Positions 1-64,000 of a stretch of 64,000 bases of DNA are shown piece by piece. Under the pieces are notes generated by a model that had not been told where the DNA came from, searched no databases, and was given only the letters and a program-made list of their open reading frames with translations. The stretch comes from Spirochaetaceae bacterium. Lineage in GTDB: Bacteria; Spirochaetota; Spirochaetia; Treponematales; Breznakiellaceae. The DNA lies in contig JAITCP010000157.1 of the NCBI GenBank assembly GCA_031283025.1, forward strand, positions 3,175-67,174, given 5' to 3'. A program made the position numbers and the translations under genes. Positions within the stretch are counted from its first letter, which is position 1. Every line of letters starts with the position of its first letter.

Positions 1-335
1 GAACCCGCATTGTAATTGGTTCCCGTGCCGTCTGCCCTGGTGTTCCAGCCGCCGAAAGCGCAGCCGCTTTTGGTAAGCCCGCTGCCGCCGGGCAGGGTTA
101 CGCTCTCCCCTGCCTTAACCTTCTGCGCGGCGGGTGCCGGCCCCGTCCCGCCGTTGATGTGGTAGGTTACGGTTTTCGGGGCAAGCGGCTCCAGTAACTT
201 TGCCATTATGGGGTTTCCGCACGTGTTAAAGGCAAAGAGCAATGAACATAGAAATAGAATATGAAATAACCGGCGTACTACTAAGTGAAACGCGCTGGTT
301 TGGCTTATGTTACGTAAAGATAAATAATGGGACAT
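1..335 (-). CDS. Secreted/lipoprotein-like protein with Listeria-Bacteroides (InlB B-repeat / Flg_new type) repeat; N-terminal part only, 3' end runs off the window
   Basis: Absent from ORF track (no stop inside window). Own translation of minus strand from ATG 333-335: MSHYLSLRNISQTSAFHLVVRRLFHILFLCSLLFAFNTCGNPIMAKLLEPLAPKTVTYHINGGTGPAPAAQKVKAGESVTLPGGSGLTKSGCAFGGWNTRADGTGTNYNAG. GGAGGTG (345-351, minus) lies 9 nt upstream. Hydrophobic N-terminus ends in Cys. The Y..NGG...LP...G..F.GWNT..DG.G..Y pattern recurs 4x in the 13867-16479 protein. Confidence 0.6.
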   Translation of the reverse strand, partial: MSHYLSLRNISQTSAFHLVVRRLFHILFLCSLLFAFNTCGNPIMAKLLEPLAPKTVTYHINGGTGPAPAAQKVKAGESVTLPGGSGLTKSGCAFGGWNTRADGTGTNYNAG

Positions 336-342
336 CCTTAAT

Positions 343-606
343 TCACCTCCTGTAATTATCAATATAGCCGATACGATTGCCGTATTGGTCTTTCATTGTG
401 CCGTCGCTTTCTATGCGGCCAGTACGATTACCGTATTGGTCTTTCATTGTGCCGTCGCTTTCTATGCGGCCAGTACGGTTGCCGTATTGGTCTTTTATTG
501 TGCCATCGTTTTCTATACGGCTAATACGATTACCGTATTGGTCTTTTCTTGTGCCGTCATCTTCCAGACGGCCAATAAGATTGCCATACTGATCTTTAAT
601 GTTCAT
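343..606 (-). CDS. Small tandem-repeat protein (5 x 17-aa KDQYGNxxGRIExDGT units), function unknown
   Basis: ORF track 87 aa. Five tandem 17-aa units are encoded by 51-nt DNA repeats (ccgtattgg recurs at 380/431/482/533). The start overlaps the stop of the upstream TPR gene by 11 nt. Its stop sits 8 nt before the next gene's ATG, with that gene's RBS overlapping the stop. Confidence 0.6.
   Translation of the reverse strand: MNIKDQYGNLIGRLEDDGTRKDQYGNRISRIENDGTIKDQYGNRTGRIESDGTMKDQYGNRTGRIESDGTMKDQYGNRIGYIDNYRR
379..606. repeat. 51-nt tandem repeat x ~4.5 (coding)
   Basis: Period 51 nt, measured from recurring ccgtattgg (380, 431, 482, 533) and the degenerate ccatactga (584). Units 1 and 2 are nearly identical. 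Confidence 0.9.
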
Positions 607-1411
607 TGTCGTCTTTGCCCCCCGGTGTTTCCCTTTTTATCATTTCACGAATTTCATTCAGAGATGCCGTTATTTCATATAAAGATTCCTGAATTATTTC
701 TTGCTCGTCTTCTTTGTCATATAGCTCTGCATGGAGTTCTCCGTCGTTTTCATCACGTATTTTCAGGAGTTTAAAATTTTCCGGAGAGTCACGGGGACCA
801 ACAAGCAAACACTCACAATTGTCGATTATTTTGTTACAAATAACAAGGTATTGCTTATTATTTAATGTCAGCCAGTATCCCATTAAATTCATTATCTGCA
901 GAGTTGCTTTGGCTCCTTTATGTGCGGGGTCTAATTGCAAAGCCTTCTCCAAATCGGGACGTGCAAGTCTCTCCTGGCTTGTACGGCGGTATCCTTCACT
1001 GCGGCGATAGTAATATTCGGCATTATCCGGATCGTACAAAATCGCCTTACTAAAGTCGGTAATGGCGGAATCCCATTGCTCTTTCCTGTTATATGCAAGG
1101 CCGCGGTTATAATAAGTATCGGCATCGCTTGAGTTAAGCGCAATTGCCTTGCTATAGTCAGAAATTGCCGCATCTGTTTCCTGTGCATCTATCATCCGGC
1201 GTATGTCCGGCCTTCTTTTATACAGGCCGCCAAACGCTGCAGATACTCTCAACGACGCAAAGGCCGGGATGGACGCGGAGGATTCTATCTGTTTCTTCGC
1301 TTTACTGAAACATTCAAAGGCCTTCGCGTAATCACCGGTATCATATACGGCCTCGATCTGTTGGATCAGGCTGTCCGTCTCATTCTCTGTTGTTTTATCC
1401 ATCTCTGCCAT
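596..1411 (-). CDS. TPR-repeat protein with non-TPR C-terminal domain
   Basis: ORF track 271 aa. TPR-like helix pairs, e.g. AISDYSKAIALNSSDADTYYNRGLAYNRKEQWDSAITDFSKAILYDPDNAEYYYRRSEGY. The C-terminal ~90 aa (NKQYLVICNKIIDNCECLLVGPRDSPENFKLLKIRDENDGELH...) is not TPR-like. AGAGG sits upstream of the ATG. Confidence 0.8.
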   Translation of the reverse strand: MAEMDKTTENETDSLIQQIEAVYDTGDYAKAFECFSKAKKQIESSASIPAFASLRVSAAFGGLYKRRPDIRRMIDAQETDAAISDYSKAIALNSSDADTYYNRGLAYNRKEQWDSAITDFSKAILYDPDNAEYYYRRSEGYRRTSQERLARPDLEKALQLDPAHKGAKATLQIMNLMGYWLTLNNKQYLVICNKIIDNCECLLVGPRDSPENFKLLKIRDENDGELHAELYDKEDEQEIIQESLYEITASLNEIREMIKRETPGGKDDNEH

Positions 1412-1534
1412 AAAAACCTCTTTTAATAATTGCAGTAACGTTTATGCAGGCCGCTTGCCGTGCTTTTTTTCAAAGTCAAAGCCGGTAACTGAGTCATTGC
1501 CATAAAGGCTCCTGTTACCGGTTTAGCAGACACC

Positions 1535-1720
1535 TTACTTTCCCCTATAGTTGCTGCCGCTTGCCCATGCTTCATAGTTACCGCAAGTCTTACATCTCGT
1601 GTCAGACTTGCATTTTTGGTCACGGGTGCCTGAAGCCGGTGTAGTTTCCGACAGGTAACATTTGTCGCTTGGGTGGTCGTAGAAAGGACACGATCCCGGT
1701 ACGGCGCGTGGTCTGTTCAT
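1535..1720 (-). CDS. Small Cys-rich protein (61 aa), function unknown
   Basis: Lies inside ORF-track ORF 1535..1759. I prefer ATG 1720 (MNRPRAVPGSCPFYDHPSDKCYLSETTPASGTRDQKCKSDTRCKTCGNYEAWASGSNYRGK) because AGGAGG (1728-1733, minus) is 7 nt upstream. Confidence 0.5.
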   Translation of the reverse strand: MNRPRAVPGSCPFYDHPSDKCYLSETTPASGTRDQKCKSDTRCKTCGNYEAWASGSNYRGK

Positions 1721-1842
1721 GGTTATACCTCCTATGTTTTTTGCGTTTAATGCCCGCACGGCAAGTTTTTATGAAACAATTGTGCCTTGCAAACAAAGTA
1801 CACAAGGCAAAAACGGTACCTGACGCCGTTGCACAACCTTCG

Positions 1843-2511
1843 TTAAAAAAAGGGAAATCCAGAATTGCCGCATTTCTCCGCTTTAGCCATCTCAATAAGT
1901 CCCTTCGCGTTGGGGTCGTCTGGTTTGTATATAAACACTTTATTCCAATCTGCGATGGCTTCTTCACTTTTTCCTTTTTTATAATACGCAACGCCGCGTT
2001 CCATATAAGCGCGGCCAAGACCGACATTAGCAGCATTGTTATCCTGATTGTACTTCTTGTTGAGGCGGATCAGTTCCTCGAAGTCTGCGATAGCTTCGTC
2101 GAAATCACCGTTATCTAAATACGCATTACCTCTTTTTTTAAAGGCAAGAGGGTAATCCGGCTCATTTTTTATAGCCTTGCTATAGTCCGCAATAGCCCGG
2201 GATCGCTCTCCTTTGGATTCAGAAATCAGGCCCCTTATGTAATAGAAAATAGAAAGTTTGCTCTCTTCTGTACATTCCGCGATTGCCTTGTCAATGTCTT
2301 CTACTTTTATCCCCATAGACTCCGCCCTGTCTTTGGCTTCATTTGCCAACAATTGGGATGTCTGTTTATTCGCTGCCGTTATGGCAAGTTCTCGAACCTC
2401 TTGATTATCAGGCTGGAGTATCAGGGCAACTCCAAACATCTCGATTGCCTGTAGGTATTCTTCTTTGTTGAGAAACTTCTTACCTTCTCTCAAATAACCA
2501 TCAAAATCCAT
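1843..2511 (-). CDS. TPR-repeat protein
   Basis: ORF-track ORF 1843..2532. Start moved to ATG 2511 (MDFDGYLREGKKFLNKEEYLQAIEMF...), which is preceded by GGAGGA. TPR consensus is visible, e.g. AIADYSKAIKNEPDYPLAFKKRGNAYLDNGDFDEAIADFEELIRLN and RGVAYYKKGKSEEAIADWNKVFIYKPDDPNA. Confidence 0.8.
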   Translation of the reverse strand: MDFDGYLREGKKFLNKEEYLQAIEMFGVALILQPDNQEVRELAITAANKQTSQLLANEAKDRAESMGIKVEDIDKAIAECTEESKLSIFYYIRGLISESKGERSRAIADYSKAIKNEPDYPLAFKKRGNAYLDNGDFDEAIADFEELIRLNKKYNQDNNAANVGLGRAYMERGVAYYKKGKSEEAIADWNKVFIYKPDDPNAKGLIEMAKAEKCGNSGFPFF

Positions 2512-2891
2512 AAAAATCCTCCTTAAAAGCAAAACTTTCTAAACAGCCGGTGTGTGCCCATACAGGCGCATCCGGCAATTAATGCAAGCGATGGTGCTTC
2601 TGCGTTGCCATGACATCGTTTAAATTTTATGCGTATTCCAACTTCCGCATGATGGGCATTGCCCGCGTCCGCCCATAAAACATTTATGGCACGAATCACA
2701 GGCATAATTATCAATACCCTCGTACATTTTTCTTGCTGTCTCCCCAACGGCATTGTACAGGCTTTGGCCTGCACCCGTTCCTTCTTCATACTCTTTCATC
2801 TTTTCCCATTCATCAAATTCCATAAAACGCCCCTTTCGTAGTTTATCCTCATTGCGGAGTTTTTTATTTTATAAACAGCCGGTTTAACTTC
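2501..2891. repeat. Segmental duplication copy A (zinc-ribbon gene, flanks, RBS and first 3 codons of the downstream gene)
   Basis: Aligns by eye with 3441-3814 at roughly 90 percent identity, with one 18-nt indel (extra WEKMKE codons in copy A). Includes the hairpin gccggtgtgtgcccatacaggcgcatccggc. Confidence 0.9.
2620..2823 (-). CDS. Small zinc-ribbon protein, paralog A
   Basis: ORF track 67 aa: MEFDEWEKMKEYEEGTGAGQSLYNAVGETARKMYEGIDNYACDSCHKCFMGGRGQCPSCGSWNTHKI. Carries CxxCxxC...CxxC. Near-identical to the 3561..3746 product apart from a 6-aa indel. Confidence 0.65.
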   Translation of the reverse strand: MEFDEWEKMKEYEEGTGAGQSLYNAVGETARKMYEGIDNYACDSCHKCFMGGRGQCPSCGSWNTHKI

Positions 2892-2941
2892 ATACTTGTT
2901 ATATGCCGTTTTTTTGCGTATCTTCGGATCATGAATTCAGG

Positions 2942-3451
2942 TCATCGGCTTTGTCGGGTTTTTTTACTCCTTTCAGCCCTTTCAGCGGGAGTCATCCTCT
3001 TTAAATATTCAACGTCTTCCCGTGATATACCAGCAATCAAAATCATCCCAGAACAATAGCCAGCAATCTCACCTGGCTCTAGAACAAGTTGTACAAGATC
3101 ATCGTTTATATATTTTTTAACCAAATCTAATACAACTTGAGACAATTTGTATCTGTCACTACATTTGCTTAGAGGCCCCCTGATCACCCCCTTAGCACCA
3201 CTTCCTAGCGGAAAATCAGGTTCTGGTTCTTTTATAAACCAGAGTTCATAGCATGCAAAAAGTGATCCTGCTTTAGCCGGATACCCATACCCCGACGAAT
3301 CCACTACCCGATCTTGTTCCAGTGGAGACGCTGCTTCAAGGTCGTTCATTATTTTTTGGGCGATTTCTTGTGGGTTACAATAAGGCAAAACTTGACTTTC
3401 AAGCCTATTTTGCTCTTCTTGTAAATTTGACACCAATTTTTCAAAATCCAT
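2942..3451 (-). CDS. Hypothetical protein (169 aa)
   Basis: ORF-track ORF 2942..3655 is over-extended through the zinc-ribbon gene in another frame. ATG 3451 (MDFEKLVSNLQEEQNRLESQ...) has the same GGAGGA leader as gene 1843..2511. I recognise no family. Confidence 0.55.
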   Translation of the reverse strand: MDFEKLVSNLQEEQNRLESQVLPYCNPQEIAQKIMNDLEAASPLEQDRVVDSSGYGYPAKAGSLFACYELWFIKEPEPDFPLGSGAKGVIRGPLSKCSDRYKLSQVVLDLVKKYINDDLVQLVLEPGEIAGYCSGMILIAGISREDVEYLKRMTPAERAERSKKTRQSR

Positions 3452-3814
3452 AAAAATCCTCCTTAAAAAACAAAACTTTATCAACAGCCGGTGTGCGCCC
3501 ATACGGGCGCATCCGGCAATTAATGCAAGCGATGGTGTTTCTGCGTTGCCATGACACCATTTAAATTTTATGCGTATTCCAACTTCCGCATGATGGGCAT
3601 TGCCCGCGTCCGCCCATAAAACATTTATGACACGAATCACAGGCATAATTATCAATACCCTCGTACTGTTTTCTTACTGTCTCCCCAACGGCATCGTACA
3701 GGCTTTGGCATGCACCTCTTCCTTCTTCATATTCATCAAATTCCATAAAACGCTCCTTTCGTAGTTTATCCTCATTGCGGAGTTTTTTATTTTACAAACA
3801 GCCGGTTTAGCTTC
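3441..3814. repeat. Segmental duplication copy B
   Basis: See copy A. Shared ends: tcaaaatccataaaaatcctcc ... acaaacagccggtttagcttc. Confidence 0.9.
3561..3746 (-). CDS. Small zinc-ribbon protein, paralog B
   Basis: ORF track 61 aa: MEFDEYEEGRGACQSLYDAVGETVRKQYEGIDNYACDSCHKCFMGGRGQCPSCGSWNTHKI. Same Cys pattern as paralog A. Confidence 0.65.
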   Translation of the reverse strand: MEFDEYEEGRGACQSLYDAVGETVRKQYEGIDNYACDSCHKCFMGGRGQCPSCGSWNTHKI

Positions 3815-3873
3815 GCACGAAACCGTCCGGCGGCCTAACACAACAAATACATTTTTACCGCATTCCCTTTTTG

Positions 3874-5034
3874 CTAAAACCGCCGGCAGGCACGGACCGA
3901 ATATGTATTACTCTTCCTACCACCGTCATACGAATAGCCCCTCTGATTGCCGTCTTTAAACAATTGCGCCCATGCCGCATCCTCATTGTACTGTGTCGAA
4001 GACCAATACCACTCATCAGAAAAATTTCCCACATCTCTTATCATTTTTAGATTGATATACATCAAATCCAGTTCGTTCTTGCTGGGTAAAAACCAGTCCT
4101 GGTATCCTCCCAGGCTGAATTGCTGGCACATCATGGCCGCCCTGCAATTGGCCCTACTTGCTATCTGTGTATTTTCCCTGCCGCTGCCTATGCTGTCCTT
4201 AGTCCCGCTTATATCTGTGACACTTGACTGCCATTGCGTTTTGCCCAGGTCACGAGGCGCCGCCTCCAGATACCGCCAGTCGTCTGAGTTGTTTCCCTTG
4301 TCGTAGAAGACGATCCCTCCCGCCGGGCCCCTGTCGCCGATTTTGTAAGCTACAGGGGCTGAAGGAGTTGCCGGAGTGGCAGGCGCTTGAACTGGAGCAG
4401 GAGTCTGGGCAGGCGTAGTCTGCGCCGGAATAGGGGCTGGAACGGATGTTCTGCTCCCTCCTCCGCTTGTACCGGAGGCCGTGCCGCTGCCATAACCGGT
4501 AGCTTTGCTGTTCACCAGCGCTGTAACCGTGGGGCTGTTGGGGATGTTCCGGTTGAACTGGCCTTCAATCTGGGCGCTCTGCACATTCAATGCCCTGACC
4601 CGCAGGCGGTACAAATCGCCTATTCGGGAAACCGCGCCGGAAATAATGATCTGCGCCCCCACCATGCGGCCCAGGGATTGGGCGGTTGCGTCGTCTACCT
4701 CGCCGGACATCTGGAAATCCAGTTCCGCCCGGATAGTGTTAAGCTGCTGCCGGTCAACCACGGAAAAAATCCGGTCATTTACCGTGTTGGCGATAAGTTC
4801 GTCAATAATGTACTCCGACAGGGCCGGATAATCCGACTGAACGTTGAGGATCATCAGCTTGTTGCCCTTTGGAAGCTGCTTGTTAAGGTAATTCGATGTT
4901 TCCCTGACTGCCGCGTCCAACTCATCCGGCGGTGTAACGGTTTGTGCGGAGACGGGAGACGGACTGCCGCCGCAAGTTGAAAGAACGACACAGAATGCGG
5001 CGACCGCAAGAATAAAATGTTTTCCGTTTTTCAT
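3874..5034 (-). CDS. Lipoprotein: LpoB/FlgO-like N-domain, Pro/Ala/Thr linker, DUF1566 (Lcl C-terminal-like) domain
   Basis: ORF track 386 aa. Signal plus lipobox: MKNGKHFILAVAAFCVVLSTCGG. N-domain: LMILNVQSDYPALSEYIIDELIANTVNDRIFSVVDRQQLNTIRAELDFQMSGEVDD..AQIIISGAVSRIGDLYRLRVRALN. Linker: PAPIPAQTTPAQTPAPVQAPATPATPSAP. C-domain: GPAGGIVFYDKG..WRYLEAAP..GYQDWFLPSKNELDLMY..YWSST..VRACRRF. Confidence 0.8.
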   Translation of the reverse strand: MKNGKHFILAVAAFCVVLSTCGGSPSPVSAQTVTPPDELDAAVRETSNYLNKQLPKGNKLMILNVQSDYPALSEYIIDELIANTVNDRIFSVVDRQQLNTIRAELDFQMSGEVDDATAQSLGRMVGAQIIISGAVSRIGDLYRLRVRALNVQSAQIEGQFNRNIPNSPTVTALVNSKATGYGSGTASGTSGGGSRTSVPAPIPAQTTPAQTPAPVQAPATPATPSAPVAYKIGDRGPAGGIVFYDKGNNSDDWRYLEAAPRDLGKTQWQSSVTDISGTKDSIGSGRENTQIASRANCRAAMMCQQFSLGGYQDWFLPSKNELDLMYINLKMIRDVGNFSDEWYWSSTQYNEDAAWAQLFKDGNQRGYSYDGGRKSNTYSVRACRRF

Positions 5035-5123
5035 ACAATAAACTCCTTTTTTACGCCGCCGTAAGGCGGGCGGGCGACACCCGCAATATATAAAAAAATC
5101 TTTTGCGCCAACGGCGCATTATA

Positions 5124-5163
5124 TATTAGAGTTATTCAAAAACTTCAGTTTTTGAATAATTCT
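5124..5163. repeat. AAAAC-loop-GTTTT hairpin element, subtype 1 (reverse orientation)
   Basis: attagagttattcaaaaac ttca gtttttgaataattct, downstream of gene 5256..5855. Confidence 0.8.
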
Positions 5164-5255
5164 ATTCTTAAAAAATTAAGAATCATGTTGTTTAAGCCTC
5201 ATGGCATATTCCTCATTCCCCAGGAATTTCTCACAAAGGAGGGGTTTACATTTTT

Positions 5256-5855
5256 TTATGTTTCCTGTATTTTAATCGGCGGCTTTATAAATACATTGAA
5301 AACTTTGCTGTTGTTATTAATTTCAAACTCCAATTTATCATAGTCATTGTTAAAAGAAGCAGAAATTATATGTTTGCCGTTTTCAATTTTAATGATTTTT
5401 TCCTCACCATTTTCCAATTGAAAACTTTGATTATCAAGCCTTATATCAGCCAATAACGCCGATCCAATAACGCTCTTTAATCGAATAATTTTTATTTGGT
5501 TGTTTGGCAAAGGAATGACTGGATCACTTTTTTTGGATTCATTGTTTTTCCCTTCCCTTTGATTATCAACTGAAATATCATTTATTCCTAAATGCTTTTT
5601 TAACAATGCAGTTTGTTCTTCTGTGTTTTTTTCTATGCTAAGAATGGTTGTAATAAACCCTCCGCCAACAATATCTGTCAAAAGTCCGCAGAGTGAACCA
5701 ATTATTACCCCCAAAAAAGCATACTCGCCAGCCTTCCCATTTAACTGGCCAAGATAATAACCAACAATCCCTCCGGCGATGGCGGACAGAATCAAGTTAA
5801 TCCAAAGAATCACAACAATGCCATTACGAAAAGCCTTTTTTACAAAATCCAACAT
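5256..5855 (-). CDS. Small membrane protein (two Gly-rich TM helices plus soluble beta-rich C-domain)
   Basis: ORF-track ORF 5256..6008. Start moved to ATG 5855 (MLDFVKKAFRNGIVVILWINLILSAIAGGIVGYYLGQ...GVIIGSLCGLLTDIVGGGFITTIL), which has AAGGA 5 nt upstream. The extra N-terminal 51 codons run through a highly palindromic non-coding region. Confidence 0.6.
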   Translation of the reverse strand: MLDFVKKAFRNGIVVILWINLILSAIAGGIVGYYLGQLNGKAGEYAFLGVIIGSLCGLLTDIVGGGFITTILSIEKNTEEQTALLKKHLGINDISVDNQREGKNNESKKSDPVIPLPNNQIKIIRLKSVIGSALLADIRLDNQSFQLENGEEKIIKIENGKHIISASFNNDYDKLEFEINNNSKVFNVFIKPPIKIQET

Positions 5856-5890
5856 ACAATTCCTTTTACGTTTAAAGTCCGTTTGACTAT

Positions 5891-6039
5891 TAATTAGAGT
5901 TTGTCCATAATGTAGACACATTATGGACCCGGACTGGTAGTCCGCGACTGCCTTATAAATCACATTTTCGCAGCATAAAAGCTGCGAAAATGCAAGGTCT
6001 GGCCGCAAAGCAACCGACTTTTTGGACAGACACTAATTA
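5891..6039 (-). other. Highly structured leader/intergenic segment (17-nt inverted repeat enclosing three perfect hairpins)
   Basis: taattagagtttgtcca (5891-5907) vs tggacagacactaatta (6023-6039) pairs 15/17. Inner hairpins: gtccataatgt/acattatggac (5903-5928), ggact/agtcc (5931-5943), attttcgcagc/gctgcgaaaat (5964-5991). Confidence 0.5.
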
Positions 6040-6062
6040 GCGCCAACGGCGCATTTCATACC

Positions 6063-6872
6063 TTACTGCTTTACACCCCGGCGGAAATCAATGTCGGCTT
6101 TGCCGTTTGTAATCTGCACATTCTTGAACAGGAAGTGATCTTGATAAGGGCTCAAACCTATGGTTATGAAAGATAAGGCAGAAGTCCTTTCTTTGCCGTT
6201 GCCTAAATGAACCATAATATCCTTTGCTCCGGTAAAGGTGTAGGATATATATTTGTCACCTTCTTTCGGATAAATCTTGCCCGTTATGGTGCCGTTACTG
6301 ACGGTTAAGTTACGCAAAGGCGTATCCACTACAGCGGTAGCGGAGAGGCCCTTCCACCCAATATCAATTTCAGCCTCGCGTCCGTTGTACTCGGCGGGAA
6401 TATCGGTAACGGTTATGTAACCGGCCTTTGCCGCATTGTTCCACTGCACCGCCGCCACGCCGTTCTCGAATGTTACCGATTCGAAGACGGCATCGGTACC
6501 CATACTAAGCCCACCAGAAGTAGAATAGAAGCGGATTTCGATAGCGGGGACGGTATCATTGCCGGCGTAGCCATCGGGCTTGCTAAAGGGGTTGGACAAA
6601 AGCGATTTGGCATAATATATCAGCAGTTTGACTTCGCCATTCTTGACAGCCGTGTCTTCAACAGTAATATCGGATTTTTTCCCTTGGTTGTTGGTGACGG
6701 AGATACGGAATACATTCCATGAGACTAATTTGCCCTCGTACTCCGCAGGGATGCCGGTAATGGTCAAGGTTCCCGGGGGCGCTGTCTCGCCGCCGCCCAT
6801 ACTGGCGCATCCGATAAAAATACATACCGCTATAGTGAGCGGTAATCCGATTGTAAACAGTTTGTTTTTCAC
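6063..6872 (-). CDS. Lipoprotein with two internal repeats (GxxTxTxIPAEYxG...)
   Basis: ORF track 269 aa. Lipobox: MKNKLFTIGLPLTIAVCIFIGCASMGG. Duplicated motif GTLTITGIPAEYEGK / GYITVTDIPAEYNGRE. Family not recognised. Confidence 0.75.
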   Translation of the reverse strand: MKNKLFTIGLPLTIAVCIFIGCASMGGGETAPPGTLTITGIPAEYEGKLVSWNVFRISVTNNQGKKSDITVEDTAVKNGEVKLLIYYAKSLLSNPFSKPDGYAGNDTVPAIEIRFYSTSGGLSMGTDAVFESVTFENGVAAVQWNNAAKAGYITVTDIPAEYNGREAEIDIGWKGLSATAVVDTPLRNLTVSNGTITGKIYPKEGDKYISYTFTGAKDIMVHLGNGKERTSALSFITIGLSPYQDHFLFKNVQITNGKADIDFRRGVKQ

Positions 6873-6964
6873 AACTGTCTCCTTTTTCCGGCCTTAAAAC
6901 CGGGTAATTGTTTGCCGCCCATACGGGCAACAATAAACTCAGGCCCCAGTAAGAAGCCAATAGA

Positions 6965-6997
6965 CTTGTTCAAGAACCCGGTTGGTTCTTGAACAAG
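6965..6997. repeat. AAAAC-type hairpin element, subtype 3 (CGGTT loop)
   Basis: cttgttcaagaacc cggtt ggttcttgaacaag, perfect 14-bp stem. Confidence 0.8.
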
Positions 6998-7001
6998 TTA
7001 A

Positions 7002-7022
7002 GCAAAATACTGCGTATTTTGC
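7002..7022. repeat. Short perfect hairpin between two family elements
   Basis: gcaaaatac tgc gtattttgc. Confidence 0.6.
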
Positions 7023-7030
7023 AGTTTTTA

Positions 7031-7073
7031 ATAGGAAGTTGTTCAGAAACTGAAGTTTCTAAACAACTCTAAT
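7031..7073. repeat. AAAAC-loop-GTTTT hairpin element, subtype 1
   Basis: ataggaagttgttcagaaac tgaa gtttctaaacaactctaat. Confidence 0.8.
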
Positions 7074-7099
7074 GGTTTACAGTGTTAAATACCTCTGTT

Positions 7100-7264
7100 T
7101 CAGGATTTGAGCTTTGTGCCGCCGTCAGATGCCTTTTTTCGATTTTCACGGGTTACCGTAATAACTGTTTTGTTCCCGTGTTTTTCCGTATTAACCGCCT
7201 TTAGGCCAAGCTCTTTTAGGGCTATTTCCATAGGTTTGTAGCGGCCATTGTTGTAATATTTCAT
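7100..7264 (-). CDS. Possible small protein (54 aa), divergent from the XRE gene
   Basis: Below the ORF-track size cutoff. Own translation: MKYYNNGRYKPMEIALKELGLKAVNTEKHGNKTVITVTRENRKKASDGGTKLKS, stop TGA at 7100-7102. GGGAG lies 5 nt upstream of ATG 7264. Confidence 0.35.
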   Translation of the reverse strand: MKYYNNGRYKPMEIALKELGLKAVNTEKHGNKTVITVTRENRKKASDGGTKLKS

Positions 7265-7273
7265 AAAAACTCC

Positions 7274-7315
7274 CTTGCTATGCTATAATAGCATTAAATA
7301 TTCTATTATAGCAAG
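7274..7315. promoter_or_regulatory. Palindromic operator-like sites in the divergent XRE / small-ORF intergenic region
   Basis: cttgctat...atagcaag inverted repeat (7274-7281 / 7308-7315) enclosing tgctataatagca (7281-7293) and ctattatag (7303-7311). Related gctatttagc and atattatag occur at 7453-7474, just before the XRE ATG. Confidence 0.4.
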
Positions 7316-7476
7316 TAATTATGGTGAAAATCTAACTGAAAAAAATGACAAACCCCGCCGCAGAGCGGCTAAACTTGACCCATCAGGTAGTATGCAAAAC
7401 AACATATTAATGACGAAATACCGCATATTTGAGTATTTGTCAATTACAGTATGCTATTTAGCTCCATATTATAGTT

Positions 7477-7818
7477 ATGGTTTTCAAGGATAACCTGAAA
7501 TCAGAACTTTCCTATAAAAATGTAATGGTCAAGGAACTTGCGGCAGTAACGGGGATAAGCAAAAAGACGCTTGATAATTACCTTAACGTCCGGGGGAATA
7601 TGCCCTCCGCCGATGTTGCAGTCAAAATCGCCCAGGCATTGGGGGTTACGGTGGAATACCTCGTAACGGGCGAGGAAATAACCCCTGCCAGACTGTCTCA
7701 AGGCCCCGAAATTAAGGAATTAATACAGGATTTTAAGCAGTTAAACGGGGAAGACCGGCAATTGATCAAGGACATACTACAATTACTTAAGGCCAAAGAG
7801 AAAAAGAATACCCAGTAA
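7477..7818 (+). CDS. XRE-family helix-turn-helix transcriptional regulator
   Basis: ORF track 113 aa. HTH_3-type: YKNVMVKELAAVTGISKKTLDNYLNVRGNMPSADVAVKIAQALGVTVEYLVTGEE. No Shine-Dalgarno is visible, and TATTAT lies 4 nt upstream of the ATG, so the mRNA may be leaderless. Confidence 0.85.
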   Translation: MVFKDNLKSELSYKNVMVKELAAVTGISKKTLDNYLNVRGNMPSADVAVKIAQALGVTVEYLVTGEEITPARLSQGPEIKELIQDFKQLNGEDRQLIKDILQLLKAKEKKNTQ

Positions 7819-7874
7819 CAGGTACGCCGCGTTCTTCCGGTTAATGCCCCTTGCGCTGAAAATTTATTGGTTTT

Positions 7875-8261
7875 ATGCGAAACTTTATGTACGTTATGGA
7901 ACAGACTTACGGAGAACGGCTGGCGGCCGCATTGAAACTCAGGAAATTAAAACAGGCGGATTTAGCCAAACAACTCAAAATCGCTCAAACCGCTGTTTCC
8001 AAAATCATCAACGGAGCCCAATATCTTGATTTTGATTTAGCGGTAAAAGCCTGTGAAATTCTGGAAATTTCCCTGAATTGGCTGGCCTATGGTACAGACA
8101 AGGAGCCCAAACAGCCATATTATCGTGATCCTGAAAGACAACGGATTGAATATCTAATGTCCATAATGGAAAAAGCGGAATACCCTCTGGTTATTGTGGC
8201 CATGGAAGAAATAATTGAGATAAGATTTAAGGATTCCGCGGCAAAAACCGGTAATCGTTAG
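7875..8261 (+). CDS. XRE-family helix-turn-helix transcriptional regulator (second copy)
   Basis: ORF track 128 aa: YGERLAAALKLRKLKQADLAKQLKIAQTAVSKIINGAQYLDFDLAVKACEILEISLNWLAYG. Start is ambiguous (ATG at 7875, 7887 or 7896; 7896 gives a typical XRE N-terminus). Confidence 0.8.
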   Translation: MRNFMYVMEQTYGERLAAALKLRKLKQADLAKQLKIAQTAVSKIINGAQYLDFDLAVKACEILEISLNWLAYGTDKEPKQPYYRDPERQRIEYLMSIMEKAEYPLVIVAMEEIIEIRFKDSAAKTGNR

Positions 8262-9244
8262 CGCAGTACCGTCCGGGGGTTAATGGAAGAACCGTTCTTG
8301 TATACCGTAAAATGGAGGTGTGGGCCGGTACTCTGCCCGGTGCTGCCCACATACCCGATGATATCATCTGTAGTTACATAGGTTCCGCCTCTGGTGGCGA
8401 AAGACTCCATGTGGCCGTAAAGGGTACGGTAACCGCCGGAGTGGTTAATGAGCACAAAATTACCGTATACATTGTCATAGCCTACAGAAATAACCTGCCC
8501 GGCCATTGCGGCTTTTATGGGAGTTCCGGTTGTCGCAGCTATATCCAGCCCGTCATGGAGAGAGCGGCCTCCGGAAATGGGATTACGGCGATAGCCGTAA
8601 TAAGAGGTAATTCGCCCTTGAACCGGCCATACCATGATATAATTGCTAACTACGCTGCCGCCGTTGCTGCTGCTGCTAACTACCCGTTCTTCCTCCCATG
8701 CGATAGTTGCACCCGGAATGAAAAGATTGGTATTGGGATTAATATTGTCTGAAAAAAGTTCGTTGGCTACCCGAATTTCGACAATCTCTGCCTTATGTTT
8801 TGTCGCAATTCCGCTGAGGGTATCCCCTTTTTTTACAACATAGAACACCCCATCCTGATTGGGTACCCGAAGCACCTTGCCTATTTGCAAAGTTCTGCTG
8901 TTTTTTATGTTGTTTACTGCCATTAAGGTGCTGGTAGAAAGCCCGAATTGTTGGGCTACACCCCCCGGTACATCGCCTTCTTTAACCGTGTAAGAAGAAA
9001 AGAGCAGCATCTTGGGCTGGTTTAACTCTTTTGGTTCGGACAATCCTTCAGTTTCCAGAGAAACAAGCTCAACCGGAACATCCCTGTCCGGGCCGCCGAT
9101 ACCTTCTTCAGAGATAATTTCCGGGGCAGGGACACTCTTTCCCTGTCCTACAAGCAAGAAAAATACCAATATTATTCCTGCCGTGCCCATGACAACCTTT
9201 ACCGCCCTCATGGTAATAGCAAATCTTTTAAAAAGAATCAACAT
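8258..9244 (-). CDS. LysM (x2) plus M23 family peptidoglycan metalloendopeptidase
   Basis: ORF track 328 aa. LysM: YTVKEGDVPGGVAQQFGLSTSTLMAVNNI...LRVP and YVVKKGDTLSGIATKHKAEIVEI. M23: HDGLDIAATTGTPIKAAMAGQV...GYVGSTGQSTGPHLHF. Confidence 0.9.
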   Translation of the reverse strand: MLILFKRFAITMRAVKVVMGTAGIILVFFLLVGQGKSVPAPEIISEEGIGGPDRDVPVELVSLETEGLSEPKELNQPKMLLFSSYTVKEGDVPGGVAQQFGLSTSTLMAVNNIKNSRTLQIGKVLRVPNQDGVFYVVKKGDTLSGIATKHKAEIVEIRVANELFSDNINPNTNLFIPGATIAWEEERVVSSSSNGGSVVSNYIMVWPVQGRITSYYGYRRNPISGGRSLHDGLDIAATTGTPIKAAMAGQVISVGYDNVYGNFVLINHSGGYRTLYGHMESFATRGGTYVTTDDIIGYVGSTGQSTGPHLHFTVYKNGSSINPRTVLR

Positions 9245-9375
9245 TTTATTCCTGTTTGGGCATAAAACATACCCTTCGTATTATTTCGGCACATTATACT
9301 ATAAACTATAACATATACATTGTACCACATCTTAATTTGTTTGGGAAGCCCCCTGCGTACATTTTACAGCTATTT

Positions 9376-9912
9376 TTACCGGTTTTCAAACAAATTCAAC
9401 ATATCCCGGATTTCTGCCGCCCTTTCATAGTTTTCCATGGCGATTACTTCGTCCAATTCCGCTTTTAGCAGCCTTTTTTGGGTTTCCTGGTCTGCCTGAA
9501 CCGATCCGGTCAGGTCTTCTGCCAGTATGCCCACTTCATTTACCACCTTTTCAGCAATATATATCGGACATTTGCATCGAACCGCTAAAGCCAGGGCGTC
9601 GGAAGGCCGGGAATCCAGCGTTAAGCGCCCTCCTGCGGGTTTGGAAAATACCATCCGCCCATAAAATGTATTATCTTTTAGTTCTGTTATTTCTACACAG
9701 ATAAGTTTGAAGTCCGCTGTTTTGGTCAGATTGTGGAGTAAATCTATCGTTAATGGCCGGGATACAGTAACTCCGCCAAAACCAATAAGTATGGCATGGG
9801 CCTCCGCTTGGCCTATAAAGACGGGCACCGAAAATTCTGATTCCAGGGGCTTTATTAGCACTACATACCCGTCTCCCGTTTCTGCTATACCCCAGATTTC
9901 TGCTTCTAACAT
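9376..9912 (-). CDS. Bifunctional nuclease (DUF151/BFN) with C-terminal UVR motif
   Basis: ORF track 178 aa: PVFIGQAEAHAILIGFGGVTVSRPLTIDLLHNL...LDSRPSDALALAVRCKCPIYI. C-terminal UVR-like: LKAELDEVIAMENYERAAEIRDML. Start overlaps the upstream stop by 1 nt. Confidence 0.85.
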   Translation of the reverse strand: MLEAEIWGIAETGDGYVVLIKPLESEFSVPVFIGQAEAHAILIGFGGVTVSRPLTIDLLHNLTKTADFKLICVEITELKDNTFYGRMVFSKPAGGRLTLDSRPSDALALAVRCKCPIYIAEKVVNEVGILAEDLTGSVQADQETQKRLLKAELDEVIAMENYERAAEIRDMLNLFENR

Positions 9913-10988
9913 TACAATAACCGCTCCGTTAATCCCGTAAGGAGTTTTTTTGCGCCGGCGTTTTCCGCCGGAAGTTCGGAAAAAAATGCTCCTGCCTGGT
10001 TTATTAAGGCTTTTCCCTGCCTTTCCGCTTCTGCTAAAATGCCAGCTTCTTCCAGCGCTCCGGCTAATGCTTCCACTTCCGGAACAGTTGCCCCCCCCGC
10101 TTTGGCGGCCATGAAACAGCGAGAGACAAATTCCGCCCGTTGAATCCGCTTTACTCCGGCATCCGGGCCTGTGCCGCTTCCATGCAAAAACAGAAGCACC
10201 GGCAGGCTTTTCTTCCCCTCAACCACATCATCTCCACGCGTTTTCCCCGGAATTCCGGTACTTAAGTTTTTCACGTCGTCAAGGATTTGAAAGCCCACTC
10301 CAAGTTTTTGGGCTGCTTCACCAAGGGATGCGGTAAGGCTCTCGTCAGGAATTGTGTTTTGAACGGCTCCGGCAATTTCTGCTCCCAGAAGAGCGGCAAA
10401 CCGTGCAAGACAGCCCGTTTTGAGGCCGCACATAAGCATATAATCTTCCAGGGAAGGAGTAAAGGCCGGATCCCGGTGCCAGGCAATATCCATGGATTGT
10501 CCCAAGTGGAGTAAGCGTAAATGAGCAGCGTAGAGTTTCCAGATACGAATTTGTGCCTGGGGTTCACCGTTCCAATTTTCCAAATCCATAAAGGGCAAGA
10601 AGTAAAGAAAAGAACCTGAGTTGATCGCCGTGTCGTTTCCGTACAGTAGGTGGATTGCCGCCTTACCCCGCCGCTCGGTGGACTCGTCTTCAAGATCGTC
10701 ATGAATTAAACTTGCATTATGAGGAAATTCTACCAATCCTAGCAAGGGTATCGCCGCATCACCACCGCCCAGAGCCTGGCAAATCAAGTGGGCCAACAGA
10801 GGCCGCCAGCGTTTTCCTCCACGACTAAAAAGGTCAAGCCCCGGCTCCAGCAGTTCCCTGGCGAGTTCCGGCCTTGGGCTAATGTTTGGAAACATTTTAA
10901 CCCACCAGGAAGCATCAGGGGTTTGTGGAAGCGTTTTATTAAGGGAGGCTTCTATTTTTTGGAGCTCTGTGGTATACTCCCTATCCAT
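9912..10988 (-). CDS. Polyprenyl diphosphate synthase (trans-isoprenyl diphosphate synthase family)
   Basis: ORF track 358 aa. First Asp-rich motif LIHDDLEDES and second motif FQILDDVKN, with KRWRP upstream. Confidence 0.9.
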   Translation of the reverse strand: MDREYTTELQKIEASLNKTLPQTPDASWWVKMFPNISPRPELARELLEPGLDLFSRGGKRWRPLLAHLICQALGGGDAAIPLLGLVEFPHNASLIHDDLEDESTERRGKAAIHLLYGNDTAINSGSFLYFLPFMDLENWNGEPQAQIRIWKLYAAHLRLLHLGQSMDIAWHRDPAFTPSLEDYMLMCGLKTGCLARFAALLGAEIAGAVQNTIPDESLTASLGEAAQKLGVGFQILDDVKNLSTGIPGKTRGDDVVEGKKSLPVLLFLHGSGTGPDAGVKRIQRAEFVSRCFMAAKAGGATVPEVEALAGALEEAGILAEAERQGKALINQAGAFFSELPAENAGAKKLLTGLTERLL

Positions 10989-11002
10989 AAATTAAATGTA
11001 TC

Positions 11003-11698
11003 ATGGCATCTTATGAAAAGCCAGATTTTTGGGCGCTTAAAGCTCAAAAAGAAGGGTATCCTGCCCGTTCGGTTTACAAACTCAAGGAAATCGATGACAA
11101 GTATCATCTTTTTAAACCGGGAACAAGCCGGCTTGTTCCAGGCTTGCCTGAGCCGGGTATACGGATTTTAGAGTTGGGCGCTGCTCCGGGAAGCTGGAGC
11201 CTCTATGTGCTGCGCTTGTACGCAAAAACCGGAAAACCAGCCGCTTTGCCCGGGGGCAGGTCTGGTTCCGCAGAAAATGCTATCTTACTGGCGGCGGCGG
11301 ATTTACTTCCCCTTTCCCGGCGTTTTGACGGCGGTCTCTTTGACCGGAAGGATTTTTTCTTTATTCAGGGCGATTTTACGGAGAGTGCGGTAAAGGGCGA
11401 ACTTACCCGCCGGGGGCCCTATACAACGATTATCAGTGATGCTGCTCCCGCAACAACCGGCATCCGGACCGTAGACACCCTGCGCTCGCTGGCCCTGGCG
11501 GAGGAAGTTGTTTTGTCCTATGCGGAAAAAAGCCTTGCGCCCGGTGGGAATTTGGCGCTCAAGGTTTTTCAGGGGGCGGACACCGCTGCCCTGCTCAAAC
11601 GGCTAAGGGAGCAATTTAATAACGTAAAAAGTTTTAAACCTGTCGCCTGCCGCAGTGATTCCTTTGAAACGTATTATATCGGGCTTGGAAAAAGGTAA
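11003..11698 (+). CDS. rlmE: 23S rRNA (uridine-2'-O)-methyltransferase RlmE/FtsJ
   Basis: ORF track 231 aa: ARSVYKLKEIDDKYHLFKPG..ILELGAAPGSWSLYV...FIQGDF...IISDAAPATTGIRTVD...LKVFQG. Has an Ala/Gly-rich insertion after the SAM motif. Confidence 0.85.
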   Translation: MASYEKPDFWALKAQKEGYPARSVYKLKEIDDKYHLFKPGTSRLVPGLPEPGIRILELGAAPGSWSLYVLRLYAKTGKPAALPGGRSGSAENAILLAAADLLPLSRRFDGGLFDRKDFFFIQGDFTESAVKGELTRRGPYTTIISDAAPATTGIRTVDTLRSLALAEEVVLSYAEKSLAPGGNLALKVFQGADTAALLKRLREQFNNVKSFKPVACRSDSFETYYIGLGKR

Positions 11699-11740
11699 TA
11701 GGAAGTTATTTGAAAACTGAAATTTCAAAATAACTCTAAT
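11698..11740. repeat. AAAAC-loop-GTTTT hairpin element, subtype 1
   Basis: ataggaagttatttgaaaac tgaa atttcaaaataactctaat. Begins within the rlmE stop codon. Confidence 0.8.
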
Positions 11741-11827
11741 ATGTACACCGATGTAAAAAACGGTTATACTTTATGATAGACAGGATTATAAAAGACTATT
11801 TTTAAAAAGTCGATTATGGAGGTTTTT

Positions 11828-12541
11828 ATGTGTAAATTGTTTTTTTCCGGGAATATGCGAAGAATTTATACGTTGGGAATTTTTTTGATCTGCGGGCTGC
11901 TGTTAATCAGCGCGGATGATTGTGAAAGTATGTATTTGGAAGAATTGCAGATGTCCCAAGCTCAGGCTGGTTATGGGCAAGGTTCCACCGCCCCAACGGT
12001 TTCTGCAACACCAGTGGTTGCCGCCGCACCGGCTGCCATCGAACCAGCCGCCGCCGATACATCGGCGGCTTCCACCGCCCAGCAATCCAATCAAGGCGGG
12101 GCCGATTCCGCCACTGTTGCTGCCCCAGAGGCTCCTTCAGCAAGTACCGGAGCGGATTTTCTTAAAACGATTATTGGCAAAGAATGGAAACTTGTGGAAC
12201 TACGCCTTTCAGGTAAGAGCCTTTTTCTTGACAGAAACAAGCTAAACTCCGAAGGGGCAGGTGATTATTTTACCATGACGATAGATAATTCCAGGTTAAG
12301 CGGAAGAGCGGCGCCTAACCGGTATACCACGGCGTATCAGGCTGGTTCCAATAATTCTTTGACTCTGCTGCCCGTTGTAACAACCTTAATGGCGACAAGT
12401 CATGATCCGGAACGTCTTCAGGAGCGGGAGTATTATCAGTACCTTGCAGGGGTAAATAGCTGGAAATCGAACCAGAAAACACTGGAACTTTATACCACCG
12501 ATGCCAATAAAAAGGAAGCGGTTCTGGTTTATAGTAACTGA
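11828..12541 (+). CDS. META (HslJ-like) domain secreted protein
   Basis: ORF-track ORF 11816..12541. ATG 11828 follows GGAGG. N-terminal hydrophobic segment RRIYTLGIFLICGLLLISADDC, then an Ala/Pro/Ser-rich linker. META-like: GKEWKLVELRLSGKSLFLDRN...FTMTIDNSRLSGRAAPNRYTTAYQAG..NSLTLLPVVTTLMA. Confidence 0.75.
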   Translation: MCKLFFSGNMRRIYTLGIFLICGLLLISADDCESMYLEELQMSQAQAGYGQGSTAPTVSATPVVAAAPAAIEPAAADTSAASTAQQSNQGGADSATVAAPEAPSASTGADFLKTIIGKEWKLVELRLSGKSLFLDRNKLNSEGAGDYFTMTIDNSRLSGRAAPNRYTTAYQAGSNNSLTLLPVVTTLMATSHDPERLQEREYYQYLAGVNSWKSNQKTLELYTTDANKKEAVLVYSN

Positions 12542-12546
12542 GCCAT

Positions 12547-12571
12547 TTCCAAAACCCGGTTGGTTTTGGAA
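12547..12571. repeat. AAAAC-type hairpin element, subtype 3 (CGGTT loop)
   Basis: ttccaaaacc cggtt ggttttggaa. Lies between the convergent META gene and the Rpn gene. Confidence 0.8.
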
Positions 12572-12599
12572 CAGCATCAACTGAGCATACAGAAAGGTT

Positions 12600-13640
12600 T
12601 CACGTGAAACATTTATAACTAATAATGGTTTGAATATCAAGCCCCGTGATTTTTTGTACGAACTCAGGCGAGGCCCCCTGTACAAGTGCATTACGCGCTA
12701 CTTTTTCCAAGCCTCTGGCTTCACCTCTGGCTTCAGCCTTGGCGGCTAATCCGGTCTCTTCCATAAATCTTTCAAACGTATCGTTCATTTTTATAGCCTC
12801 CTTTGCAACAGCAAAATTCGCTGTTAGTATCGTATATAAATACGCCGCTAACCGCGCCGCTTTTCCTTGTTTGTCTATTTCATTGCTTACCCGATCAATC
12901 GTAAACCTGTTATGTTCGTTGTTCAGGTTTTTTAGCCACAGGTTTTCTTCCGCAGGCAATTTACGGCTGTTAATCACCTGTATCGGCAGTATATCCCCGC
13001 TTACAGTATATATCCCAGGGCTGGTTTCCGCAACCTTGTATCTGCGCTCATTCTTCAGATGGCTGAGCAGCTTTTGGGGGTAATGGTTTTCCACAAAAGA
13101 TACCGTCAAACTGGTAATGGGAATATTGTTAAACGAAGCGTACAGGCAGGCATAGGCGTAAACTTTGTAAAAATCGTCTACCGATACATAATCATCAGGG
13201 CTTTTATATTCCAGCAAATTCCACTCCCGGAATATGACGGCGATGTTCTTTTTGATAACGACATTTTTCGCCTTTTTAATTACCACGCAGTCTATCCGTA
13301 AAGGTTCGGAAGTAAGCTGGAATTCCGGATGGAATTCCAGCACATCCTCATAATCCTGGAGTTCCATTTGCAGTGCTTCTACAAAAGCGGGATGCCAGGG
13401 TATATGCGGGGGCTCAGTATCAAGCGGATTCAGTTCCACAATGGGTACTCCTTTAGGGCTGTCAATTTCTATTTTTGGGCCTGCCCTTCCTATAAGGCAA
13501 AGCCGCGTATGGCGCTTGTATAATTTGTAAAAAGATTGAATTTTTTCAGGTAAAAACCGCATTACCTCCGGCTTATAGCCCGCCATGCTTGTTTCTTCTA
13601 TAATTACCCCCACAAACGCTTTGGTTCCCTTGCCTGTCAT
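12600..13640 (-). CDS. Rpn-family recombination-promoting nuclease / PD-(D/E)XK 'putative transposase'
   Basis: ORF track 346 aa. Core: LLEYKSPDDYVSVDDFYKVYAYACLY. C-terminal tail typical of this family: EARGEARGLEKVARNALVQGASPEFVQKITGLDIQTI. Confidence 0.8.
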   Translation of the reverse strand: MTGKGTKAFVGVIIEETSMAGYKPEVMRFLPEKIQSFYKLYKRHTRLCLIGRAGPKIEIDSPKGVPIVELNPLDTEPPHIPWHPAFVEALQMELQDYEDVLEFHPEFQLTSEPLRIDCVVIKKAKNVVIKKNIAVIFREWNLLEYKSPDDYVSVDDFYKVYAYACLYASFNNIPITSLTVSFVENHYPQKLLSHLKNERRYKVAETSPGIYTVSGDILPIQVINSRKLPAEENLWLKNLNNEHNRFTIDRVSNEIDKQGKAARLAAYLYTILTANFAVAKEAIKMNDTFERFMEETGLAAKAEARGEARGLEKVARNALVQGASPEFVQKITGLDIQTIISYKCFT

Positions 13641-13866
13641 TTATCACAGCGGCTGCCGGGTGTTTACGCTGCTTTTTACCTTGTTGGGCTACTTTTACGT
13701 CGATTCAATACCTAATTCACTGTTTTATGTATTTTTCTAACTCTCCAAGGGGCAAATACTTTCTATAACTTCTAGGCGTTCTTTGCTAGGAGAGCCACGC
13801 GTTGCGTGTGAATGAATTTAGGAACTGCCAGAGACAGTCTTCTTTGAAATTATTGGAGGGATAAAG

Positions 13867-16479
13867 ATGAAAAAAGCTATTTATTCGATTTTAGCGCTGC
13901 TTACTATAATAGGTATGGTAAGCTGCGGTGGCGGAAGCACCACTACCGACCCGGGACCTGGGCCAGGACCCGGGGGGGAAAAGGTTACGATCACCTTCGA
14001 TGCAAACCTTGGCGACCTTGAGCACCCTGATCTTGAGGTTCCTGCGGCTGTAGAGATCAATAAGAACAGCTCGCTTGGCGCTAATATGCCGGGGGCGCTT
14101 GATGATGGTCCTGATGATGCCTTCTATTTTGCAGGCTGGTTTGATGCAGCGACCGGCGGTAATGTGGTTACAGCCAGTACCACTTTTAGTACCGATAAGA
14201 CAGTCTATGCGCAATGGCTTGTGCTTGGCGAGAATGATGCCCTTATTACCTTCTACCTGAATTATGTAAAAAGTGATGGGGTTATCTATGTCAGGAAAGT
14301 TGTTGAAAAGGGCGAGGCGCTTGGTGAAGATTGGCCGGCTAATCCTCCCGCTCGCACAGGTTATACCTTTGAGAACTGGAATGAAAATGACCTTGGATCG
14401 GGCAATATTTATACAAATGCCACTGTTTTCAACGCAGATGCGTCTGTCTATGCCTACTGGCTTGAAACAAGCGGCGGCGGAGAAGAAGAACTACCCGAAA
14501 ACTGGGCGCAACTTATTGCCGGTTCGGAAAAAGTTACCCTGGAAAATGGTAGTTATGTAGTCTACAAGTTCACGCTTCCCGAAGGTAAGGTGTGGAGTGA
14601 TTATGCCAGTGCAACCGCCGAGTACCTTGTTACTCAGAAAACATTTGATGAACGAAATGCCCGCGGCGTAAGAATGATGGGAAATTATTTCCCCTTTGAC
14701 TTTACCCTTGTCGAATATGAACCCTATCCCAAGGCGAATGCTCCTGGCACAAATACCAGTCCTGGCGGCCTTTATATGTTTGACAACAATGGCGACTTGG
14801 GTGGCGGAGGAGGTTCGTTTGCCGATGCTACTAATAGTAAACTGGCCGGATTGGCGCCGTTTGAGTGGTACAAATATACCTATAGGATCGACGGGAATAC
14901 CTCTCCTCATGCTGGTTATGAAAAAGACGGCATTCAAGCCCCGAAAAATAACGAAACCAAACTTTTCATGTTTGGTATTGGTATTTCCGGGCAAAACAAT
15001 GATCAAAACGGAACCGTTTCTTACATTAAGAACGTTACGCTTGTTGGCAACCCCACCGTGGATCCCGTAATTGGAACCCCGGTCTATATTCAGTTCGATG
15101 CAGACGGAGATGCGTATCCCGCGTTTGTCGGTTACACCAGTACCGATGGTCAATATGGTGTTAGAGCAACGAAACGTGAAATGGTTGACAGCGATACCAT
15201 TGATCCGAGTTGGATAGTCCCTGTTCCGGATGTAACGGTTACATTTGATCTTAACTACACTGGTGCCGCTACCCCAACCACTAAGTCCTTTAAACAGGGC
15301 GGAACCTTGTCCGATGCTGACTTGGCGGAACCCACAACAAAACCGTCTGGTTTTGTATTTATGGGCTGGTTCGACGAGAAGGAAGAAGACAGCGGAAATC
15401 AGATAACGACGAGCACCAAATTCCTTACCAGCAAAACTATTTATGCGCAATGGTTAGATCCTGCATCCGTAGCGGAAGTTTCCTATGTCTATAACTATGC
15501 GGGCGGACCTGAAACTCTTAAAAATAATATCAGGAAAGGCCGTGTAGACGCTAATTTCCCCGATGATCCATCGCGGGCGCCTGATTATTACGACTTTGTT
15601 GGCTGGAACACCAGAGCGGACGGCAAAGGCTTCACTTATACCAGTTCTTCGGTATTCCAAAGGGATACCACCTTGTATACGATCTGGAAAGCTAAAGTAT
15701 TGGCTCCGGCGAATTATTCAATTGATGTCTCAGGCGCCGAATTTACAGTTGACCCCGCTCCAACTACTAACTATGCGCCGATGTTCCGTATTCCGATCAC
15801 GTTCCCTGGCGGATACAGCATTTCTGCGTATGAAAAGCTTACCGTTAAGGTCAAATTCTTCAAAATAGTGGATTCTGAAGAAGTGGAAGTACCTGCTGCT
15901 TATGGTTTTGGTACGGTTGTTTTCTGCGTTGATCCTATGCTTACAACGGGCGCTGTGTATAACGGCGCGGGCAAAATCGGGGATCAGTTTAACAACCTGG
16001 GCGTTGACGGCCCTGCCGTGGACAACCCGAATGAAGGAACCGTAAACAGGCCGTTAGGAGCCGCTGTACTGGCATCCACCAATTTTGGCGGCATTGTAAT
16101 TGAACGCGGAGGCGGCGATTTTGCTACTGCCGCGATTACAAAGGTTACAATAACGGAAATTACCTTCCACACCGGGCTTGCCGGAGAAGTTGCGGCAATC
16201 AATGTTGATGAAGCCACATTCACCGACCCGCTGTTCAGCACGATCAACAACCAGACCTGGAACCTGTCCGCTGGCGATCTTAAGATCACGGTACCGACAG
16301 GGTACGATACGTATAAATGGATAGTAAATGGCTCCGTTGAGGGCAGCGGTACAAACGAACTTACCATTGGGGTAGCGTCGTATGTAGACAAAATCAATAC
16401 CAGTTTCACGGTAACGGCGATTGCCGGTAAAGGCGCAAACTCGTACAGCAAGACCATCGTTATTACGGTGAAAAGGTAG
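13867..16479 (+). CDS. Large surface lipoprotein: 4 x Listeria-Bacteroides repeat, uncharacterised beta-sandwich (CBM-like) modules, Ig-like C-terminus
   Basis: ORF track 870 aa. Lipobox MKKAIYSILALLTIIGMVSCGGGS, GGAGGG RBS. Repeats: VTITFDAN..FAGWFDAATGGN..TVYAQW; LITFYLNY..YTFENWNE..SVYAYW; VTVTFDLNY..FMGWFDE..TIYAQW; VSYVYNYAGG..FVGWNTRADGKG..TLYTIW. Confidence 0.85.
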   Translation: MKKAIYSILALLTIIGMVSCGGGSTTTDPGPGPGPGGEKVTITFDANLGDLEHPDLEVPAAVEINKNSSLGANMPGALDDGPDDAFYFAGWFDAATGGNVVTASTTFSTDKTVYAQWLVLGENDALITFYLNYVKSDGVIYVRKVVEKGEALGEDWPANPPARTGYTFENWNENDLGSGNIYTNATVFNADASVYAYWLETSGGGEEELPENWAQLIAGSEKVTLENGSYVVYKFTLPEGKVWSDYASATAEYLVTQKTFDERNARGVRMMGNYFPFDFTLVEYEPYPKANAPGTNTSPGGLYMFDNNGDLGGGGGSFADATNSKLAGLAPFEWYKYTYRIDGNTSPHAGYEKDGIQAPKNNETKLFMFGIGISGQNNDQNGTVSYIKNVTLVGNPTVDPVIGTPVYIQFDADGDAYPAFVGYTSTDGQYGVRATKREMVDSDTIDPSWIVPVPDVTVTFDLNYTGAATPTTKSFKQGGTLSDADLAEPTTKPSGFVFMGWFDEKEEDSGNQITTSTKFLTSKTIYAQWLDPASVAEVSYVYNYAGGPETLKNNIRKGRVDANFPDDPSRAPDYYDFVGWNTRADGKGFTYTSSSVFQRDTTLYTIWKAKVLAPANYSIDVSGAEFTVDPAPTTNYAPMFRIPITFPGGYSISAYEKLTVKVKFFKIVDSEEVEVPAAYGFGTVVFCVDPMLTTGAVYNGAGKIGDQFNNLGVDGPAVDNPNEGTVNRPLGAAVLASTNFGGIVIERGGGDFATAAITKVTITEITFHTGLAGEVAAINVDEATFTDPLFSTINNQTWNLSAGDLKITVPTGYDTYKWIVNGSVEGSGTNELTIGVASYVDKINTSFTVTAIAGKGANSYSKTIVITVKR

Positions 16480-16491
16480 AGGAGGAACTAG

Positions 16492-18711
16492 ATGAAGAAT
16501 AAGACTTTTATTGCGCTGTTTACAGCGCTCTTGGCAGTCGTACTGGTACTGTCCGGCTGTAGTGCTTTTTCCGGTCCTGCAGCCCCTGCGGGCGACGGTG
16601 GTACGCTTGCTCTGACGGTAAAGGGTGTCGGCGCAGGCGGACGCACCATTATGCCGGAGTTAACCTACAAGGCGACGATAACCCCAGCGGGAGATGACGC
16701 GGTGGCTATTGACAAAACTCTGGTTGCGGGCGTGAACATCATTAAATTGGAACCGGGAACTTACGGAATCGTTGTAAAAGCTTACAACGGCGAAGTACTG
16801 GTCGCTCAGGGTTCCAAAACCGGTGTAGTAGTAACCGCAGAAGCGGCAGCCTCGGCAGAGATAACGCTTACGGCAGAAACGCTTACCGGCAAAGGAACCT
16901 TTGCGTGGGACCTTTCCCTATTCTCCGACGCTGAAGTAGCGGCCATTGCGATCTTTAAGCTTACAGACGTTGATCTTGATACCTTCGAATTCTTTGATGA
17001 GTTTGAAGATGCGGATGAACTAATTGCAATAGCGGGAAAAGATGAAATTCCCGTTACTGATCCCACAACCCTTGTAGAGAAAGGCTTTGTAGATTCAATC
17101 GAGCTTGATGCGGAAGAATATCTGGTTTATTTCTTTGTTCAGAATGACGCAGAAGAGGACGACCCCACTGTATGGTCAGAAGTCCTGCGTATCTATGCGG
17201 GTCTTAAAAGCTCCTACCAGCCTTCCTTTGAGAACATCTTTGGCGGCGAAGGTAAAGAGCTTGAGGACCTTATCATCGCCGCAATCGCCGAAGGCGATTA
17301 CGACATTACCGCGCCTGAATTAACCGCTATTGGCGTAGCAGGCGTTAGCGCGGGCAACATCAACGACATAAAGACTAACATTGGCTTAATTCTTGCGGCA
17401 GCCGGTAACGAAGCCCCGGAAGACCTTGACGGCCTGAAAGAGCTTGTTGACGCTGCGCTGGTTATGGCCGGAGCCGTCGGCGTTGATCCTGCCAGTCCTA
17501 TCAAGGATACAGAAATTGCAGACCTTGCCGCAAACGATTCGGATGTAGATGTTGATTGGGATGATTGGGATGAACCTGACTATGAGGTAACCATAACCGT
17601 TGGCGCGTATGAGTTCACCGTATCAATCCTTCCGATTGCGGAACCTGAATTCCTTGAAAGCTTGGAAATTGCTCAGGTTGTTCCGGTCTACAGGTTTGCC
17701 CTGCCCTCAGGCGAAACGTACGGGAATTATAAGGCCATTAAAATAACCGTCAAGGATGCCGACCCCACTGCCAATATCCGTTTTGTCAGGCTTATGGGTA
17801 ATTACAGCGCGTCGGATTTTGCTTGGAATGCAGGATCTGGTGTTTTGGTGGCTGACTTTAACAGCGGCAAAAATGCTGAATTCATCTATGATGATATTGG
17901 CGCAGGCGCCATTACCGCCGCAGGCGGAGCAGCGGACACCTGGTATACCCTGACCTTCCGGCTGGTAGGCAATAGCCCGAACGGAAGCTTTGTCGCTGCC
18001 AATAAGCCGGCGGATAGCGCTACCGGGCCCTTCTACTTCGGTGTCGGCGTGCCTGGCAATGACAATTCTATCAAAACCGAACTGATCAAAAACATCACCA
18101 TGGTGCACAAAGCTGATCCGAAGAAGAATGTGGTGCTTGATGAATTGGATTTCTTTGGGTTTGCCGGGTATCCAATCGCAACCAGTTTAGGCCTGTCCAG
18201 CCGCAGTGTCGTAGCAAATGATGATTATGACGACCCTGCCAGTGTTACACTCCAGTTGGATTTAACTAAATTTTTGGATGATGGTACGGTGCTCAATGGA
18301 AGCGCGCATCTGGATGCCACTACTGAGGTTGGGAAGCTTATTGCGGAATTCACCAAGGGTAATTCAAGGGCATGTGTAGAGATTGGTGAAACCCAAGTTA
18401 CCCAAATAATGGCCGCAAAGTCTCTGAAGATATACGTTGATGCATCAAGCACCGATACTACTTCTAACTTTAGGTATCATTTAGGCAATCCGGTTCCTTC
18501 CGGTGGCTGGAATGGTTCCGCTTCGTTTGGTGGTGCCCCGTTCTATTCGGTGATTTATGGAGGAAAGGCAGTAGGATTCCAGGGCGACCCGAATCATATA
18601 GCTGCAAATTTCGGGTACTTCATACTGCAATACCAGGGTGGTGATGTGGCTGACGGCGAAGATCCTGTTACTGTTACCATTAAGTCCATCAAGATTAAGC
18701 TTATTAACTAA
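16492..18711 (+). CDS. Large surface lipoprotein with acidic central region and CBM-like modules
   Basis: ORF track 739 aa. Lipobox MKNKTFIALFTALLAVVLVLSGCS, GAGGAGG RBS. Module YRFALPSGETYGNYKAIKITV..VRLMGNY..WYTLTFRLVGNSP..FYFGVGVPGNDNSIKTELIKNITMV parallels YKFTLPEGKVWSDY..VRMMGNY..WYKYTYRIDGNTSP..LFMFGIGISGQNNDQNGTVSYIKNVTLV in the upstream protein. Confidence 0.8.
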   Translation: MKNKTFIALFTALLAVVLVLSGCSAFSGPAAPAGDGGTLALTVKGVGAGGRTIMPELTYKATITPAGDDAVAIDKTLVAGVNIIKLEPGTYGIVVKAYNGEVLVAQGSKTGVVVTAEAAASAEITLTAETLTGKGTFAWDLSLFSDAEVAAIAIFKLTDVDLDTFEFFDEFEDADELIAIAGKDEIPVTDPTTLVEKGFVDSIELDAEEYLVYFFVQNDAEEDDPTVWSEVLRIYAGLKSSYQPSFENIFGGEGKELEDLIIAAIAEGDYDITAPELTAIGVAGVSAGNINDIKTNIGLILAAAGNEAPEDLDGLKELVDAALVMAGAVGVDPASPIKDTEIADLAANDSDVDVDWDDWDEPDYEVTITVGAYEFTVSILPIAEPEFLESLEIAQVVPVYRFALPSGETYGNYKAIKITVKDADPTANIRFVRLMGNYSASDFAWNAGSGVLVADFNSGKNAEFIYDDIGAGAITAAGGAADTWYTLTFRLVGNSPNGSFVAANKPADSATGPFYFGVGVPGNDNSIKTELIKNITMVHKADPKKNVVLDELDFFGFAGYPIATSLGLSSRSVVANDDYDDPASVTLQLDLTKFLDDGTVLNGSAHLDATTEVGKLIAEFTKGNSRACVEIGETQVTQIMAAKSLKIYVDASSTDTTSNFRYHLGNPVPSGGWNGSASFGGAPFYSVIYGGKAVGFQGDPNHIAANFGYFILQYQGGDVADGEDPVTVTIKSIKIKLIN

Positions 18712-18768
18712 CCCGTGTTTGACTGATGATTTTAATCCGGCGCTTCAGCAATGAGGCGCCGGGCTTGA

Positions 18769-18800
18769 CCAGCACCTAAGCAATTAGGTGCTGGTTTATT
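18769..18800 (+). terminator. Rho-independent terminator after the 16492..18711 gene
   Basis: ccagcacctaa gcaa ttaggtgctgg followed by tttatt. Preceded by a second hairpin ccggcgc..gcgccgg at 18737-18762. Confidence 0.7.
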
Positions 18801-18845
18801 CTTGAAAGAAGGATCAACGAATAATATGAGTTTTCCGGTTGTTTT

Positions 18846-18960
18846 TCACGCAGAGACGCTAGAGTCTGTAGGAAAAGTATTTTTTTTGAAGACTTCACAC
18901 AGCCTGCCGTGTGAACCTCTTCTCCGAGGTTTTCCTACAGACTCCTGTGCCGTTGCGTGA
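18846..18960. repeat. Long imperfect hairpin (TTCACGCAGAG-type element) upstream of the first GH30 operon
   Basis: tcacgca (18846-52) pairs with tgcgtga (18954-60). gagtctgtaggaaaa (18862-76) pairs perfectly with ttttcctacagactc (18930-44). Apical hairpin ttcacac/gtgtgaa (18894-18915). Confidence 0.6.
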
Positions 18961-19050
18961 TCTTCTTTGCCGGTAATTCGTGTCATTCGTTGACTTTTCT
19001 TTGAGTAACGCCCGTTGGGCAGTTTAATTTTCTATTTTAAGGAGACCTAT

Positions 19051-21642
19051 ATGTCAAGCAAGAAATGTTTATTGGCAATGTTCTGTGCGGTACTGGCGTT
19101 GGCGCTTGCCGCGTGTGAACTTGGCGGTTCGGAAGAAGCCATAAAACCGCTCACCCTGCCGTATATAAGCATACACCCCCAAAGTCATTCGTATTATAAC
19201 GCGGCCTATGCAAATAACTCCGCTTATGTGTACCCCGGTACGCCGCCAACCCTGGGAGTGGAAATTTGGGACTGGCAGGGAAATGACGGCTCGCTCAGCT
19301 ATCAATGGTATACCTTTACCGACATCGAAGATTACTGCGAAAACGGCGGCAGGGCAATACCGGGCGCGACAAGCGGCACCTACACCCCTCCAATTTCTTC
19401 AACTGCAAACGGCACAAAATACTACTATTATGTTACTGTTACCAATTCAAAGTCGGATGTTCTGGGTGATCAAAAAGAAGCTTCGTTAACAAGCGAAGTA
19501 GCGGTTATCTCCTTTAGCAATCCCGGCCAGCCCCTTGCGCCTATACTTTCCAGAAGCCCGTCCGATGCCCGTTATGCCTGGGGCGCGGCGTTTAACCCCA
19601 TGCAGTTGAAAGCCGCAATACAGGATTCCGGTACCATTAGCTATCAATGGTACAGCAACAAGGCCTATAAGGTGGATTTTGACAGCGATACCACTACGGC
19701 GGCAGCTGTGAACATGGGCACTCAGGCATCCCTTATGCCGGATGTTGACGACCTTGATATGGGCGATAATTTCTATTTTGCCGTTGTTACCAATACCATT
19801 GGCAGCAACCGGTCTCAGACCATTACCATCCCGGCAAAGATAGAAATAGTACCGGGTAAAAGGGCGGCAGCTCCCCGTATTACCACACAGCCAACGGACA
19901 AACTGTACTTTACCGGAGATGTGATTGAGGCATTAACGGCGGAAGCGGAATCCCTTGATCGCGGCGCCATTACGTATCAATGGTATTCAAATGACGTGGC
20001 CGCCGTTAATTCCGGCACACGCCAGCCAATTGCAGGCGCAACTAACAAGAATTATACGCCGGATATAAACACAGGTTCGGCGGCGGGGCCGTTCTATTAC
20101 TATGTCGTTGCTACCAATACCAACGAAAATGTAATCGAAGAAACAACCGCCACAACGGCCAGCAAGCCGGTAAAGGTACGTGTAGCCGCTCCCGGAACAG
20201 AAGACTACAATATATCTTTTACCATTCCCGATCCTTCCCTTCCGGCAAACAGGTTCCAGTACGTCCGGGGTTACGGCGGCATGGACGTTGCCTGGGGCAA
20301 CTTCCCCCTGACAGATACGGATGATACCGAGTTGATGTATGACCCGGAACGCCTGGGCTACAATATGCTGCGGATTATGATAAAGGCGGATTATTTAGAC
20401 CCTGAAGAAACGATAAATATGCTCCTGGGTAGTGATCGCCCCTATTATTACGAAAATGTAAGAATTGTCAATAAATACGGCGGCTATGTGGCGGCAAGCC
20501 CTTGGACTCCCCCCAAAAACTGGAAGAGCAATAACTCGATAAACGGCGGCGGCATTTTAATACCCGCATACTACAAACTCTTTGCTACCTATCTGCGTAA
20601 CTTTGCCCAGATTATGTACGATAACGGAGCGCCGATTTATTGTATTTCCATTTCCAACGAACCAAACTATGTCGCCGGTTACGACGGCTGTGAATGGACT
20701 CCTAACGAAATGAGGGACTTCTACCTTGAATGTGGCCACTTTACAGACGGCGTGCGCGGCTGGGGCGGCGGCAAAGAAACCCCCTACGTCCTTACGATGA
20801 ACGGCGAATCGGCCAATACGCCCAATATCAACCTTGCCGCTCTTCAAAATCCAAAGTCCAAAGCGGCAATAGACGTTCTTGCCCGTCATATTTACGGTTC
20901 CCGTAAAGTAAGCCTCTGGAATGAAAACAAACAGCATATTACCAAAAAAGACGCAGAGGGCAACGACGTAATGATGGAAGTCTGGATGACGGAACATAAC
21001 ATCAACAGCTCCAACGCCACCGGTTACTACAACGATTCAAAGTGGCCCTATGTATGGCGCTACCTGAACGACGTAGACCTGGTAATGCGCATAAACAACG
21101 AAAACGCCTTTGTCTGGTGGGCTTCCAAGCGCTTCTATTCCATGGTAGGAGACGGCCAGTTTGGCGCTCCGAACCACACGCCGCTTCCCCGCGGCTGGGC
21201 GCTTACCCATTATTCGCGTTATACCATCGACCATACCCGTGTTGCGGTTAATTTGAACGGTACTGGTAATACAACAGGTAATGGAACTCCCGTACCCAAT
21301 ATTGATTGGACTACATCTGTTGTTAATAACAGTGAAGACAACATGGACAATCCTTCCCCCAGAATCACGGCCTTTGCCGCCCCGGACGGAAATTCAATCA
21401 GCGTGGTTCTGTTTACCCCCACTTCGGTTGAAGGTGCAGGCGGTTATGGCGGCTTTGGAACCATGGAGATTAACCTTCCGTTCGCGGTAAGCGGCGTAGT
21501 GGCGCACAAATCGTATGCGATTAATGCCACTACCAATTCTCTTTTCCAGCCGTTTGAGGAAATTACCCTCAGTGCAGATAGAAGAAAGGCGTATATTACT
21601 ATGCCGCAAAGCCAGATTATATCGGTAAGGTTTACCAAATAG
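19051..21642 (+). CDS. Lipoprotein glycoside hydrolase family 30 (glucuronoxylanase-like) with N-terminal Ig-like 'SYQWY' repeats
   Basis: ORF-track ORF 19015..21642. ATG 19051 follows AAGGAG. Lipobox MSSKKCLLAMFCAVLALALAAC. Repeats contain LSYQWYTF / ISYQWYSN / ITYQWYSN...YYYVVATN. GH30 core: RGYGGMDVAWGNF..YNMLRIMI..ASPWTPPKNWKSN..YCISISNEPNY..EVWMTEHN..FVWWASKRFYSMVG. Confidence 0.85.
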   Translation: MSSKKCLLAMFCAVLALALAACELGGSEEAIKPLTLPYISIHPQSHSYYNAAYANNSAYVYPGTPPTLGVEIWDWQGNDGSLSYQWYTFTDIEDYCENGGRAIPGATSGTYTPPISSTANGTKYYYYVTVTNSKSDVLGDQKEASLTSEVAVISFSNPGQPLAPILSRSPSDARYAWGAAFNPMQLKAAIQDSGTISYQWYSNKAYKVDFDSDTTTAAAVNMGTQASLMPDVDDLDMGDNFYFAVVTNTIGSNRSQTITIPAKIEIVPGKRAAAPRITTQPTDKLYFTGDVIEALTAEAESLDRGAITYQWYSNDVAAVNSGTRQPIAGATNKNYTPDINTGSAAGPFYYYVVATNTNENVIEETTATTASKPVKVRVAAPGTEDYNISFTIPDPSLPANRFQYVRGYGGMDVAWGNFPLTDTDDTELMYDPERLGYNMLRIMIKADYLDPEETINMLLGSDRPYYYENVRIVNKYGGYVAASPWTPPKNWKSNNSINGGGILIPAYYKLFATYLRNFAQIMYDNGAPIYCISISNEPNYVAGYDGCEWTPNEMRDFYLECGHFTDGVRGWGGGKETPYVLTMNGESANTPNINLAALQNPKSKAAIDVLARHIYGSRKVSLWNENKQHITKKDAEGNDVMMEVWMTEHNINSSNATGYYNDSKWPYVWRYLNDVDLVMRINNENAFVWWASKRFYSMVGDGQFGAPNHTPLPRGWALTHYSRYTIDHTRVAVNLNGTGNTTGNGTPVPNIDWTTSVVNNSEDNMDNPSPRITAFAAPDGNSISVVLFTPTSVEGAGGYGGFGTMEINLPFAVSGVVAHKSYAINATTNSLFQPFEEITLSADRRKAYITMPQSQIISVRFTK

Positions 21643-21651
21643 GAGCGCCGG

Positions 21652-22851
21652 ATGAAGAAAAAGTGGAATGAGGAATTAGAAATGAGGAGTAAGAGAACGG
21701 TTATTGCGTTATTCGTCATTGTTCTGAGCGCCGCATTATCCGTGGGTGCCTTTGCCCAGGAATTAAAAATTTCCGGTGAGGCAAAGAGCGGTATCTTATG
21801 GCAGCAAACCCAAAAGGAAGCCACCGATCCGGAAGCTAATGTTACTCTGGGAAATAAAGATGACGCGGGCGGCGGACGGGGCCGTGTCCGCATCAATCTG
21901 GACTATGACAATGGCAATAACTTTGGCATGAGGGCGCGTATTAACTGGGAAAACTGGAGCGATACCCAGCCTCAGTGGTCCTATGCCTTTGGCTACGGCG
22001 ATTTTTTTGACAACCAGATGACCGTATCGGTCGGCAAACTGGGGGCCTCGCCCTGGGGAACCGGCGGGCCGGAAATGTGGAAAGAACTGGAAGCGGCATC
22101 CGGCGGCGGCATGAGAACCGAATGGAAGCCGGCGTTTATTCCCGGCCTGAACGCGGGTTTTGTACTGAGCTATTTTAACCAGGACCGCGACCAGGGCTGG
22201 GATGCTAACAAACCGCTCTCGCTGTTGAACATTTTGCGGGAATCGGTTGTCGGCATATCGTATGCCCACGATCTGTTTTTAGTCCGTTTTGCCTACCGTT
22301 TTGACGATGCATTTGATGCGACGCAGGAAAACAAAAACCGCGGCGGTCTGGGTGAAGACGAGTTGATTTACCGTGTTGAGGAACGGGTATTAAAGAATTA
22401 CCTGCCCGGCTTCCAGATTTGGGCGCTTGGCTACTGGTTTGGCGTAACGTCCGAATATCCGGAGATGAAGCTGTTCCAGAACTGGCTTTTTGTCCAGTAC
22501 GCGCCGGAACAGTTTACAGCTCAGGTTCGCTTTGGCTACGACTATATCGAAAGCCGCAGCGATTTTTATGTAAAACCGTCTTTTTACTGGAACTTATTTG
22601 AAAAGTTACTCAGCATAGGTACGTCGTTCACGTACTGCCAGGATTTTGGCATAGGCAAAGTGTATGAAGGTTCTCCTTACCGGTATCTGGAAGTTGAACC
22701 AAAAATACAGCTTAACTTTACATCCTCATATATAGCCTTTGTATATTACTTTAAGCAGGAATATGTGGGCCGTTGGACGGGACTGCCCGATAGCTCATTG
22801 CCTCTACAGCAAACGCAGTGGATGAATCTGCGTTTCTGCATTTATTTCTAG
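21652..22851 (+). CDS. Putative outer-membrane beta-barrel protein (OMP-1), paralog of 35604..36926
   Basis: ORF track 399 aa. Signal RSKRTVIALFVIVLSAALSVGAFAQ. Alternating beta-strand-like sequence. C-terminal MNLRFCIYF ends in Phe. Starts 9 nt after the GH30 gene. Clear paralogy to the second OMP (ISGEAK(S/T)G(I/F)LW.., FGY..F.DQ(M/L)T(V/F)S(V/I)GKLG(A/S)SPWGTGGPE(M/K)WKELE). Confidence 0.7.
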   Translation: MKKKWNEELEMRSKRTVIALFVIVLSAALSVGAFAQELKISGEAKSGILWQQTQKEATDPEANVTLGNKDDAGGGRGRVRINLDYDNGNNFGMRARINWENWSDTQPQWSYAFGYGDFFDNQMTVSVGKLGASPWGTGGPEMWKELEAASGGGMRTEWKPAFIPGLNAGFVLSYFNQDRDQGWDANKPLSLLNILRESVVGISYAHDLFLVRFAYRFDDAFDATQENKNRGGLGEDELIYRVEERVLKNYLPGFQIWALGYWFGVTSEYPEMKLFQNWLFVQYAPEQFTAQVRFGYDYIESRSDFYVKPSFYWNLFEKLLSIGTSFTYCQDFGIGKVYEGSPYRYLEVEPKIQLNFTSSYIAFVYYFKQEYVGRWTGLPDSSLPLQQTQWMNLRFCIYF

Positions 22852-22861
22852 GAGGAAAATA

Positions 22862-25129
22862 ATGAAGAAAAGAACGATTTTTAATGCAAGAACGGTTGTC
22901 ATTGCCTTATTAATTGCGGTTGCTGGCGTAAGCCTTGTAACCTGCGTAGACCAGACCATATTACCTCTGGGCACAGAAGCGGAATTGCTTGGTTTAAGAA
23001 TAGGAGCCGCCGTTGCAGACGAAATACCCCCGGCTATAGCCGCCACCGCTTTTGAAAGCGACTCGCCTATAGTAAGTGAGCGTTTTAGCACTATAAGGAT
23101 CAACAGGGAAGCGGATACAACGGTTGCCCGCATAAGTCCTTCCATGTCGCGCGGCGCTACTGCCCGATGGGGCATTGGAAGCCGTTCAAATAAGCCGGCT
23201 GCCTTTTTTGATACCCGCGTGCCTATTACTTTTGAAAGCTCCGAATTTATCTACATTGAGGTAGAATCCGCAGACAAAGAAAAGAAAAATTATTACCGCT
23301 TTAACGCCCATTTGCAAAGCTGGGTTACCGATCTTTCGCGTATCAGCGTACAGGAGCGCATTGCGAAAGCCGGAACAGGCGGCGATAGCTGGGAGCTTGC
23401 AGCAGATGTTGCCGATCTTTTAATAACCACATCGGAAGCTACAAACGCTGTTATTGTTGCGGAAACCTTTGACCCGGATGCTACAATCCGCTATGGCAGG
23501 GCAACAAGCGCTACCGCAGCGCCGGTTTTTACCCCCGCCGCAACGCCAATTACCTTTACCGATCAAAATTACCTCTATGTAGAAGTAACTGCGGCAAACA
23601 CCATAGACAAAACCTACTTTAAATTTCTTGTTAATGTTGGCCGCATGAATACCATAAAGAGCCTTAATTTTACCGGCGGCCCAACAACCGGAGGAGCTAC
23701 TTTACCGAACGAAGAGATATACGGTTTGGGTTTAGCAAACAGTACATGGGCAAGCGTCGGTAAGGGCGAATTTCAAACCCCCGATCAGCCAACAGCCGGT
23801 TACGGAGTTACTATTGAACTTGACGATCCCGACGGAACGGTAGATTGGACGGTTCTTCCTACATTGCCTGCCGCGGCGACAAATGTAACAACGTGGGCAA
23901 CAACTCCTAAAATTCCCTTCAGTGACGGCAATTACCTGGTTATCAGGGTAATAGCAAAGAACGGTACGGGCAACGCAAGAAATAATTACTACCAAATCAA
24001 ACTTACCATGCTGGCGGCAAACATTAAGACACATCCCAAATCCAGGGCGTATATGAAAAATGCCCCGGTAGAACCCTTAACAGTAGAACTGGACAGAGCG
24101 GGTAACTTTTCCTACCAGTGGTATGAATCGGATTCATGGTACGGAATCTACGGCAGGCATGGGACTGCGCTGGACGAAAAGAACAATATTTCTTTTGTCA
24201 ACGGCGGCCCGGATATGTATTACTATCTTGCCCAGCCGGATGAATTGGTTGCCGGCAATCCTATGCGTCAGCCCGGCGGAGCGAATGAACCCATCGCATG
24301 GAAAGCCCCAACCCGGAAATCGGGAAATACTTCCGACAGCTATACGCCGCCCAATGATTGGGATAACGTTCCTGTGAAGCTCAGAACAACCGGACAAAAT
24401 AGCTCATACCCCTTTAAGCCTGACTTGGAGGAGTATGGCGACGGCTGGGGCCCCAATAAGGTCAATTACATTACCGGCTCTACCAGCGAATCCCGGTATT
24501 ACTGGTGCGTCGTTAAGAATCTTGACAACGGTTATACGGTTACCACTGACCGCGCTCTGATCATTACGGAAACAAACCCCGAAACAAAACACTTCATTTT
24601 TGATCTTTCTGTGCTAAAAAAGAAAAATGAAACTCCGTTTAAGATAAAGCGCGAGCTGTATAAGATCTATTTCCCGGAGTCAAACTACTTCCCCGCAGAT
24701 TTTAACCCCAGTGAATATGAAGATTTAGTGGCCCAGGCCCAATACTTCCTTCCCGATGGCCGCCCCTGGACGCAGAACTGGACCCACGGCGACATCCATT
24801 TTGGTTACGGAACCAAAGCAGAAGATGACGCTGGTACAACATCAAGCAAAGGCAGTTTAACCTGGTGGCAAAACAACCTCGGAGCAAACTCAGGAGCCAT
24901 CCCGCTCCAGGCCCCGCACTCCCAGCAAGGCGGTTTGGGCGACGTACCCGATTGGGTAGGTGTAGCTCCCTCCGGCGACCCTGACCGCGGCCTGCCCCCC
25001 GTAGACAGAAATACCGGCCAGCTCCCCGTCGGCTACAAACCCGCCGGTTACGCCGAAGGCATAGCCCAAGGCTACTTCTGCGGCTACATTGAGCTGCTGG
25101 AACTGCGCTTTGCCTCCGCGCCGAAATAA
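22862..25129 (+). CDS. Surface lipoprotein with cadherin-like beta-sandwich domains, one Ig-like SYQWY domain and an uncharacterised C-terminal domain
   Basis: ORF track 755 aa. Lipobox MKKRTIFNARTVVIALLIAVAGVSLVTC, GGAGGA RBS. Domain ends: FIYIEVESADKEKKNYYRFN, YLYVEVTAANTIDKTYFKFLVNV, YLVIRVIAKNGTGNARNNYYQIKL. Also FSYQWYES. Confidence 0.8.
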   Translation: MKKRTIFNARTVVIALLIAVAGVSLVTCVDQTILPLGTEAELLGLRIGAAVADEIPPAIAATAFESDSPIVSERFSTIRINREADTTVARISPSMSRGATARWGIGSRSNKPAAFFDTRVPITFESSEFIYIEVESADKEKKNYYRFNAHLQSWVTDLSRISVQERIAKAGTGGDSWELAADVADLLITTSEATNAVIVAETFDPDATIRYGRATSATAAPVFTPAATPITFTDQNYLYVEVTAANTIDKTYFKFLVNVGRMNTIKSLNFTGGPTTGGATLPNEEIYGLGLANSTWASVGKGEFQTPDQPTAGYGVTIELDDPDGTVDWTVLPTLPAAATNVTTWATTPKIPFSDGNYLVIRVIAKNGTGNARNNYYQIKLTMLAANIKTHPKSRAYMKNAPVEPLTVELDRAGNFSYQWYESDSWYGIYGRHGTALDEKNNISFVNGGPDMYYYLAQPDELVAGNPMRQPGGANEPIAWKAPTRKSGNTSDSYTPPNDWDNVPVKLRTTGQNSSYPFKPDLEEYGDGWGPNKVNYITGSTSESRYYWCVVKNLDNGYTVTTDRALIITETNPETKHFIFDLSVLKKKNETPFKIKRELYKIYFPESNYFPADFNPSEYEDLVAQAQYFLPDGRPWTQNWTHGDIHFGYGTKAEDDAGTTSSKGSLTWWQNNLGANSGAIPLQAPHSQQGGLGDVPDWVGVAPSGDPDRGLPPVDRNTGQLPVGYKPAGYAEGIAQGYFCGYIELLELRFASAPK

Positions 25130-25183
25130 GCAGGGAAATTGTGCTATAGGGCCTGCGTGTGCGGGCCCGTCCAACTGACAGTA

Positions 25184-25228
25184 AATGGGCTGTTTAACCA
25201 CTAAAAGTGGTTAAACAGCCCATTTTTG
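25184..25228 (+). terminator. Strong rho-independent terminator after gene 22862..25129
   Basis: aatgggctgtttaaccac taaaa gtggttaaacagcccatt, a perfect 18-bp stem, followed by tttg. Confidence 0.85.
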
Positions 25229-25264
25229 TCTGCGCCAGTCCACAGGCGGCAACTTGGCGGGGAG

Positions 25265-25290
25265 GGGGAAAGGGGGGGAAATGCCGTTAT
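25265..25290. repeat. G-rich direct repeat, left copy (GGGGAAAGGGGGGGAA + TGCCGTTAT)
   Basis: Matches ggggaaagggggga at 26621-26634 and tgccgttat at 26687-26695. Confidence 0.5.
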
Positions 25291-25507
25291 TAAACGGTTT
25301 TTTAGCGAAATTAGCCCAAATTCTTGTATTTTTAACAGAAATTTCCCGAAATTTATTTGTTTTTTACAATAATTATACGAAAACTACTTGCGGATTTACT
25401 ATTATTGATATATAAATAATATATAGAAGATTTTCCTAAACTTAAGTACCTTCGGTACCCGGGTTTTGGAAAAGCCTCTATAAACAAGGCTTTAAGGAGT
25501 AATTAAC

Positions 25508-25714
25508 ATGGTGGGAGTAAGCTCTTCAAAGGCGAAAACGAAGAAGCAATTCGATGCTATTCGTAAACGTGCCGAAAAACTTGGCGTATTGGATATTAGT
25601 TTTAGCAGGGCTAATTCTTCTCCCGATGTTTTGGAGTGTTATAACCGTACGCTTGATGTTATTGAAAAAAATAAAGCAATTCTCTATCAAAATGCCGGTG
25701 AAACCGAGAAATAA
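25508..25714 (+). CDS. Small hypothetical protein (68 aa) in AT-rich island
   Basis: ORF track 68 aa: MVGVSSSKAKTKKQFDAIRKRAEKLGVLDISFSRANSSPDVLECYNRTLDVIEKNKAILYQNAGETEK. AAGGAG lies 8 nt upstream. The next gene starts 5 nt after its stop. Confidence 0.6.
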   Translation: MVGVSSSKAKTKKQFDAIRKRAEKLGVLDISFSRANSSPDVLECYNRTLDVIEKNKAILYQNAGETEK

Positions 25715-25719
25715 ATATC

Positions 25720-26466
25720 ATGGAGATCGGTTATACCCTGTGGACTATGCAGGATATCTTAAAAAGCATACCTTTTGACAAGCCTGCGGGGAAAACCGTT
25801 CATTTAGACTTTTCCAGGATGGAAGTTCCTTATTATGTAAAGAACTGGTTTAAAGTCTCCATTTTTTATGAAGACGACACGTTTCCGGTAGATGCAGTCT
25901 GTTCTATTTTTTCTCCTCAAGACACGGTTACCATTGTCATAGTAATTAAACGAAAATTTGAGGATGCGTTAAACAGATGGATAAAGAATAACGATGCTTC
26001 TATCCTTGATCTTTGTTATAGAAGAAGGGAGCTATATAGCCACGAAACTTCACATCTTATCGCAATTATCAGGTCGTATCCAAGCAATCGTTCTCAAAAG
26101 GTACGAAAGGATTTTGAAGCTAAAATAAGGAAAAAATTTTATGATTCTATCGGTACAGATCAAAGCATGATGGATTCAGGTTTTATTTCACAGGAAAAGC
26201 CTAATGATTCCCCTTCGGATTTTGAAAAAGACCATTTTTGTTATGAAAACGATAATTTGAACTATTTTAAGTTATATGCCGAATTGATGCTTCCTTATAA
26301 TACTCTATATGACTCACTAAAAAAGGTATGTAGTACCAAGAAACCTGGTGATTTTTTCTCTATTGGAGAAATCCTGGAAGGGACGCTTGTAGAGCCTTCA
26401 TTTTTTATAAAATTTCCCGACAAAGAATCCGAAATTAGAAGTATTCTGAAAGAAGGTTTTAATTAA
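25720..26466 (+). CDS. Putative HExxH metallopeptidase-like protein (ImmA/IrrE, M78-like motif)
   Basis: ORF track 248 aa. RRRELYSHETSHLIAII resembles the M78 signature (rr.F..aHElgHl). The rest of the protein is not recognisable. Confidence 0.55.
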   Translation: MEIGYTLWTMQDILKSIPFDKPAGKTVHLDFSRMEVPYYVKNWFKVSIFYEDDTFPVDAVCSIFSPQDTVTIVIVIKRKFEDALNRWIKNNDASILDLCYRRRELYSHETSHLIAIIRSYPSNRSQKVRKDFEAKIRKKFYDSIGTDQSMMDSGFISQEKPNDSPSDFEKDHFCYENDNLNYFKLYAELMLPYNTLYDSLKKVCSTKKPGDFFSIGEILEGTLVEPSFFIKFPDKESEIRSILKEGFN

Positions 26467-26516
26467 GCTGATTCCTGTTTCCGCCTGACTCCTGTTTTCC
26501 GGACTTCCTTCCCTTT

Positions 26517-26581
26517 TTTGAAGTTTGTATAGCACAGGCGCAGTACTACCTGCCCGATGGTAAAAGGAACCATGGCGGCTA
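26517..26581 (+). pseudogene. Remnant of a paralog of the C-terminal domain of gene 22862..25129
   Basis: gcacaggcgcagtactacctgcccgatgg (26532-26560) vs gcccaggcccaatacttccttcccgatgg (24731-24759): 24/29 identical. Four of the five differences are synonymous in the AQAQY(Y/F)LPDG frame. The fragment then ends at a TAA. Confidence 0.4.
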
Positions 26582-26591
26582 AACCTTGCGA

Positions 26592-26618
26592 GCCGTCCCT
26601 TCGGGGGCGGCTTTTTTG
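26592..26618 (+). terminator. Rho-independent terminator
   Basis: gccgtccc ttcg ggggcggc followed by ttttttg. Confidence 0.7.
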
Positions 26619-26620
26619 TC

Positions 26621-26695
26621 GGGGAAAGGGGGGATTGATTATTAATAAAAAGTATCGTTTCCGGTTTCAGGAAAAACGCGGTACATTGCCGTTAT
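26621..26695. repeat. G-rich direct repeat, right copy (split by ~52 nt)
   Basis: ggggaaagggggga (26621-26634) ... tgccgttat (26687-26695). See left copy at 25265-25290. Confidence 0.5.
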
Positions 26696-26700
26696 ATTGC

Positions 26701-27294
26701 CTAAAGAGCGCAACAGTCTTTCACATTGGGCAGCCTTGTATGGTTCTTAAAATAATCGTAATCGCTGGTAACCTTATCTTTGACATAGAAAAACTTCTTG
26801 GCTTTTTTCTTGAGTAAGTTTGTTTTTTTTATGTATATACCCAAATATTCGGGATGATCTTTTGTTTGGGGAATTTTAATTTCCTCAATTTCATTTTTGT
26901 TGGCAATCATGTATGCGTTGAATACTCTTTGAATACATATTTGCTGTTTATGGTCCAAGCCGCAATTTTTTGAAAAAAAGTTTTTTTTCGTTGTAAAGGA
27001 ATCAGAAAGAATATCAAGCTGGTTTTTAGCAAGTGCTGTTATATGATTTATATTACATCCTTCTTTATCACAACAGGGAATATCCGGAAACTGATTGCAG
27101 TTAATAAAAAATAATACTTTTTTTTCATTTTTTAAAAGGTCTTTGGTTTTTTCATCTTCAAAAACCCCGTTGGGGCCGGTAAACGCCCCGTTCTTATAAA
27201 GATCGATAATTGAAAGCACGATTTTTTCGCAAAAAGTATCGGTAATATGCGAAAGAAACTTATCGTTCCCTGTCTCAAGAAAAACGCAGCACAT
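26701..27294 (-). CDS. Hypothetical Cys-rich protein (197 aa), second gene of island operon
   Basis: ORF track 197 aa: MCCVFLETGNDKFLSHITDTFCEKIV...INCNQFPDIPCCDKEGCNINH...DCCAL. Starts 1 nt after the stop of 27296..28012. No family recognised. Confidence 0.6.
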   Translation of the reverse strand: MCCVFLETGNDKFLSHITDTFCEKIVLSIIDLYKNGAFTGPNGVFEDEKTKDLLKNEKKVLFFINCNQFPDIPCCDKEGCNINHITALAKNQLDILSDSFTTKKNFFSKNCGLDHKQQICIQRVFNAYMIANKNEIEEIKIPQTKDHPEYLGIYIKKTNLLKKKAKKFFYVKDKVTSDYDYFKNHTRLPNVKDCCAL

Positions 27295-27295
27295 T

Positions 27296-28012
27296 TTACA
27301 GTTTACCTTTAATTATCTTGTTAAAAAAGCGCAGTAATCCAGCTTTTGATTTTCCTTTTTTATATGGAATCTTGTCAAGATCAAGGAACATATTAAGGCG
27401 AAACCAGGTACTCTCTGTGTGAGGGAACTCGTAAAAAAGATATTTATCTTCTACAAGCACAAAATGAATAGGCCTGCGCTTTTCTGTATTAAAGGATAGT
27501 TTTCTGTCAAGAAATCTGGATATGCCAATCATGTTGGGTTCGGTTTCATTTGCCTGCGTAATAGCCTGTACCACAGCCTTTTTTCCGCATAAATATAACA
27601 GGATGGAAATTACCGTTTCCCGTAGATTGGGATTGGACCGCCAGAAAGAACCGGATACCAGGGTGATTTTTTTACCTTTGCAGTCATAGTCGGAGGAATT
27701 CAGGTTCTGCAGGAATTCAAGCAGGGACGAACCGCCGTAACGGCTCAGATCGAAAATATAGTGCATGTGCATATTGTCCCTTTGTTCCCATATCCAGTCT
27801 TCCTCGCCATTGATAAAGCTAAAAAACGTTAAAAATGCCTTGTACTGGGAGGGGCCGGGCGAACTTATGCCCCTGTATTTTGGTTCGTCCTCAAGCTTCA
27901 TTTCCCCCCTTTTTAGGGCCAAATAATTCTCTTTGAAGCCTTCCCACAGCTCAGGAATCAGTTCTTGTGCATCTTCAGGATCCCTTTTGGGAGCAATGCT
28001 GTTACATTCCAT
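27296..28012 (-). CDS. Hypothetical protein (238 aa), first gene of island operon
   Basis: ORF track 238 aa. No family recognised. Sigma70-like promoter immediately upstream (see promoter feature) with only ~11 nt between the -10 box and the ATG. Confidence 0.6.
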   Translation of the reverse strand: MECNSIAPKRDPEDAQELIPELWEGFKENYLALKRGEMKLEDEPKYRGISSPGPSQYKAFLTFFSFINGEEDWIWEQRDNMHMHYIFDLSRYGGSSLLEFLQNLNSSDYDCKGKKITLVSGSFWRSNPNLRETVISILLYLCGKKAVVQAITQANETEPNMIGISRFLDRKLSFNTEKRRPIHFVLVEDKYLFYEFPHTESTWFRLNMFLDLDKIPYKKGKSKAGLLRFFNKIIKGKL

Positions 28013-28023
28013 TTATAAGTGAG

Positions 28024-28052
28024 ATTTTACTAAAATTTACCCTGTTTTGCAA
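28024..28052 (-). promoter_or_regulatory. Sigma70-like promoter of the 27296..28012 / 26701..27294 operon
   Basis: On the minus strand: TTGCAA (28052-28047), a 17-nt spacer, then TAAAAT (28029-24). The ATG at 28012 is only 11 nt beyond the -10 box and no SD is present, so the leader is very short or absent. Confidence 0.55.
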
Positions 28053-28204
28053 GAGGATTTTACAAAATCATTGAATTTTTTTTCCAAAATGCCCCAAAAG
28101 GGTGCCAAGCGCCATTTAGTCGAGTGAAATTTCCCCTCTGTTATATACCTAATTCAAGATATTGTATATTCTTTAGCGCCTGGAATAGGGGTACTTTGAA
28201 CCCA

Positions 28205-30679
28205 ATGCGATTATTTTTGAACAAAATCGGTAATTGTGTTCTAATCGTGGCAATCATTACAATCGAAGGTTTGTTCACCCTTACCTGTAAATCGGAAACG
28301 CCGGATGTCAACAGTTCCGCCGCCGATCTGTTTGAGGTAAGCATAGGGACTGAAAAAATAATCAACATAAGGCTGGGCGCTGATTCTGAGCAATGGGAGC
28401 GCCCTGCTTTTAATATCAGAACCATGCGGACTATGGATATTGAACTGGAAGGTGCGGCGCTGTCCAACGCCCAGGTCCGGTTAAATGTCAGCCAACGGGC
28501 AAAAGCCCGGTTTGCCCGCGCTTCTGACGAAGCCAAGCCCGATACCTTTTCAACTGAGGCAACATGGACATTCGCCCCTAACGATTACCTCTATATTATG
28601 ATTACCAGCGGAGACAACAGTAATGTTAACTATTACCGGGTAAGGGTTGTTTCAAAAGATGCCGATGTCCGGCTTGCCGCGCTTAGAATCAACAGCGCTT
28701 TGGCTGTGCTTGGCCTCCCCGGGAAAACGGCGGCGGAGGCTGTGCAGGGTTCTATTACGGTTAAAACCCTGTCAAATACCGGCACTGTTACCGGTGCGCC
28801 GATTATCGCTGTTAAACGAGGCGCAACAGCCCAGGCGGCCTTTGCCGTTGGCTCATCACCAACAGAGGAACAATTCAGTACGGTTGTTCCCGCCGCATTA
28901 TCAACCAACAATGTTCTGTGGGTAAAAGTTACCGCAGGTCAAGCGCTGTACTATTACCAGGTAATAATAACCATAAGATACGATGCCGGTTTTGGTTTTG
29001 GCGAGAGTGATACCGAATGGAACGATGATGCCTATAACGCGAATTACCGCCGCTTCCCCAATGCCCCTATTAACGGTATTCTTGAATACCCTTGGGGCAG
29101 CGGCACGGATAATTATTTTGATACAAACGCGCCGCCTTCATACTGGAACGGCAAGGGACACAACCACAAATACCCGGACTTGTTCCACTTTGCCAACGGC
29201 AACGCGGTTAAAAACATTGCCGATTGGGAAAACCGCCGTAAAGAAATCTTTAACATTCTTCAATACTATATGCACGGACGTATGCCGTCGATTGAACCCG
29301 ACGTATTGGAGATTGAATGGGCTGATACCGGTAATACCTGCTCCATCAGCCTGACGCATTTAGCAAGCGGTAGAACAGCCGCGATAAATGTTACCCATAC
29401 TCCGCCTTCGGGCGCTGTTAAAGACGCAAAGGACAGAATCCTGTGCTTTGGCGTGGGCGGCGCGCCGGGCGGTTCCCGGCCCGGTTGGGGTACCGGTAAT
29501 TTTAACACGGCTTGGGGCGGCTCTGAAGGCGACAGAAGCGGAACCTGCGCAGCCCTGTACGGCCTGAACGTCAGCGCTAAAGATACCCCGTCTGTGAACA
29601 TGGAATACGCGTGGGCCATGAGTGTCATTTTGACGGTACTTGAAGAAGGCGGCTTGAACGGCTACTACAATCCCGCCAAAGTCGGCATTTACGGTTTTTC
29701 ACGTTATGGTAAAGCCGCCCTGTGTATCAGCGCGTTTGCCCAGGGCCGTAGCGGCAGCCAGGTAGGTATAACCTTTGTCGGTTCTTCCGGCTCAGGCGGC
29801 GCCGCGATTGACCGCTGGATTGCGCCGATGGCTTACAAAGATTTTGCAGAAGACCCGCTTCCCGTTGACGGTGTTGGCGCAAGAGCAAGGGCCGATCTAA
29901 AGGGAACAAAGTGGTTTTACAATAAAATCGAAGACGATCATAACGCGGCAACTGCAATCCGGGCAGTCCGGGGTTGGGCGGCAAATACGCCCGGTATTCC
30001 CGCAGGTTCGCACATTTACGGCGAATATGATCCCGGTATTGCGGGAAGTTTTACGCGGACAATGATGGGCGAGGGGGACTGGAATCAGATACAGCCTTTA
30101 GCGCAGTCGCGTGGTGAAACAAGCGGCTGGTTTAACGCGCGTTTTTCGGATTTACAGGACTTGCACACAGGGCTTGCTTTGGACAGAGACAATCAGGCCG
30201 GCGTTTTGTGCACCATGCCCTTCGACGCGCATTTTATCGCCGCCCTGGTTGCCCCGCGCATTATCTATTATCAGGACGGCTACGACTGCCTTAGAACCAA
30301 TCCGGAAAGCCAATGGGCCGCCTGGCTTATGTGCGATGAAATCTACCAGATGTACGCGGAGGAACTCGGCGATCCGCTCATTATCTGGCGGAACGCTGTC
30401 AAAATGTACAATATTGGACATATGCATTATGACTACCAGAATCAGGATGAATACGATCTGGTGGAAGCGCTCTATTCAGGCCGGCAGCCCAATGAAAAAT
30501 TCCGCACGCCGCAGTTCCCCGTTGACGATCCGCGCTACCGCTGGGACTTTAACCGTGTTGACTGGGGCCGCCCAAACCACCCAACCATTGCCGAGCGCGT
30601 CAGGCTGATGCGTGAAAGCCCGTACAAAGTTAAACCCTTAAGTCTTAAGGGATTATTAGATACACCGGAACGACTTTAA
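28205..30679 (+). CDS. Lipoprotein carbohydrate esterase family 15 (4-O-methyl-glucuronoyl methylesterase-like) with N-terminal cadherin-like domains
   Basis: ORF-track ORF 28124..30679 (GTG). I prefer ATG 28205 (MRLFLNKIGNCVLIVAIITIEGLFTLTC). Domain ends YLYIMITSGDNSNVNYYRVRVV and VLWVKVTAGQALYYYQVIITI. CE15-like: WENRRKEIFNILQYYMHGRMP and nucleophile motif IYGFSRYGKAAL (G-x-S-R-x-G). Confidence 0.75.
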   Translation: MRLFLNKIGNCVLIVAIITIEGLFTLTCKSETPDVNSSAADLFEVSIGTEKIINIRLGADSEQWERPAFNIRTMRTMDIELEGAALSNAQVRLNVSQRAKARFARASDEAKPDTFSTEATWTFAPNDYLYIMITSGDNSNVNYYRVRVVSKDADVRLAALRINSALAVLGLPGKTAAEAVQGSITVKTLSNTGTVTGAPIIAVKRGATAQAAFAVGSSPTEEQFSTVVPAALSTNNVLWVKVTAGQALYYYQVIITIRYDAGFGFGESDTEWNDDAYNANYRRFPNAPINGILEYPWGSGTDNYFDTNAPPSYWNGKGHNHKYPDLFHFANGNAVKNIADWENRRKEIFNILQYYMHGRMPSIEPDVLEIEWADTGNTCSISLTHLASGRTAAINVTHTPPSGAVKDAKDRILCFGVGGAPGGSRPGWGTGNFNTAWGGSEGDRSGTCAALYGLNVSAKDTPSVNMEYAWAMSVILTVLEEGGLNGYYNPAKVGIYGFSRYGKAALCISAFAQGRSGSQVGITFVGSSGSGGAAIDRWIAPMAYKDFAEDPLPVDGVGARARADLKGTKWFYNKIEDDHNAATAIRAVRGWAANTPGIPAGSHIYGEYDPGIAGSFTRTMMGEGDWNQIQPLAQSRGETSGWFNARFSDLQDLHTGLALDRDNQAGVLCTMPFDAHFIAALVAPRIIYYQDGYDCLRTNPESQWAAWLMCDEIYQMYAEELGDPLIIWRNAVKMYNIGHMHYDYQNQDEYDLVEALYSGRQPNEKFRTPQFPVDDPRYRWDFNRVDWGRPNHPTIAERVRLMRESPYKVKPLSLKGLLDTPERL

Positions 30680-30696
30680 ATTTTTGGAGGATGAAC

Positions 30697-33354
30697 ATGA
30701 CAAAGTCAGTATTTTTTAAGGTAAGCGCCTTGTGTTTAACGCTGGTGCTGGTCTTTGGGTTTACAGCCTGCGGTGGCGGCGGCGGTACAACAGCCAAAAG
30801 CAGCGATGCAAAGTTAACCGCAATCACCATTGGGGGAAATGCGGTGGAAACATTGCCGCAGCCAATTAGCTCTGCGGTATGGGACCTGGAAACTTCGACG
30901 CTGGTAGATGAAGAGGGGCAGCCCCTGTTGGAATCTGACCAGACCGAGGAAGTTGTTCTGGAGAGAGATGTTGATCTTTTAGCGATCCCAATAACATTTT
31001 CCGCAAGCTCTGGAGCGTCAGTGGCATTCGGAAGGGCGGCAGGCTTGACTAAACCTGCAACTTCCGGCACCGGCGGAGCCTTTGTTGCCGCCGCCGCCAC
31101 CTATGCGGTGCCCAATAATATGTATCTGTATCTGCGCGTAACGGCGGAAGACGGGAACGTCAATTATTACCGTTTTCACATAACACGAAAAACGCTGGTA
31201 ACAACCCTTTCCAGCCTTACCATCGGCAGTAAGACGATCAGTTTTTCCAATAACAATAATTCGTCAACCGACAATTATGACGGGATGGCTTCAGCAGCGA
31301 TCGCCAACTTAAGTTCGGGCGATAAAACCAACGCTACCGTTACGGCAGCACCAACCAACTCTGACACTACGACAATCCGGTATGCGGTTGTTAAAGGAGA
31401 CGTTACTACGGCCCCTGTTTTTGGTAATAACAATGTCCTTACCTTTGAAGACGATGATACTCTGTATATCGAAGTTACAGCAGCGGACTCGGGCGAAACA
31501 GAGACCCGCTGGTACAAATTCCTGATAATGATTGGCCGGGATGCGACACTGAATACCATTATCTTTGCAGATGATCTTGAAATTGAAAGATTGGGAGTGC
31601 CTTTGGAATCCGTAGAGGCGTTTGATGAGCTTGAGGACGACGACGATGAAACGGTCGGAAAAATGCAGTTTGAGATCAGGCAGCCGCTGGACGGATTTAT
31701 GGTTAAGGCCGTTGCCAACGATGAGGACGCGGAAATTAAACTCAGTCAGGACGGGGTAACCTTTGAAGATATAAATGACAGCAAAATTGCCTTTACTGAA
31801 GGCGATTTCCTGTATGTCAAAGTTACTGCAGGTAACGGAATTATAACCCTGTACTATAAAATAAAAATGGTTCTAAGGCGCTATACTCGTATTATATACG
31901 GTTCGCCGTCAACGTGGAATGTGTCAGGTCCCGAAAATGCGGTTTGGAACACTACGGAATGGATGCCGGTAAACCGCCTTAACAAGACAGAAGGCGCTAC
32001 AGGCTATAACGCAATGGCGGTAAATGAACGTACCCACGGCCAGGTAAAGCTCCTGTGGGACGAAGACGGTATATGGGTCTTTGCCCAGGTGTGGGAAAAG
32101 AACGTTACCGCAAGCGCGGTAACAAGCGATAACCACATGGCAAGCTCGGTAGAATTGTTTATTAACGAGGCGTATTCAGCCGGTGTTAGAGCCGGCAGTG
32201 TAACCGGCAGCGCCAGTAATGGCGGACAGTACCGCCTGGGCGCCAATGGCGAAGTTTCCGGAGCGCCCGATGCGGCGGCTGGTGCCATGAGAACTCTTAA
32301 CCATTACAGCGCTGTTAAATTTACCGCTACACCATCTCCCGACATAAACAGCGCTCTGACATCCGGTTATAAGGTTATTTTCCATGCTCCCTGGCGTTTT
32401 ACCAATCTGTATCCGATTGCGGATCAAAAAGATATTAGTCTGGAATTGCAGATCAACGCAACCGGCAGTGACAGCCGGCGCGGCGGCGTATTAAACTGGA
32501 ACAATGAAAATTCCAACAGCTACAATTCGTTAAAAGATTACGGCGAAGCAGTTCTGGACCTGGCCGGCGGCGAATTAAAAGCCTTCCCGCCGATTATTAC
32601 CGAACAGCCGGAAGGTGAAAATATAGTTAGCGGCGGAGGAGTGATTAAGGCCTTAAGCGTAACTGCGGAGTCGCCTGATGGCGGAAATCTTACTTATCAA
32701 TGGTATTCCAATACTACAAGCAGTGTTACCGGCGGTACGCTCATTGCAGGCGCAACAGACCCAACGTATGCGCCTACGGTAACAGCGGTTGGGATGCACT
32801 ACTACTGGGTAGTGGTTACCAACACCAAAACGAGTAACAGCACTTCCAAATCGGTAAACAGCGCCATCGTAAGAATTAACATTAAGCCTGCAGGTTCTAC
32901 ACCAGACTGGGTTCTTGAATTTGATCCTCCGCTAAGAAATGAAATGCCGGTCAATAACAATACCGATCTGGTAACAATTTTGCTTGATAAATACTCCGGT
33001 GAAACGGTATCAGAAGCGTTTGATATTACCAAATACGCAACCATGAGCATCTATGTAAAAGTCTTTACCAAAAATGGCGTTGAATTTCCGCTTACCGGTG
33101 AAGAATGGAGTATTTGTACTACCAGATGGTATGACGGCTCCGACGTTGAAATGAACTCGGGGGACTACAATGTCGGAAGGCCGGACAAACCGTTCTTAAA
33201 CAGGACAATTCCGGCTGCGGTATTAGACAATTCGACGCCGTTGAAAAAGATTGTCATTCGATCAGGAGACTCGTTCAACGTCAGCGGCAGCAATTCAAGG
33301 AGTTTGGGCTTTATAGAAGTCTATAAGATTATCTTCTATCCGCCGGAAAGTTAA
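30697..33354 (+). CDS. Surface lipoprotein: cadherin-like domains, CBM9-like domain, Ig-like SYQWY domain, uncharacterised C-terminal module
   Basis: ORF-track ORF 30691..33354. ATG 30697 has better spacing to GGAGG. Lipobox MTKSVFFKVSALCLTLVLVFGFTAC. MYLYLRVTAEDGNVNYYRFHITR, TLYIEVTAADSGETETRWYKFLIMIG. CBM9-like: HGQVKLLWDEDGIWVFAQVWEKNV...SSVELFINE. Also LTYQWYSN. Confidence 0.75.
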   Translation: MTKSVFFKVSALCLTLVLVFGFTACGGGGGTTAKSSDAKLTAITIGGNAVETLPQPISSAVWDLETSTLVDEEGQPLLESDQTEEVVLERDVDLLAIPITFSASSGASVAFGRAAGLTKPATSGTGGAFVAAAATYAVPNNMYLYLRVTAEDGNVNYYRFHITRKTLVTTLSSLTIGSKTISFSNNNNSSTDNYDGMASAAIANLSSGDKTNATVTAAPTNSDTTTIRYAVVKGDVTTAPVFGNNNVLTFEDDDTLYIEVTAADSGETETRWYKFLIMIGRDATLNTIIFADDLEIERLGVPLESVEAFDELEDDDDETVGKMQFEIRQPLDGFMVKAVANDEDAEIKLSQDGVTFEDINDSKIAFTEGDFLYVKVTAGNGIITLYYKIKMVLRRYTRIIYGSPSTWNVSGPENAVWNTTEWMPVNRLNKTEGATGYNAMAVNERTHGQVKLLWDEDGIWVFAQVWEKNVTASAVTSDNHMASSVELFINEAYSAGVRAGSVTGSASNGGQYRLGANGEVSGAPDAAAGAMRTLNHYSAVKFTATPSPDINSALTSGYKVIFHAPWRFTNLYPIADQKDISLELQINATGSDSRRGGVLNWNNENSNSYNSLKDYGEAVLDLAGGELKAFPPIITEQPEGENIVSGGGVIKALSVTAESPDGGNLTYQWYSNTTSSVTGGTLIAGATDPTYAPTVTAVGMHYYWVVVTNTKTSNSTSKSVNSAIVRINIKPAGSTPDWVLEFDPPLRNEMPVNNNTDLVTILLDKYSGETVSEAFDITKYATMSIYVKVFTKNGVEFPLTGEEWSICTTRWYDGSDVEMNSGDYNVGRPDKPFLNRTIPAAVLDNSTPLKKIVIRSGDSFNVSGSNSRSLGFIEVYKIIFYPPES

Positions 33355-33365
33355 GGAGGTTTAAA

Positions 33366-35513
33366 ATGACTAAAAAAATAACAAGAAGCTTGTTGGCAGG
33401 TTTTGCCGGCGTTATGATGGCGTTTTGCCTGTTAACCTGCGGTGAGATGGGGTATAAGCAGCAGGAAGTCCTTGCGGTAGGAGACGCGCAGGAGCCGTCT
33501 ATCAGCGTACAGCCTGTAGGCGGCGTGTATACGTTGGGGAGTACGATCGCTCCTTTATCGGTAACCGCGGCGGTAACCGACGGCGGCTCGTTATCGTATC
33601 AATGGTATGATGCCACGCCCGCGGAATGGCAGGAAGGAACAGGAACGCTTTTAGGAACGGGACCATCATATCAGCCTGCTGCCGCCGGAGAGGGTGTTTA
33701 CCAAATTTATGTTTTAATTACCAATACCAATAACAAGGTACAGGGCGGAACCACCACATCGGCCAAAAGCAATTTGGTAAAGGTTACTATTAATGACGCT
33801 TCCAACGCCCTTTACCCGAACATTACCGCCGAACCGGAAAACGGTCTTTATGAATGGGCGAGCGGTTTGGAGGTAGAAGCTATACCGGTAACCGCGGCGG
33901 TGTCTGACGGCGGTTCGCTGTCGTACCAGTGGTACTCTGTCGCTTCATACACCAATGAAGACGGCACCGCGATAAACGGCGCAAGCTCGGCTAGTTTCCG
34001 GCCAACCATTACCGCGGCGGGAACCTATTACTATTATGTCGTTGTTACCAATACCAATAACAGCGCTTCCGGGCGGAAAATGTCACCAATAGCAAGCAAC
34101 CCCGTTATTGTACAGGCGCTGACGCCCAATTCGACCATTACCGTAAATACAGCGGCAAAGTACCAGTATGTTCGCGGGTTTGGCGGTATGGCGGTTCCTT
34201 GGGGGAATTTCCCGCAGGACTACATGGACGACTACGAAAGAATGTTCAACCCCGATACCGGTCTTGGCTACAACATGCTGCGGATTATGATTCCGTGCAG
34301 CGACACGGACATTGAGACGGGACTACAGCAGTATATCCTGGGCGATACAACCGGCGACAAAGACCGGTCGCACTATTATGAAATGGTAAAACTGGTAAAC
34401 CGGTACGGCGGCTATGTACTGGCAAGCCCTTGGTCCCCGCCCGCAGAATGGAAAACAAACGGTTCCACCGTCGGCGGCCAGGGGGGACAGGCCGCAAAAC
34501 TGATAAAGAGTTATTATAACGACTACGCCGACTACCTTAAAAAATACTGCCAGATAATGGCAAGAAACGGCGCCCCCATCTACGCGGTTTCCATTCAAAA
34601 CGAGCCCAACTATGCGGCAAATTATGACGGCTGCGAGTGGGATGGCACTGAAACGCGTGATTTTATTAAACAGGTCGGCCAATTTACCGCAGGAGTAAAA
34701 GGCTGGGGCGGCGGCGCGGAAATTCCCAGAGTCCTTATCATGAACGGCGAATCGGCAAATACCCCGTCTTTTAACAACCCGGTATTGAATGATCCGGAGG
34801 CGCGGAATTTGATTGATCTGCTTGCCCGCCATAATTACGGCAACAGTAATGAAAATATCTGGACCACGGCAAGCCAGTATGGCAAAGAAGTCTGGATGAC
34901 CGAACATAACCTTAATGCGGGAACCCCAATAGGCTATGTTGACGATTCAACGTATAACTACGTCTGGAAATTTATGAACGATGTAGACTGGACGCTACGG
35001 GTTAACAACGAAAACGCCTTCGTCTGGTGGGCGTTAAAACGTTTCTACAGCATGATAGGGGACGGCACGGAGGGTACGGTAGACGGCGCAATTCTGCCGC
35101 GCGGCTACGGCCTTGCCCATTACGCGAAATACGCGGCCGGCATGACCCGTATAGGCGTAACCGCAGCCGGCACGACGGCAAGCGGAACCGCTTTGAGCGC
35201 CGGTAATATTAACAACACGTCTCATAGTTATGACAGTACAGCCGCAAAAGTAACCGCCTATGTATCACAGGACGGCAATACCATTTCACTGGTTATGTTT
35301 ACTCCGACAAATATTGGCGCGGGCGGCGTAAATTTGGGAACCGTTAAAATACAGTTGCCGGACGGTTTTACTGTTACCAACGCGACGGCGGTGCGGACAA
35401 CGCGCAGCGCTTTTTTAAGGGCGGAAAGCGTTTCTGTTTTGACGAATAAAAATGCCGCTTTTGTTGAGCTTCCGGTGGGACAAATCGTTTCGATTAAATT
35501 TACCAAAAACTAG
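33366..35513 (+). CDS. Lipoprotein glycoside hydrolase family 30 (second copy) with two Ig-like SYQWY repeats
   Basis: ORF track 715 aa. AAGGAGG RBS. Lipobox AGVMMAFCLLTCG. LSYQWYDA, LSYQWYSV..YYYYVVVTN. GH30 core: RGFGGMAVPWGNF..YNMLRIMI..ASPWSPPAEWKTN..YAVSIQNEPNY..EVWMTEHN..FVWWALKRFYSMIG. Confidence 0.85.
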   Translation: MTKKITRSLLAGFAGVMMAFCLLTCGEMGYKQQEVLAVGDAQEPSISVQPVGGVYTLGSTIAPLSVTAAVTDGGSLSYQWYDATPAEWQEGTGTLLGTGPSYQPAAAGEGVYQIYVLITNTNNKVQGGTTTSAKSNLVKVTINDASNALYPNITAEPENGLYEWASGLEVEAIPVTAAVSDGGSLSYQWYSVASYTNEDGTAINGASSASFRPTITAAGTYYYYVVVTNTNNSASGRKMSPIASNPVIVQALTPNSTITVNTAAKYQYVRGFGGMAVPWGNFPQDYMDDYERMFNPDTGLGYNMLRIMIPCSDTDIETGLQQYILGDTTGDKDRSHYYEMVKLVNRYGGYVLASPWSPPAEWKTNGSTVGGQGGQAAKLIKSYYNDYADYLKKYCQIMARNGAPIYAVSIQNEPNYAANYDGCEWDGTETRDFIKQVGQFTAGVKGWGGGAEIPRVLIMNGESANTPSFNNPVLNDPEARNLIDLLARHNYGNSNENIWTTASQYGKEVWMTEHNLNAGTPIGYVDDSTYNYVWKFMNDVDWTLRVNNENAFVWWALKRFYSMIGDGTEGTVDGAILPRGYGLAHYAKYAAGMTRIGVTAAGTTASGTALSAGNINNTSHSYDSTAAKVTAYVSQDGNTISLVMFTPTNIGAGGVNLGTVKIQLPDGFTVTNATAVRTTRSAFLRAESVSVLTNKNAAFVELPVGQIVSIKFTKN

Positions 35514-35514
35514 A

Positions 35515-35551
35515 GGGAACCTCTAAAAACTGAAGTTTTTAAGAGATTCCC
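35515..35551. repeat. AAAAC-loop-GTTTT hairpin element, subtype 2
   Basis: gggaacctctaaaaac tgaa gtttttaagagattccc, 2 nt after the GH30 stop. Confidence 0.8.
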
Positions 35552-35560
35552 TAGACTTTA

Positions 35561-35586
35561 GCCGGGCGCTATGCGCCCGGTCTTTT
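35561..35586 (+). terminator. GC-rich rho-independent terminator between GH30-2 and OMP-2
   Basis: gccgggcgc tat gcgcccggt followed by cttttc. The ORF-track ATG 35571 sits in its loop. Confidence 0.7.
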
Positions 35587-35603
35587 CCCACAGGAGGATT
35601 ACT

Positions 35604-36926
35604 TTGAAAAAAATTACCATTGGAAAATCTACCTTTCCAAAACTAACCGAGTTTTGGAAATGGCCCATTGCTCTTGGAGGATTTTCCAAAACTTCAGCTT
35701 TTGGAAAATCTACCTTAGATTTAAAGGAAAAACTGTCCTTTTGGACAGTTTTTCCAAAGCCATTTCCAAAACTAACCGAGTTTTGGAAATGGCCCATTGC
35801 TCTTTTACTTGCGGCGTTAACCTTTCCGGCTTTTTCCGGCGATTGGGAGATAAGCGGCGAGGCAAAAACCGGCTTTCTGTGGGAAAAGACCGAAAAAGTC
35901 GGAAAAGACCCGGAAGAAAAAGTACGGCTTGGCAGCCTTGACGACGCGGGAGACGATCAAGGGCGTTTCCGGCTTAATTTGGAATATACGGAAGGCAATG
36001 TAGGTTTTAAAATACGCATAGAATATGACAAATGGGCTGAGGGCGGCCCCAGCAAATGGCCGTGGTCTTATGCCTTTGGGTACGTCAACAGTTTTGAAGA
36101 CCAACTGACGTTTTCCATCGGCAAGCTTGGCTCATCCCCCTGGGGAACAGGCGGCCCTGAAAAATGGAAAGAGCTGGAAGTAATGGACAAGGGCGGCGGC
36201 GTGCGCGTTGAATATAAGCCCTACTACCTGCCCGGCTTAAACGTAGGCTTTGTCCTTAACTGGTTTAACGGCAGCAGTGATCGCGGATATAGCCGCAATC
36301 CTACCATATTGGACTTGCTGCAGGAATCAGTCCTTGGTGTGTCGTATGTGAATGATTATTTTCTATTCCGCTTTGCCTACCGTCTTGACAATGAGCTTGA
36401 CCAGCGTCCCGGCAGCGGTATTGTTGTTCCACGGGAAGGCGATGATCTCATTTACCGCATAGAAGAAAAGGTTTTGAACAATTACCTGAAAGGCTTAAAA
36501 ATTTGGGCGTTAGGCGTTTATGAAGGCGTAGGTTCCGAGGATGACAGTTGTATCCACTTTGAAAACTGGCTGTTTACCGAATTCGCCCCCGAATGGTTTA
36601 CCGCGCAAATCCGCTTTGGTTACGACGTTATTGCGACACGGAGCGTTGTGCACTTAAAACCCAGTTATTATCATCACTTTTTTGACAGATTTTTAACTCT
36701 GGGAGCGTCGTTCTTATGGGCGCAGGATTTTGGCGACTCCAAGGTATATCCCGGCTCTCCGTACTGGAAAATGGAGCTTGAACCAAAAGTCCAGCTTAAC
36801 TTTCAAAACGCCTACATCGCTTTTGTGTATATCATGAACAGGGAATACATACATGAAACCCCGTTAGCCGATCCCCCCATAAACCAAACGCAAAGAATGA
36901 ACCTGCGCTTTGGAATGTGGTTCTAG
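35604..36926 (+). CDS. Putative outer-membrane beta-barrel protein (OMP-2), with remodelled 5' end
   Basis: ORF-track ORF 35571..36926. The ATG at 35571 lies in the loop of a GC-rich terminator hairpin. In-frame TTG 35604 has AGGAGG 5 nt upstream. The mature part parallels OMP-1 (WEISGEAKTGFLWEKTEK...MNLRFGMWF). The N-terminal region contains an in-frame 129-nt duplication made of hairpin elements. Confidence 0.6.
   Translation: MKKITIGKSTFPKLTEFWKWPIALGGFSKTSAFGKSTLDLKEKLSFWTVFPKPFPKLTEFWKWPIALLLAALTFPAFSGDWEISGEAKTGFLWEKTEKVGKDPEEKVRLGSLDDAGDDQGRFRLNLEYTEGNVGFKIRIEYDKWAEGGPSKWPWSYAFGYVNSFEDQLTFSIGKLGSSPWGTGGPEKWKELEVMDKGGGVRVEYKPYYLPGLNVGFVLNWFNGSSDRGYSRNPTILDLLQESVLGVSYVNDYFLFRFAYRLDNELDQRPGSGIVVPREGDDLIYRIEEKVLNNYLKGLKIWALGVYEGVGSEDDSCIHFENWLFTEFAPEWFTAQIRFGYDVIATRSVVHLKPSYYHHFFDRFLTLGASFLWAQDFGDSKVYPGSPYWKMELEPKVQLNFQNAYIAFVYIMNREYIHETPLADPPINQTQRMNLRFGMWF
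35634..35675 (+). repeat. 42-nt direct repeat copy 1 (contains family hairpin tttccaaaac taaccga gttttggaaa)
   Basis: Identical to 35763-35804. Offset is 129 nt (43 codons, in frame). Confidence 0.9.
35680..35710. repeat. AAAAC-type hairpin element inside the OMP-2 5' coding region
   Basis: gattttccaaaa cttcagc ttttggaaaatc, perfect 12-bp stem. Confidence 0.8.
35726..35755. repeat. Perfect hairpin inside the OMP-2 5' coding region
   Basis: ggaaaaactgtcc tttt ggacagtttttcc, perfect 13-bp stem. Confidence 0.8.
35763..35804 (+). repeat. 42-nt direct repeat copy 2
   Basis: tttccaaaactaaccgagttttggaaatggcccattgctctt. Encodes FPKLTEFWKWPIAL, running directly into the hydrophobic signal-peptide core. 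Confidence 0.9.
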
Positions 36927-36972
36927 CTTTTCTCCCTTTTTTTACCACGGATTACACAGAGTAATTCGCAGT

Positions 36973-37020
36973 AAATAGGAAGTTGTTCAGAAACTGAAGT
37001 TTCTGAACAACTTCCTATTT
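36973..37020. repeat. AAAAC-loop-GTTTT hairpin element, subtype 1, perfect 22-bp stem
   Basis: aaataggaagttgttcagaaac tgaa gtttctgaacaacttcctattt. Lies between convergent OMP-2 and AraC and overlaps the AraC stop codon. Confidence 0.9.
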
Positions 37021-37807
37021 ACACTTTCGGCAGGCACCGTGACGGCGGAAACCCCCGCAATGCCTTAAAACTTTTATAAAAGTGAAACGAATCGCTAAAG
37101 CCGCATTGTTCCGCCACTTCATGAACCTTATAAGCGCCGGTCTGCAGTGTATTCTCCGCGTTCCGTACCCTGATATTGGTTATACATTGATGCACAGAAT
37201 AACCCATCTCACGCTTGAACAGTTGACCAAAATAATCCGCGTCAAGGTGCACCTGACGCGCCAGGTCTTTTACCGTTAATTTTTCCGAATAGTGCTGTGA
37301 AATAAAATTGATAACTTTACTGACGCGGTAATCAACAGAAGGGGAATCTTCTTCATACATGATAATTTCTGAAAAGCGGTGCAGGATTAACATGAGCAGC
37401 GCTCTTGTCTTCAGGATATATCCGCTTTGCTGCCTGGTCCAGCCAATGGTCAGCTCACGGAACAGGTTAATAATATCCTGCCTAAGTCCTATGCGGTTTA
37501 CTATCGGGAAAAAAGCGCTGCCGTCAATTTTCTTTAATGGCTGGTTTTTGAAAGCAAAATTAGTGGCAAAACAATGCATCAGGTTTTTGGAATAGGTAGT
37601 GGCCTCCTTGTTATCGCCCGGGCTTAAAAAGAGCAGGTCGCCGGATTCCAGTTCATGGGTTTCTCCGTTTATAATATAGCGGGCTGTCCCCCTCACAATG
37701 TAAGTAAGATCAAAATCGGTTATCGTTTGGGGCCAAATACGCCAGTCGGGGGTACACTTTCTGTGGACATGATAGTTAATTACAGGCACAAAATCGTCAA
37801 GTATCAT
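37019..37807 (-). CDS. AraC-family transcriptional regulator (cupin sensor plus HTH)
   Basis: ORF-track ORF 37019..37840 starts at TTG. First ATG is 37807 (MILDDFVPV...). C-terminal AraC HTH: LTVKDLARQVHLDADYFGQLFKREMGYSVHQCITNIRVRNAENTLQTGAYKVHEVAEQCGFSDSFHFYKSFKALRGFPPS. Confidence 0.85.
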   Translation of the reverse strand: MILDDFVPVINYHVHRKCTPDWRIWPQTITDFDLTYIVRGTARYIINGETHELESGDLLFLSPGDNKEATTYSKNLMHCFATNFAFKNQPLKKIDGSAFFPIVNRIGLRQDIINLFRELTIGWTRQQSGYILKTRALLMLILHRFSEIIMYEEDSPSVDYRVSKVINFISQHYSEKLTVKDLARQVHLDADYFGQLFKREMGYSVHQCITNIRVRNAENTLQTGAYKVHEVAEQCGFSDSFHFYKSFKALRGFPPSRCLPKV

Positions 37808-37950
37808 TTCAACAAATGATGCCACATAAAAAACATCCAAAAATCGGAACTTTACCTAAATATATGTTTTATATGTGGCAATCTATACGGTACGAATTTT
37901 TGAAATGTTTAAGTGTTTACATTTTGGGCAAAATTTGCTATATATGGGGT

Positions 37951-39045
37951 ATGATAGAGGTTGAAGGCATTACCAAGCGTTACGGCGCTGTAGAGGCTGT
38001 AAAAGCGCTTTCCTTCTCCGTAGGGAAGGAACAAGTGCTGGGTTTTTTGGGCCCAAACGGGGCAGGAAAAACCACGATTATGAAGATACTTACCGGGTAT
38101 CATTTTCCGTCAGAAGGCATGGCCAGGGTGGCCGGGTTTTCTGTAACCGATGATCCGGTAGAAGTTAAACGGCGGACGGGGTATCTGCCGGAAAGCGTTC
38201 CGCTCTATATGGACATGACCGTAGACGAGTACCTTTCCTTTATGGCCGCTGCCCGGCTTGTTCCCGCTTCAGAGCAAAAGTCGGCCCTGGAAAAGAGCAT
38301 AGCAAGCTGCGGCCTTAAAAGCGTGCGTTCCAAACTTGTGGAAACCCTTTCCAAAGGTTTCAGGCAGCGGGTGGGGTTGGCCCAGGCTATTATTCACGAT
38401 CCCCCCATCCTTATCCTTGATGAGCCTACTTCCGGCCTGGATCCTAACCAAATCATAGAGATCCGCTCCCTTATCAAGGAATTGGGAAAGAGCAAGACGG
38501 TGATCCTTTCCACCCACATTCTTCAGGAGGTAGAGGCGATCTGTTCCCGTGTATTGATCCTCAATGAAGGGCAAATTGCAGCCCAGGGTACGCCGGAAGA
38601 AATTGCCGGTACGCTGAAAGGGGGCGATACCTGGGAATTGCTGCTTAAGGGGTCGGAAATAGCGGAAAAATGCGCGCGCCTTACCCAAAATGCGGCGGGC
38701 CTTGCCACGCCAAATGCGGGGACAGTCCCGGAAATAACGGAAGAAGACGGCCTTTATAGGGTCCGGTTCTTCCTCCCCAGCCAGGGAGGTTCTTCCACGG
38801 GGCTGTCCGGGGAGGTGATCTTTGACTGGGCCGTAGCGGAAAATCTGAAAATACTCAGCATGAACCGCCGTAAACTTAGCCTGGAAGATATTTTTGTTAA
38901 ACTTACAACAGAGGCAGGTAATACAACCCCTCGTACTACGAAGGCAGCGGATACAGTGAAGGCAGCGGATGCAACAGAGGCAGTGGGTGTGGCGGATGCA
39001 GTGGATGCAACGGAGGTAACGGAGGTAATCGATGGAAATTCGTAA
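37951..39045 (+). CDS. ABC transporter ATP-binding protein (GldA-like, ABC-2 type) with low-complexity C-terminal tail
   Basis: ORF-track ORF 37816..39045. ATG 37951 gives MIEVEGITKRYGAVEAVKALSFSVGKEQVLGFLGPNGAGKTT (Walker A). LSKGFRQRVGLA (signature), ILILDEPTSGLD (Walker B). Tail: TKAADTVKAADATEAVGVADAVDATEVTEV. Confidence 0.9.
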   Translation: MIEVEGITKRYGAVEAVKALSFSVGKEQVLGFLGPNGAGKTTIMKILTGYHFPSEGMARVAGFSVTDDPVEVKRRTGYLPESVPLYMDMTVDEYLSFMAAARLVPASEQKSALEKSIASCGLKSVRSKLVETLSKGFRQRVGLAQAIIHDPPILILDEPTSGLDPNQIIEIRSLIKELGKSKTVILSTHILQEVEAICSRVLILNEGQIAAQGTPEEIAGTLKGGDTWELLLKGSEIAEKCARLTQNAAGLATPNAGTVPEITEEDGLYRVRFFLPSQGGSSTGLSGEVIFDWAVAENLKILSMNRRKLSLEDIFVKLTTEAGNTTPRTTKAADTVKAADATEAVGVADAVDATEVTEVIDGNS

Positions 39046-39760
39046 ATCTTTTATTTTGGCAAAAAAAGAACTTTTTTCTCTGTTCAATTCACCGGCTTTT
39101 TACGGGATATGCCTTTTCTTTACCGTTTTTTGTTCAATTTGGCTTTTCTATCTGCGCCGCTTCTTTACCCTGAACATGGCAAACCTGCGGCCTTATTTTG
39201 ATGTTTTTCCCGTAGCCTTTATCCTGGTGATCCCCATGATTACCATGAAATCCTGGGCGGAGGAACGGAAGCTGGGGAGCATAGAGCTGCTCCTCACCAT
39301 GCCTTTTTCTGAGTGGGAACTGGTGCTGGGGAAATTCATTGCCGCATTTGGGGTGGTGCTCCTTCTCCTGGGGTTAAGCCTTCCCGTGCCGTTGAGCATA
39401 CTCCCCCTGGGCCGCTTTGATCCGGGGATACTGGCGGGCGAATACATTGGCTCCCTCCTCCTTGGCGCGTCGGCAGCCGCGCTGGGGCTCCTCCTTTCAA
39501 GCCTGTCCAAAAATCAGGCCGGAGCTTTTTTGGGGAGCCTTGCCGTTCTCCTCTTTACCATGCTGGTAAACCAGCTTACCGTCTCAATTTCACTTCCGCC
39601 CGCCATAGCGGAACTGATCAACTTTTTTTCCCTGGCATTCCACTTTGACAGTTTTTCCAAAGGGATCATAGACTCAAGGGATTTGGCCTTTTTTGTGATC
39701 GCTACGGTATTGTTCTTGTTCCTTAATACCCGCGTAATTTTACAGAGGAAATGGAGTTAA
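39032..39760 (+). CDS. ABC-2 type transporter permease (GldF-like)
   Basis: ORF track 242 aa with multiple hydrophobic helices. Starts inside the end of the ATPase gene (14-nt overlap). Confidence 0.8.
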   Translation: MEIRKSFILAKKELFSLFNSPAFYGICLFFTVFCSIWLFYLRRFFTLNMANLRPYFDVFPVAFILVIPMITMKSWAEERKLGSIELLLTMPFSEWELVLGKFIAAFGVVLLLLGLSLPVPLSILPLGRFDPGILAGEYIGSLLLGASAAALGLLLSSLSKNQAGAFLGSLAVLLFTMLVNQLTVSISLPPAIAELINFFSLAFHFDSFSKGIIDSRDLAFFVIATVLFLFLNTRVILQRKWS

Positions 39761-39764
39761 TACT

Positions 39765-41420
39765 ATGACTAAAAAACAACACACGATTCTTGCCTCTCTT
39801 AGCATTATTATTATGGTACTGCTCATCTTGTTAAGCCGCCGCCTTTGGGTTCGATTGGACATGACATCAAACAAGGCCTACACCCTTTCCCCTGCATCCC
39901 GGAATCTTCACAATGAAATAGAAGAGACCATGAGGATAACCTACTATCTTTCCAATAAACTCCTGTCCATTGATCCGACTCCCTCAGAAATCACCGACAT
40001 ACTCCGTGAATATGAGGCCCGCTCCAGGGGCAAAATTAAAGTAACGGTAAAGGATCCGGGAAAAGAAGCGCAAGATGCGGAACGTTACGGCCTTTACTCC
40101 CAACAGCTTCAAAACATTGAACAGGGGGAAGCAAGTTTTTCTGTAGTTTATTCAGGGATTGTGATTGAGTACCTTACCCGTTATGAAGCGCTGCCCTGGG
40201 TTTTTTCTCTGGATACCCTTGAGTATGACATAACCAGCCGCATCCGCTCTTTGGTGAACGGGAAACAGCGTGAACTTGGCGTCATCGCTCCCGAATACCA
40301 GAAAAGCTGGGGCGAATATTACAGCTTCTTTAGCCAGACACTCACTCAAGCGGGGTTTCTTGTTTTACAACTCCGGCCCGGTGAAGAAATTCCGGACACC
40401 CTGCCGGCCCTCTTTGTGCTGGGCGGGGCGGAAGAACTGGATGAAACCGCCCTGTACCGCATAGACCGTTACATACAGCTTGGCGGCAGGGTGTTTTTTG
40501 CGGTAGAAAGCGTTGAGGTGGATATTGTCAACACCTGGCAGGGCCGTCTTAAAGAAGACAAGGGCCTTTTGGCGATGATTTCTTATTACGGCGCCACGGT
40601 GGGCCAAAGCCTTGTGCTGGACAAAGCGTCCCTCGTTTTGCCCTTCCGTGATCCCATGAACCAGCAATTCCGCATGGTTCGTTATAATCCCTGGGTTGGC
40701 GTAATGGAAGACCGGGGTAACGAGACACATCCCCTTACTTCCGGTTTTGCCGGAGTAGACCTTTTCTGGGCCAGCCCCTTAACCCTTACCCTTCCTGAAT
40801 CCGGAACAGTAAAGGGAGAAGCGCTGTTCAGTTCCAGCCCGGAAGCCTGGCTTATGACGAACGATTATGCCTTACGGCCCGATCAAAGCGCCATGTTTGC
40901 CTATGGGTCGGAAGAAACCAGAGGAGAAAAAATACTCGCCGTCGCCCTGGAAGGAAAATTCCCCAGTTGGTTTGCCGGTGTAGAAAAGCCCGGCTCCAAA
41001 AAAAGCCCGGATGCCGAATCAGACGCAGCTTCACAGGACGATCAAGAGGACGATTATTACGCTGCGGAGGAACTTCCCGATATGCCGGCAACACCCAAGG
41101 ATTCCCGGATTATTGTTGTAGGCGATTCTGACATAGCGGGCTCCCTTATCCAGTACACTCAGAGCCAGCAAAGCATTAACCTGAATTTTCTGCTGCAGGC
41201 TGCGGACTGGCTGGGCAATGACGATGACATTGTAGGCATACGGAACCGCACAAGCGGAACAGGCCGCCTTGACCGCATTACAGACGGTGAAAAACGCTCC
41301 GCCTTGATGAAATTTTCCCGGATACTCAATGTATTTATTGTTCCCATTGCAATCATTATTTTTGGAATTTACCGGCTGGTAAAAAGAAACCGCAGAAAGG
41401 AGCTTGACCATGGTCTATAA
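39765..41420 (+). CDS. GldG-like ABC-transporter auxiliary protein (N- and C-terminal TM anchors)
   Basis: ORF track 551 aa. N-terminal TM ILASLSIIIMVLLILL, NKAYTLSPASRNL, C-terminal TM FIVPIAIIIFGIYRLV. Gene order ATPase-permease-GldG is typical of this module. Confidence 0.75.
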   Translation: MTKKQHTILASLSIIIMVLLILLSRRLWVRLDMTSNKAYTLSPASRNLHNEIEETMRITYYLSNKLLSIDPTPSEITDILREYEARSRGKIKVTVKDPGKEAQDAERYGLYSQQLQNIEQGEASFSVVYSGIVIEYLTRYEALPWVFSLDTLEYDITSRIRSLVNGKQRELGVIAPEYQKSWGEYYSFFSQTLTQAGFLVLQLRPGEEIPDTLPALFVLGGAEELDETALYRIDRYIQLGGRVFFAVESVEVDIVNTWQGRLKEDKGLLAMISYYGATVGQSLVLDKASLVLPFRDPMNQQFRMVRYNPWVGVMEDRGNETHPLTSGFAGVDLFWASPLTLTLPESGTVKGEALFSSSPEAWLMTNDYALRPDQSAMFAYGSEETRGEKILAVALEGKFPSWFAGVEKPGSKKSPDAESDAASQDDQEDDYYAAEELPDMPATPKDSRIIVVGDSDIAGSLIQYTQSQQSINLNFLLQAADWLGNDDDIVGIRNRTSGTGRLDRITDGEKRSALMKFSRILNVFIVPIAIIIFGIYRLVKRNRRKELDHGL

Positions 41421-42375
41421 AAAAAAGTTAATCATTTTGGGAGCGTCGGCGGTTTTTTTGGCCCTGGTGTATCTTGTAACGCTTTTCTTTGATCCCAGCC
41501 GGATAAATGCCCGCAATGAACGCTTTACCTGGCTTCCCCCCGGCGCGCGGGAAGAAGCGGACAAAATAGAAATAAGCGGCAGCAGTGATGAAAAATTTGA
41601 ACTTGTTTTGCGGCACGACAGATGGTTCGCCCTTCTGGATGGAACCGGCGGGCCTCAGGAAGTGCCCGTTAAGCAGGGCAGGGTAGATGACATTTTCCGG
41701 CTTCTTGGCACCCGCGGGGCCTTCCCCCGCCGTGGTTCCTCCGCCTCAAGCCACAAGAACTTGGGCCTTACAACTGACGGTTACCGCTTGATTATTCGGG
41801 GCGGGGCGGGACTCCCCCTCCTTGATCTGCTGATAGGCCAGGATGATGTTTCCGGCAAAGAGGTGTTCCTGCGTAAAAACGGAGAAAATGAATTCCGTTC
41901 AGGAGACAGGCTAATCGGTTCCTATGTAAAGGCGGATAAAAATTCATGGTACGATCTAAAATTGTTTGATGAAGCTTCTGTTGAACAGGTTCAGCGTGTG
42001 CGGGTAACCTTTTTAGACTACTCAGGCCCGGAAGATGAAACCCCGTTAATCGGCTACATTGACTACAATATAACCCGCAGCGCGGAAAACTGGATCATGG
42101 AAGGGGATTCTACCCCCCTGGACAAAGACAAAACAGAAACATGGATACGGGGAATTCTGGAAGTCCAGGGCGACAATTTCCTGTCCCCTCAGAATGATTT
42201 TACCGCCGCCAGAATAGTCGTAGAACTGGGAGACGGCTCAACACTTAGATTGCAGATAGGAGAAGCAATAGAAGACGGGAAAGCCCCCGCCTTAACCGGT
42301 AATAAACCGTATGTGTATTCGCTTCCACGCTGGACGGCTACCCGCATCCTCCGTGAACGGGGATATTTTAATTAG
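41410..42375 (+). CDS. DUF4340-like protein (usual fourth gene of GldA/F/G-type modules)
   Basis: ORF-track ORF 41404..42375 starts at TTG. ATG 41410 (MVYKKKLIILGASAVFLALVYLV) follows AGGAG. Single N-terminal TM. Assignment rests on position and size. Confidence 0.6.
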   Translation: MVYKKKLIILGASAVFLALVYLVTLFFDPSRINARNERFTWLPPGAREEADKIEISGSSDEKFELVLRHDRWFALLDGTGGPQEVPVKQGRVDDIFRLLGTRGAFPRRGSSASSHKNLGLTTDGYRLIIRGGAGLPLLDLLIGQDDVSGKEVFLRKNGENEFRSGDRLIGSYVKADKNSWYDLKLFDEASVEQVQRVRVTFLDYSGPEDETPLIGYIDYNITRSAENWIMEGDSTPLDKDKTETWIRGILEVQGDNFLSPQNDFTAARIVVELGDGSTLRLQIGEAIEDGKAPALTGNKPYVYSLPRWTATRILRERGYFN

Positions 42376-42396
42376 GAAACGCCGGCATATTCAATG

Positions 42397-42430
42397 GGTA
42401 TCTCTAAAAATTTCAGTTTTTAGAGATACC
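42397..42430. repeat. AAAAC-loop-GTTTT hairpin element, subtype 2 (reverse orientation)
   Basis: ggtatctctaaaaa tttcag tttttagagatacc, perfect 14-bp stem. Flanked on both sides by tcaatg. Lies between convergent genes. Confidence 0.85.
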
Positions 42431-42437
42431 TCAATGT

Positions 42438-44162
42438 TTAGATTCGCTTTCGGATAAAGTCACGGTACTTTTCAGGATCGCTCTTAAACGCCATAATGGG
42501 CGATTGATCTTCTTCCCGGGCTTTTTCCAGCGCCCGTGCGGCTTCCAGTAAAAGCCGCTCCGCGTCAATTAAACGCCCTGACCGGGAACTCATGCCAATC
42601 AGGAAATCGTTATTGTTGTGGAAAGAATCATAACAGGTTTTATAGATCCGGTTACGGAATTTTTCCGCCATGGCAATTCCCTGGTTTATATCTCCGTTGG
42701 GAATAATCACGGTAAACCCGCGGTCTTTGTATTCAAAAGTTAAGTCCTTTAAATTAAACAAATCCACCGCTTCATCCGCAATTTTTCTGTAAAGTTTACT
42801 GTCGCAGTTAACGTCATCTCCGCATACCATAAGCAGCAGCACCAGGTCTTGTTCCGATGCGGCGGAGCGGTGAAGTTCGGATGCAAGCCTGTCATGAGTA
42901 TAGGCTTCCCATCCTATATTGCTCCGCGGCGAATAAAGACCGTTTGGGCTTTTCGTTGACGGCTGGGCGGGAATATCTACAGTTTCGGAAAGAACATACA
43001 CGCCTGAATCAAACGAATTTTCATCTTCAGCGCCTGAATCTGAAATTTCAATATCCTCAAAATTTTCGCTGTCATTAAAATCATCTTTGAAATTAAAATC
43101 ATCGGTATTATTAAAATTGTCTTCTTCACTAAGTTCGGCGCTCTGAATTACGGCAAGTTCGGGAAGCGCCAAATCGTTTTCATCAAGAAAATCATCCAGA
43201 TGAAAGTCGTCTGCGGCCATTTCTGTATCTTTCTCTGTGGGCAAGGCGCTATAATCCTCAAAATCCGGAATTTCAAAATCATCGTCCAACGCGCCGGTTT
43301 CCGCTAATCCGCCGGTTCCCGACAAATCGCCAATTTCTTCCGCATCGTTCATTTCCGGCATATCATCAAGTACCGGTGTATTATCAAATGACGGTGTATC
43401 ATCAGATGCCGGCACATCATCAAGTGCCGGTGTGTCGTCAAATGCCGGCGCATCGTCAAATGCCGGCACATCATCAAGTGCCGATGTGTCGTCAAATGCC
43501 GGCATATCATCAAGTGCCGATGTGTCTTCAAATGCCGGTGTGTCTTCAAATGCCGGTGTGTCGTCAAATGCCGGCACATCATCAAATGCCGGCACATCAT
43601 CAACAACCCGCATATCATCAGGGATTTTATTTTTCGAGGTTTCTGAAGAATTCAGTATGGTAACAATCATCGTAAAGAAAGAAAGAATCAACGCGGCAAG
43701 AATAGCCAGCATGGTTTGTTTGAGCACGCCGGTCAGGTAGTGAAAGTTCAGAATATTACCGATTGAATGAATAACCACATTCCGGAATCCGGGAATGGTT
43801 ACATCCTTTGCCGGAAGTCTGATGCAGCCAAAGCGGGATGTAAATTGAAGGCCGTTATTCCATTTAATCGCGTTTCCCTTTTCTTTTTCAAATCCCAGAT
43901 TTATCCCGGGGTCTCCGGTAATGATGATCCCCTCAATAACGTTACATTCCCGCAGGTTTTTATTGATTTCTTCCCTGAAAGGTTCCGAAAAGAACGACTC
44001 CCCGCTGCCGGCGATAAGGCTGTGCATTTTAGTCAATTCATGTCCGGCTATTTGCTGCTGTTCTTGTATGTTGATAAAAACCCGGTAAGCCGCAAAAAGC
44101 ACGGCAGCTACATAAACGAGTATACAAAGTAACGCTAAAACAGCCGGAAACTTGCTCTTCAC
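42438..44162 (-). CDS. Two-TM membrane protein with 15 acidic hexapeptide repeats and a degenerate GGDEF-like C-terminal domain
   Basis: ORF track 574 aa, GTG start with GAGGG upstream. TM1 aa 5-27, TM2 aa ~150-170. DD(V/T/M)PAF-type repeats at aa ~182-272. C-terminal DLVLLLMVCGDD...LTFEYKDRGFTVIIPNGDINQGIAMAEKFRNRI resembles a GGDEF fold with the GG(D/E)EF motif replaced by KDRGF. Confidence 0.7.
   Translation of the reverse strand: MKSKFPAVLALLCILVYVAAVLFAAYRVFINIQEQQQIAGHELTKMHSLIAGSGESFFSEPFREEINKNLRECNVIEGIIITGDPGINLGFEKEKGNAIKWNNGLQFTSRFGCIRLPAKDVTIPGFRNVVIHSIGNILNFHYLTGVLKQTMLAILAALILSFFTMIVTILNSSETSKNKIPDDMRVVDDVPAFDDVPAFDDTPAFEDTPAFEDTSALDDMPAFDDTSALDDVPAFDDAPAFDDTPALDDVPASDDTPSFDNTPVLDDMPEMNDAEEIGDLSGTGGLAETGALDDDFEIPDFEDYSALPTEKDTEMAADDFHLDDFLDENDLALPELAVIQSAELSEEDNFNNTDDFNFKDDFNDSENFEDIEISDSGAEDENSFDSGVYVLSETVDIPAQPSTKSPNGLYSPRSNIGWEAYTHDRLASELHRSAASEQDLVLLLMVCGDDVNCDSKLYRKIADEAVDLFNLKDLTFEYKDRGFTVIIPNGDINQGIAMAEKFRNRIYKTCYDSFHNNNDFLIGMSSRSGRLIDAERLLLEAARALEKAREEDQSPIMAFKSDPEKYRDFIRKRI
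43347..43619. repeat. 18-nt tandem repeat x ~15 (coding, acidic hexapeptides)
   Basis: Units of the type catcatcaagtgccggtgt / gtcgtcaaatgccggcgc. Encodes DDVPAF DDVPAF DDTPAF EDTPAF EDTSAL DDMPAF ... on the minus strand. Confidence 0.9.
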
Positions 44163-44221
44163 TATTGTGCCCTCACAAGTTTATTATATACGTCTTTTCA
44201 TTTTTTTGCTAGGTTTATTAC

Positions 44222-45127
44222 ATGAATTTAAGAAAACCATGCCTTCCGCCGCTTTGGTATCCCGGCGATCCTGACGGAATAGGCAATTTTTTGAGTGATT
44301 ATTGCGATGGAGGAGGGAAGGCACGTACCCTTTCCGCCGGGACGGTAATTGCGGCCGTTGCTCCTCATGCGGGGTGGTACTATTCCGGGGCCATTGCCGC
44401 CCAGGCGGTGGCAGCTCTTTCCGGGCAGGTTGCGGCGGCAGGGCAGGGGAGTGAGCCGGATACGGTAGCCGTTATCGGAGGACACCTGCCCCAGGGGATG
44501 CCGGCCCTTTTTGCCATGGAAGATGCGGCGGATACTCCTTTGGGCCCCATGGAGATAGACGGCGAGATCAGGGACACCCTTTGCACCCGCCTGCAGGAAA
44601 CCGGCATCCTCCGGCCAGCCCCTGACCGTTACCAGGATAACACTGTGGAGGTTCTGCTCCCCATGGTCAGATACTTTTTCCCGCAGGCAAAACTCCTGTG
44701 GATGCGGCTCCCCGCAGACATCTGTTCCTTTGAGGTGGGAAAGCTCCTGGCCCGGACCGCCGCTTCTTTGGGGCGGAAATTCCTGGTTTTAGGTTCCACC
44801 GATTTAACCCACTACGGGCATCATTACGAGTTTATTCCTCATGGTTCCGGTAAAGCGGCCCTGGACTGGGTAAAAAACGTTAACGACCGCCGCTTTATTG
44901 ACGCGGCGGAAGCGGGAGACGCCGCCGCAGTGCTGGCCCGTGCCGGGGAAGAACGCTCCGCCTGTTCCGCCGGAGCCGTCCTGGGAGTAATGGGCTATGC
45001 AGCGGAACTCCGGGGCACGCAGTCCGGCAGCAGCGGGAAACTCCTTGCCTACGGAACCAGCGCGGATGCCGGTGATGGGGGCGTGCCCGATTCTTTTGTC
45101 GGTTACGGAGCCTTTGTGTGGATGTAA
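44222..45127 (+). CDS. Memo-like protein (AmmeMemoRadiSam system protein B family)
   Basis: ORF track 301 aa: VIAAVAPHAGWYYSGAIAAQA, VIGGHLP, LGSTDLTHYGHHY, SACSAGAVLGVMGYA. Confidence 0.8.
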   Translation: MNLRKPCLPPLWYPGDPDGIGNFLSDYCDGGGKARTLSAGTVIAAVAPHAGWYYSGAIAAQAVAALSGQVAAAGQGSEPDTVAVIGGHLPQGMPALFAMEDAADTPLGPMEIDGEIRDTLCTRLQETGILRPAPDRYQDNTVEVLLPMVRYFFPQAKLLWMRLPADICSFEVGKLLARTAASLGRKFLVLGSTDLTHYGHHYEFIPHGSGKAALDWVKNVNDRRFIDAAEAGDAAAVLARAGEERSACSAGAVLGVMGYAAELRGTQSGSSGKLLAYGTSADAGDGGVPDSFVGYGAFVWM

Positions 45128-45183
45128 ACGCACATGGGGATTTCCCTCCACGTGAAGAAAGCGGGGAAATATTCGGATAAGAC

Positions 45184-45266
45184 TTCACGCAGAGCACGCC
45201 AGGGCGCAGGGTACGCAAAGCTAATCCTTTAGTATTTCCTTTGCGATCTCAGCGTCTTTGCGTGAA
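45184..45266. repeat. TTCACGCAGAG-type structured element (second copy)
   Basis: ttcacgcagag (45184-94) pairs with ctttgcgtgaa (45256-66). Inner hairpin cgcaaag..ctttgcg. Shares gaagacttcac(g/a)cag and agcgtct(t/c)tgcgtgaaaa with the 18846-18960 element. Confidence 0.5.
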
Positions 45267-45304
45267 AAAAATACAGTAGTTCCCTGCGTAAGAAGACGGG
45301 AGTT

Positions 45305-45347
45305 ATTAGAGTTGTTCAAAAACTTCAGTTTTTGAACAACTTCCTAT
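45305..45347. repeat. AAAAC-loop-GTTTT hairpin element, subtype 1 (reverse orientation)
   Basis: attagagttgttcaaaaac ttca gtttttgaacaacttcctat. Abuts the pgi stop codon. Confidence 0.85.
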
Positions 45348-46933
45348 TAAAACTGCACCCCCAATAATTCGCTGTACGCGTCCAGAGCGCCGTCGCCGGA
45401 AGTGCCTGCCAGGACTTTTTTGGTAAGCATCTTTCCCAACTGCACGCCTTCCTGATCAAAGCTGTTAAGGTTCCACACAAAGCCCTGGAACATCACCTTG
45501 TTTTCATAGTGGGCCAAAAGGCTCCCCAGGGCTGCGGGAGTGAGCTGTTTTCCGTGGATAAGGCTTGAGGGGCGGCCCCCGGGGAACAACTTGTTTTTGT
45601 CGCTGTCGTCCTTTCCTTTGGCAAAGGCGACGATCTGGGCGGCAAGGTTGGCTTTAAGTTTGGTCTGGCTTACCGAACCGTCTACTTCAACGTCGTCGTC
45701 CCGCTGGCTGTTGGTAAAACCGGCAAACTGCAAGGGGATAATGTCCGTCCCCTGGTGAAGAAGCTGGTAGAACGAATGCTGCCCGTTGGTGCCCGGTTCG
45801 CCGAAAACCGCCGGCCCTGTGGCATAGGCCAGTTCAGCGCCGGAACGGTTGACCCGCTTGCCGTTGGATTCCATGTCCAACTGCTGTAGATGGGCGGGGA
45901 AGCGGGAAAGAGCCTGGCTGTAGGGAAGCACCGCCGTAGCCGGGTACCCTAAAAAGTTCCGCTCCCAAACGCCAAGCAGCGCGTCCAGCAGCGCCGCATT
46001 TTTCCGTATGTCCTTTTCCAGGGCGCATATATCCGCCTCATGAGCGCCGGAAAGGAATTCGGCAAATACGGCGGGGCCAAAGGCCAGGGAAAGGATCACC
46101 CCCCCTACTGCGGAGGTGGAGGAATAGCGGCCTCCGATAAAATCGTCTATATAAAAAGAATCCAAATAGGCCGGATTGCGGGCAAGGGGGCTGGTTTCAC
46201 TGGTTACCGCCGCCATGTGTTTACCCGGATCAAGGCCCGCCTTTGCCAGTTTGTCTTTTACAAAAAGTTCGTTGGCCAGGGTTTCCTGGGTTGTGCCGCT
46301 TTTGGACACAAGAACAAAAACCGTTTCCGCCAAATCAAGCGAACCAACAACGGCGGAAGCGTCATCGGGATCAACGTTGGATATAAAGTAAGCGTTGAGC
46401 TTTTTGTGCCCGTTTTTGGCCGCCCAATTATCCAGGGCAATGTACATGGCCCGCGGGCCCAGATCCGACCCGCCTATGCCGATCTGCACGGCGTTTTTGA
46501 AAGGTTTGCCGGAAGCGCCGCGGACTTGTCCCGCACGCACCGCCTCAGCAAAAGCGGAAAACCGGCCCAATTCGTTCGTGTAAAATTCCCCCAAATTCCG
46601 CCCTTCGTGGATCACCGGCTTGCCCGATTGCCCCCGCAGCAGATGGTGGAGAACACGGCGCTTCTCTCCGGTGTTCATCACTTCCCCATCCAAAAGGGCC
46701 TGGTACTTAAGTATTAGTTCCTGTTCGTCCGCCAGGGATTGGAGGGCCGCCAGCGCCGGTTCGTCCGCCGCCTTGGCCGCCCAGTTGTAGGAAAGGCCGG
46801 CAGCCATGGGAACGGTACAGGCCTTTACCCGATCCGCGGTAAGCGCCGCGGCAAAATCAAAATGCTTCCCCGCCGGAGCAAGGGATTGCAGCGTTTTCCA
46901 CGCGGCGGTTTTATCAAAATCGGTATAGTTCAT
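45347..46933 (-). CDS. pgi: Glucose-6-phosphate isomerase
   Basis: ORF track 528 aa: VQIGIGGSDLGPRAMY, VLVSKSGTTQET, GGRYSSTSAVG, DMESNGK, GEPGTNGQHSFYQLLHQGT. Confidence 0.95.
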   Translation of the reverse strand: MNYTDFDKTAAWKTLQSLAPAGKHFDFAAALTADRVKACTVPMAAGLSYNWAAKAADEPALAALQSLADEQELILKYQALLDGEVMNTGEKRRVLHHLLRGQSGKPVIHEGRNLGEFYTNELGRFSAFAEAVRAGQVRGASGKPFKNAVQIGIGGSDLGPRAMYIALDNWAAKNGHKKLNAYFISNVDPDDASAVVGSLDLAETVFVLVSKSGTTQETLANELFVKDKLAKAGLDPGKHMAAVTSETSPLARNPAYLDSFYIDDFIGGRYSSTSAVGGVILSLAFGPAVFAEFLSGAHEADICALEKDIRKNAALLDALLGVWERNFLGYPATAVLPYSQALSRFPAHLQQLDMESNGKRVNRSGAELAYATGPAVFGEPGTNGQHSFYQLLHQGTDIIPLQFAGFTNSQRDDDVEVDGSVSQTKLKANLAAQIVAFAKGKDDSDKNKLFPGGRPSSLIHGKQLTPAALGSLLAHYENKVMFQGFVWNLNSFDQEGVQLGKMLTKKVLAGTSGDGALDAYSELLGVQF

Positions 46934-46983
46934 GGATAAAAGTATACCGTAAAAGAGAAAAAGCCGCTATAAGGCATTTTGTC

Positions 46984-47616
46984 CTAGAAAGCTACGCCAA
47001 GCCTAAAACCAAAACGGAGTAATTTTACTCCCAGACACCAGCCAACAAAGTTACTCGAAATTATGTCCATTTTGTCAAAGGGAATATCAGAGTATAGAGG
47101 CCATGCAAAGTCCAGGGTTGGTTCCATGACAAACGCAACCCGGCCGCTTCCATACACCATTTTATTTCCGGCGCCGATATATAAGCCAAATGTATTTAGA
47201 CTATCGCTGCCGCTAAAATCAGCGCCGGAATAATTCATTGAAGCAGAGACTCCGAATTGGTGAAAAAACAGGCCGCCGTTCAGGAAGAATCCTTTTACAT
47301 ATTCTTGTGAAGGATACCAGCGTCCTTCAAGACTGAAACGGAGGAAATGAATATCATAATTGCTGCTATCGCTGCTCGTATCAAACCATTTTGTGGGGTC
47401 AAACTTAAAAAAGTAAAAACTGGTTTTTACTGAAGCCATACTAACCGGGGCATACTCTAACCCTGCATCAATGCCGACGCCTCTGAGTAATAGCCCGCCT
47501 ATAAAGGGAAAAGGATTAAAGGTAACCGCCATTTTTTGTTCTCCATCCCATTCTGCTTGGGCAAAAACCGGGGCGGCTATAATGAAAACCGCCAAAAATA
47601 CAAGAATCTTTTTCAT
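46984..47616 (-). CDS. Small outer-membrane beta-barrel protein
   Basis: ORF-track ORF 46984..47652. ATG 47616 follows AGGAG (MKKILVFLAVFIIAAPVFAQAEW...). Alternating aromatic/Gly strands, C-terminal ...RLGVAF. Confidence 0.7.
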   Translation of the reverse strand: MKKILVFLAVFIIAAPVFAQAEWDGEQKMAVTFNPFPFIGGLLLRGVGIDAGLEYAPVSMASVKTSFYFFKFDPTKWFDTSSDSSNYDIHFLRFSLEGRWYPSQEYVKGFFLNGGLFFHQFGVSASMNYSGADFSGSDSLNTFGLYIGAGNKMVYGSGRVAFVMEPTLDFAWPLYSDIPFDKMDIISSNFVGWCLGVKLLRFGFRLGVAF

Positions 47617-47645
47617 ACAGTAACTCCTATAGACTATAAATTTAG

Positions 47646-47680
47646 GGAACATCTAAAAACCGGTTGTTTTTAGATGTTCC
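47646..47680. repeat. AAAAC-type hairpin element, subtype 3 (CGGTT loop)
   Basis: ggaacatctaaaaac cggtt gtttttagatgttcc, perfect 15-bp stem. Confidence 0.85.
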
Positions 47681-47730
47681 TTTGCAGCTTCTCGCCCTTT
47701 GGGCTGCGAAACGTGCGTTTTTCAGCGGTA

Positions 47731-47760
47731 AATCTCTAAAAACTGAAGTTTTTAGAGATT
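47731..47760. repeat. AAAAC-loop-GTTTT hairpin element, subtype 2
   Basis: aatctctaaaaac tgaa gtttttagagatt, perfect 13-bp stem. Lies downstream of the 910-aa gene. Confidence 0.85.
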
Positions 47761-47796
47761 CCCTTTACATATTTTTATGGAAAAAATCAATCCTGT

Positions 47797-50529
47797 CTAT
47801 ATAAGGTTGTGCTCTTTGGCGGCGGAGGATAGTACGTTGTTCCAGCGGTTCAGGGAAAGAAATGCCCGCTTGGTTTCGTTGTCATCAATCCGGCTGGCCC
47901 GTTTTTGGAGCCGCTTAAAGGCGATGCTTATGGCGGTATTCATATCAACTTCAGGGGCCCCGGTATCTTTTAAGAAACGGTAATACGCAAAAAAATAAAA
48001 AGCGTCGTTGGGGTCCATCTCTGAAAGTTCATCCCGCATTATTTGTTCCAGTTCCCGAATAGCCCCTTCCCGGTCATAATTTACCTTGCCGGAAATATGG
48101 CGGCACATTGCCAGGGTCCGGAAAGTGTGGATCATCCTGTATTGAAAATTCTCCGGAGAAAAGAGCAGCAGTTCGCATTGGGAAAAACCGCTGGACCAGT
48201 CGGGCTGTTCAATCAGAATAAACTTTTGTTCCTGTCTGGATTTTCCAAAGTATGCGCCCGAAAGTTCCATTACTTTTCTATATTCACAGGAAAGGAAAGC
48301 CGCTTCTATTTCAAAGAGCTCCGCGTCCGGGCCGCTGGATTTCTTGGACACGGCCTTGCCCATATAACTTCCGGCGCGGTATATCCATGCGGCAAGGGTT
48401 TGCTTGAACTCTTTTGTTTCCGGCCCTAAGGGATTTTTTTCCAGTTTTGTAAAAATATCCAGCGCTTTTTCATAGCCGCCGGTTTCAAAACACAGCCGCC
48501 CTTCCAGAAAACGGCTTTTGTCAACCCAGCCTGGAGACACTGCCGCCAGGGACGCTTCCTGCGCCTGAACGGCAAGCTGCTTTGCTTTGGAAATATTGCC
48601 AAAAACAAAATGTACCACCGCCGCATAATAGGCGGCTATTCCCAATTCGCCGTATTCGCCGGATTTTTCCGCATCTTCCATGGAAAAACCAAAATAATCA
48701 ATGGCCTCCGGCAGACGGCGGCCCGTATATTCAACAAGGGAAAAAAGACGGTAAATCCGGGCCAGACCGCAGCCCTGGTTTTCATTCTGAGCCATAAGCA
48801 TTGCCTTTTTTACCGATTCCAGCGCGGGGCCGCGTTTGGCAATGCCCAAATAGTAAGCGGCTGCATTGGTAAAGATTCTGACCTTAAATGCGGCGGGAAT
48901 TGAAGCGGGGGAGGATGGTACGTTTAATTTGCCCGAAAGAGACTGTTCCAATTCCGCCGCAGGGATATTTATATTGAGGCTGTTATTGTCGTTTTTATTG
49001 AGGTTCTTGTCCCCATTGTGAAGGATAGTCTGAATTTTCAGGATGCCAAGGAGTATTTCTTCCCACTCTTTACCGACTACAGCGGCAAAGTTGCCATTTT
49101 CAATGGCGTTTTCAATTTCGCTGTGGTTTTCATTTGCCATTTCGGAAGACAGCGCGTCCAGAATAAGATTTCCGTTTTCTGTTCCGCCCAGTCTTGAAAG
49201 AGCTTCCAGCAGTCCAAAACACGGCCTAAGCATCCCTTCAGCCACCCATGCAAGGAGCCGGTTTTTAACGACAGTCCGAATAGCCGCCGCGGTGTTTCCC
49301 AGGATTTTCTCCGCCTGCGGAATAAAGTGCGGATCCTTCAATTCAGTCGGGGTAAAAAGGGCAAGCGATTTTTCTATTACGGCGGGATTTTTTCCGTCTT
49401 CTTCCAGCAGTTGGGGAAGAAGGAACGCGGGAAAGTACCGGCAATAGAGTGCGCAGCAGTATGCTATTTCCCACACGGGCAGGGGGAGCGCCGGCGGGGC
49501 TGTATTTTCTATACTTTCCGTCGCAAATTTAACAATCCGGGGAAAAAGCTCATCCCATTTTTTTATTCCCTCCGTATTTTTAGCTGTACCGTAGACTGCT
49601 ATCCGTGCCCGCTGGGGAAGGGAGCAGTACATATTTTTAATGATTTGAGAGGAGAGGGAATGGGCAAATTGGGTGTTCTCCAGAATCATATAAGGTTTGC
49701 AGCCCCTTTGCTCCGCCGCAAGCCGGTATGTTTCCAGAAGCAGGGAAAAAAAGATCGTTCCCTGCTTGATGGTAAATTCCGGCAGTTCCGTCCGCAGCCG
49801 TTCACTAAAAAGAATATCCCTTAACCGGATAAGTTCTGCATACTTTTCATTCTTTGCCAGATTGTCCTGTATTTCCGGCGTTAGCGCGTCTGTCAAACAC
49901 CTGACAGCATTTTCCTGGAGGTTAAACCGGATTATCAGCGGGGGAAAGCCCTGCGCTATTTCCCGGCAGTACTGCACAATTCCTTCCTGATCGTCCTGGT
50001 ATCCGGGCCCTATAATAAGCGTATTGCCCTTGCTGCTCTGCCTTAAATACCGGTATATTTTTTCAGACCCTGTTGTTTCCCGTTCCGTTGTCCCGGTTCC
50101 CCGTATTGTCCGGATTTGGGCATAATCGTCAATAAGGGAATTTTCAAAATCAATAAAGGATTCAAGCATTTTCCGCAATTTTGAATCGCACCAGATGCCT
50201 GTTCCCTGGCGGTGGGAGGGAAGGAAGCGGATCAAGTCCGTGAATTGTTCCTCCGGTATTTCCCCGCCTAAAATGCAAGTCTGGCCGTACAATTCAGAAG
50301 AAACCTTGTCCAGCGTATTTTTGATTGATTCCACCAGAGAAAGTATATCCATGGCAAAACCTGTTGTTTTGCCGGAGAAAACCGCGGTGATAAGTTTATG
50401 TTCTATCCGAACCGTTCCCCCAAAGGATTTTACTGTATCGGCAATGGTTTTTTCCAATCCCTGGATTAACTCATTTCTAGTCCTTCTGAGCTGGGACTGG
50501 AACCGCAGGGAAAAAATCAGTTGAATCAT
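47797..50529 (-). CDS. Large cytoplasmic protein (910 aa) with TPR-like C-terminal half; start overlaps motB stop
   Basis: ORF track 910 aa. Its ATG (50527-50529) shares one nt with the motB TAA (50529-50531). No TM or Walker A seen. C-terminal helical repeats, e.g. AAYYAAVVHFVFGNISKAKQLAVQAQE. Confidence 0.7.
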   Translation of the reverse strand: MIQLIFSLRFQSQLRRTRNELIQGLEKTIADTVKSFGGTVRIEHKLITAVFSGKTTGFAMDILSLVESIKNTLDKVSSELYGQTCILGGEIPEEQFTDLIRFLPSHRQGTGIWCDSKLRKMLESFIDFENSLIDDYAQIRTIRGTGTTERETTGSEKIYRYLRQSSKGNTLIIGPGYQDDQEGIVQYCREIAQGFPPLIIRFNLQENAVRCLTDALTPEIQDNLAKNEKYAELIRLRDILFSERLRTELPEFTIKQGTIFFSLLLETYRLAAEQRGCKPYMILENTQFAHSLSSQIIKNMYCSLPQRARIAVYGTAKNTEGIKKWDELFPRIVKFATESIENTAPPALPLPVWEIAYCCALYCRYFPAFLLPQLLEEDGKNPAVIEKSLALFTPTELKDPHFIPQAEKILGNTAAAIRTVVKNRLLAWVAEGMLRPCFGLLEALSRLGGTENGNLILDALSSEMANENHSEIENAIENGNFAAVVGKEWEEILLGILKIQTILHNGDKNLNKNDNNSLNINIPAAELEQSLSGKLNVPSSPASIPAAFKVRIFTNAAAYYLGIAKRGPALESVKKAMLMAQNENQGCGLARIYRLFSLVEYTGRRLPEAIDYFGFSMEDAEKSGEYGELGIAAYYAAVVHFVFGNISKAKQLAVQAQEASLAAVSPGWVDKSRFLEGRLCFETGGYEKALDIFTKLEKNPLGPETKEFKQTLAAWIYRAGSYMGKAVSKKSSGPDAELFEIEAAFLSCEYRKVMELSGAYFGKSRQEQKFILIEQPDWSSGFSQCELLLFSPENFQYRMIHTFRTLAMCRHISGKVNYDREGAIRELEQIMRDELSEMDPNDAFYFFAYYRFLKDTGAPEVDMNTAISIAFKRLQKRASRIDDNETKRAFLSLNRWNNVLSSAAKEHNLI

Positions 50530-51254
50530 TATAAATGGGCATTGTCCAGGATCACAATGTCTACCCGGCGGTTATTGGCCCGGCCCTCGGCGGTATCGTC
50601 CCGGCTGATAGGCATGGTGGCGGCAAAACCTGCGACCTGGAAGCGGGTTTCGTCCACCCCAATGTCGGCAAGATAGTGAAGCACCGCAAGGGATCGGGCA
50701 ACGGAAAGTTCCCAGTTGGAAGGCCATTGGGCGGGGTCTGTGTCGGTCTGGTCTGTGTGGCCTTCTATACGGAACCTGCGTCCTGCCAGGTCCTGTGAAT
50801 TGAGGAGGGATCCAAGCCGGAGCAGAATGTTCCGGCTGTCTTCATAATTAATGTCAGCGCTGGCGGCGTCAAAAAATAAATCCGACGCCAGGCTGATCAC
50901 TATTCCGCGTTCATCGTGGGTAATCTTGATTTTGCTGGATTTTATTTCCGGCGTAAAAAGACTCATGGCCCGCTTGGCCGCAGTCCCCAGATTGCGGCCC
51001 CGATCCATGGAGGGCAGTGACATGATCGTGTTTCCCATGTCGGCGCTTTTGCCGGGGGAAATAGTGTTCCCTCCGGTAGACGCGCCCATGCCTATGGCGT
51101 TAAAGGCGGAAATCATCTGCTGAAGCTGTATGGGATCGGAATCGTCCGGGTTAAAGAGGGCGACAAAGAAGCAGAGCATGAGGGTAACCATGTCCGAATA
51201 GGTTACAAGCCATTCGCTTGACGCTCCCTTAATTTCCTTCTTTTTTTTTGCCAT
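50529..51254 (-). CDS. motB: Flagellar stator protein MotB (OmpA-like C-domain)
   Basis: ORF track 241 aa: WLVTYSDMVTLMLCFFVALF (plug/TM with conserved Asp). OmpA-like: FRIEGHTDQTD...NWELSVARSLAVLHYL..GFAATMPI...NRRVDIVIL. Confidence 0.9.
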   Translation of the reverse strand: MAKKKKEIKGASSEWLVTYSDMVTLMLCFFVALFNPDDSDPIQLQQMISAFNAIGMGASTGGNTISPGKSADMGNTIMSLPSMDRGRNLGTAAKRAMSLFTPEIKSSKIKITHDERGIVISLASDLFFDAASADINYEDSRNILLRLGSLLNSQDLAGRRFRIEGHTDQTDTDPAQWPSNWELSVARSLAVLHYLADIGVDETRFQVAGFAATMPISRDDTAEGRANNRRVDIVILDNAHL

Positions 51255-51262
51255 CTTTGCTT

Positions 51263-52045
51263 CTAATCCTTCAATACTTCCGCTTCTACAGCTTTGCGAT
51301 CCGCCGGGTCCAGATAGGAGAGAAGCTTCATTGCCAGAATCCGGGGGTTATCCCCGGCCTGAATGGAAAGAACGCCTTCTATCTGCATTTCCTTTACCAG
51401 GGTTTCCGCGTCATCCTTGCTTTTTAATTTTCCTGCCACGGGGATCAACAGCAGGTTAGCCATCATTGATCCGTACAGGGTGGTGATAAGGGCTACCGCC
51501 ATGTTGGGCCCCAGGGCGCTTTTGTCTTCCAGGTTTTTTAACATACCAATAAGCCCGATAACCGTTCCCAGCATCCCAAGGCCCGGCGCCAGCCCCGCCC
51601 ACATATTAACGGCTCCGATTTTTGCCGCATGACGGTCCTGTATCTGGCTTAGCTCGTTTTCCATAAGTGTGCGTATTACTTCCGCATCCGTGCCGTCCAC
51701 AACCAGCCGCAGGCCTTTTTTCATAAATTCATCGTCAAGGTCTTCCAGTTCTTCTTCCAGGGCAAGAAGCCCTTCCCGGCGGGCTTTTTCCGACATTCCC
51801 ATAAGTTTGGTTATAATTCCCTTTTCATCAAAGGTGGTTATCTTCATGGCCAGCCCTATGATGCTAAAAATACTCAGAGCGCCGGATATGCTGCTAAAGG
51901 TAAAAAGGGCAAACCAGGAACCCAGGACGACTATCAATACTGACGGAATATCCACAAAGGTGAGAAGGCCGGAACCTCCGACGACAATACCGAGTCCAAC
52001 CATGCCAAAACAGCCGGCCAGGCCGATTATGGTTCCTATATCCAT
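51263..52045 (-). CDS. motA: Flagellar stator protein MotA
   Basis: ORF track 260 aa. Four TM segments, GLAPGLGMLGTVIGLIGML..ALITTLYGSMMANLLLIPVAGKL. Confidence 0.9.
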   Translation of the reverse strand: MDIGTIIGLAGCFGMVGLGIVVGGSGLLTFVDIPSVLIVVLGSWFALFTFSSISGALSIFSIIGLAMKITTFDEKGIITKLMGMSEKARREGLLALEEELEDLDDEFMKKGLRLVVDGTDAEVIRTLMENELSQIQDRHAAKIGAVNMWAGLAPGLGMLGTVIGLIGMLKNLEDKSALGPNMAVALITTLYGSMMANLLLIPVAGKLKSKDDAETLVKEMQIEGVLSIQAGDNPRILAMKLLSYLDPADRKAVEAEVLKD

Positions 52046-52050
52046 GCTAC

Positions 52051-52248
52051 CTACTCCTCATTCTTAAAGGCCCCTATCTGCTTACGGTACTCCACAATAC
52101 GCCTTATTATTTCCTCAACGTTTTCACGGACTACAACATATTTTCCTGACAGCATCAACAGGGTAGTATCAGGATGCACCTCTATGGATTCAATTTGATG
52201 GGGATTGATAAAGTATTCTTTTTCATTCAGTCTGGTTACTTTAATCAT
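52051..52248 (-). CDS. flbD: Flagellar protein FlbD
   Basis: ORF track 65 aa: MIKVTRLNEKEYFINPHQIESIEVHPDTTLLMLSGKYVVVRENVEEIIRRIVEYRKQI. Sits between flgE and motA, as in other spirochetes. Confidence 0.85.
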   Translation of the reverse strand: MIKVTRLNEKEYFINPHQIESIEVHPDTTLLMLSGKYVVVRENVEEIIRRIVEYRKQIGAFKNEE

Positions 52249-52351
52249 AAAGCTCTAAACCCCCTTTGTAAAGGCCCTTTGTAAAGGGGAGGCCCGATGA
52301 ACCGTTGATTAACTTAATGTTAGTCATCGGTTCACCGGAACATAAAGGTTA

Positions 52352-53740
52352 CTAGCGTTTCAGCGTGAGCAATTCCTGCAAAAGCTGATCCGCTGTTTGT
52401 ATAGTCCGGGAATTGGCCTGGAATCCCCGCTGGGTTACGATCATGTCAACAAACTGATCGGCTAGGTCTACGTTGGACATTTCCAGCGCACCGGATATGA
52501 CCTTGCCCTTGCCGGCCACCCGTGCCGGCCCTATGTTGGCAAGGCCGGAGTTAGTGGATTGGACAAAGGTGTTTTCTCCCGCTTTTTCCAAGCCGCCCTG
52601 ATTGGCAAAACTTGCCAGCGCCACCTGGCCCAAAACCCGGTTGGTTCCGTTGCTGAATACCCCGGTAATAACGCCGTTCTGGTCGATCTTGAAGTTGTCC
52701 AGATACCCCATGGCGTAGCCGTCCTGTTCCACCATTTTTGTCGAGCTTTCCTGGGCATACTGGGTAATGTTCCTCTCATAGCCGCCGACGGTTCCCAAAT
52801 CCAGGGTAAAAGCCTGCCGTATGGGGGCGCCGTCCGCGCCGGGGGTTGTGCCCAGCACGTCAAAGGCGATGTTCATCACAACCTGTCCCGCTCCGCCGGA
52901 TTCGTTCCCCGCGCCGTCAATAACGGAAAGTAAAAGCCCGTCATTGTCAAAGTTCACGGTGAATACATTGGGGCCGCCCGTTGCGGGGGCTGCTTCGCCC
53001 AGCCCGACCGCCGCGTTAGTGGGGGGATCGCTTAACGGATCAACCGTAGCCGTAGCGTTCCAACTGTTATTGGCGCCGGGCACTCTGGTAAAATCAACCT
53101 GGAGGGTGTGGACATCTCCAAAGGAGTCGTACACTTTTATGGAACTGCGCCAGGTGCTGGCCCTTACCTGGGCGGGGGTGGGGTCTTCCGGGAGTTCGGG
53201 AATCCGCTTGTCCAGGTTACAGGCAAAATTTACCTGTGTAGTGGCTTTAGCGGGGTCTTTGGAACCCACGGGGATTACCAGGTCTTCCACATCCCGTGAA
53301 ACATCCAGTAACTGATCCTGGGCCATCCAGCCCTGAACCCGCATACCGTTGGCCGGATTGACCAGGGTTCCCTGATTGTCCAGGCCAAAAGTTCCCGCAC
53401 GGGTATAGAAGGTTTGTTCTCCGCTCTTTAGCACAAAGAACCCCGTCCCCATAAGGGCAAGGTCTGTCGGAACCCCGGTAGTTTGGAGCGCCCCCTGAAG
53501 ATGTATCGTATCTATGGAAGCAACGGACATACCCAGGCCGACTTCTTTGGGGTTAATGCCCCCCAAGTCCTCTGTAGGCCGGGCCGCTCCGGCAAGCTGC
53601 TGGTAGAGCATATCCTGAAAATTAACCCGGCCTCTTTTGAAGCCCGTTGTGTTGACGTTGGCAATATTATTGCCCACCACATCCATCCGGGTCTGGTGGT
53701 TTTGAAGTCCCGAAACACCGGCAAATAAAGAACGCATCAT
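52352..53740 (-). CDS. flgE: Flagellar hook protein FlgE
   Basis: ORF track 462 aa. N-terminus [36 protein letters not shown]-terminus [44 protein letters not shown]. Confidence 0.95.
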
Positions 53741-53752
53741 GATTGGTACCTC

Positions 53753-54259
53753 CTATTCAGATACTTCTGTTTCAAATACTTCGGTTACCTGGTCCCAGTC
53801 ATAGTAAAAACCGTTGACTAAAACCTGGGGATCGCCCCCCTTGGTTACCGAGCGGACCACTCCCTGAACAGTTTTGAATCCGTCAAAAATTTCCACTGTT
53901 TTACCCAGGGCGGATGCGGCGCCTGAACCGGAGATCATTTCCGCTATCCGGGCAAAGTCGCGGCTTAGGCTGTTACTGAGTTTGTTAAAACCTTCAGACA
54001 TGGCCGTCATTTGTTCCAGGCTGGAAAATTGGGCCATCTGGGCGATAAACGCCTTGTCATCCATCGGGGACAGAGGGTCCTGATAGGCAAGCTGTTTCAT
54101 CAATAATTGAAGAAAATCATCTTTTCCCAGGGCTTGCCGGGGGATCCTTCCGTTTTCTTTGTCCTTTTCAAAGGTTTCAAAGTTAAATTGCCTGACTTCC
54201 ATGTCCCGCAGCGCTTTTTCCTGCGGATCCATCCGCAGATTCATCTCTACTGCTGACAT
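53753..54259 (-). CDS. flgD: Flagellar hook assembly (capping) protein FlgD
   Basis: ORF track 168 aa: LGKDDFLQLLMKQLAYQDPLSPMDDKAFIAQMAQFSSLEQM. Confidence 0.9.
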   Translation of the reverse strand: MSAVEMNLRMDPQEKALRDMEVRQFNFETFEKDKENGRIPRQALGKDDFLQLLMKQLAYQDPLSPMDDKAFIAQMAQFSSLEQMTAMSEGFNKLSNSLSRDFARIAEMISGSGAASALGKTVEIFDGFKTVQGVVRSVTKGGDPQVLVNGFYYDWDQVTEVFETEVSE

Positions 54260-54283
54260 TGTTTACTCCTCTATCATTTTTGT

Positions 54284-55570
54284 TTAGACCAGCATATTAA
54301 CGGCGGTAAGCCCAAAACCAAAGTTGTAAGCGCCGAATGATTCCGCCGGTTCCGCCGCCTCTTCATAAGTGGCGGCCAAACGTTCGGAAAAGAACGGTTC
54401 CGGCGCGTCTTTTTCCTGCCAACGCTGTCCGTCATTCCGGTAATCAAGGGCCGCATTCAGCGACGCTTCAAAACCGGAATCCTTAAAGGCCTGTTCCAGG
54501 GTATGAATTTCCTGTTCAAAGGCCCTTAGGGCTTCTTCGCTTTCCACGACGATATGCCCTAATATCTTGTTTTCGGCCATTTCCAGATGTATCTTAACTT
54601 TCCCCAGGGTTTCCGGTTTTAGGGAAAGCCGTATCGTGCCTTCCCCGCCGTCCCGGAGCACCACGGCGGCCTGTTTGACAATGTCCGTGGAAAGGTCTCC
54701 GTTGAGTTCCCGTGCGAGGACTTGGGCAAAGTTTTCCCCGCCGGTTCGGGTGTTGTTTTCCGTTCCGGCGGCCTCGCCGCGCCGTTCGCCCGCAGGCCGC
54801 AGTTCCAGGACGATTTCTGTTTCCGCATGGCTGCGGACTTCTTCCGCCCCTTTAAGGCCCTGTTCGGCTATTACCCCCGCCTCCGTCCCGGTTTGGGTAC
54901 GCAGATCGCGGACTTCTACGGAAATTCTGTCCCGCCGCCGTTCGGTTTTTTTGGTTTTTGGTTCGTTTTCCGTGGGCGGAACAGCTTCTTTTTTGGAACG
55001 CAGTCCCGGATTCAGGCCCGAATTCAAACCTGCATTCCGGGCTTCCGCCTCGACGGCGGTTTCCGGTTTTTCCCGGTTACGGAAGGGGAACCTGCGTTCC
55101 GCCGTATTCTTTTGCTGTTCGGTGGGCACGTCCTTTAGAACGACCTGTTCGGAAACAAGACCCTTGTCCGCCGTCCGGTCTGCCTGCAGCCGGATAAAAT
55201 GTAATGCGTCTAATTCACTTTGGCGGTTTTTTTCTGCGGTTTCTTTTTGTTTTTTCCCTTTTAAGAGAGAAACGGAAACGTCGTCCCCGTCCTTCCCCAA
55301 GGGGAATTGCCGCTGCTTGCCTCCGGCAAGGCGAATGGCCTTTTCCTTGCCGTTGATTTGTGCGGTACCCGCTTCCTCAGCGGCACCCGCTTCCTCAGCG
55401 GCAGTCTTCCGGGATGCAACTGCATCCGGTTGTGTTTTTTTGTTTATTAGTCCAGCGAGTAGTTTGGCAAAGCCCCCCAGCGCGTCATTTTTACGGCCTT
55501 TTTTGGGGCTTTCCGGTCTCTCTAACCGGCTAAGTTCCGGTTCAGTGGGCTTTTGTTCGATTGTAATCAT
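54284..55570 (-). CDS. fliK: Flagellar hook-length control protein (FliK-like)
   Basis: ORF-track ORF 54284..55732 overlaps flbB. ATG 55570 (MITIEQKPTEPELSRL) follows GAGGAGG. C-terminal Flg_hook-like: GTIRLSLKPETLGKVKIHLEMAENKILGHIVVESEEALRAFEQEIHTLEQAFKDSGF. Confidence 0.8.
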   Translation of the reverse strand: MITIEQKPTEPELSRLERPESPKKGRKNDALGGFAKLLAGLINKKTQPDAVASRKTAAEEAGAAEEAGTAQINGKEKAIRLAGGKQRQFPLGKDGDDVSVSLLKGKKQKETAEKNRQSELDALHFIRLQADRTADKGLVSEQVVLKDVPTEQQKNTAERRFPFRNREKPETAVEAEARNAGLNSGLNPGLRSKKEAVPPTENEPKTKKTERRRDRISVEVRDLRTQTGTEAGVIAEQGLKGAEEVRSHAETEIVLELRPAGERRGEAAGTENNTRTGGENFAQVLARELNGDLSTDIVKQAAVVLRDGGEGTIRLSLKPETLGKVKIHLEMAENKILGHIVVESEEALRAFEQEIHTLEQAFKDSGFEASLNAALDYRNDGQRWQEKDAPEPFFSERLAATYEEAAEPAESFGAYNFGFGLTAVNMLV

Positions 55571-55647
55571 CGCCGCCCGGCCTCCTCTATAGGGAAACCA
55601 TGTTTCCGTAAGGAAACGGTTTCCCGGAATTCCGGAACAGCCGATTT

Positions 55648-56262
55648 TTATGGGGAACTGGCAACCATTTTCCGCTGCAGTTCCGCCGCCCTTGCGGCTC
55701 CTTCCGGCGTTGCCGCCATTAGTTGGAGCCAATAAGGAACCAGAGAGCCAGTTCCGTCCCGCTGGGCTACTTCATCGGTTTTCCGGAGTACGTCGATTGC
55801 ATTCTGATCGTTCATAGCCGTAATAATCGCCACCGCTCGCTCCGGTTGCATATTGGTCAGCCATTGGGAAATGCCCTCAACGTTTCTTTCCTTATTTTCG
55901 GCGCTTAAGAGCATATCATTTATGGAATTTTCCATTTCATCCAGCGCTTTCTGCCGTTCTTCCAGTTCCTGGGCCATTTGTTCCAATTCGGCTATTTTTG
56001 AGGTAATTTCATCTTCCCGCTTGTCCATGTCCAGTTCCCGCAGGGCCTCCGCCTCCAGCCGCATTGCCAGCCGTTCCGCGTCAAGGTTAAGAAAGTCGTC
56101 GGGGCCCAATTCTTCCCCGGTACGGCCTTCTTTGCCGATAAACTTGTACAGGGGAGCCAGCGTGGTCTTTGCGTCAATCACGTTCAGGTAGTCAAACCAG
56201 AGTATGCCCCCGCCTGCCAGGATGAGGATCAGTATCAATAGTATGATTATTCTGCCTGCCAC
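55648..56262 (-). CDS. flbB: Spirochete flagellar collar protein FlbB-like (N-terminal TM plus MotE/MgtE-N-like domain)
   Basis: ORF track 204 aa, GTG start after GGGAGG. TM RIIILLILILILAGGGILWF, coiled coil, then VEGISQWLTNMQPERAVAIITAMNDQNAIDVLRK. Lies upstream of fliK-flgD-flgE, as in Borrelia/Treponema. Confidence 0.7.
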   Translation of the reverse strand: MAGRIIILLILILILAGGGILWFDYLNVIDAKTTLAPLYKFIGKEGRTGEELGPDDFLNLDAERLAMRLEAEALRELDMDKREDEITSKIAELEQMAQELEERQKALDEMENSINDMLLSAENKERNVEGISQWLTNMQPERAVAIITAMNDQNAIDVLRKTDEVAQRDGTGSLVPYWLQLMAATPEGAARAAELQRKMVASSP

Positions 56263-56320
56263 GGCCTCCCTCCCCCAAATTAGCTCTTATTATATTATTA
56301 ACGGCAAAAAAATCAAAGTG

Positions 56321-57412
56321 TTAAGGGGGCGGCCCCAACAGTTCCATCCGAGCCTTGACATAGTCCAGCCTGTCGTGGTTAAGCACTGTCCGGCGGTACG
56401 GGGTTTCCCGGAGCTTCTCTATGCGGTAATTTCCCCGGCTGACAAATTTTTTCTCCTCCCCTTCAATAAACCAGTAAACAAGGGCGATGTTTTCATCGTT
56501 CAATTCCAGGGCGGTGATGCCCCGGCGGCTGATGGCGCTGCCTGAGTTAAACAGACAGGGCACGGGAAGCTCGTCGCCGTAGAGGCTCTGGCGCAGTACA
56601 TCCCGCCGCTCGGAACGCTTTAGTTTGCCCAGTTCACTGCGGAGGGCGGACACTTCCGCGGCAATGCGGCTTTTTTCCCCCTCCCGTGAAGCGGGATAAT
56701 CCCTGCAAAGCCGCTCGATCTCGAACTTGATAAAGTCATAGCGGCCCAGGGATTCAAAAAGAGAGCGGTGGGTATGGCCTATGATAGAGATGCAGTTGTT
56801 TTTCATGGAAAAAGCATAGGCCATTTTTTCTACAAAAAAACGCCGGTGGGGGTTGCGGGCGGCGGAAATGTTTTTGATGCCGAAGGGAGTCAAAATGTAC
56901 CGGACGAAATTCCGGGCCAACGCGTTATAATTGGTATAGACAGAAGAAGCCTGATGCCCGTGGTAAACAAAAATGGGGAGTTCGCTGGTTTCTATTTGAA
57001 GTATCTGGTACAGGGGATAGGGGTAATTTTTTTCATGGACAAGGTCTTCATCATGGTTTCCCAGGGTTTTATAGAGCCGGTTTACTCCGGCAAATAAATC
57101 AAAGACCCGGTAGAGCGCCTGCCACTGCTTTTGTATGGAGGTATAGGAGTAGCGGTGCAGTTCTTCCACGTCACCGTTAAGTACCAGATTCCAGCCCTGA
57201 GGGTAATAGTAGTTTTCCAGCATGGAGATAAGGAGGGCGCCGTTTGGGGCCAGATCGTCCCGCTTTCCGCAGCCCATGTGAAGATCGCTTATCACCAGCA
57301 CCTTTGTATCCTGCCCCCGCAAATCCAGGAGGGCGCGGCGCTGGTTATCCGGGGCAGTTGTTTGGACAACGGCGCTGTGCAGCGCCATATCGGGGAAAAA
57401 ATTCTTTGCCAC
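56321..57412 (-). CDS. Calcineurin-like metallophosphoesterase
   Basis: ORF track 363 aa (GTG; alternative ATG 57388): VLVISDLHMGCGKRDD, LVLNGDVEEL, TLGNHDEDL, VYHGHQ, IIGHTHR. Confidence 0.85.
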   Translation of the reverse strand: MAKNFFPDMALHSAVVQTTAPDNQRRALLDLRGQDTKVLVISDLHMGCGKRDDLAPNGALLISMLENYYYPQGWNLVLNGDVEELHRYSYTSIQKQWQALYRVFDLFAGVNRLYKTLGNHDEDLVHEKNYPYPLYQILQIETSELPIFVYHGHQASSVYTNYNALARNFVRYILTPFGIKNISAARNPHRRFFVEKMAYAFSMKNNCISIIGHTHRSLFESLGRYDFIKFEIERLCRDYPASREGEKSRIAAEVSALRSELGKLKRSERRDVLRQSLYGDELPVPCLFNSGSAISRRGITALELNDENIALVYWFIEGEEKKFVSRGNYRIEKLRETPYRRTVLNHDRLDYVKARMELLGPPP

Positions 57413-57417
57413 TTTAA

Positions 57418-58803
57418 TTAGCCTTCTACAGTAGTACCGGATGATTCTGTTTGGAGCGTCTGAAGCGCTGCCACTGTTTTTTCCATTTCATCTTCAGTTC
57501 CAAGGCCCTTGCGGCGGCTTTTGTACTCCAGAAAATCCCAGCGGGTAACAATACCAATAAGCGTATCATTTTCAATGATGGGAAGATGGCCAATGTGGTT
57601 TTTAAAAAATACCCTCTCAACTTCCCGCATGGTAACCGCCGGATGGGAACTGATTATATTTTTCGACATATAGGCGCTTACCGGAGCGTGCATTTGGGAA
57701 ACCCGCCGGGCTTTCATTATGTCGCGCAGGCCTATAAAGCCTGAAATTTTCCCCTGATTGTCCAGAACCGGAAGCCCTGTGTGGTTCACTTTTTCCATGT
57801 ATATGGAAGCGTCCATAACAGAGGAGTTTTCATGTATAGTGAACACATCCGTTGTCATAACGTCTTTGGCGCAGGTAGCGGGAACCAGTGATTTTTCCAG
57901 GTGGTTCAAAAATTCCTCGTAGAAGAGGGGCCCTTCCTGGCCGCGGAGCATCAAAGAGGCGGCCAGTTGGTGCCCGCCGCCGCCGTAGTCCCTTAATAAT
58001 GCATGAAGGTTGATACGCTGTTTCTGGCTTCTGGTAATAACCAAAATGGTCTTGGTTTTTCGGACAAAGAAAACGGCAAAGTACGCGTCGGGATTTTCTA
58101 TTTCCATGATCTTTTCTACCACCGGGGCAAGGCCGGGGATGTTTTCATCAAGTTCAAGGTAGGATAAAAGTATCTCATGGCCGTGGATCAGCTTTTTTTC
58201 TACCATTAAAAGGAGTTGGTTAAGTACCAACAACTGGTCGTCTTCCCTGATTGTTTCCAGAAATGACTTAACCAGCCGTAGGGATCCCCCCATGTCCAGA
58301 AGCCAGGCTGCCGCTTCCAGGTCTCCCCGGCAGACATTCTCGTAAATAAGCCGGCCTGTGTCGGCATATATCCCCGTTAGGGCTATCGTGGCTTCCTCAC
58401 TTGTAAGCGTAATTCCCTGTTCCATGGCAAGTTTGGCCAGGTAACTGGTGTTGGCGCCCCAATTTTTGCCCGCGTTCTCCGCCCCCGGTATATTACATTC
58501 TTCATTGGGATGGTGATCATAAATCGTAATCCGGGGCTCTTGATTGCGCATATACTTAAAATATTCTTTAACCCTTTCAGCGCTGGAGGTATCTACGATG
58601 ATTATGTGCTCTATTTTTTCCTTTTCCAGGTCCTTGGGATCAATAAAATTAAAGTATTCTTTATATAAATTGTATACGCCATAGGCCATTGGGTGGATGA
58701 TCCGGCTTCTTACAAGAACATGATCCGGAAAGAGCTTTTTAGCCAGAATGAGAGAACCCAAACAGTCAAAATCCATGTTGGTATGGCCAAAAGTAATGTT
58801 CAC
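57418..58803 (-). CDS. DHH-family phosphoesterase with tandem CBS domains
   Basis: ORF-track ORF 57418..58917 would overlap the divergent rdgB start by 69 nt. I prefer GTG 58803 (VNITFGHTNMDFDCLGS, DHH motif I). IIIVDTS, GIYADTG, GGGGH (DHHA1-like). CBS pair: VMTTDVFTIHENSSVMDA...LPVLDNQGKISGFIGLRDI and HIGHLPIIENDTLIGIVTRWD. Confidence 0.7.
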   Translation of the reverse strand: MNITFGHTNMDFDCLGSLILAKKLFPDHVLVRSRIIHPMAYGVYNLYKEYFNFIDPKDLEKEKIEHIIIVDTSSAERVKEYFKYMRNQEPRITIYDHHPNEECNIPGAENAGKNWGANTSYLAKLAMEQGITLTSEEATIALTGIYADTGRLIYENVCRGDLEAAAWLLDMGGSLRLVKSFLETIREDDQLLVLNQLLLMVEKKLIHGHEILLSYLELDENIPGLAPVVEKIMEIENPDAYFAVFFVRKTKTILVITRSQKQRINLHALLRDYGGGGHQLAASLMLRGQEGPLFYEEFLNHLEKSLVPATCAKDVMTTDVFTIHENSSVMDASIYMEKVNHTGLPVLDNQGKISGFIGLRDIMKARRVSQMHAPVSAYMSKNIISSHPAVTMREVERVFFKNHIGHLPIIENDTLIGIVTRWDFLEYKSRRKGLGTEDEMEKTVAALQTLQTESSGTTVEG

Positions 58804-58848
58804 ACTTAAAGTATAGCATGGATAATTAGTCTGTGCTACACTGCTGCA

Positions 58849-59604
58849 ATGAATATTTGGCTTGCGTCGGGAAACAAGCACAAACAACAGGAATTGGCCG
58901 CCATTTTTGCCGATCATACCCTCAAAATTCCCGCCGATGCTGGAGTTACAGGCTTTGACCCGCCGGAAACCGGCGCGAATTTTGCGGAAAACGCCCTGAT
59001 TAAAGCCGGGGCGCTCTACAATATGCTGAATTTAAGCTCCGGTTGTCCGGGAAATCATGGGCCGGTACTGGCCGATGACTCCGGGCTTTGCGTAGATGCG
59101 TTAGGGGGAAGGCCGGGTGTTTACTCCGCCCGCTATTACGGTAAAGACAGTTGGGACAGTAACGGAACATTCCGGCCATTCGGAGAAACCCGGCCTAACG
59201 GGGCGGCCCAGCCAGGCGGGAGGCCCCCGCTTGACGGGATGACGCTGAAAAACATAAGCGATGAAGAGCGGAATTCCCTGCTATTGGAGGAAATCGCCGC
59301 CGCCCTTGAGAAACGGCCACAGGGGGCGATGCCCCTGCAAGGAACGGGAGCACGCGGCTGCCGTTTTGTCTGCGCTATGGTTCTTTTTTATAGTAAAGAC
59401 CGCTTTTTTCTGGTACAGGAAACCTTGGAGGGGGAAATCGTCCCCTCCGCCGCAGAAATCCGGGGCAGGGGGGGCTTTGGCTATGATCCGATCATGTACC
59501 TGCCGGAATTGGGCCGTACCGTAGCGGAACTGCCGGAAGAAGAAAAAAACCGCCTGAGCCATCGCGGCAAGGCGGGAAGGGCAATAGCAAAACTGCTATT
59601 GTAA
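58849..59604 (+). CDS. rdgB: Non-canonical purine NTP pyrophosphatase (RdgB/HAM1) with internal insertion
   Basis: ORF track 251 aa: MNIWLASGNKHKQQELAAIF, ENALIKA, LADDSGLCVDALGGRPGVYSARY, GGFGYDPIMYLPELGRTVAELPEEEKNRLSHRGKA. About 50 extra residues sit between SARYYG and CRFVCAM. Confidence 0.85.
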   Translation: MNIWLASGNKHKQQELAAIFADHTLKIPADAGVTGFDPPETGANFAENALIKAGALYNMLNLSSGCPGNHGPVLADDSGLCVDALGGRPGVYSARYYGKDSWDSNGTFRPFGETRPNGAAQPGGRPPLDGMTLKNISDEERNSLLLEEIAAALEKRPQGAMPLQGTGARGCRFVCAMVLFYSKDRFFLVQETLEGEIVPSAAEIRGRGGFGYDPIMYLPELGRTVAELPEEEKNRLSHRGKAGRAIAKLLL

Positions 59605-61155
59605 CGGCCCCCGGTACTGAAGCAGGCCCAGGGAATCCAGCCGTTTTTGGTGTACCGGAAGCCGCCGGGCAAAGTCCTCAAAGTCCTTGCCTTCACGGGG
59701 AGTCCACAGGGCCTCGGCAATGGCGCAGAGCCGGGGGAAGATCATGTACTCGGCGATTTTCCCCGCATAGATGAGTTCAGACCACAGGTTGCACTGGCCC
59801 CCCAGAATCCTGGCGGCTTCTTCCGCGCTCATTTCCGGGGTAACCGGATCCATGGAATAACTTTGGGCCACCGGGGAAATCACAAAAGCCTGCCCCGGCT
59901 CTTCCGCGTCGTCTGTGTGTTTATAATCCAGATAACAGCCGCCGGTGTTCGGGCACATGATCACCGGATGCCCCAGAGCGCTTGCACGTTTTCCACCCTC
60001 ACTGCCCCTCCAGGACATTACTACCGTTTCTTTGGGAAGTTTGAACTGCATGGAATCTTCCAGCACTTCATCCCAGCCGATGGCAGTCTTGCCCCGTTCG
60101 GCAAGCATATTGACAAGCCGTAGCGTTATCCAGCTTTGCAGTTCCTCGGCGCGTTTCAGCCCAAGTTCGGAAAGCCGCCTTTTGCATTTGGGGCAGGCCT
60201 TCCAGTTGTCAAACCGCACCTCATCCCCGCCTATATGCACGTAGGAAGAAGGGAAAAGCCGGGCCAGCGCGTTAAAGACACCGGCGGCTAAATCGAATAT
60301 TCTGCCGCTTCCCGCGCAGAGCACGTTCTCCAGAATGCCGGTACGTTCCTCCACCCGGTACGGCCCGCCGGTACAGCCAAAACCAGGATAGGAAGCGAGG
60401 ATTGCGCTTGCATGGCCGGGCAAATCAACTTCGGGGATAACCTCGATATGGCGGGAAGCGGCATAATCCACCAGTTCACGGATTTCGTCTTCCCGGTAAA
60501 ATCCGCCTGAGTAGGGCATTCCCGGCAGCCTGCGTTCCTGACGGCGGGAACCGATTTCCGTAAGCAGGGGGTATTCCTCAACGGGAAGCCGCCAGCCCTG
60601 ATCATCGGTTAAGTGCCAATGAAACCGGTTGATATGGTGCAGGGAAAGAACGTCAATAAGGCGTTTGATAAAGGGAAGCGAATAGAAATGCCGGGCGCTG
60701 TCCAGCATAAATCCCCGCCATGAAAAACGGGGGTAGTCGGTGATTTCACAGCAGGGCAGGGTTATTCCGTGTTCCGGGGAAACCCCGCCGTCCCGGTATT
60801 CAGAGAGGACAAGCTGGCGGAAGGTCTGCAACCCGTGATAAGCGCCCGCCCCGGCTGCGGCTTTAACGGTAACGGCGTCTTTTGTGATACAGAGCCGGTA
60901 CGCTTCAGAGCGGGTATTGCCTACCCCATCCGGAAGTTCTTCTTTTTGACAATTTACTTCCTGATAATGGGCCGGTTTTTTTTCCCTGTCAAAAAAAACA
61001 GGACAGCCCGTCCAATCCTGGCGGAGCTGTCCGGCAGCCAGTTGAATTTCTTCATGGAAACATTCATCCCCTTTCAGGAGAGGCAGGCCCGGGCATTGAA
61101 AAAATCCTTCCCCATACCGGATGGAAACCGGCTGGGGAATGATTGATAATGGCAA
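59596..61155 (-). CDS. Glycoside hydrolase family 20 beta-N-acetylhexosaminidase
   Basis: ORF track 519 aa. TTG start directly abuts the gdhA TAG. RGFMLDSARHF, NRFHWHLTDDQGWR, VHIGGDEV. No signal peptide. Confidence 0.85.
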   Translation of the reverse strand: MPLSIIPQPVSIRYGEGFFQCPGLPLLKGDECFHEEIQLAAGQLRQDWTGCPVFFDREKKPAHYQEVNCQKEELPDGVGNTRSEAYRLCITKDAVTVKAAAGAGAYHGLQTFRQLVLSEYRDGGVSPEHGITLPCCEITDYPRFSWRGFMLDSARHFYSLPFIKRLIDVLSLHHINRFHWHLTDDQGWRLPVEEYPLLTEIGSRRQERRLPGMPYSGGFYREDEIRELVDYAASRHIEVIPEVDLPGHASAILASYPGFGCTGGPYRVEERTGILENVLCAGSGRIFDLAAGVFNALARLFPSSYVHIGGDEVRFDNWKACPKCKRRLSELGLKRAEELQSWITLRLVNMLAERGKTAIGWDEVLEDSMQFKLPKETVVMSWRGSEGGKRASALGHPVIMCPNTGGCYLDYKHTDDAEEPGQAFVISPVAQSYSMDPVTPEMSAEEAARILGGQCNLWSELIYAGKIAEYMIFPRLCAIAEALWTPREGKDFEDFARRLPVHQKRLDSLGLLQYRGPLQ

Positions 61156-62520
<1,365 letters not shown>

Positions 62521-62784
62521 TTAATATCTAACAAAGATAAGGATTTATTTTACAGGTTATTTGGAGGGAGTGTCAACTGTCCGCATTGCCTCATGGTCGC
62601 CGTTCAATTAAAATTTCGGAAGAGAGGAGGCGCATCATCATGCTTTTGACCGATTTCCCCATAAAGTATATACTAGGGAAGGAAGATATTGCCGCCTTTT
62701 CCAGGCGTGGATTGAAACATAATTTCAAGTATATGGGAAGTTTTTTGTTGAGGAATAATTCTTCAAAATTTTATGGAATTCCCC

Positions 62785-62813
62785 TTGACAAAAGCTTTAT
62801 TATCATATATATT
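62785..62813 (+). promoter_or_regulatory. Sigma70-like promoter upstream of cas3
   Basis: TTGACA (62785-90), 17-nt spacer aaagctttattatcata, TATATT (62808-13). About 40 nt upstream of the cas3 RBS, in an AT-rich spacer. Confidence 0.55.
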
Positions 62814-62855
62814 CATAATATCAAGTATATCATATTTTAGGAGGAAGGATAAATC

Positions 62856-64000
62856 ATGATTTTCAAAGCGCGTTATAAGACTAATTTTGATACTGATTAT
62901 CAAACATTAAAAGATCATTCAGAGGAATGCGGGATGTATGTAGAACTATTCGCAAAGAAAATTAGCCTTCCAAAACCTGCCCTTTTGTTGGCTCTTGTAC
63001 ATGATCTCGGAAAAAATTGTAGGCCTTGGGCTGAATACCTTGAAAACAGTCATAAGTCAGGTAATAAAAACGCTAAAGAAGACCACGGAACGGCAGGCGG
63101 TCAATATTTATATGAAAGTATAAAACAAAAATTCGGCGATTCAGGAGAATTAGTCGCCCAGCTTCTTGCCGCGTGTGTCATGTATCATCATGGAAGCGGA
63201 TTACCTGATGTTATTACACCCGATGGTACAGCACAATTACTTAAGCGGCTCGAAAAAAACAGAGACGAAACTCATGTTGATGAAGCAATTGAAAATCTCG
63301 ACGTATCAATTAAAAGAAGACTTGATAACATTCTGACTAATGAAAACTTTATTACAGAAACAAAGGATATACTGCTTACATTGACAAAATCTGAAATTAA
63401 AGATGCCCGTTCGTTTAATCTTGGGCTCGTTGCCCGTTTTTTGTCCAGTTGTCTCATTGACGGAGACAGGCGATCAAGCGCCTTGTTCGACAGGGGAATA
63501 CCGGTAAAAAAAGAAGAGGCTGTTAGAAAAACTGACTGGAAAACATTGCGTGAATGTCTTGAGGATAAACTTACGGAATTCCCATCTGAAGGAAAACTAA
63601 ACGAAATACGGCGTACAATCTCAACGCGATGCGCTGAATTCGCAGAACGGGAAGATGGTATATATACATTAAGCGCCGCAACAGGAGCAGGTAAAACCTT
63701 GGCTTCATTACGTTATGCTCTTGTCCATGCCGAATTAACAGGAAAGGATCATGTTTTTATCATCGCTCCCTATACTTCGATTCTTGACCAGAACGCGGAT
63801 ATTATTCGTGGTATTCTTGATCCGAAAGGTAAAAATGGTGAAACTGTATTGGAACAACATTCAAATCTTGAACATGGCGAAAAAACAGAACATTTTATTG
63901 AGTCATCAGAAACATGGAATGTGCCGATTATTATTACAACAATGGTTCAGTTTTTGGAAGCGCTCTTTGGCTTTGGTACCCGTAAAATCCGGCGTATGCA
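62856..64000 (+). CDS. cas3: CRISPR-associated nuclease/helicase Cas3 (HD domain plus start of helicase core); 3' end beyond window
   Basis: Absent from ORF track (no stop). Own translation from ATG 62856 (GGAGGAAGG upstream): MIFKARYKTNFDTDYQTLKDHSEECGMYVELFAKK..LALVHDLGKNCRPW..EDHGTAGGQYL..CVMYHHGSGLPDV (HD motifs) ...IYTLSAATGAGKTLASLRYAL (Walker A) ..IIAPYTSILDQN..IIITTMVQF. Confidence 0.85.
   Translation, partial: MIFKARYKTNFDTDYQTLKDHSEECGMYVELFAKKISLPKPALLLALVHDLGKNCRPWAEYLENSHKSGNKNAKEDHGTAGGQYLYESIKQKFGDSGELVAQLLAACVMYHHGSGLPDVITPDGTAQLLKRLEKNRDETHVDEAIENLDVSIKRRLDNILTNENFITETKDILLTLTKSEIKDARSFNLGLVARFLSSCLIDGDRRSSALFDRGIPVKKEEAVRKTDWKTLRECLEDKLTEFPSEGKLNEIRRTISTRCAEFAEREDGIYTLSAATGAGKTLASLRYALVHAELTGKDHVFIIAPYTSILDQNADIIRGILDPKGKNGETVLEQHSNLEHGEKTEHFIESSETWNVPIIITTMVQFLEALFGFGTRKIRRM

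Follow-up and report, generated by a model that had tools for sequence, protein, structure and literature searches.

Scattered among the genes of the window, the 64,000-nucleotide stretch of DNA analysed here, are short AU-rich palindromic hairpins (Table 1). An earlier note had listed 14 of them, and all 14 listed positions carry hairpins as described. They are not 14 free-standing units, however: they fall into only 11 element loci, because several of them are the two ends of one composite of ~110-120 nt (6962-7070, 35677-35795 and 47645-47763).

Table 1. Hairpin elements in the window (positions are those of the window; "listed" refers to the 14 hairpins of the earlier note)
Feature	Position	Strand	Remarks
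Family-B solo hairpin AGAGTTATTCAAAAAC-TTCA-GTTTTTGAATAATTCT	5128..5163	-	ATT/ATT 3-bp direct repeat; between two minus-strand genes
Full family-B MITE, 109 nt	6962..7070	+	blastn to B consensus 1-108, 96 %; target duplication AAT/AAT; left hairpin with CCGGTTG loop, central GCAAAATAC-TGC-GTATTTTGC, right hairpin with TGAA loop; includes listed copies 6965 and 7031; divergent intergenic region
Diverged family-B-like right-module hairpin GGAAGTTATTTGAAAAC-TGAA-ATTTCAAAATAACTCT	11701..11737	+	follows the stop of gene 11003-11698 directly
Lone family-C left-module hairpin, GAGCCATTTCCAAAAC-CCGGTTG-GTTTTGGAACAGC	12540..12575	+	C consensus 1-32, 94 %; overlap with the stop of gene 11816-12541; convergent genes around
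Degenerate family-C end, absent from the earlier list	25432..25479	+	outer arm GTTTTGGAAAAGCCTC; small hairpin GTACC-TTCG-GGTAC replaces the usual loop
Family-A solo hairpin GGGAACCTCTAAAAAC-TGAA-GTTTTTAAGAGATTCCC	35515..35551	+	TAGA/TAGA 4-bp duplication, which includes the TAG stop of a GH30 gene
Extra family-C left-module hairpin	35634..35666	-	local tandem duplication of hairpin and flank ATTGCTCTT
Full family-C MITE, 119 nt	35677..35795	-	C consensus 3-119, 93 %; within the 5' part of ORF 35571-36926; includes listed copies 35680 and 35763 and central hairpin 35726-35755
Family-B right-module palindrome AAATAGGAAGTTGTTCAGAAAC-TGAA-GTTTCTGAACAACTTCCTATTT	36973..37020	.	interior-type flank on both sides; 25-bp perfect arms; convergent genes around
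Family-A-like solo hairpin GGTATCTCTAAAAAT-TTCA-GTTTTTAGAGATACC	42397..42430	-	direct repeat TCAATG at flanks; between convergent genes
Family-B right part, interior-truncated	45308..45356	-	B consensus 59-108, 100 % identical; between convergent genes
Full family-A MITE, 119 nt	47645..47763	+	A consensus 1-119, 97.5 %; target duplication TTTA/TTTA; includes listed copies 47646 and 47731; downstream of a 910-aa gene and ~28 nt upstream of the next gene's likely start (MKKILVFLAVF...)

The whole assembly to which the window belongs, a 2.15 Mb Treponema-like MAG that is 65 % complete, was searched for such hairpins. In the window itself, their enrichment over shuffled sequence was borne out, as AAACTGAAGTTT with at most one mismatch occurs 9 times, against 0.54 expected and a maximum of 4 in the shuffles. 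Genome-wide, the pairing of the flanks around CTGAAG was bimodal, with 210 sites having at least 8 of 10 pairs and a background peak at 2-3 pairs. A stricter hairpin test yielded 416 calls in 235 loci, part of these calls being the same hairpin counted twice under two loop definitions, and none in the reversed genome. The total varies with the method of detection, from about 235 to 308 loci, which span 23 kb, or 1.1 % of the assembly.

The hairpins are the end modules of three related composite repeats of ~110-120 nt, which occur together with solo and truncated derivatives. The order of a composite is [arm-CGGTT-arm'] - central GC hairpin - [arm-TGAA-arm']. Family A (119 nt) has 61 full copies of 97.4 % identity, family B (108 nt) 45 copies of 96.5 %, and family C (119 nt) 9 copies of 94.4 %. 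Together these are 115 full copies, 94-97 % identical, as is typical of MITEs, which are found as many near-identical dispersed copies. The elements also have the size and the non-coding character of MITEs: three hairpins in 108-119 nt, 36 nt for the solos, and no ORF. The terminal inverted repeats (TIRs) are GGGAACCTCTAAAAAC ... GTTTTTAGAGATTCCC in family A, whose arm is the 16-nt GGGAAYCTCTAAAAAC, AGACTTGTTCAAGAAC ... GTTTTTGAACAACTCT in family B, and GAGCCATTTCCAAAAC ... GTTTTGGAAAAGCCTC in family C. Almost all TIR copies of the genome are accompanied by an inverted one at a distance of 4-7 nt. The conserved flanks ATAGGAAGTT...AACTCTAAT that had been noticed around one subtype are part of the element, being the interior side of the family-B right module and its outer end with the target duplication.

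Copies of different families have exchanged parts. A/B module swaps were present, and some hairpins were chimeric, with arms of two different families joined at the common apex. The loop was sometimes inverted within otherwise oriented elements (4 of about 50 in family A, 3 of 31 in family B). Conservation of the TGAA spacer extends over families and genera and exceeds that of the arms; this speaks against the MITE model in its plain form of a TIR plus neutral filler, which does not predict it.

Target-site duplications were found in all three families. A 4-bp duplication flanked 37 of 49 family-A copies, where permuted flanks gave 1.8 on average and at most 7, and 5 of 7 family-C copies. In family B the duplication is of 3 bp, ANT, in 38 of 41 copies, and the middle base always matches. 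An exact 4-bp duplication was also seen around 8 of the 18 symmetric 36-bp solos of family A. Empty sites were recovered within the genome: two family-B copies of contig C117 are missing from its paralogue on C150 (92-97 % identical), where each site has a single AAT. For solo hairpins, no paralogous empty sites were found. One family-A copy (C184:16495) splits the TTCA loop of a family-B hairpin, and TTCA is duplicated around it. Comparison with four genomes of the same genus for orthologous sites gave coding DNA only 68-73 % identical, a different neighbouring gene and broken synteny. Terminal inverted repeats, a duplication of fixed length and pairs of empty and filled sites, all of them hallmarks of MITEs, are thus on hand.

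A candidate parent was found for family A. The 16-nt arm recurs as the terminal inverted repeat in an insertion sequence (IS) of the IS5 family, 1.2 kb long, intact copies of which (1209-1231 bp) occur in relatives. These have GGG[C/A]A[C/T]CTCTAAAAAC at both ends, 16-17-bp TIRs, and 4-bp duplications (ATTA/ATTA, TAAA/TAAA and ATAT/ATAT). Their transposase scores 241.8 bits against the NCBIfam IS5 model NF033581 (cut-off 140) and contains the domains DUF772 (PF05598, E = 6e-25) and DDE_Tnp_1 (PF01609, E = 6e-16). The transposase ORF, of 339 aa, is intact in one relative (G095), and another (G022) has a decayed IS copy between the same TIRs. In the genome under study, the end of contig C81 reads GGGAATCTCTAAAAAC, 38 nt, then ATG MEQKGFFDENNRLWELSRLG, and corresponds to the left end of the IS, matching the hairpin arm at 16/16 positions. 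Only this left end, at a contig break, is seen in the 65 % complete MAG, whose assembly lacks a complete transposase gene of the IS. The ends of the parent IS are ordinary and non-palindromic, and the interiors and loops of the MITEs have no similarity to the interior of the IS, the TIR being all that they have in common.

It is for family A only that TIRs shared with an autonomous IS were found. No IS with B or C arms was detected among the IS5_4-type and DDE_Tnp_1_2-type transposase loci of up to 150 genomes. A B-like arm beside a truncated transposase (L063) was discarded, as its orientation is wrong for an IS end. Two sub-threshold DDE_Tnp_1 fragments of the genome itself (C6 and C178) were also set aside, the IS end at C6 being unlike the hairpin arms.

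We conclude, with a probability of roughly 85 %, that the AU-rich hairpins are the palindromic ends of non-coding, IS5-derived MITEs moved in trans by an IS5-family transposase, because target duplications and empty sites are found together with an IS5-family parent that has the same terminal repeat. In a hairpin, a 16-nt TIR would face its own inverted copy across a spacer of 4-7 nt; a full element, with one such hairpin on either side of a short central GC hairpin, would have four TIR copies. The IS5-family DDE transposase would recognise the TIR and move the non-coding elements in trans into AT-rich, mostly intergenic sites, where families A and C would be flanked by a duplication of 4 bp and family B by one of 3 bp, A-N-T. 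The IS at the end of C81, or a sibling of it, probably mobilises the elements, and families B and C presumably have sibling IS partners of their own. What had been described as a conserved apex would be the spacer together with the inner TIR end (AAAAC), which is conserved, and the co-varying stems would be the differing TIRs of differing families.

The earlier note had named elements of REP/MITE type as one of several options, and of this option the MITE half holds, given the target duplications, the empty sites and the IS5 parent. The REP half would mean elements of the REP/REPIN type mobilised by a RAYT (Y1 HUH) transposase, or PATE-type derivatives of IS200/IS605, acting on single-stranded hairpins. 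The repeats are indeed short, palindromic and intergenic, and their singlets and spaced pairs superficially resemble REP doublets and BIMEs. We nevertheless regard this origin as highly improbable. No Y1 transposase (Y1_Tnp, PF01797) matched in the assembly, 65 % complete though it is, the arms are identical to the terminal repeat of a DDE (IS5-family) element, and clear 3-4-bp duplications surround full and solo copies. To our knowledge, the Y1-mediated single-strand transposition of REPs produces no target-site duplications. An idea that the hairpins were DNA uptake sequences was rejected: the over-represented words lie almost only inside the palindromes, and the elements have target duplications.

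As to placement, 89 % of the placeable loci are intergenic, in a genome of which 12.6 % is non-coding. Within the window alone, most copies lie at 3' ends, and it had been suggested that the elements sit almost exclusively there or between convergent genes. This does not extend to the genome: the 168 classifiable intergenic loci comprise 97 tandem, 38 divergent and 33 convergent ones, that is 58/23/20 %, where intergenic length is distributed 59/21/20 %. Orientation was unbiased for family A (9:10) and, relative to the upstream gene, mildly biased for family B (13:4). Many copies begin 0-6 nt past a stop codon and about as many lie 1-40 nt upstream of a start codon; the proximity to stop codons is expected, given the preference for AT-rich targets resembling TAA or TAG. 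A further 26 loci are within predicted genes, and one of these disrupts a PDDEXK_2 gene.

These data bear on the possibility that the hairpins are RNA structures selected by the host, either bidirectional or U-tract-less terminators or 3' stabilisers of mRNA, with mobility only as their route in. Folding of the elements as RNA gives three strong and mutually independent hairpins (-49 to -52 kcal/mol, z-scores -7.5 to -10). A T run follows the small central hairpin in one orientation only, the same relative to the element in several families and genera (GCGTTTTTCAG, GCAGTTTTAAT, GCGTTTTTTATC), and a function of this kind would also accommodate the mild bias of family B, the many copies just past stop codons and the 3' ends favoured in the window. 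The end hairpins, as previously described, have AU-rich stems that no T run follows, so that they lack the GC-rich stem and U tract of a terminator. The simple terminator scan that we used did not call the central hairpin, and between 35000 and 48500 it returned 26 sites against 21 expected, an uninformative excess. Nor was the 3'-end placement, oriented with transcription, of terminators found in this genome, as the gene contexts follow intergenic length and family A is unbiased. Against a selected role in transcripts there are, moreover, the 38 loci between two gene starts, the roughly similar abundance of copies in front of start codons, and the insertions inside genes, and what proximity there is to stops is accounted for by the target preference. 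Searches of the window against Rfam gave no match at the gathering threshold, and permissive searches around two full copies gave at most 24.6 bits, where gathering scores are at least 48, which is chance level. We think selection of the hairpins as RNA structures improbable. The elements are better seen as selfish DNA of a common kind, unusual in having a double-hairpin build, than as a system dedicated to RNA function or termination, and any effect that they may have on transcripts, as terminators or stabilisers, would most likely be a by-product.

The differing but complementary arms had previously been read as selected for their structure, not simply copied. This reading holds only in part: the arm types are families, and their complementarity follows from the make-up of the hairpin, two inverted copies of one terminal repeat, the site of the transposase. 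Some of it stands, since compensated stem changes without single-arm intermediates occur within families (position 10 of the right hairpin of family B is A:T in 32 copies and G:C in 12), and these suggest that a further force maintains the complementarity of the arms.

Such a force could be a DNA cruciform, or single-strand fold-back, taking part in the recognition, copying or homogenisation of the MITEs. The real mobile unit would then be the 36-bp palindrome, two TIRs and a 4-nt spacer, and a composite would be two units around a passenger. Besides the compensated changes, this would fit the 36-bp solos with duplications, the inverted partner of nearly all TIR copies, the occasional inversion of loops, the inter-family chimeras joined at the shared apex, and the conservation of TGAA across families and genera. 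The solos could however be internal deletions of full elements that kept their flanking duplications, each compensated variant may trace to one or two founder events, and the parent IS has non-palindromic ends. We know of no experimental precedent in the IS5 family for movement that depends on a hairpin or cruciform, and we consider this scheme quite improbable as an account of the elements. The wider proposal, a Treponema-wide superfamily of hairpin- or cruciform-dependent MITEs whose self-correcting mobile unit is the 36-bp palindrome with two IS5-type TIRs and a 4-nt spacer, appears to us unlikely as well. If it were true, few transposable units described would be as small as this palindrome, and arm-to-arm templating would preserve the pairing of the arms, turn the loop around and generate inter-family chimeras.

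Elements of the same architecture, with diverged arms and centres, occur in several genera belonging to three families of the order. The complete genomes G026, G030 and G095 contain dozens of copies. Among the 80 records listed, every exact match of the 24-nt core was in Treponema or Spirochaetota MAGs. The IS5 group, with E. coli IS5 as prototype, comprises elements of about 1-1.5 kb with short TIRs and a 4-bp target duplication. The parent IS resembles it in length (~1.2 kb), DUF772 and DDE_Tnp_1 domains, 16-17-bp TIRs and 4-bp duplication, and families A and C in duplicating 4 bp in AT-rich targets. In contrast, the TIR sequence is lineage-specific, each end of the MITE holds the TIR twice as a perfect local hairpin, and the 3-bp ANT duplication of family B is a better fit to another IS5 subgroup.

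Other small repeats are comparable in part. The Correia elements of Neisseria (CREE/NEMIS), which affect transcription and RNA processing as a side-effect, are likewise MITEs of ~100-150 nt in hundreds of copies, mostly intergenic and often adjacent to genes, in full and internally deleted forms. They have one TIR per end, one long hairpin, a TA duplication and no known transposase partner, whereas the present elements have a hairpin at each end, duplications of 3-4 bp and an IS5-type partner; there is no sequence similarity. Modular cassettes, shuffling between copies, strong RNA folding and intergenic location are shared with the pneumococcal BOX (boxA-boxB-boxC) and RUP elements, the enterobacterial BIMEs and the NIMEs/dRS3 of Neisseria. 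BIMEs and REPs depend on RAYT or host factors and produce no target duplications, and BOX has no defined TIR and duplication signature; TIRs, target duplications and empty sites are, by contrast, explicit in the elements described here. Our literature search turned up no account of this family, and only a census in which Spirochaetes are noted as MITE-rich. In that cMITE census (Nucleic Acids Res 2024), Spirochaetes (Leptospira, Sediminispirochaeta and Treponema) are rich in MITEs, with a mean of 145 cMITEs per genome, and about 90 % of bacterial cMITEs are intergenic (PMC11602168). The MITE load and intergenic bias observed here agree with it; the passages of the census consulted give counts only, and family anatomy, IS5 partner and double-hairpin architecture do not figure in them (PMC11602168).

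In this genome the element family makes up about 1 % of the sequence and 8.5 % of the non-coding DNA. Its copies break short-read assemblies, as 22 contig ends fall inside an element. They can occupy or adjoin genes and give rise to false extended ORF starts, such as the ATG at 47650-47652 inside a copy, and recognising them avoids their being misread as riboswitches, sRNAs or terminators. They are a candidate source of promoters, terminators or RNase targets near genes, and could serve as a marker for strain typing. For the treponemes of gut, rumen, termite and mouth they provide a defined MITE/IS5 pair, whose four-TIR double-hairpin build and 36-bp solos pose a small, testable question in transposon mechanics.

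All 14 hairpins that the earlier note had reported were recovered as near-perfect inverted repeats, with the apex ...AAAAC / GTTTT... and a loop of the TGAA/TTCA or CGGTT type. Matches to AAACTGAAGTTT with at most one mismatch numbered 9 in the window; the expectation from dinucleotide-preserving shuffles is 0.54 (maximum 4). The window is part of contig C66 of a 2.15 Mb assembly in 189 contigs (49 % G+C, completeness score 65 %), whose commonest 10- to 20-mers are words of these hairpins; GTTTTTAGAG occurs 356 times. Genome-wide, pairing of the ten bases on each side of CTGAAG was bimodal, with at least 8 of 10 pairs at 210 sites and a background peak at 2-3 pairs. A stricter hairpin test gave 416 calls, part of them double-counted under two loop definitions, at 235 loci; the reversed genome gave no call. 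The hairpin observation is therefore confirmed.

When alignments were extended outward, most hairpins proved to be modules of larger elements, which form three related composite repeats, here families A, B and C. The family A composite (119 nt) reads GGGAACCTCTAAAAAC-CGGTT-GTTTTTAGAGGTTCC + TTTGCAGTTTCTCGCCCTTTGGGCTGCGAAACGTGCGTTTTTCAGCGG + TAAATCTCTAAAAAC-TGAA-GTTTTTAGAGATTCCC, that of family B (108 nt) AGACTTGTTCAAGAAC-CCGGTTG-GTTCTTGAACAAGT + TAAGCAAAATACTGCGTATTTTGCAGTTTTAATAGGA + AGTTGTTCAAAAAC-TGAA-GTTTTTGAACAACTCT, and that of family C (119 nt) GAGCCATTTCCAAAAC-TCGGTTA-GTTTTGGAAATGGCT, a centre with AAAACTGTCC-AAAA-GGCCAGTTTT, and AGCTTTTCCAAAAAC-TGAA-GTTTTGGAAAAGCCTC. Using each consensus in blastn, 61 full-length copies of A, 45 of B and 9 of C were found in the genome, with mean identities of 97.4, 96.5 and 94.4 %, respectively. 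The predicted fold, as RNA or single-stranded DNA, has three independent hairpins per composite (-49 to -52 kcal/mol, z-scores -7.5 to -10). Three types of derivatives were also seen: fragments of the right end whose left boundaries are ragged, symmetric solo hairpins (the 36-nt GGGAATCTCTAAAAAC-TGAA-GTTTTTAGAGATTCCC is one), and elements with modules swapped between families. In the window, the 14 hairpins fall into 11 element loci.

Elements in the window, with target duplications
Element	Position in the window	Target duplication
Full B	6962-7070	AAT
Full C	35677-35795	
Full A	47645-47763	TTTA
Solo or partial	5128	ATT
Solo or partial	11701	
Solo or partial	12540	
Solo or partial	35515	TAGA, TAG stop of GH30 gene included
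Solo or partial	35634	
Solo or partial	36973	
Solo or partial	42397	
Solo or partial	45308	
Degenerate C end, extra to the 11 loci	25432-25479	

Full copies are flanked by target duplications of fixed length. For family A, a 4-bp duplication was present in 37 of 49 copies (permuted flanks: mean 1.8, maximum 7), at AT-rich 4-mers in AT-rich surroundings. For family B it was of 3 bp, in 38 of 41 copies, always A-N-T with the middle base matching (AAT 20, ATT 14, ACT 2, AGT 2), and for family C of 4 bp, in 5 of 7. Symmetric family-A solos showed an exact 4-bp repeat in 8 of 18 cases. Empty sites were searched for by comparing the joined flanks of each full copy with the genome. Two B copies on contig C117 are missing from a paralogue on contig C150 (92-97 % identical), which has a single AAT at each site. 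The paralogues, at C117:5700-6500 and C150:21300-21900, outside the window, are genes of the PD-(D/E)XK 'transposase' family (PF12784, 96 bits); the C117 gene is interrupted by one B element, and the second lies in the short gap before the start of the next gene. Finally, a family-A copy (C184:16495) is nested within the TTCA loop of a B hairpin with TTCA duplicated, and its removal restores the B hairpin. We conclude that the elements of all three families are mobile DNA.

A partner was traced through related genomes of the order. In one of them, G022, a decayed 683-bp element carries transposase remnants between the same 16-mers (GGGTACCTCTAAAAAC ... GTTTTTAGAGGTACCC). These remnants, used as query, led to genome G020, where an open transposase frame comes after the left end GGCACCTCTAAAAAC; this frame matches NF033581 at 241.8 bits (cut-off 140), with DUF772 and DDE_Tnp_1, and so belongs to the IS5 family. 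The IS5-family model gave matches above the family cut-off in 10 of 151 genomes of the order, several of which hold intact full-length copies of the insertion sequence (IS). The complete genome G095 has up to 12 copies of a 1209-bp IS with a 339-aa ORF, terminal inverted repeats (TIRs) GGGCACCTCTAAAAACC / GGTTTTTAGAGGTGCCC and duplicated target sites of 4 bp (ATTA and TAAA, for example). The IS of G077, a genome in the same family as that of the window, ends in GGGAACCTCTAAAAAC and GGGCATCTCTAAAAAC and is flanked by an ATAT duplication. When the window's own genome was searched by tblastn with the intact transposase, a single weak match appeared, at the extreme end of contig C81 (6391-6506, outside the window). 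This end reads ...TAATAA GGGAATCTCTAAAAAC CCTAGCTAAAATCTGAAAAACATGATTCAATATAAAGC ATG GAA CAG AAA GGA TTT TTT GAC..., the frame translating into MEQKGFFDENNRLWELSRLG (G020 counterpart, MKQRGFFDEQDRLEELSRLG). This stretch is the left terminus of the IS, within which the assembly breaks off, and its TIR is identical at 16 of 16 positions to the family-A outer arm. Only 60 nt of the transposase gene are present before the contig ends, so the IS probably exists in several copies that were not assembled. From these matches we conclude that the hairpin arms of family A are terminal repeats from an insertion sequence of the IS5 family, its identified partner.

No other transposase of this IS5 type is assembled in this 65 % complete genome. 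Contig C6 starts (1-520) with the C-terminal part of an IS4-like DDE_Tnp_1 transposase (21.5 bits, sub-threshold), which was rejected as partner, its downstream end being unrelated to the hairpin arms. A search of transposase loci in up to 150 genomes found no IS ending in family-B or family-C arms. The TIRs of A, B and C are of equal length and have the inner ...AAAAC in common, and the 3-bp duplication of family B would suit another IS5 subgroup.

With target duplications, empty sites and, for family A, an IS5-family partner, the elements have every defining feature of a miniature inverted-repeat transposable element (MITE). Of the label 'REP/MITE-like' proposed earlier, the second half thus holds. 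The first does not: no Y1/RAYT gene was found in the 65 % complete assembly, and duplications of fixed length are present, so that a REP/RAYT system was rejected. The elements are not an Rfam family, and canonical terminators were rejected as their identity.

The stems had been described as co-varying, and selection on structure proposed. The five arm types on which this was based represent the TIRs of family A, of two sub-variants of family B, and of family C; because a TIR and its inverted copy are complementary by construction, arm differences between families are no evidence for RNA-structure selection. Some compensated changes do occur within families. At position 10 of the B right hairpin, 32 copies have A:T, 12 have G:C and none is changed in one arm only; position 9 of the B left hairpin is A:T in 38 and G:C in 4. 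At position 10 of the A left hairpin, four states were found (42 A:T, 9 A:C, 4 G:T, 2 G:C). These changes may reflect a few founder events, or correction from arm to arm; selection on structure is not shown.

Several features of the build are unusual. At each end of an element, two copies of the TIR form a perfect local hairpin, which makes four transposase sites per element, and TIR copies lacking an inverted partner are virtually absent from the genome besides the C81 IS end. The 4-nt TGAA spacer is better conserved between families than the arms, and is inverted in 4 of about 50 A and 3 of 31 B elements of otherwise given orientation. Solos of 36 bp bear target duplications of their own. 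In chimeric hairpins, arms of two families are joined at the shared apex (B/A on C100, C/B on C18, C/A on C24). Chimeric elements, found at C100:4934, C18:3435, C24:20857, C52:7194 and C168:4755, comprise mixed-arm hairpins and composites of a B left half and centre with an A-type right hairpin; they suggest that elements recombined at the AAAAC-TGAA-GTTTT apex which they share, or that a nested insertion was followed by a deletion. Taken together, the unusual features would allow the spread or maintenance of the elements to involve a step that depends on the hairpins, a reading which we nevertheless consider quite improbable.

The elements had also been placed almost exclusively at gene 3' ends or between convergent genes. 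Using a rough gene call (codon-usage-scored ORFs, 1696 genes, 87 % coding), 26 of the 235 loci fall inside a gene, 41 at a contig edge, and 97, 38 and 33 in tandem, divergent and convergent spacers. As this split matches that of intergenic length (59, 21 and 20 %), the elements simply track available non-coding DNA, and the association did not hold genome-wide. Within tandem spacers, loci that lie 1-40 nt before the following start are as frequent as those 0-6 nt past the previous stop. The window copies are mostly at 3' ends, but even here the full B at 6962 occupies a divergent spacer, and the full C is inside an ORF 5' end.

Since placement follows non-coding DNA, a terminator or stabiliser role is not family-defining. 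A side-effect on transcripts is possible, the best candidate being the central hairpin with its trailing T run, whose orientation is conserved across families and genera. Canonical terminators with GC-rich stem and T run adjoin MITE copies at 35557-35585 and 25183-25225 in the window, an example being AGCCGGGCGC-TAT-GCGCCCGGTCTTTT, which immediately follows the 35515 A solo. Where termination is needed, an ordinary terminator seems to be present in the genome as well. Relative to the upstream gene, the orientations of A copies split 9:10 and those of B copies 13:4. Many B copies (e.g. C90:7229, C146:893, C117:2128) have their end 10-35 nt ahead of a start codon and immediately before an AAGGAG ribosome-binding site, and the B outer arm terminates in TTGAACA, resembling a -35 box. 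The TTGAACA, the placement before starts and the 13:4 bias hint at B copies as putative outward-reading hybrid promoters.

Two ORFs of the window are affected. At 35604-35830, the 5' end of ORF 35571-36926 holds the full C element plus a local duplication, 51 nt long, of the element's end hairpin and its flank. The frame is open throughout the insert, the sole signal-peptide-like stretch (IALLLAALTFPAFSG) lies downstream of it, and no in-frame ATG, GTG or TTG directly follows the element, so that either ~64 extra residues are translated or the gene is inactivated. For gene 46984-47652, the affected stretch is 47614-47652: the longest ORF begins at an ATG within the family-A MITE, which thus produces a false N-terminal extension; the true start is likely the ATG at ~47614-47616 (MKKILVFLAVF..., preceded by AGGAG).

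Of 41 genomes scored, that of the window among them, 17 had family-A-like elements; these span three families and include complete 2.8-Mb genomes. Family B was found in 13 of 24 genomes of the window's family and in none of 16 searched in other families. The tripartite architecture and TGAA spacer persist across genomes, and arms and centres diverge (GGGAACCTCTAAAAAC-CCCATGG-... in G033, GGGCACCTCTAATAAC-TCGGTTA-... in G022, C-like arms in G024); coding DNA of same-genus genomes is ~70 % identical to that of the window's genome. Exact matches to the 24-nt core CTCTAAAAACTGAAGTTTTTAGAG numbered at least 112, and each of the 80 listed belonged to a Treponema, Spirochaetaceae or Spirochaetota MAG; the sources among the matches listed were rumen, termite gut and other guts. 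In a 2024 census (PMC11602168), Spirochaetes including Treponema are MITE-rich, with an average of 145 per genome, and the present genome is like them in this. The richness of Treponema in MITEs was thus already known; this family, of which our literature search found no description, is of that well-known kind, with an unusual build.

Follow-up and report, generated by a model that had tools for sequence, protein, structure and literature searches.

The island at positions 25130-28123 of the window (the whole 64,000-nucleotide stretch that was analysed) is probably mosaic: it would consist of two cassettes of two genes each, independent of one another and horizontally mobile, which came to lie next to each other in the gap near the terminator within a xylan-utilisation locus. 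Both are likely to be self-contained conflict modules. Judged from their sequences, the cassettes appear to be previously undescribed, phage-associated, and in circulation among termite-gut spirochaetes, as candidate defence or addiction modules. The plus-strand pair A-B (68 and 248 aa, 5-nt gap) and the minus-strand pair D-C (238 and 197 aa, 1-nt gap) converge within the island, as the preliminary description had it. The four genes are real and under purifying selection, with dN/dS values of 0.17-0.39 against the related locus L001, and conserved motifs mark their families, which number 45, 27, and more than 26 members.

The island has a G+C content of 0.381 compared with 0.483 across the window, and it forms the lowest 3-kb stretch, with a minimum of 0.371 at 25301 (3-kb mean 0.485, sd 0.032). 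It is AT-rich and compositionally foreign, as previously claimed. The accompanying figure of about 30 percent describes a local minimum, since it is only local 300-nt windows that fall to 0.30, while the island averages 38%. The four island genes have GC3 values of 0.33-0.47, while the flanking genes have 0.50-0.58. In the proposed windowed check the island is the top outlier by raw tetranucleotide distance (z 4.1-4.6), but it is no longer an outlier once the distance is corrected for base composition.

The left edge of the island is the intrinsic terminator of the upstream 755-aa gene (25183-25225, plus strand), which consists of a perfect 20-bp stem (100% complementary), a 3-nt loop, and a T run. 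This terminator is native to the window lineage and unlike the L001-type terminator. The left G-rich box GGCGGGGAGGGGGAAAGGGGGGGAAATGCCGTTAT occupies 25260-25290 (the box itself about 25260-25285), and high identity to L001 starts inside it, at 25265. Its counterpart, the right G-rich box GTCGGGGAAAGGGGGGATTG, lies at 26618-26637. Between the A-B pair and the right box there is a plus-strand gene remnant of about 30 codons, FPPDSCFPDFLPFFEVCIAQAQYYLPDGK (26478-26565), which belongs to the upstream 755/792-aa gene family; the L001 gene is closer to it than is the copy in the window itself. A second terminator hairpin, GAGCCGTCCC-TTCG-GGGGCGGCTT with a T run, is found at 26590-26619 (plus strand). 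This hairpin is a scar imported with the cassette, because it has 93% identity to the native terminator region of the 792-aa gene of L001. The terminator, the remnant, and the G-rich repeats around the left pair were all noticed earlier; a second remnant can now be added. It comprises the first 13 or so codons, MYRVFPETGNDTF, of a second C paralogue, C′ (26647-26689, minus strand), truncated beside the A-B insertion, and has 80% identity to the start of C and 84% to the start of the second C gene of L005. At the right end, an AT-rich intergenic region (28013-28123, minus strand) lies divergently between D and the CE15 gene. Within it are promoter-like sites for D (TTGCAA-17-TAAAAT, 28052 to 28024), which are consensus matches whose number is not above chance.

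As in the first reading, searches of Pfam, NCBIfam, PHROGs, and PADLOC connect none of the four island proteins with an integrase or transposase family; integrases adjoin the cassettes only in other loci, unlike the layout of an integrase-bearing island or prophage. The window has no tRNA. Of att-type bracketing repeats it retains the G-rich boxes alone, whereas L001 has an 88-nt direct repeat (87/88 identical), from the terminator region of the 792-aa gene, that brackets A-B.

The A-B cassette begins with a conserved leader and the Shine-Dalgarno sequence AAGGAG for gene A (25479-25507, plus strand), the left end of the unit common to all A-B cassettes. Against the prophage copy L061 the homologous stretch begins at 25479, and against L002 at 25494. 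The unit common to different A-B contexts comprises the leader, A, and B, and ends at the stop codon of B. The small 68-aa product of gene A (25508-25714, plus strand) matches no known family, shows no HTH or XRE match, and is the obligate partner encoded upstream of B. Gene B (25720-26466, plus strand) carries the motif HETSH at residues 108-112, of which H108, E109, and H112 do not vary among 38 aligned homologues. Overall the HExxH is almost invariant, a natural MAG copy (L018) having HETCR instead. The AlphaFold2 model of B is confident, and the motif sits in a long helix (predicted helix 93-119) after a four-strand sheet and a helix. The conserved cysteines C99 and C107 surround the motif, and the C-terminus is HTH-like, with a TetR-like HTH signature that is not significant. 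The B family is tiny, with 33 representatives among 1.84 billion proteins.

Protein B was first described as M78-like; its HExxH motif stands, but beyond that motif the assignment to M78 is unsupported, with no profile match and no structural match. Neither B nor its 38 homologues match the M78 profile (Pfam Peptidase_M78/DUF955) even at E<=1, and distant relatives of B give no such match either. The sole peptidase-type profile match in this set is one SprT-like match at E 0.17. Foldseek shows no structural neighbour in the PDB (best E 0.19, TM<=0.22), and against BFVD the best E is 0.023, with SprT-like and IrrE names only at E 0.16-0.7. An adjacent XRE repressor is likewise absent: the constant neighbour of B is A, and an HTH_26 gene precedes A-B in one context only (L061). 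The pair resembles the M78/COG2856 pairs ImmA-ImmR of ICEBs1/TnSmu1 and IrrE-DdrO in its HExxH and in being a two-gene unit on mobile elements, sometimes beside an integrase or HTH gene, and B seems to carry an HTH-like segment. CapP-CapH is another such metallopeptidase and repressor pair, and in IrrE an HTH motif comes after the peptidase domain. A-B differs from these pairs in that B lacks a profile or structural match to M78, the partner A is upstream, only 68 aa long, and not an XRE repressor, cysteines C99 and C107 are conserved around the motif, and the family is very small. The most likely mechanism for A-B is that B would be a zinc metallopeptidase-like, DNA-binding protein whose activity is gated by A or aimed at A, and by analogy A-B can be likened to the protease/regulator pairs of mobile elements.

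The D-C cassette comprises gene D (27296-28012, minus strand), which encodes a helical N-terminal part and, after it, a PLD-superfamily (Nuc/NucT/Zucchini-like) fold, and its obligate downstream partner, gene C (26701-27294, minus strand). Gene C is found downstream of D in one or two copies and is often duplicated; its product is cysteine-rich, with four invariant residues (C66, C74, C80, and C194). The model of D has a pLDDT of 89.3 and a pTM of 0.89. The top 14 Foldseek matches of D in the PDB all belong to the PLD superfamily, with Zucchini first and then NucT, PLD, and F13; the best match, Zucchini, has E 1e-3, probability 1.0, and TM (by target) 0.45-0.49, a moderate and not overwhelming score. 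The matching part covers residues 80-238 approximately. The earlier statement that the island lacks recognisable domains holds for known-family profiles, as none of the four proteins has a match above threshold in PADLOC, PHROGs, NCBIfam, or Pfam, but because of its PLD-superfamily fold the 238-aa protein is not featureless. In sequence searches PLDc_2 (Pfam) matches weakly 4 of the 27 D members (best E 0.073), none of which reaches the gathering score, and PDB sequence profiles give no match for D.

The D family has a lysine-less motif, R179-x3-H183-[FY]-[IV]...E-F-P-H198-T-E200...R205. His183 is invariant. Two positions after it, 27/27 aligned members have I or V, and the 25 locus ORFs that carry the motif have I, L, or V. 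An HxKxxxxD motif occurs in 0/35 D ORFs, and an Asp is present at +7 from His183 in 21/27 members. The spacing of the motif suggests that His183 is the HKD histidine. Restriction and defence systems repeatedly use PLD nucleases as effectors, and the lysine of the HxK motif of these nucleases is essential (PMC12191111). The best PDB fold matches of D are among such HKD enzymes, namely Nuc, H. pylori NucT, Zucchini/PLD6, and the PLD domains of BfiI, SauUSI, and END. D has about the size of the single-domain members, which function as dimers, and the spacing H-x2-x4-D-x6-(4-residue motif) is kept in most of its family. In contrast to these nucleases, the D family has Ile/Val (Leu in some locus ORFs) at the lysine position, an invariant P-H-T-E in place of GSxN, the additional invariant residues Arg179 and Arg205, and a further helical region at the N-terminus, in which the motif PGPSQY is invariant; none of the Pfam PLDc models matches at threshold. 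An obligate cysteine-rich partner gene is also unknown for Nuc-type enzymes. Since PLD nucleases need the HxK lysine that D lacks, D could be a pseudo-enzyme or have a binding role. The most likely mechanism for D-C is nevertheless that D would act as a dimeric PLD-type phosphodiesterase on nucleic acid via His183. Arg179, His198, Glu200, and Arg205 could stand in for the missing HKD lysine, and C, a putative zinc-binding protein, would restrain or target D.

The HMM survey yielded 56 loci and 6 more. Gene A is directly upstream of B in nearly every locus, wherever upstream sequence is present (the short contig L022 starts inside B), and C follows D in almost all loci with sequence present. 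About 30 other contexts keep the A-B or D-C order, and A-B is also found in MAGs labelled Fibrobacteria and Proteiniphilum. Among the surveyed loci, only the window and the corresponding site of L001 have both pairs. About 16 A-B contexts with flanking sequence all lack D-C, and about 13 such D-C contexts all lack A-B. A-B and D-C are separate, independent cassettes, each an obligate operon, and are 4-17 G+C points below their flanks in 30/30 loci with at least 3 kb of flank.

Several copies are located in or beside phage elements. In the L061 prophage, which has portal, HNH, and integrase genes, A-B lies between the HTH_26 gene and a GpA terminase, and this copy is the closest outside relative, with 83% nucleotide identity. 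A-B adjoins an integrase in L062, a 58-kb IMG/VR contig, and lies at the edge of a RecT/SSB/Arc early region in L060. D-C is beside an element with integrase, terminase, portal, S78, and capsid genes in L058/59 (also in IMG/VR) and comes after an HTH_19 gene in L057. These prophage-borne copies make the cassettes candidates for phage-defence or addiction modules, and both would be conflict modules (prophage-borne phage exclusion or defence, or addiction) and not metabolic genes. PADLOC-DB v2 gives 0 matches for A, B, C, and D at E<=1, and only two stray matches (E about 0.03) among the 27 D homologues. Known defence genes are not conspicuously enriched among the annotatable neighbours, which include only a RelB/HTH pair and PDDEXK_3 genes.

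The same contexts could suggest decayed prophage regulatory remnants, with A-B a lysogeny-control pair in the manner of ImmA-ImmR or IrrE-DdrO and D-C another phage accessory pair, neither with a present role in defence or addiction. Mobile elements commonly carry pairs of an M78 protease and an XRE repressor (PMC6868357, PMC10233336), B combines an HExxH with an HTH-like tail, and the integrase and HTH neighbours in L062, L061, and L057 fit as well. This origin is still unlikely. The shared unit is exactly leader plus A plus B, and at least 12 chromosomal A-B contexts have no other phage gene attached, while independent decay to the identical two genes is improbable. The four genes are also intact and under purifying selection, two lineages retain the two-gene unit at one site and have exchanged it again recently, and A is not an XRE/HTH protein.

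Plain toxin-antitoxin addiction modules, which would persist by post-segregational killing with no anti-phage role, are an equally doubtful explanation. Like type II systems, both cassettes are two-gene, co-directional, translationally coupled, mobile, and patchy, and their arrangement is conserved across loci. The short gaps, the many contexts, the low G+C, and the pairing of a putative nuclease-fold D with C and of a small A with a larger B are also in line with this. Against it, the four proteins match no toxin or antitoxin family (Pfam, NCBIfam, PADLOC) and are large and atypical in size for type II components, A and C have no recognisable antitoxin DNA-binding domain, and frequent duplication of the partner C is an unusual layout.

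Mobile conflict cassettes, the preferred reading, also agree with the comparison of the window with L001. The flanking gene order is the same in both, and the xylan-related flanks include CE15/GCE in the window and GH30 and CBM9 in the L001 orthologues; the insertion into an unrelated xylan locus was correctly recognised. Amino-acid identities for A/B/C/D are 94/93/77/92%, and for the flanks 43-82%. The corresponding dS values are 0.15/0.08/0.34/0.25, while seven flanking genes, on which the young age of the island rests, have 0.88-2.24, a 3- to 25-fold difference. Nucleotide identity rises with sharp edges from 55-75% to 92-99% (25494-26590) and 77-98% (26700-27990), and unalignable scar sequence separates the two blocks. 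Low island dS and the L001-type terminator scar indicate a recent exchange between lineages. Conservation at the same position in relatives, once named as evidence against acquisition, is formally found in one relative, but not with normal composition: the island of L001 is AT-rich to the same degree and has diverged much less than the flanks, a pattern that favours transfer. The claimed horizontal acquisition is borne out by dS, insertion scars, and cassettes inside prophages elsewhere. In the proposed order of events, D-C-C′ was probably present first at the xylan locus, and A-B would have arrived later, together with a duplicated segment that comprises part of the upstream gene and the terminator of that gene, and would have truncated C′. 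The combined block would have formed in an L001-like lineage and later been imported into the window lineage.

It is very improbable that the four genes are vertically inherited, lineage-specific regulators or accessory factors of the glycan locus, with intrinsic AT-richness and a low divergence caused by constraint. They do occupy the same position in one relative, D is divergent from the CE15 gene, and three contexts (window/L001, the pectate-lyase locus L005, and L032) have D-C beside large glycan or surface-protein loci. However, a ten-fold drop in dS cannot be produced by protein-level constraint, and the imported terminator scar and truncated C′ demonstrate insertion and replacement. The cassettes do not lie consistently beside glycan-degradation genes; most A-B and D-C contexts are unrelated to glycans and include a ribosomal/rpoBC neighbourhood, an ABC transporter, a his operon, RCC1-repeat genes, and prophages. 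The island proteins have no CAZy, transport, or regulator domain. A single four-gene system, as first suggested, in which A-B regulates or cooperates with D-C, has in its favour that the convergent pairs are adjacent in the window and L001, but it is contradicted by the separate contexts, by the unlike dS (0.08-0.15 for A-B, 0.25-0.34 for D-C), by the scar between the blocks, and by the later arrival of A-B beside C′, and is hardly tenable.

The two mobile cassettes might, more tentatively, be two undescribed anti-phage or anti-mobile-element systems on prophages of termite-gut bacteria. D would then be a lysine-free PLD variant (His183 with R179, P-H-T-E, and R205) licensed by a four-cysteine zinc protein, and B a structurally novel HExxH metalloprotease-HTH fusion controlled through its 68-aa partner. 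The cassettes differ from the cargo of prophage and satellite defence hotspots (moron-like cassettes, P2/P4-type) in that most copies lie among ordinary chromosomal genes, outside recognisable prophages, and in that the hosts are uncultured termite-gut spirochaetes. They are similar to it as small, self-contained, AT-rich operons, and they too are located between phage modules or at prophage ends and are swapped between elements and chromosomes (PMC9122126).

The AT-rich island at 25130-28123 lies inside the xylan/glycan locus of a termite-gut MAG labelled Spirochaetaceae bacterium (locus tags LBB72_07845/50/55), between a 755-aa gene and the CE15 gene. Its G+C content is 38.1%, compared to 48.3% for the whole window, which makes it the window's lowest-G+C 3-kb stretch at about 3.5 sd under the mean; 300-nt windows within it drop locally to 30%. 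GC3 is 0.33-0.47 in the four island genes and 0.50-0.58 in the neighbouring glycan genes. The island stands out in raw tetranucleotide distance (z 4.1-4.6), but this signal is gone once base composition is normalised, so the anomaly is essentially AT-richness. The plus strand carries genes A (25508-25714, 68 aa) and B (25720-26466, 248 aa) with a 5-nt gap, and the minus strand carries C (26701-27294, 197 aa) and D (27296-28012, 238 aa) with a 1-nt gap. This layout of two pairs agrees with the preliminary description, which had correctly spotted a real feature. A perfect 20-bp hairpin forms the left terminator (25183-25225), and a second hairpin terminator is present at 26590-26613. The gene remnant noticed earlier, just after B, is a piece of about 30 codons from the upstream gene family (26478-26565), while the first 13 or so codons of a second C paralogue, C', are cut off beside the insertion (26647-26689). 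Scans of the window detected no tRNA and no Rfam family. The count of promoter-like sites in the island was not above that of shuffled sequence, and nothing was drawn from them.

Exact look-up and pattern scans of genomes, metagenomes and IMG/VR gathered 65 loci, which were scanned with HMMs of the A, B, C and D families. A is directly 5' of B in every locus with upstream sequence, including the Fibrobacteria- and Proteiniphilum-labelled MAGs, and nearly all loci long enough to show it have one or two paralogous C genes downstream of D. Only the window and L001, a relative with the island at the same site, have both A-B and D-C; the four-gene island is therefore a juxtaposition. It comprises two obligate two-gene operons that are independent of each other. 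The single four-gene system suggested by the preliminary description is contradicted, and ruled out, by this distribution. Two paralogous C genes follow D in many loci, e.g., L005, L011, L034, L035, L038, and L052. D-C-D arrangements at L040 (103-1732) and L041 (465-2184) indicate that D-C cassettes can stand in tandem.

L001 (JGI Ga0466718_132992) has the same island between the orthologues of the 755-aa gene (792 aa in L001) and the CE15 gene, with identical flanking gene order. Synteny stops after the second porin gene, and the CDP-alcohol phosphatidyltransferase of L001 has no window counterpart. Between window and L001, the A, B, C and D proteins are 94, 93, 77 and 92% identical, and the flanking proteins 43-82%. 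The Nei-Gojobori dS values are 0.15 for A, 0.08 for B, 0.34 for C and 0.25 for D, against 0.88-2.24 for the seven flanking genes, which are the yardstick for a young island, no housekeeping gene being comparable between the window and the L001 contig. The dN/dS of the island genes is 0.17-0.39. At the nucleotide level, an identity of 55-75% gives way sharply to 92-99% (25494-26590) and 77-98% (26700-27990), and the sequence between the two blocks is unalignable. The position of the island is conserved in L001, yet dS there is still far below that of the flanks. This shows that the island was recently exchanged at this locus. A chimeric L001 assembly as the source of the high identity was ruled out: the two islands resemble each other without being identical, both junctions fall within divergent sequence, and L001 has its own repeat structure. 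This is an 88-nt direct repeat (87/88 identical) that flanks A-B on both sides and consists of the post-stop region of the 792-aa gene, a terminator and a G-rich box (G-box). The right-hand copy in the window (26557-26630) shares 93% identity with the L001 repeat, whereas the window's own left terminator is unrelated to it save for the G-box. The 26478-26565 fragment is 64% identical to the L001 792-aa gene compared to 55% to the window's 755-aa gene. In the simplest history, D-C-C' would have been resident at the locus; A-B would then have inserted in an L001-like lineage, duplicating the 3' end of the upstream gene and destroying C'; and the window lineage would have acquired the block later, the G-box being the point of the left crossover.

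In other genomes, the unit common to A-B contexts is exactly the leader, A and B (window 25479-26466). The window unit is 83% identical to that of L061, which lies within a prophage between an HTH_26 gene and a GpA terminase and close to portal, HNH and integrase genes. A-B also adjoins the integrase of a 58-kb IMG/VR contig bearing baseplate genes (L062) and the edge of a RecT/SSB/Arc early region (L060). Further A-B contexts are beside ribosomal/rpoBC and uxuA/TRAP genes (L008), a MacB-type ABC transporter (L002, 79% identical to the window unit), and ComM-like and DUF711 genes. D-C is found beside an integrase/terminase/portal/S78/capsid element that also occurs in IMG/VR (L058/59), after an HTH_19 gene adjoining the his operon (L057), upstream of a pectate-lyase locus (L005), near a RelB/HTH pair (L011), and among RCC1-repeat, VWA/TPR and methyltransferase genes. 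Searches of GenBank phages by tblastn gave no homologue of B or D. In each of the 30 loci with at least 3 kb of flank, G+C in the cassette is lower than around it, by 4-17 points. The cassettes are thus compositionally foreign everywhere and recurrently associated with prophages. Horizontal acquisition, as proposed earlier, is strongly supported by low island dS (0.08-0.34 against 0.88-2.24), insertion scars and the phage contexts elsewhere.

Several loci have additional features. One type of three-gene cluster, an ABC ATPase, a MacB/FtsX permease and DUF4418, adjoins A-B in the L002 genome (8308-10615) and D-C in the L048 genome (5774-8178); this could reflect a repeatedly used landing site or mere chance. 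A-B is also present on termite-gut contigs binned as Proteiniphilum (Bacteroidota; L021; B 42% identical) and as Fibrobacteria GUT31 (L023; B 30% identical), which points either to mis-binning or to transfer across phyla inside the gut community. Taxon labels of MAG contigs may be wrong. In L057, two PDDEXK_3 genes (4263-4691 and 8834-9217) interrupt the histidine-biosynthesis operon beside the HTH_19-D-C-C unit. In L005, two small adjoining ORFs of 67 and 81 aa (1878-2304) upstream of the D-C-C unit have the repeated peptide motif NLERMREDAYYNQAAA in common, which occurs twice in the second ORF.

Neither the four proteins nor any member of their alignments matched Pfam, NCBIfam, PHROGs or PADLOC above threshold. 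All four belong to genuine families. Protein A has the conserved pattern RFxAVRxRAExLGVLDINFS...LECYERTLDIIExNK; it matched no family, and its PDB sequence-profile search gave chance-level matches only. Treponema MAGs and termite-gut metagenomes account for all 45 homologues of protein B, whose identities range over 45-79%. When the B profile was run exhaustively as an HMM against 1.84 billion representatives, it found 33 and no more, and the distant ones among them were without an informative domain. In an exact-sequence look-up, B and D as delimited here are not on record; the deposited B starts 9 codons later. H108, E109 and H112 of B are invariant in 38 sequences and sit in the conserved block C-x-RRRELY-C-HExxH-LIAIIRAYPS. 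The AlphaFold2 model of B is confident (pLDDT 84.9, pTM 0.86) and contains a four-strand sheet, a helix, and a long helix bearing HExxH, in a zincin-like order. This motif and element order suggest a peptidase. Foldseek of the model against PDB and BFVD gave no significant neighbour, and PDB profile searches with the B family and HExxH core gave chance-level matches only. Membership of B in M78 was ruled out by failed profile and structure tests. The C-terminal 50 or so residues of B (consensus ITxxDVAKETxVSKxFFDIFPEK) resemble a TetR-type HTH at a non-significant level (E 0.57). As a curiosity, A and B give faint, non-significant echoes of M1/M49-type zinc peptidases: the A profile with the last (C-terminal) helices of ERAP1 (E 0.2), and the B model with DPP III and EryP (E 0.3-1.2). 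A Treponema MAG homologue of B (L018, 507-1247) has HETCR in place of HExxH, with the second histidine gone and the remainder conserved, which reflects either an error in sequencing or a naturally inactive variant.

Protein D has 27 homologues, and its model (pLDDT 89.3) has its best Foldseek matches in PDB all within the PLD superfamily: Zucchini (E 1e-3, probability 1.0, TM 0.45-0.49), then NucT, PLDs and vaccinia F13. Pfam PLDc_2 is weak in 4 of the 27 members. The predicted PLD assignment builds on the moderate Foldseek score and these sub-threshold hits. His183, Arg179 and Arg205 are invariant, Ile or Val always stands in place of the HKD lysine, and the GSxN of the HKD signature is replaced by an invariant P-H-T-E. 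HxKxxxxD was present in none of the D ORFs, and the absent lysine rules out a canonical HKD nuclease. Enzymes of the PLD type work without metal and are sensitive to tungstate. Protein C appeared orphan-like in a word-indexed search (3 matches), whereas the profile search finds it after almost every D. C66, C74, C80, Q92 and C194 of C are invariant across 26 sequences, and the four cysteines suggest a metal site. PDB profile searches with C and the D C-terminal domain gave chance-level matches only.

Prophages carry conflict modules in variable hotspots (PMC9122126), and we infer that both cassettes are such modules, acting in phage exclusion/defence or addiction; judged from sequence, the defence/TA label is a reasonable hypothesis. 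In the favoured scheme, D would be a dimeric PLD-type phosphodiesterase whose active site has been remodelled and which the predicted zinc-binding C restrains or targets. Every characterised PLD defence nuclease retains the HxK motif (PMC12191111), so a role for D in binding without catalysis must be taken seriously as an alternative. B would be a metal-dependent, DNA-binding, protease-like protein that acts on A or is gated by it. In this respect A-B was likened to M78 protease/repressor pairs (PMC6868357, PMC12828697, PMC10233336), of which it is not a member. The cassettes could instead be decayed lysogeny-control remnants or plain TA modules. Distribution and dS contradict both a single four-gene system and a reading as accessory genes of the glycan locus, and the range of contexts rules out a role in that locus. 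The cassettes thus appear to be small phage-borne accessory cassettes of a familiar type, one with a probable PLD-fold effector and one with an HExxH protein, set apart by unusual features of their active sites and by a very narrow ecological range. If the inference is true, the prophages of uncultured termite-gut spirochaetes, a virus-host arena that has hardly been explored, harbour two new conflict systems: one on a PLD fold that lost a lysine thought essential, the other on an HExxH protein whose confident predicted structure has no structural neighbour. Whatever the function, this is a clean, datable case in which a cassette of 1-3 kb passed from one lineage into a carbohydrate-utilisation locus of another, diverged one, with scars that reveal event order and donor lineage. 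For genome scans, it cautions that an "island" may resemble a single operon set and yet consist of two unrelated cassettes, and that a position conserved in a relative does not rule out recent transfer.

The surrounding glycan locus has features of its own. The CE15 (glucuronoyl esterase) ORF is listed from GTG 28124; with ATG 28205 as the start, the protein would begin MRLFLNKIGNCVLIVAIITIEGLFTLTC..., which resembles a signal or lipoprotein peptide, and the D-CE15 intergenic region would lengthen from 111 nt to about 190 nt. In keeping with this shorter form, the L001 orthologue has 826 aa compared to 851 aa. Once base composition is corrected for, the strongest tetranucleotide outlier of the window is 15001-17900 (z -4.7, correlation with the window 0.645), a stretch within the 870-aa and 739-aa glycan-locus genes whose deviation could be due to internal repeats. 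The two halves of the locus contain paralogous genes (19015-22851 and 33366-36926): via their L001 counterparts, identity is about 52% between the porin-like genes of 399 and 451 aa and about 39-40% between those of 875 and 715 aa. The locus thus looks like an old tandem duplication that later received the island.
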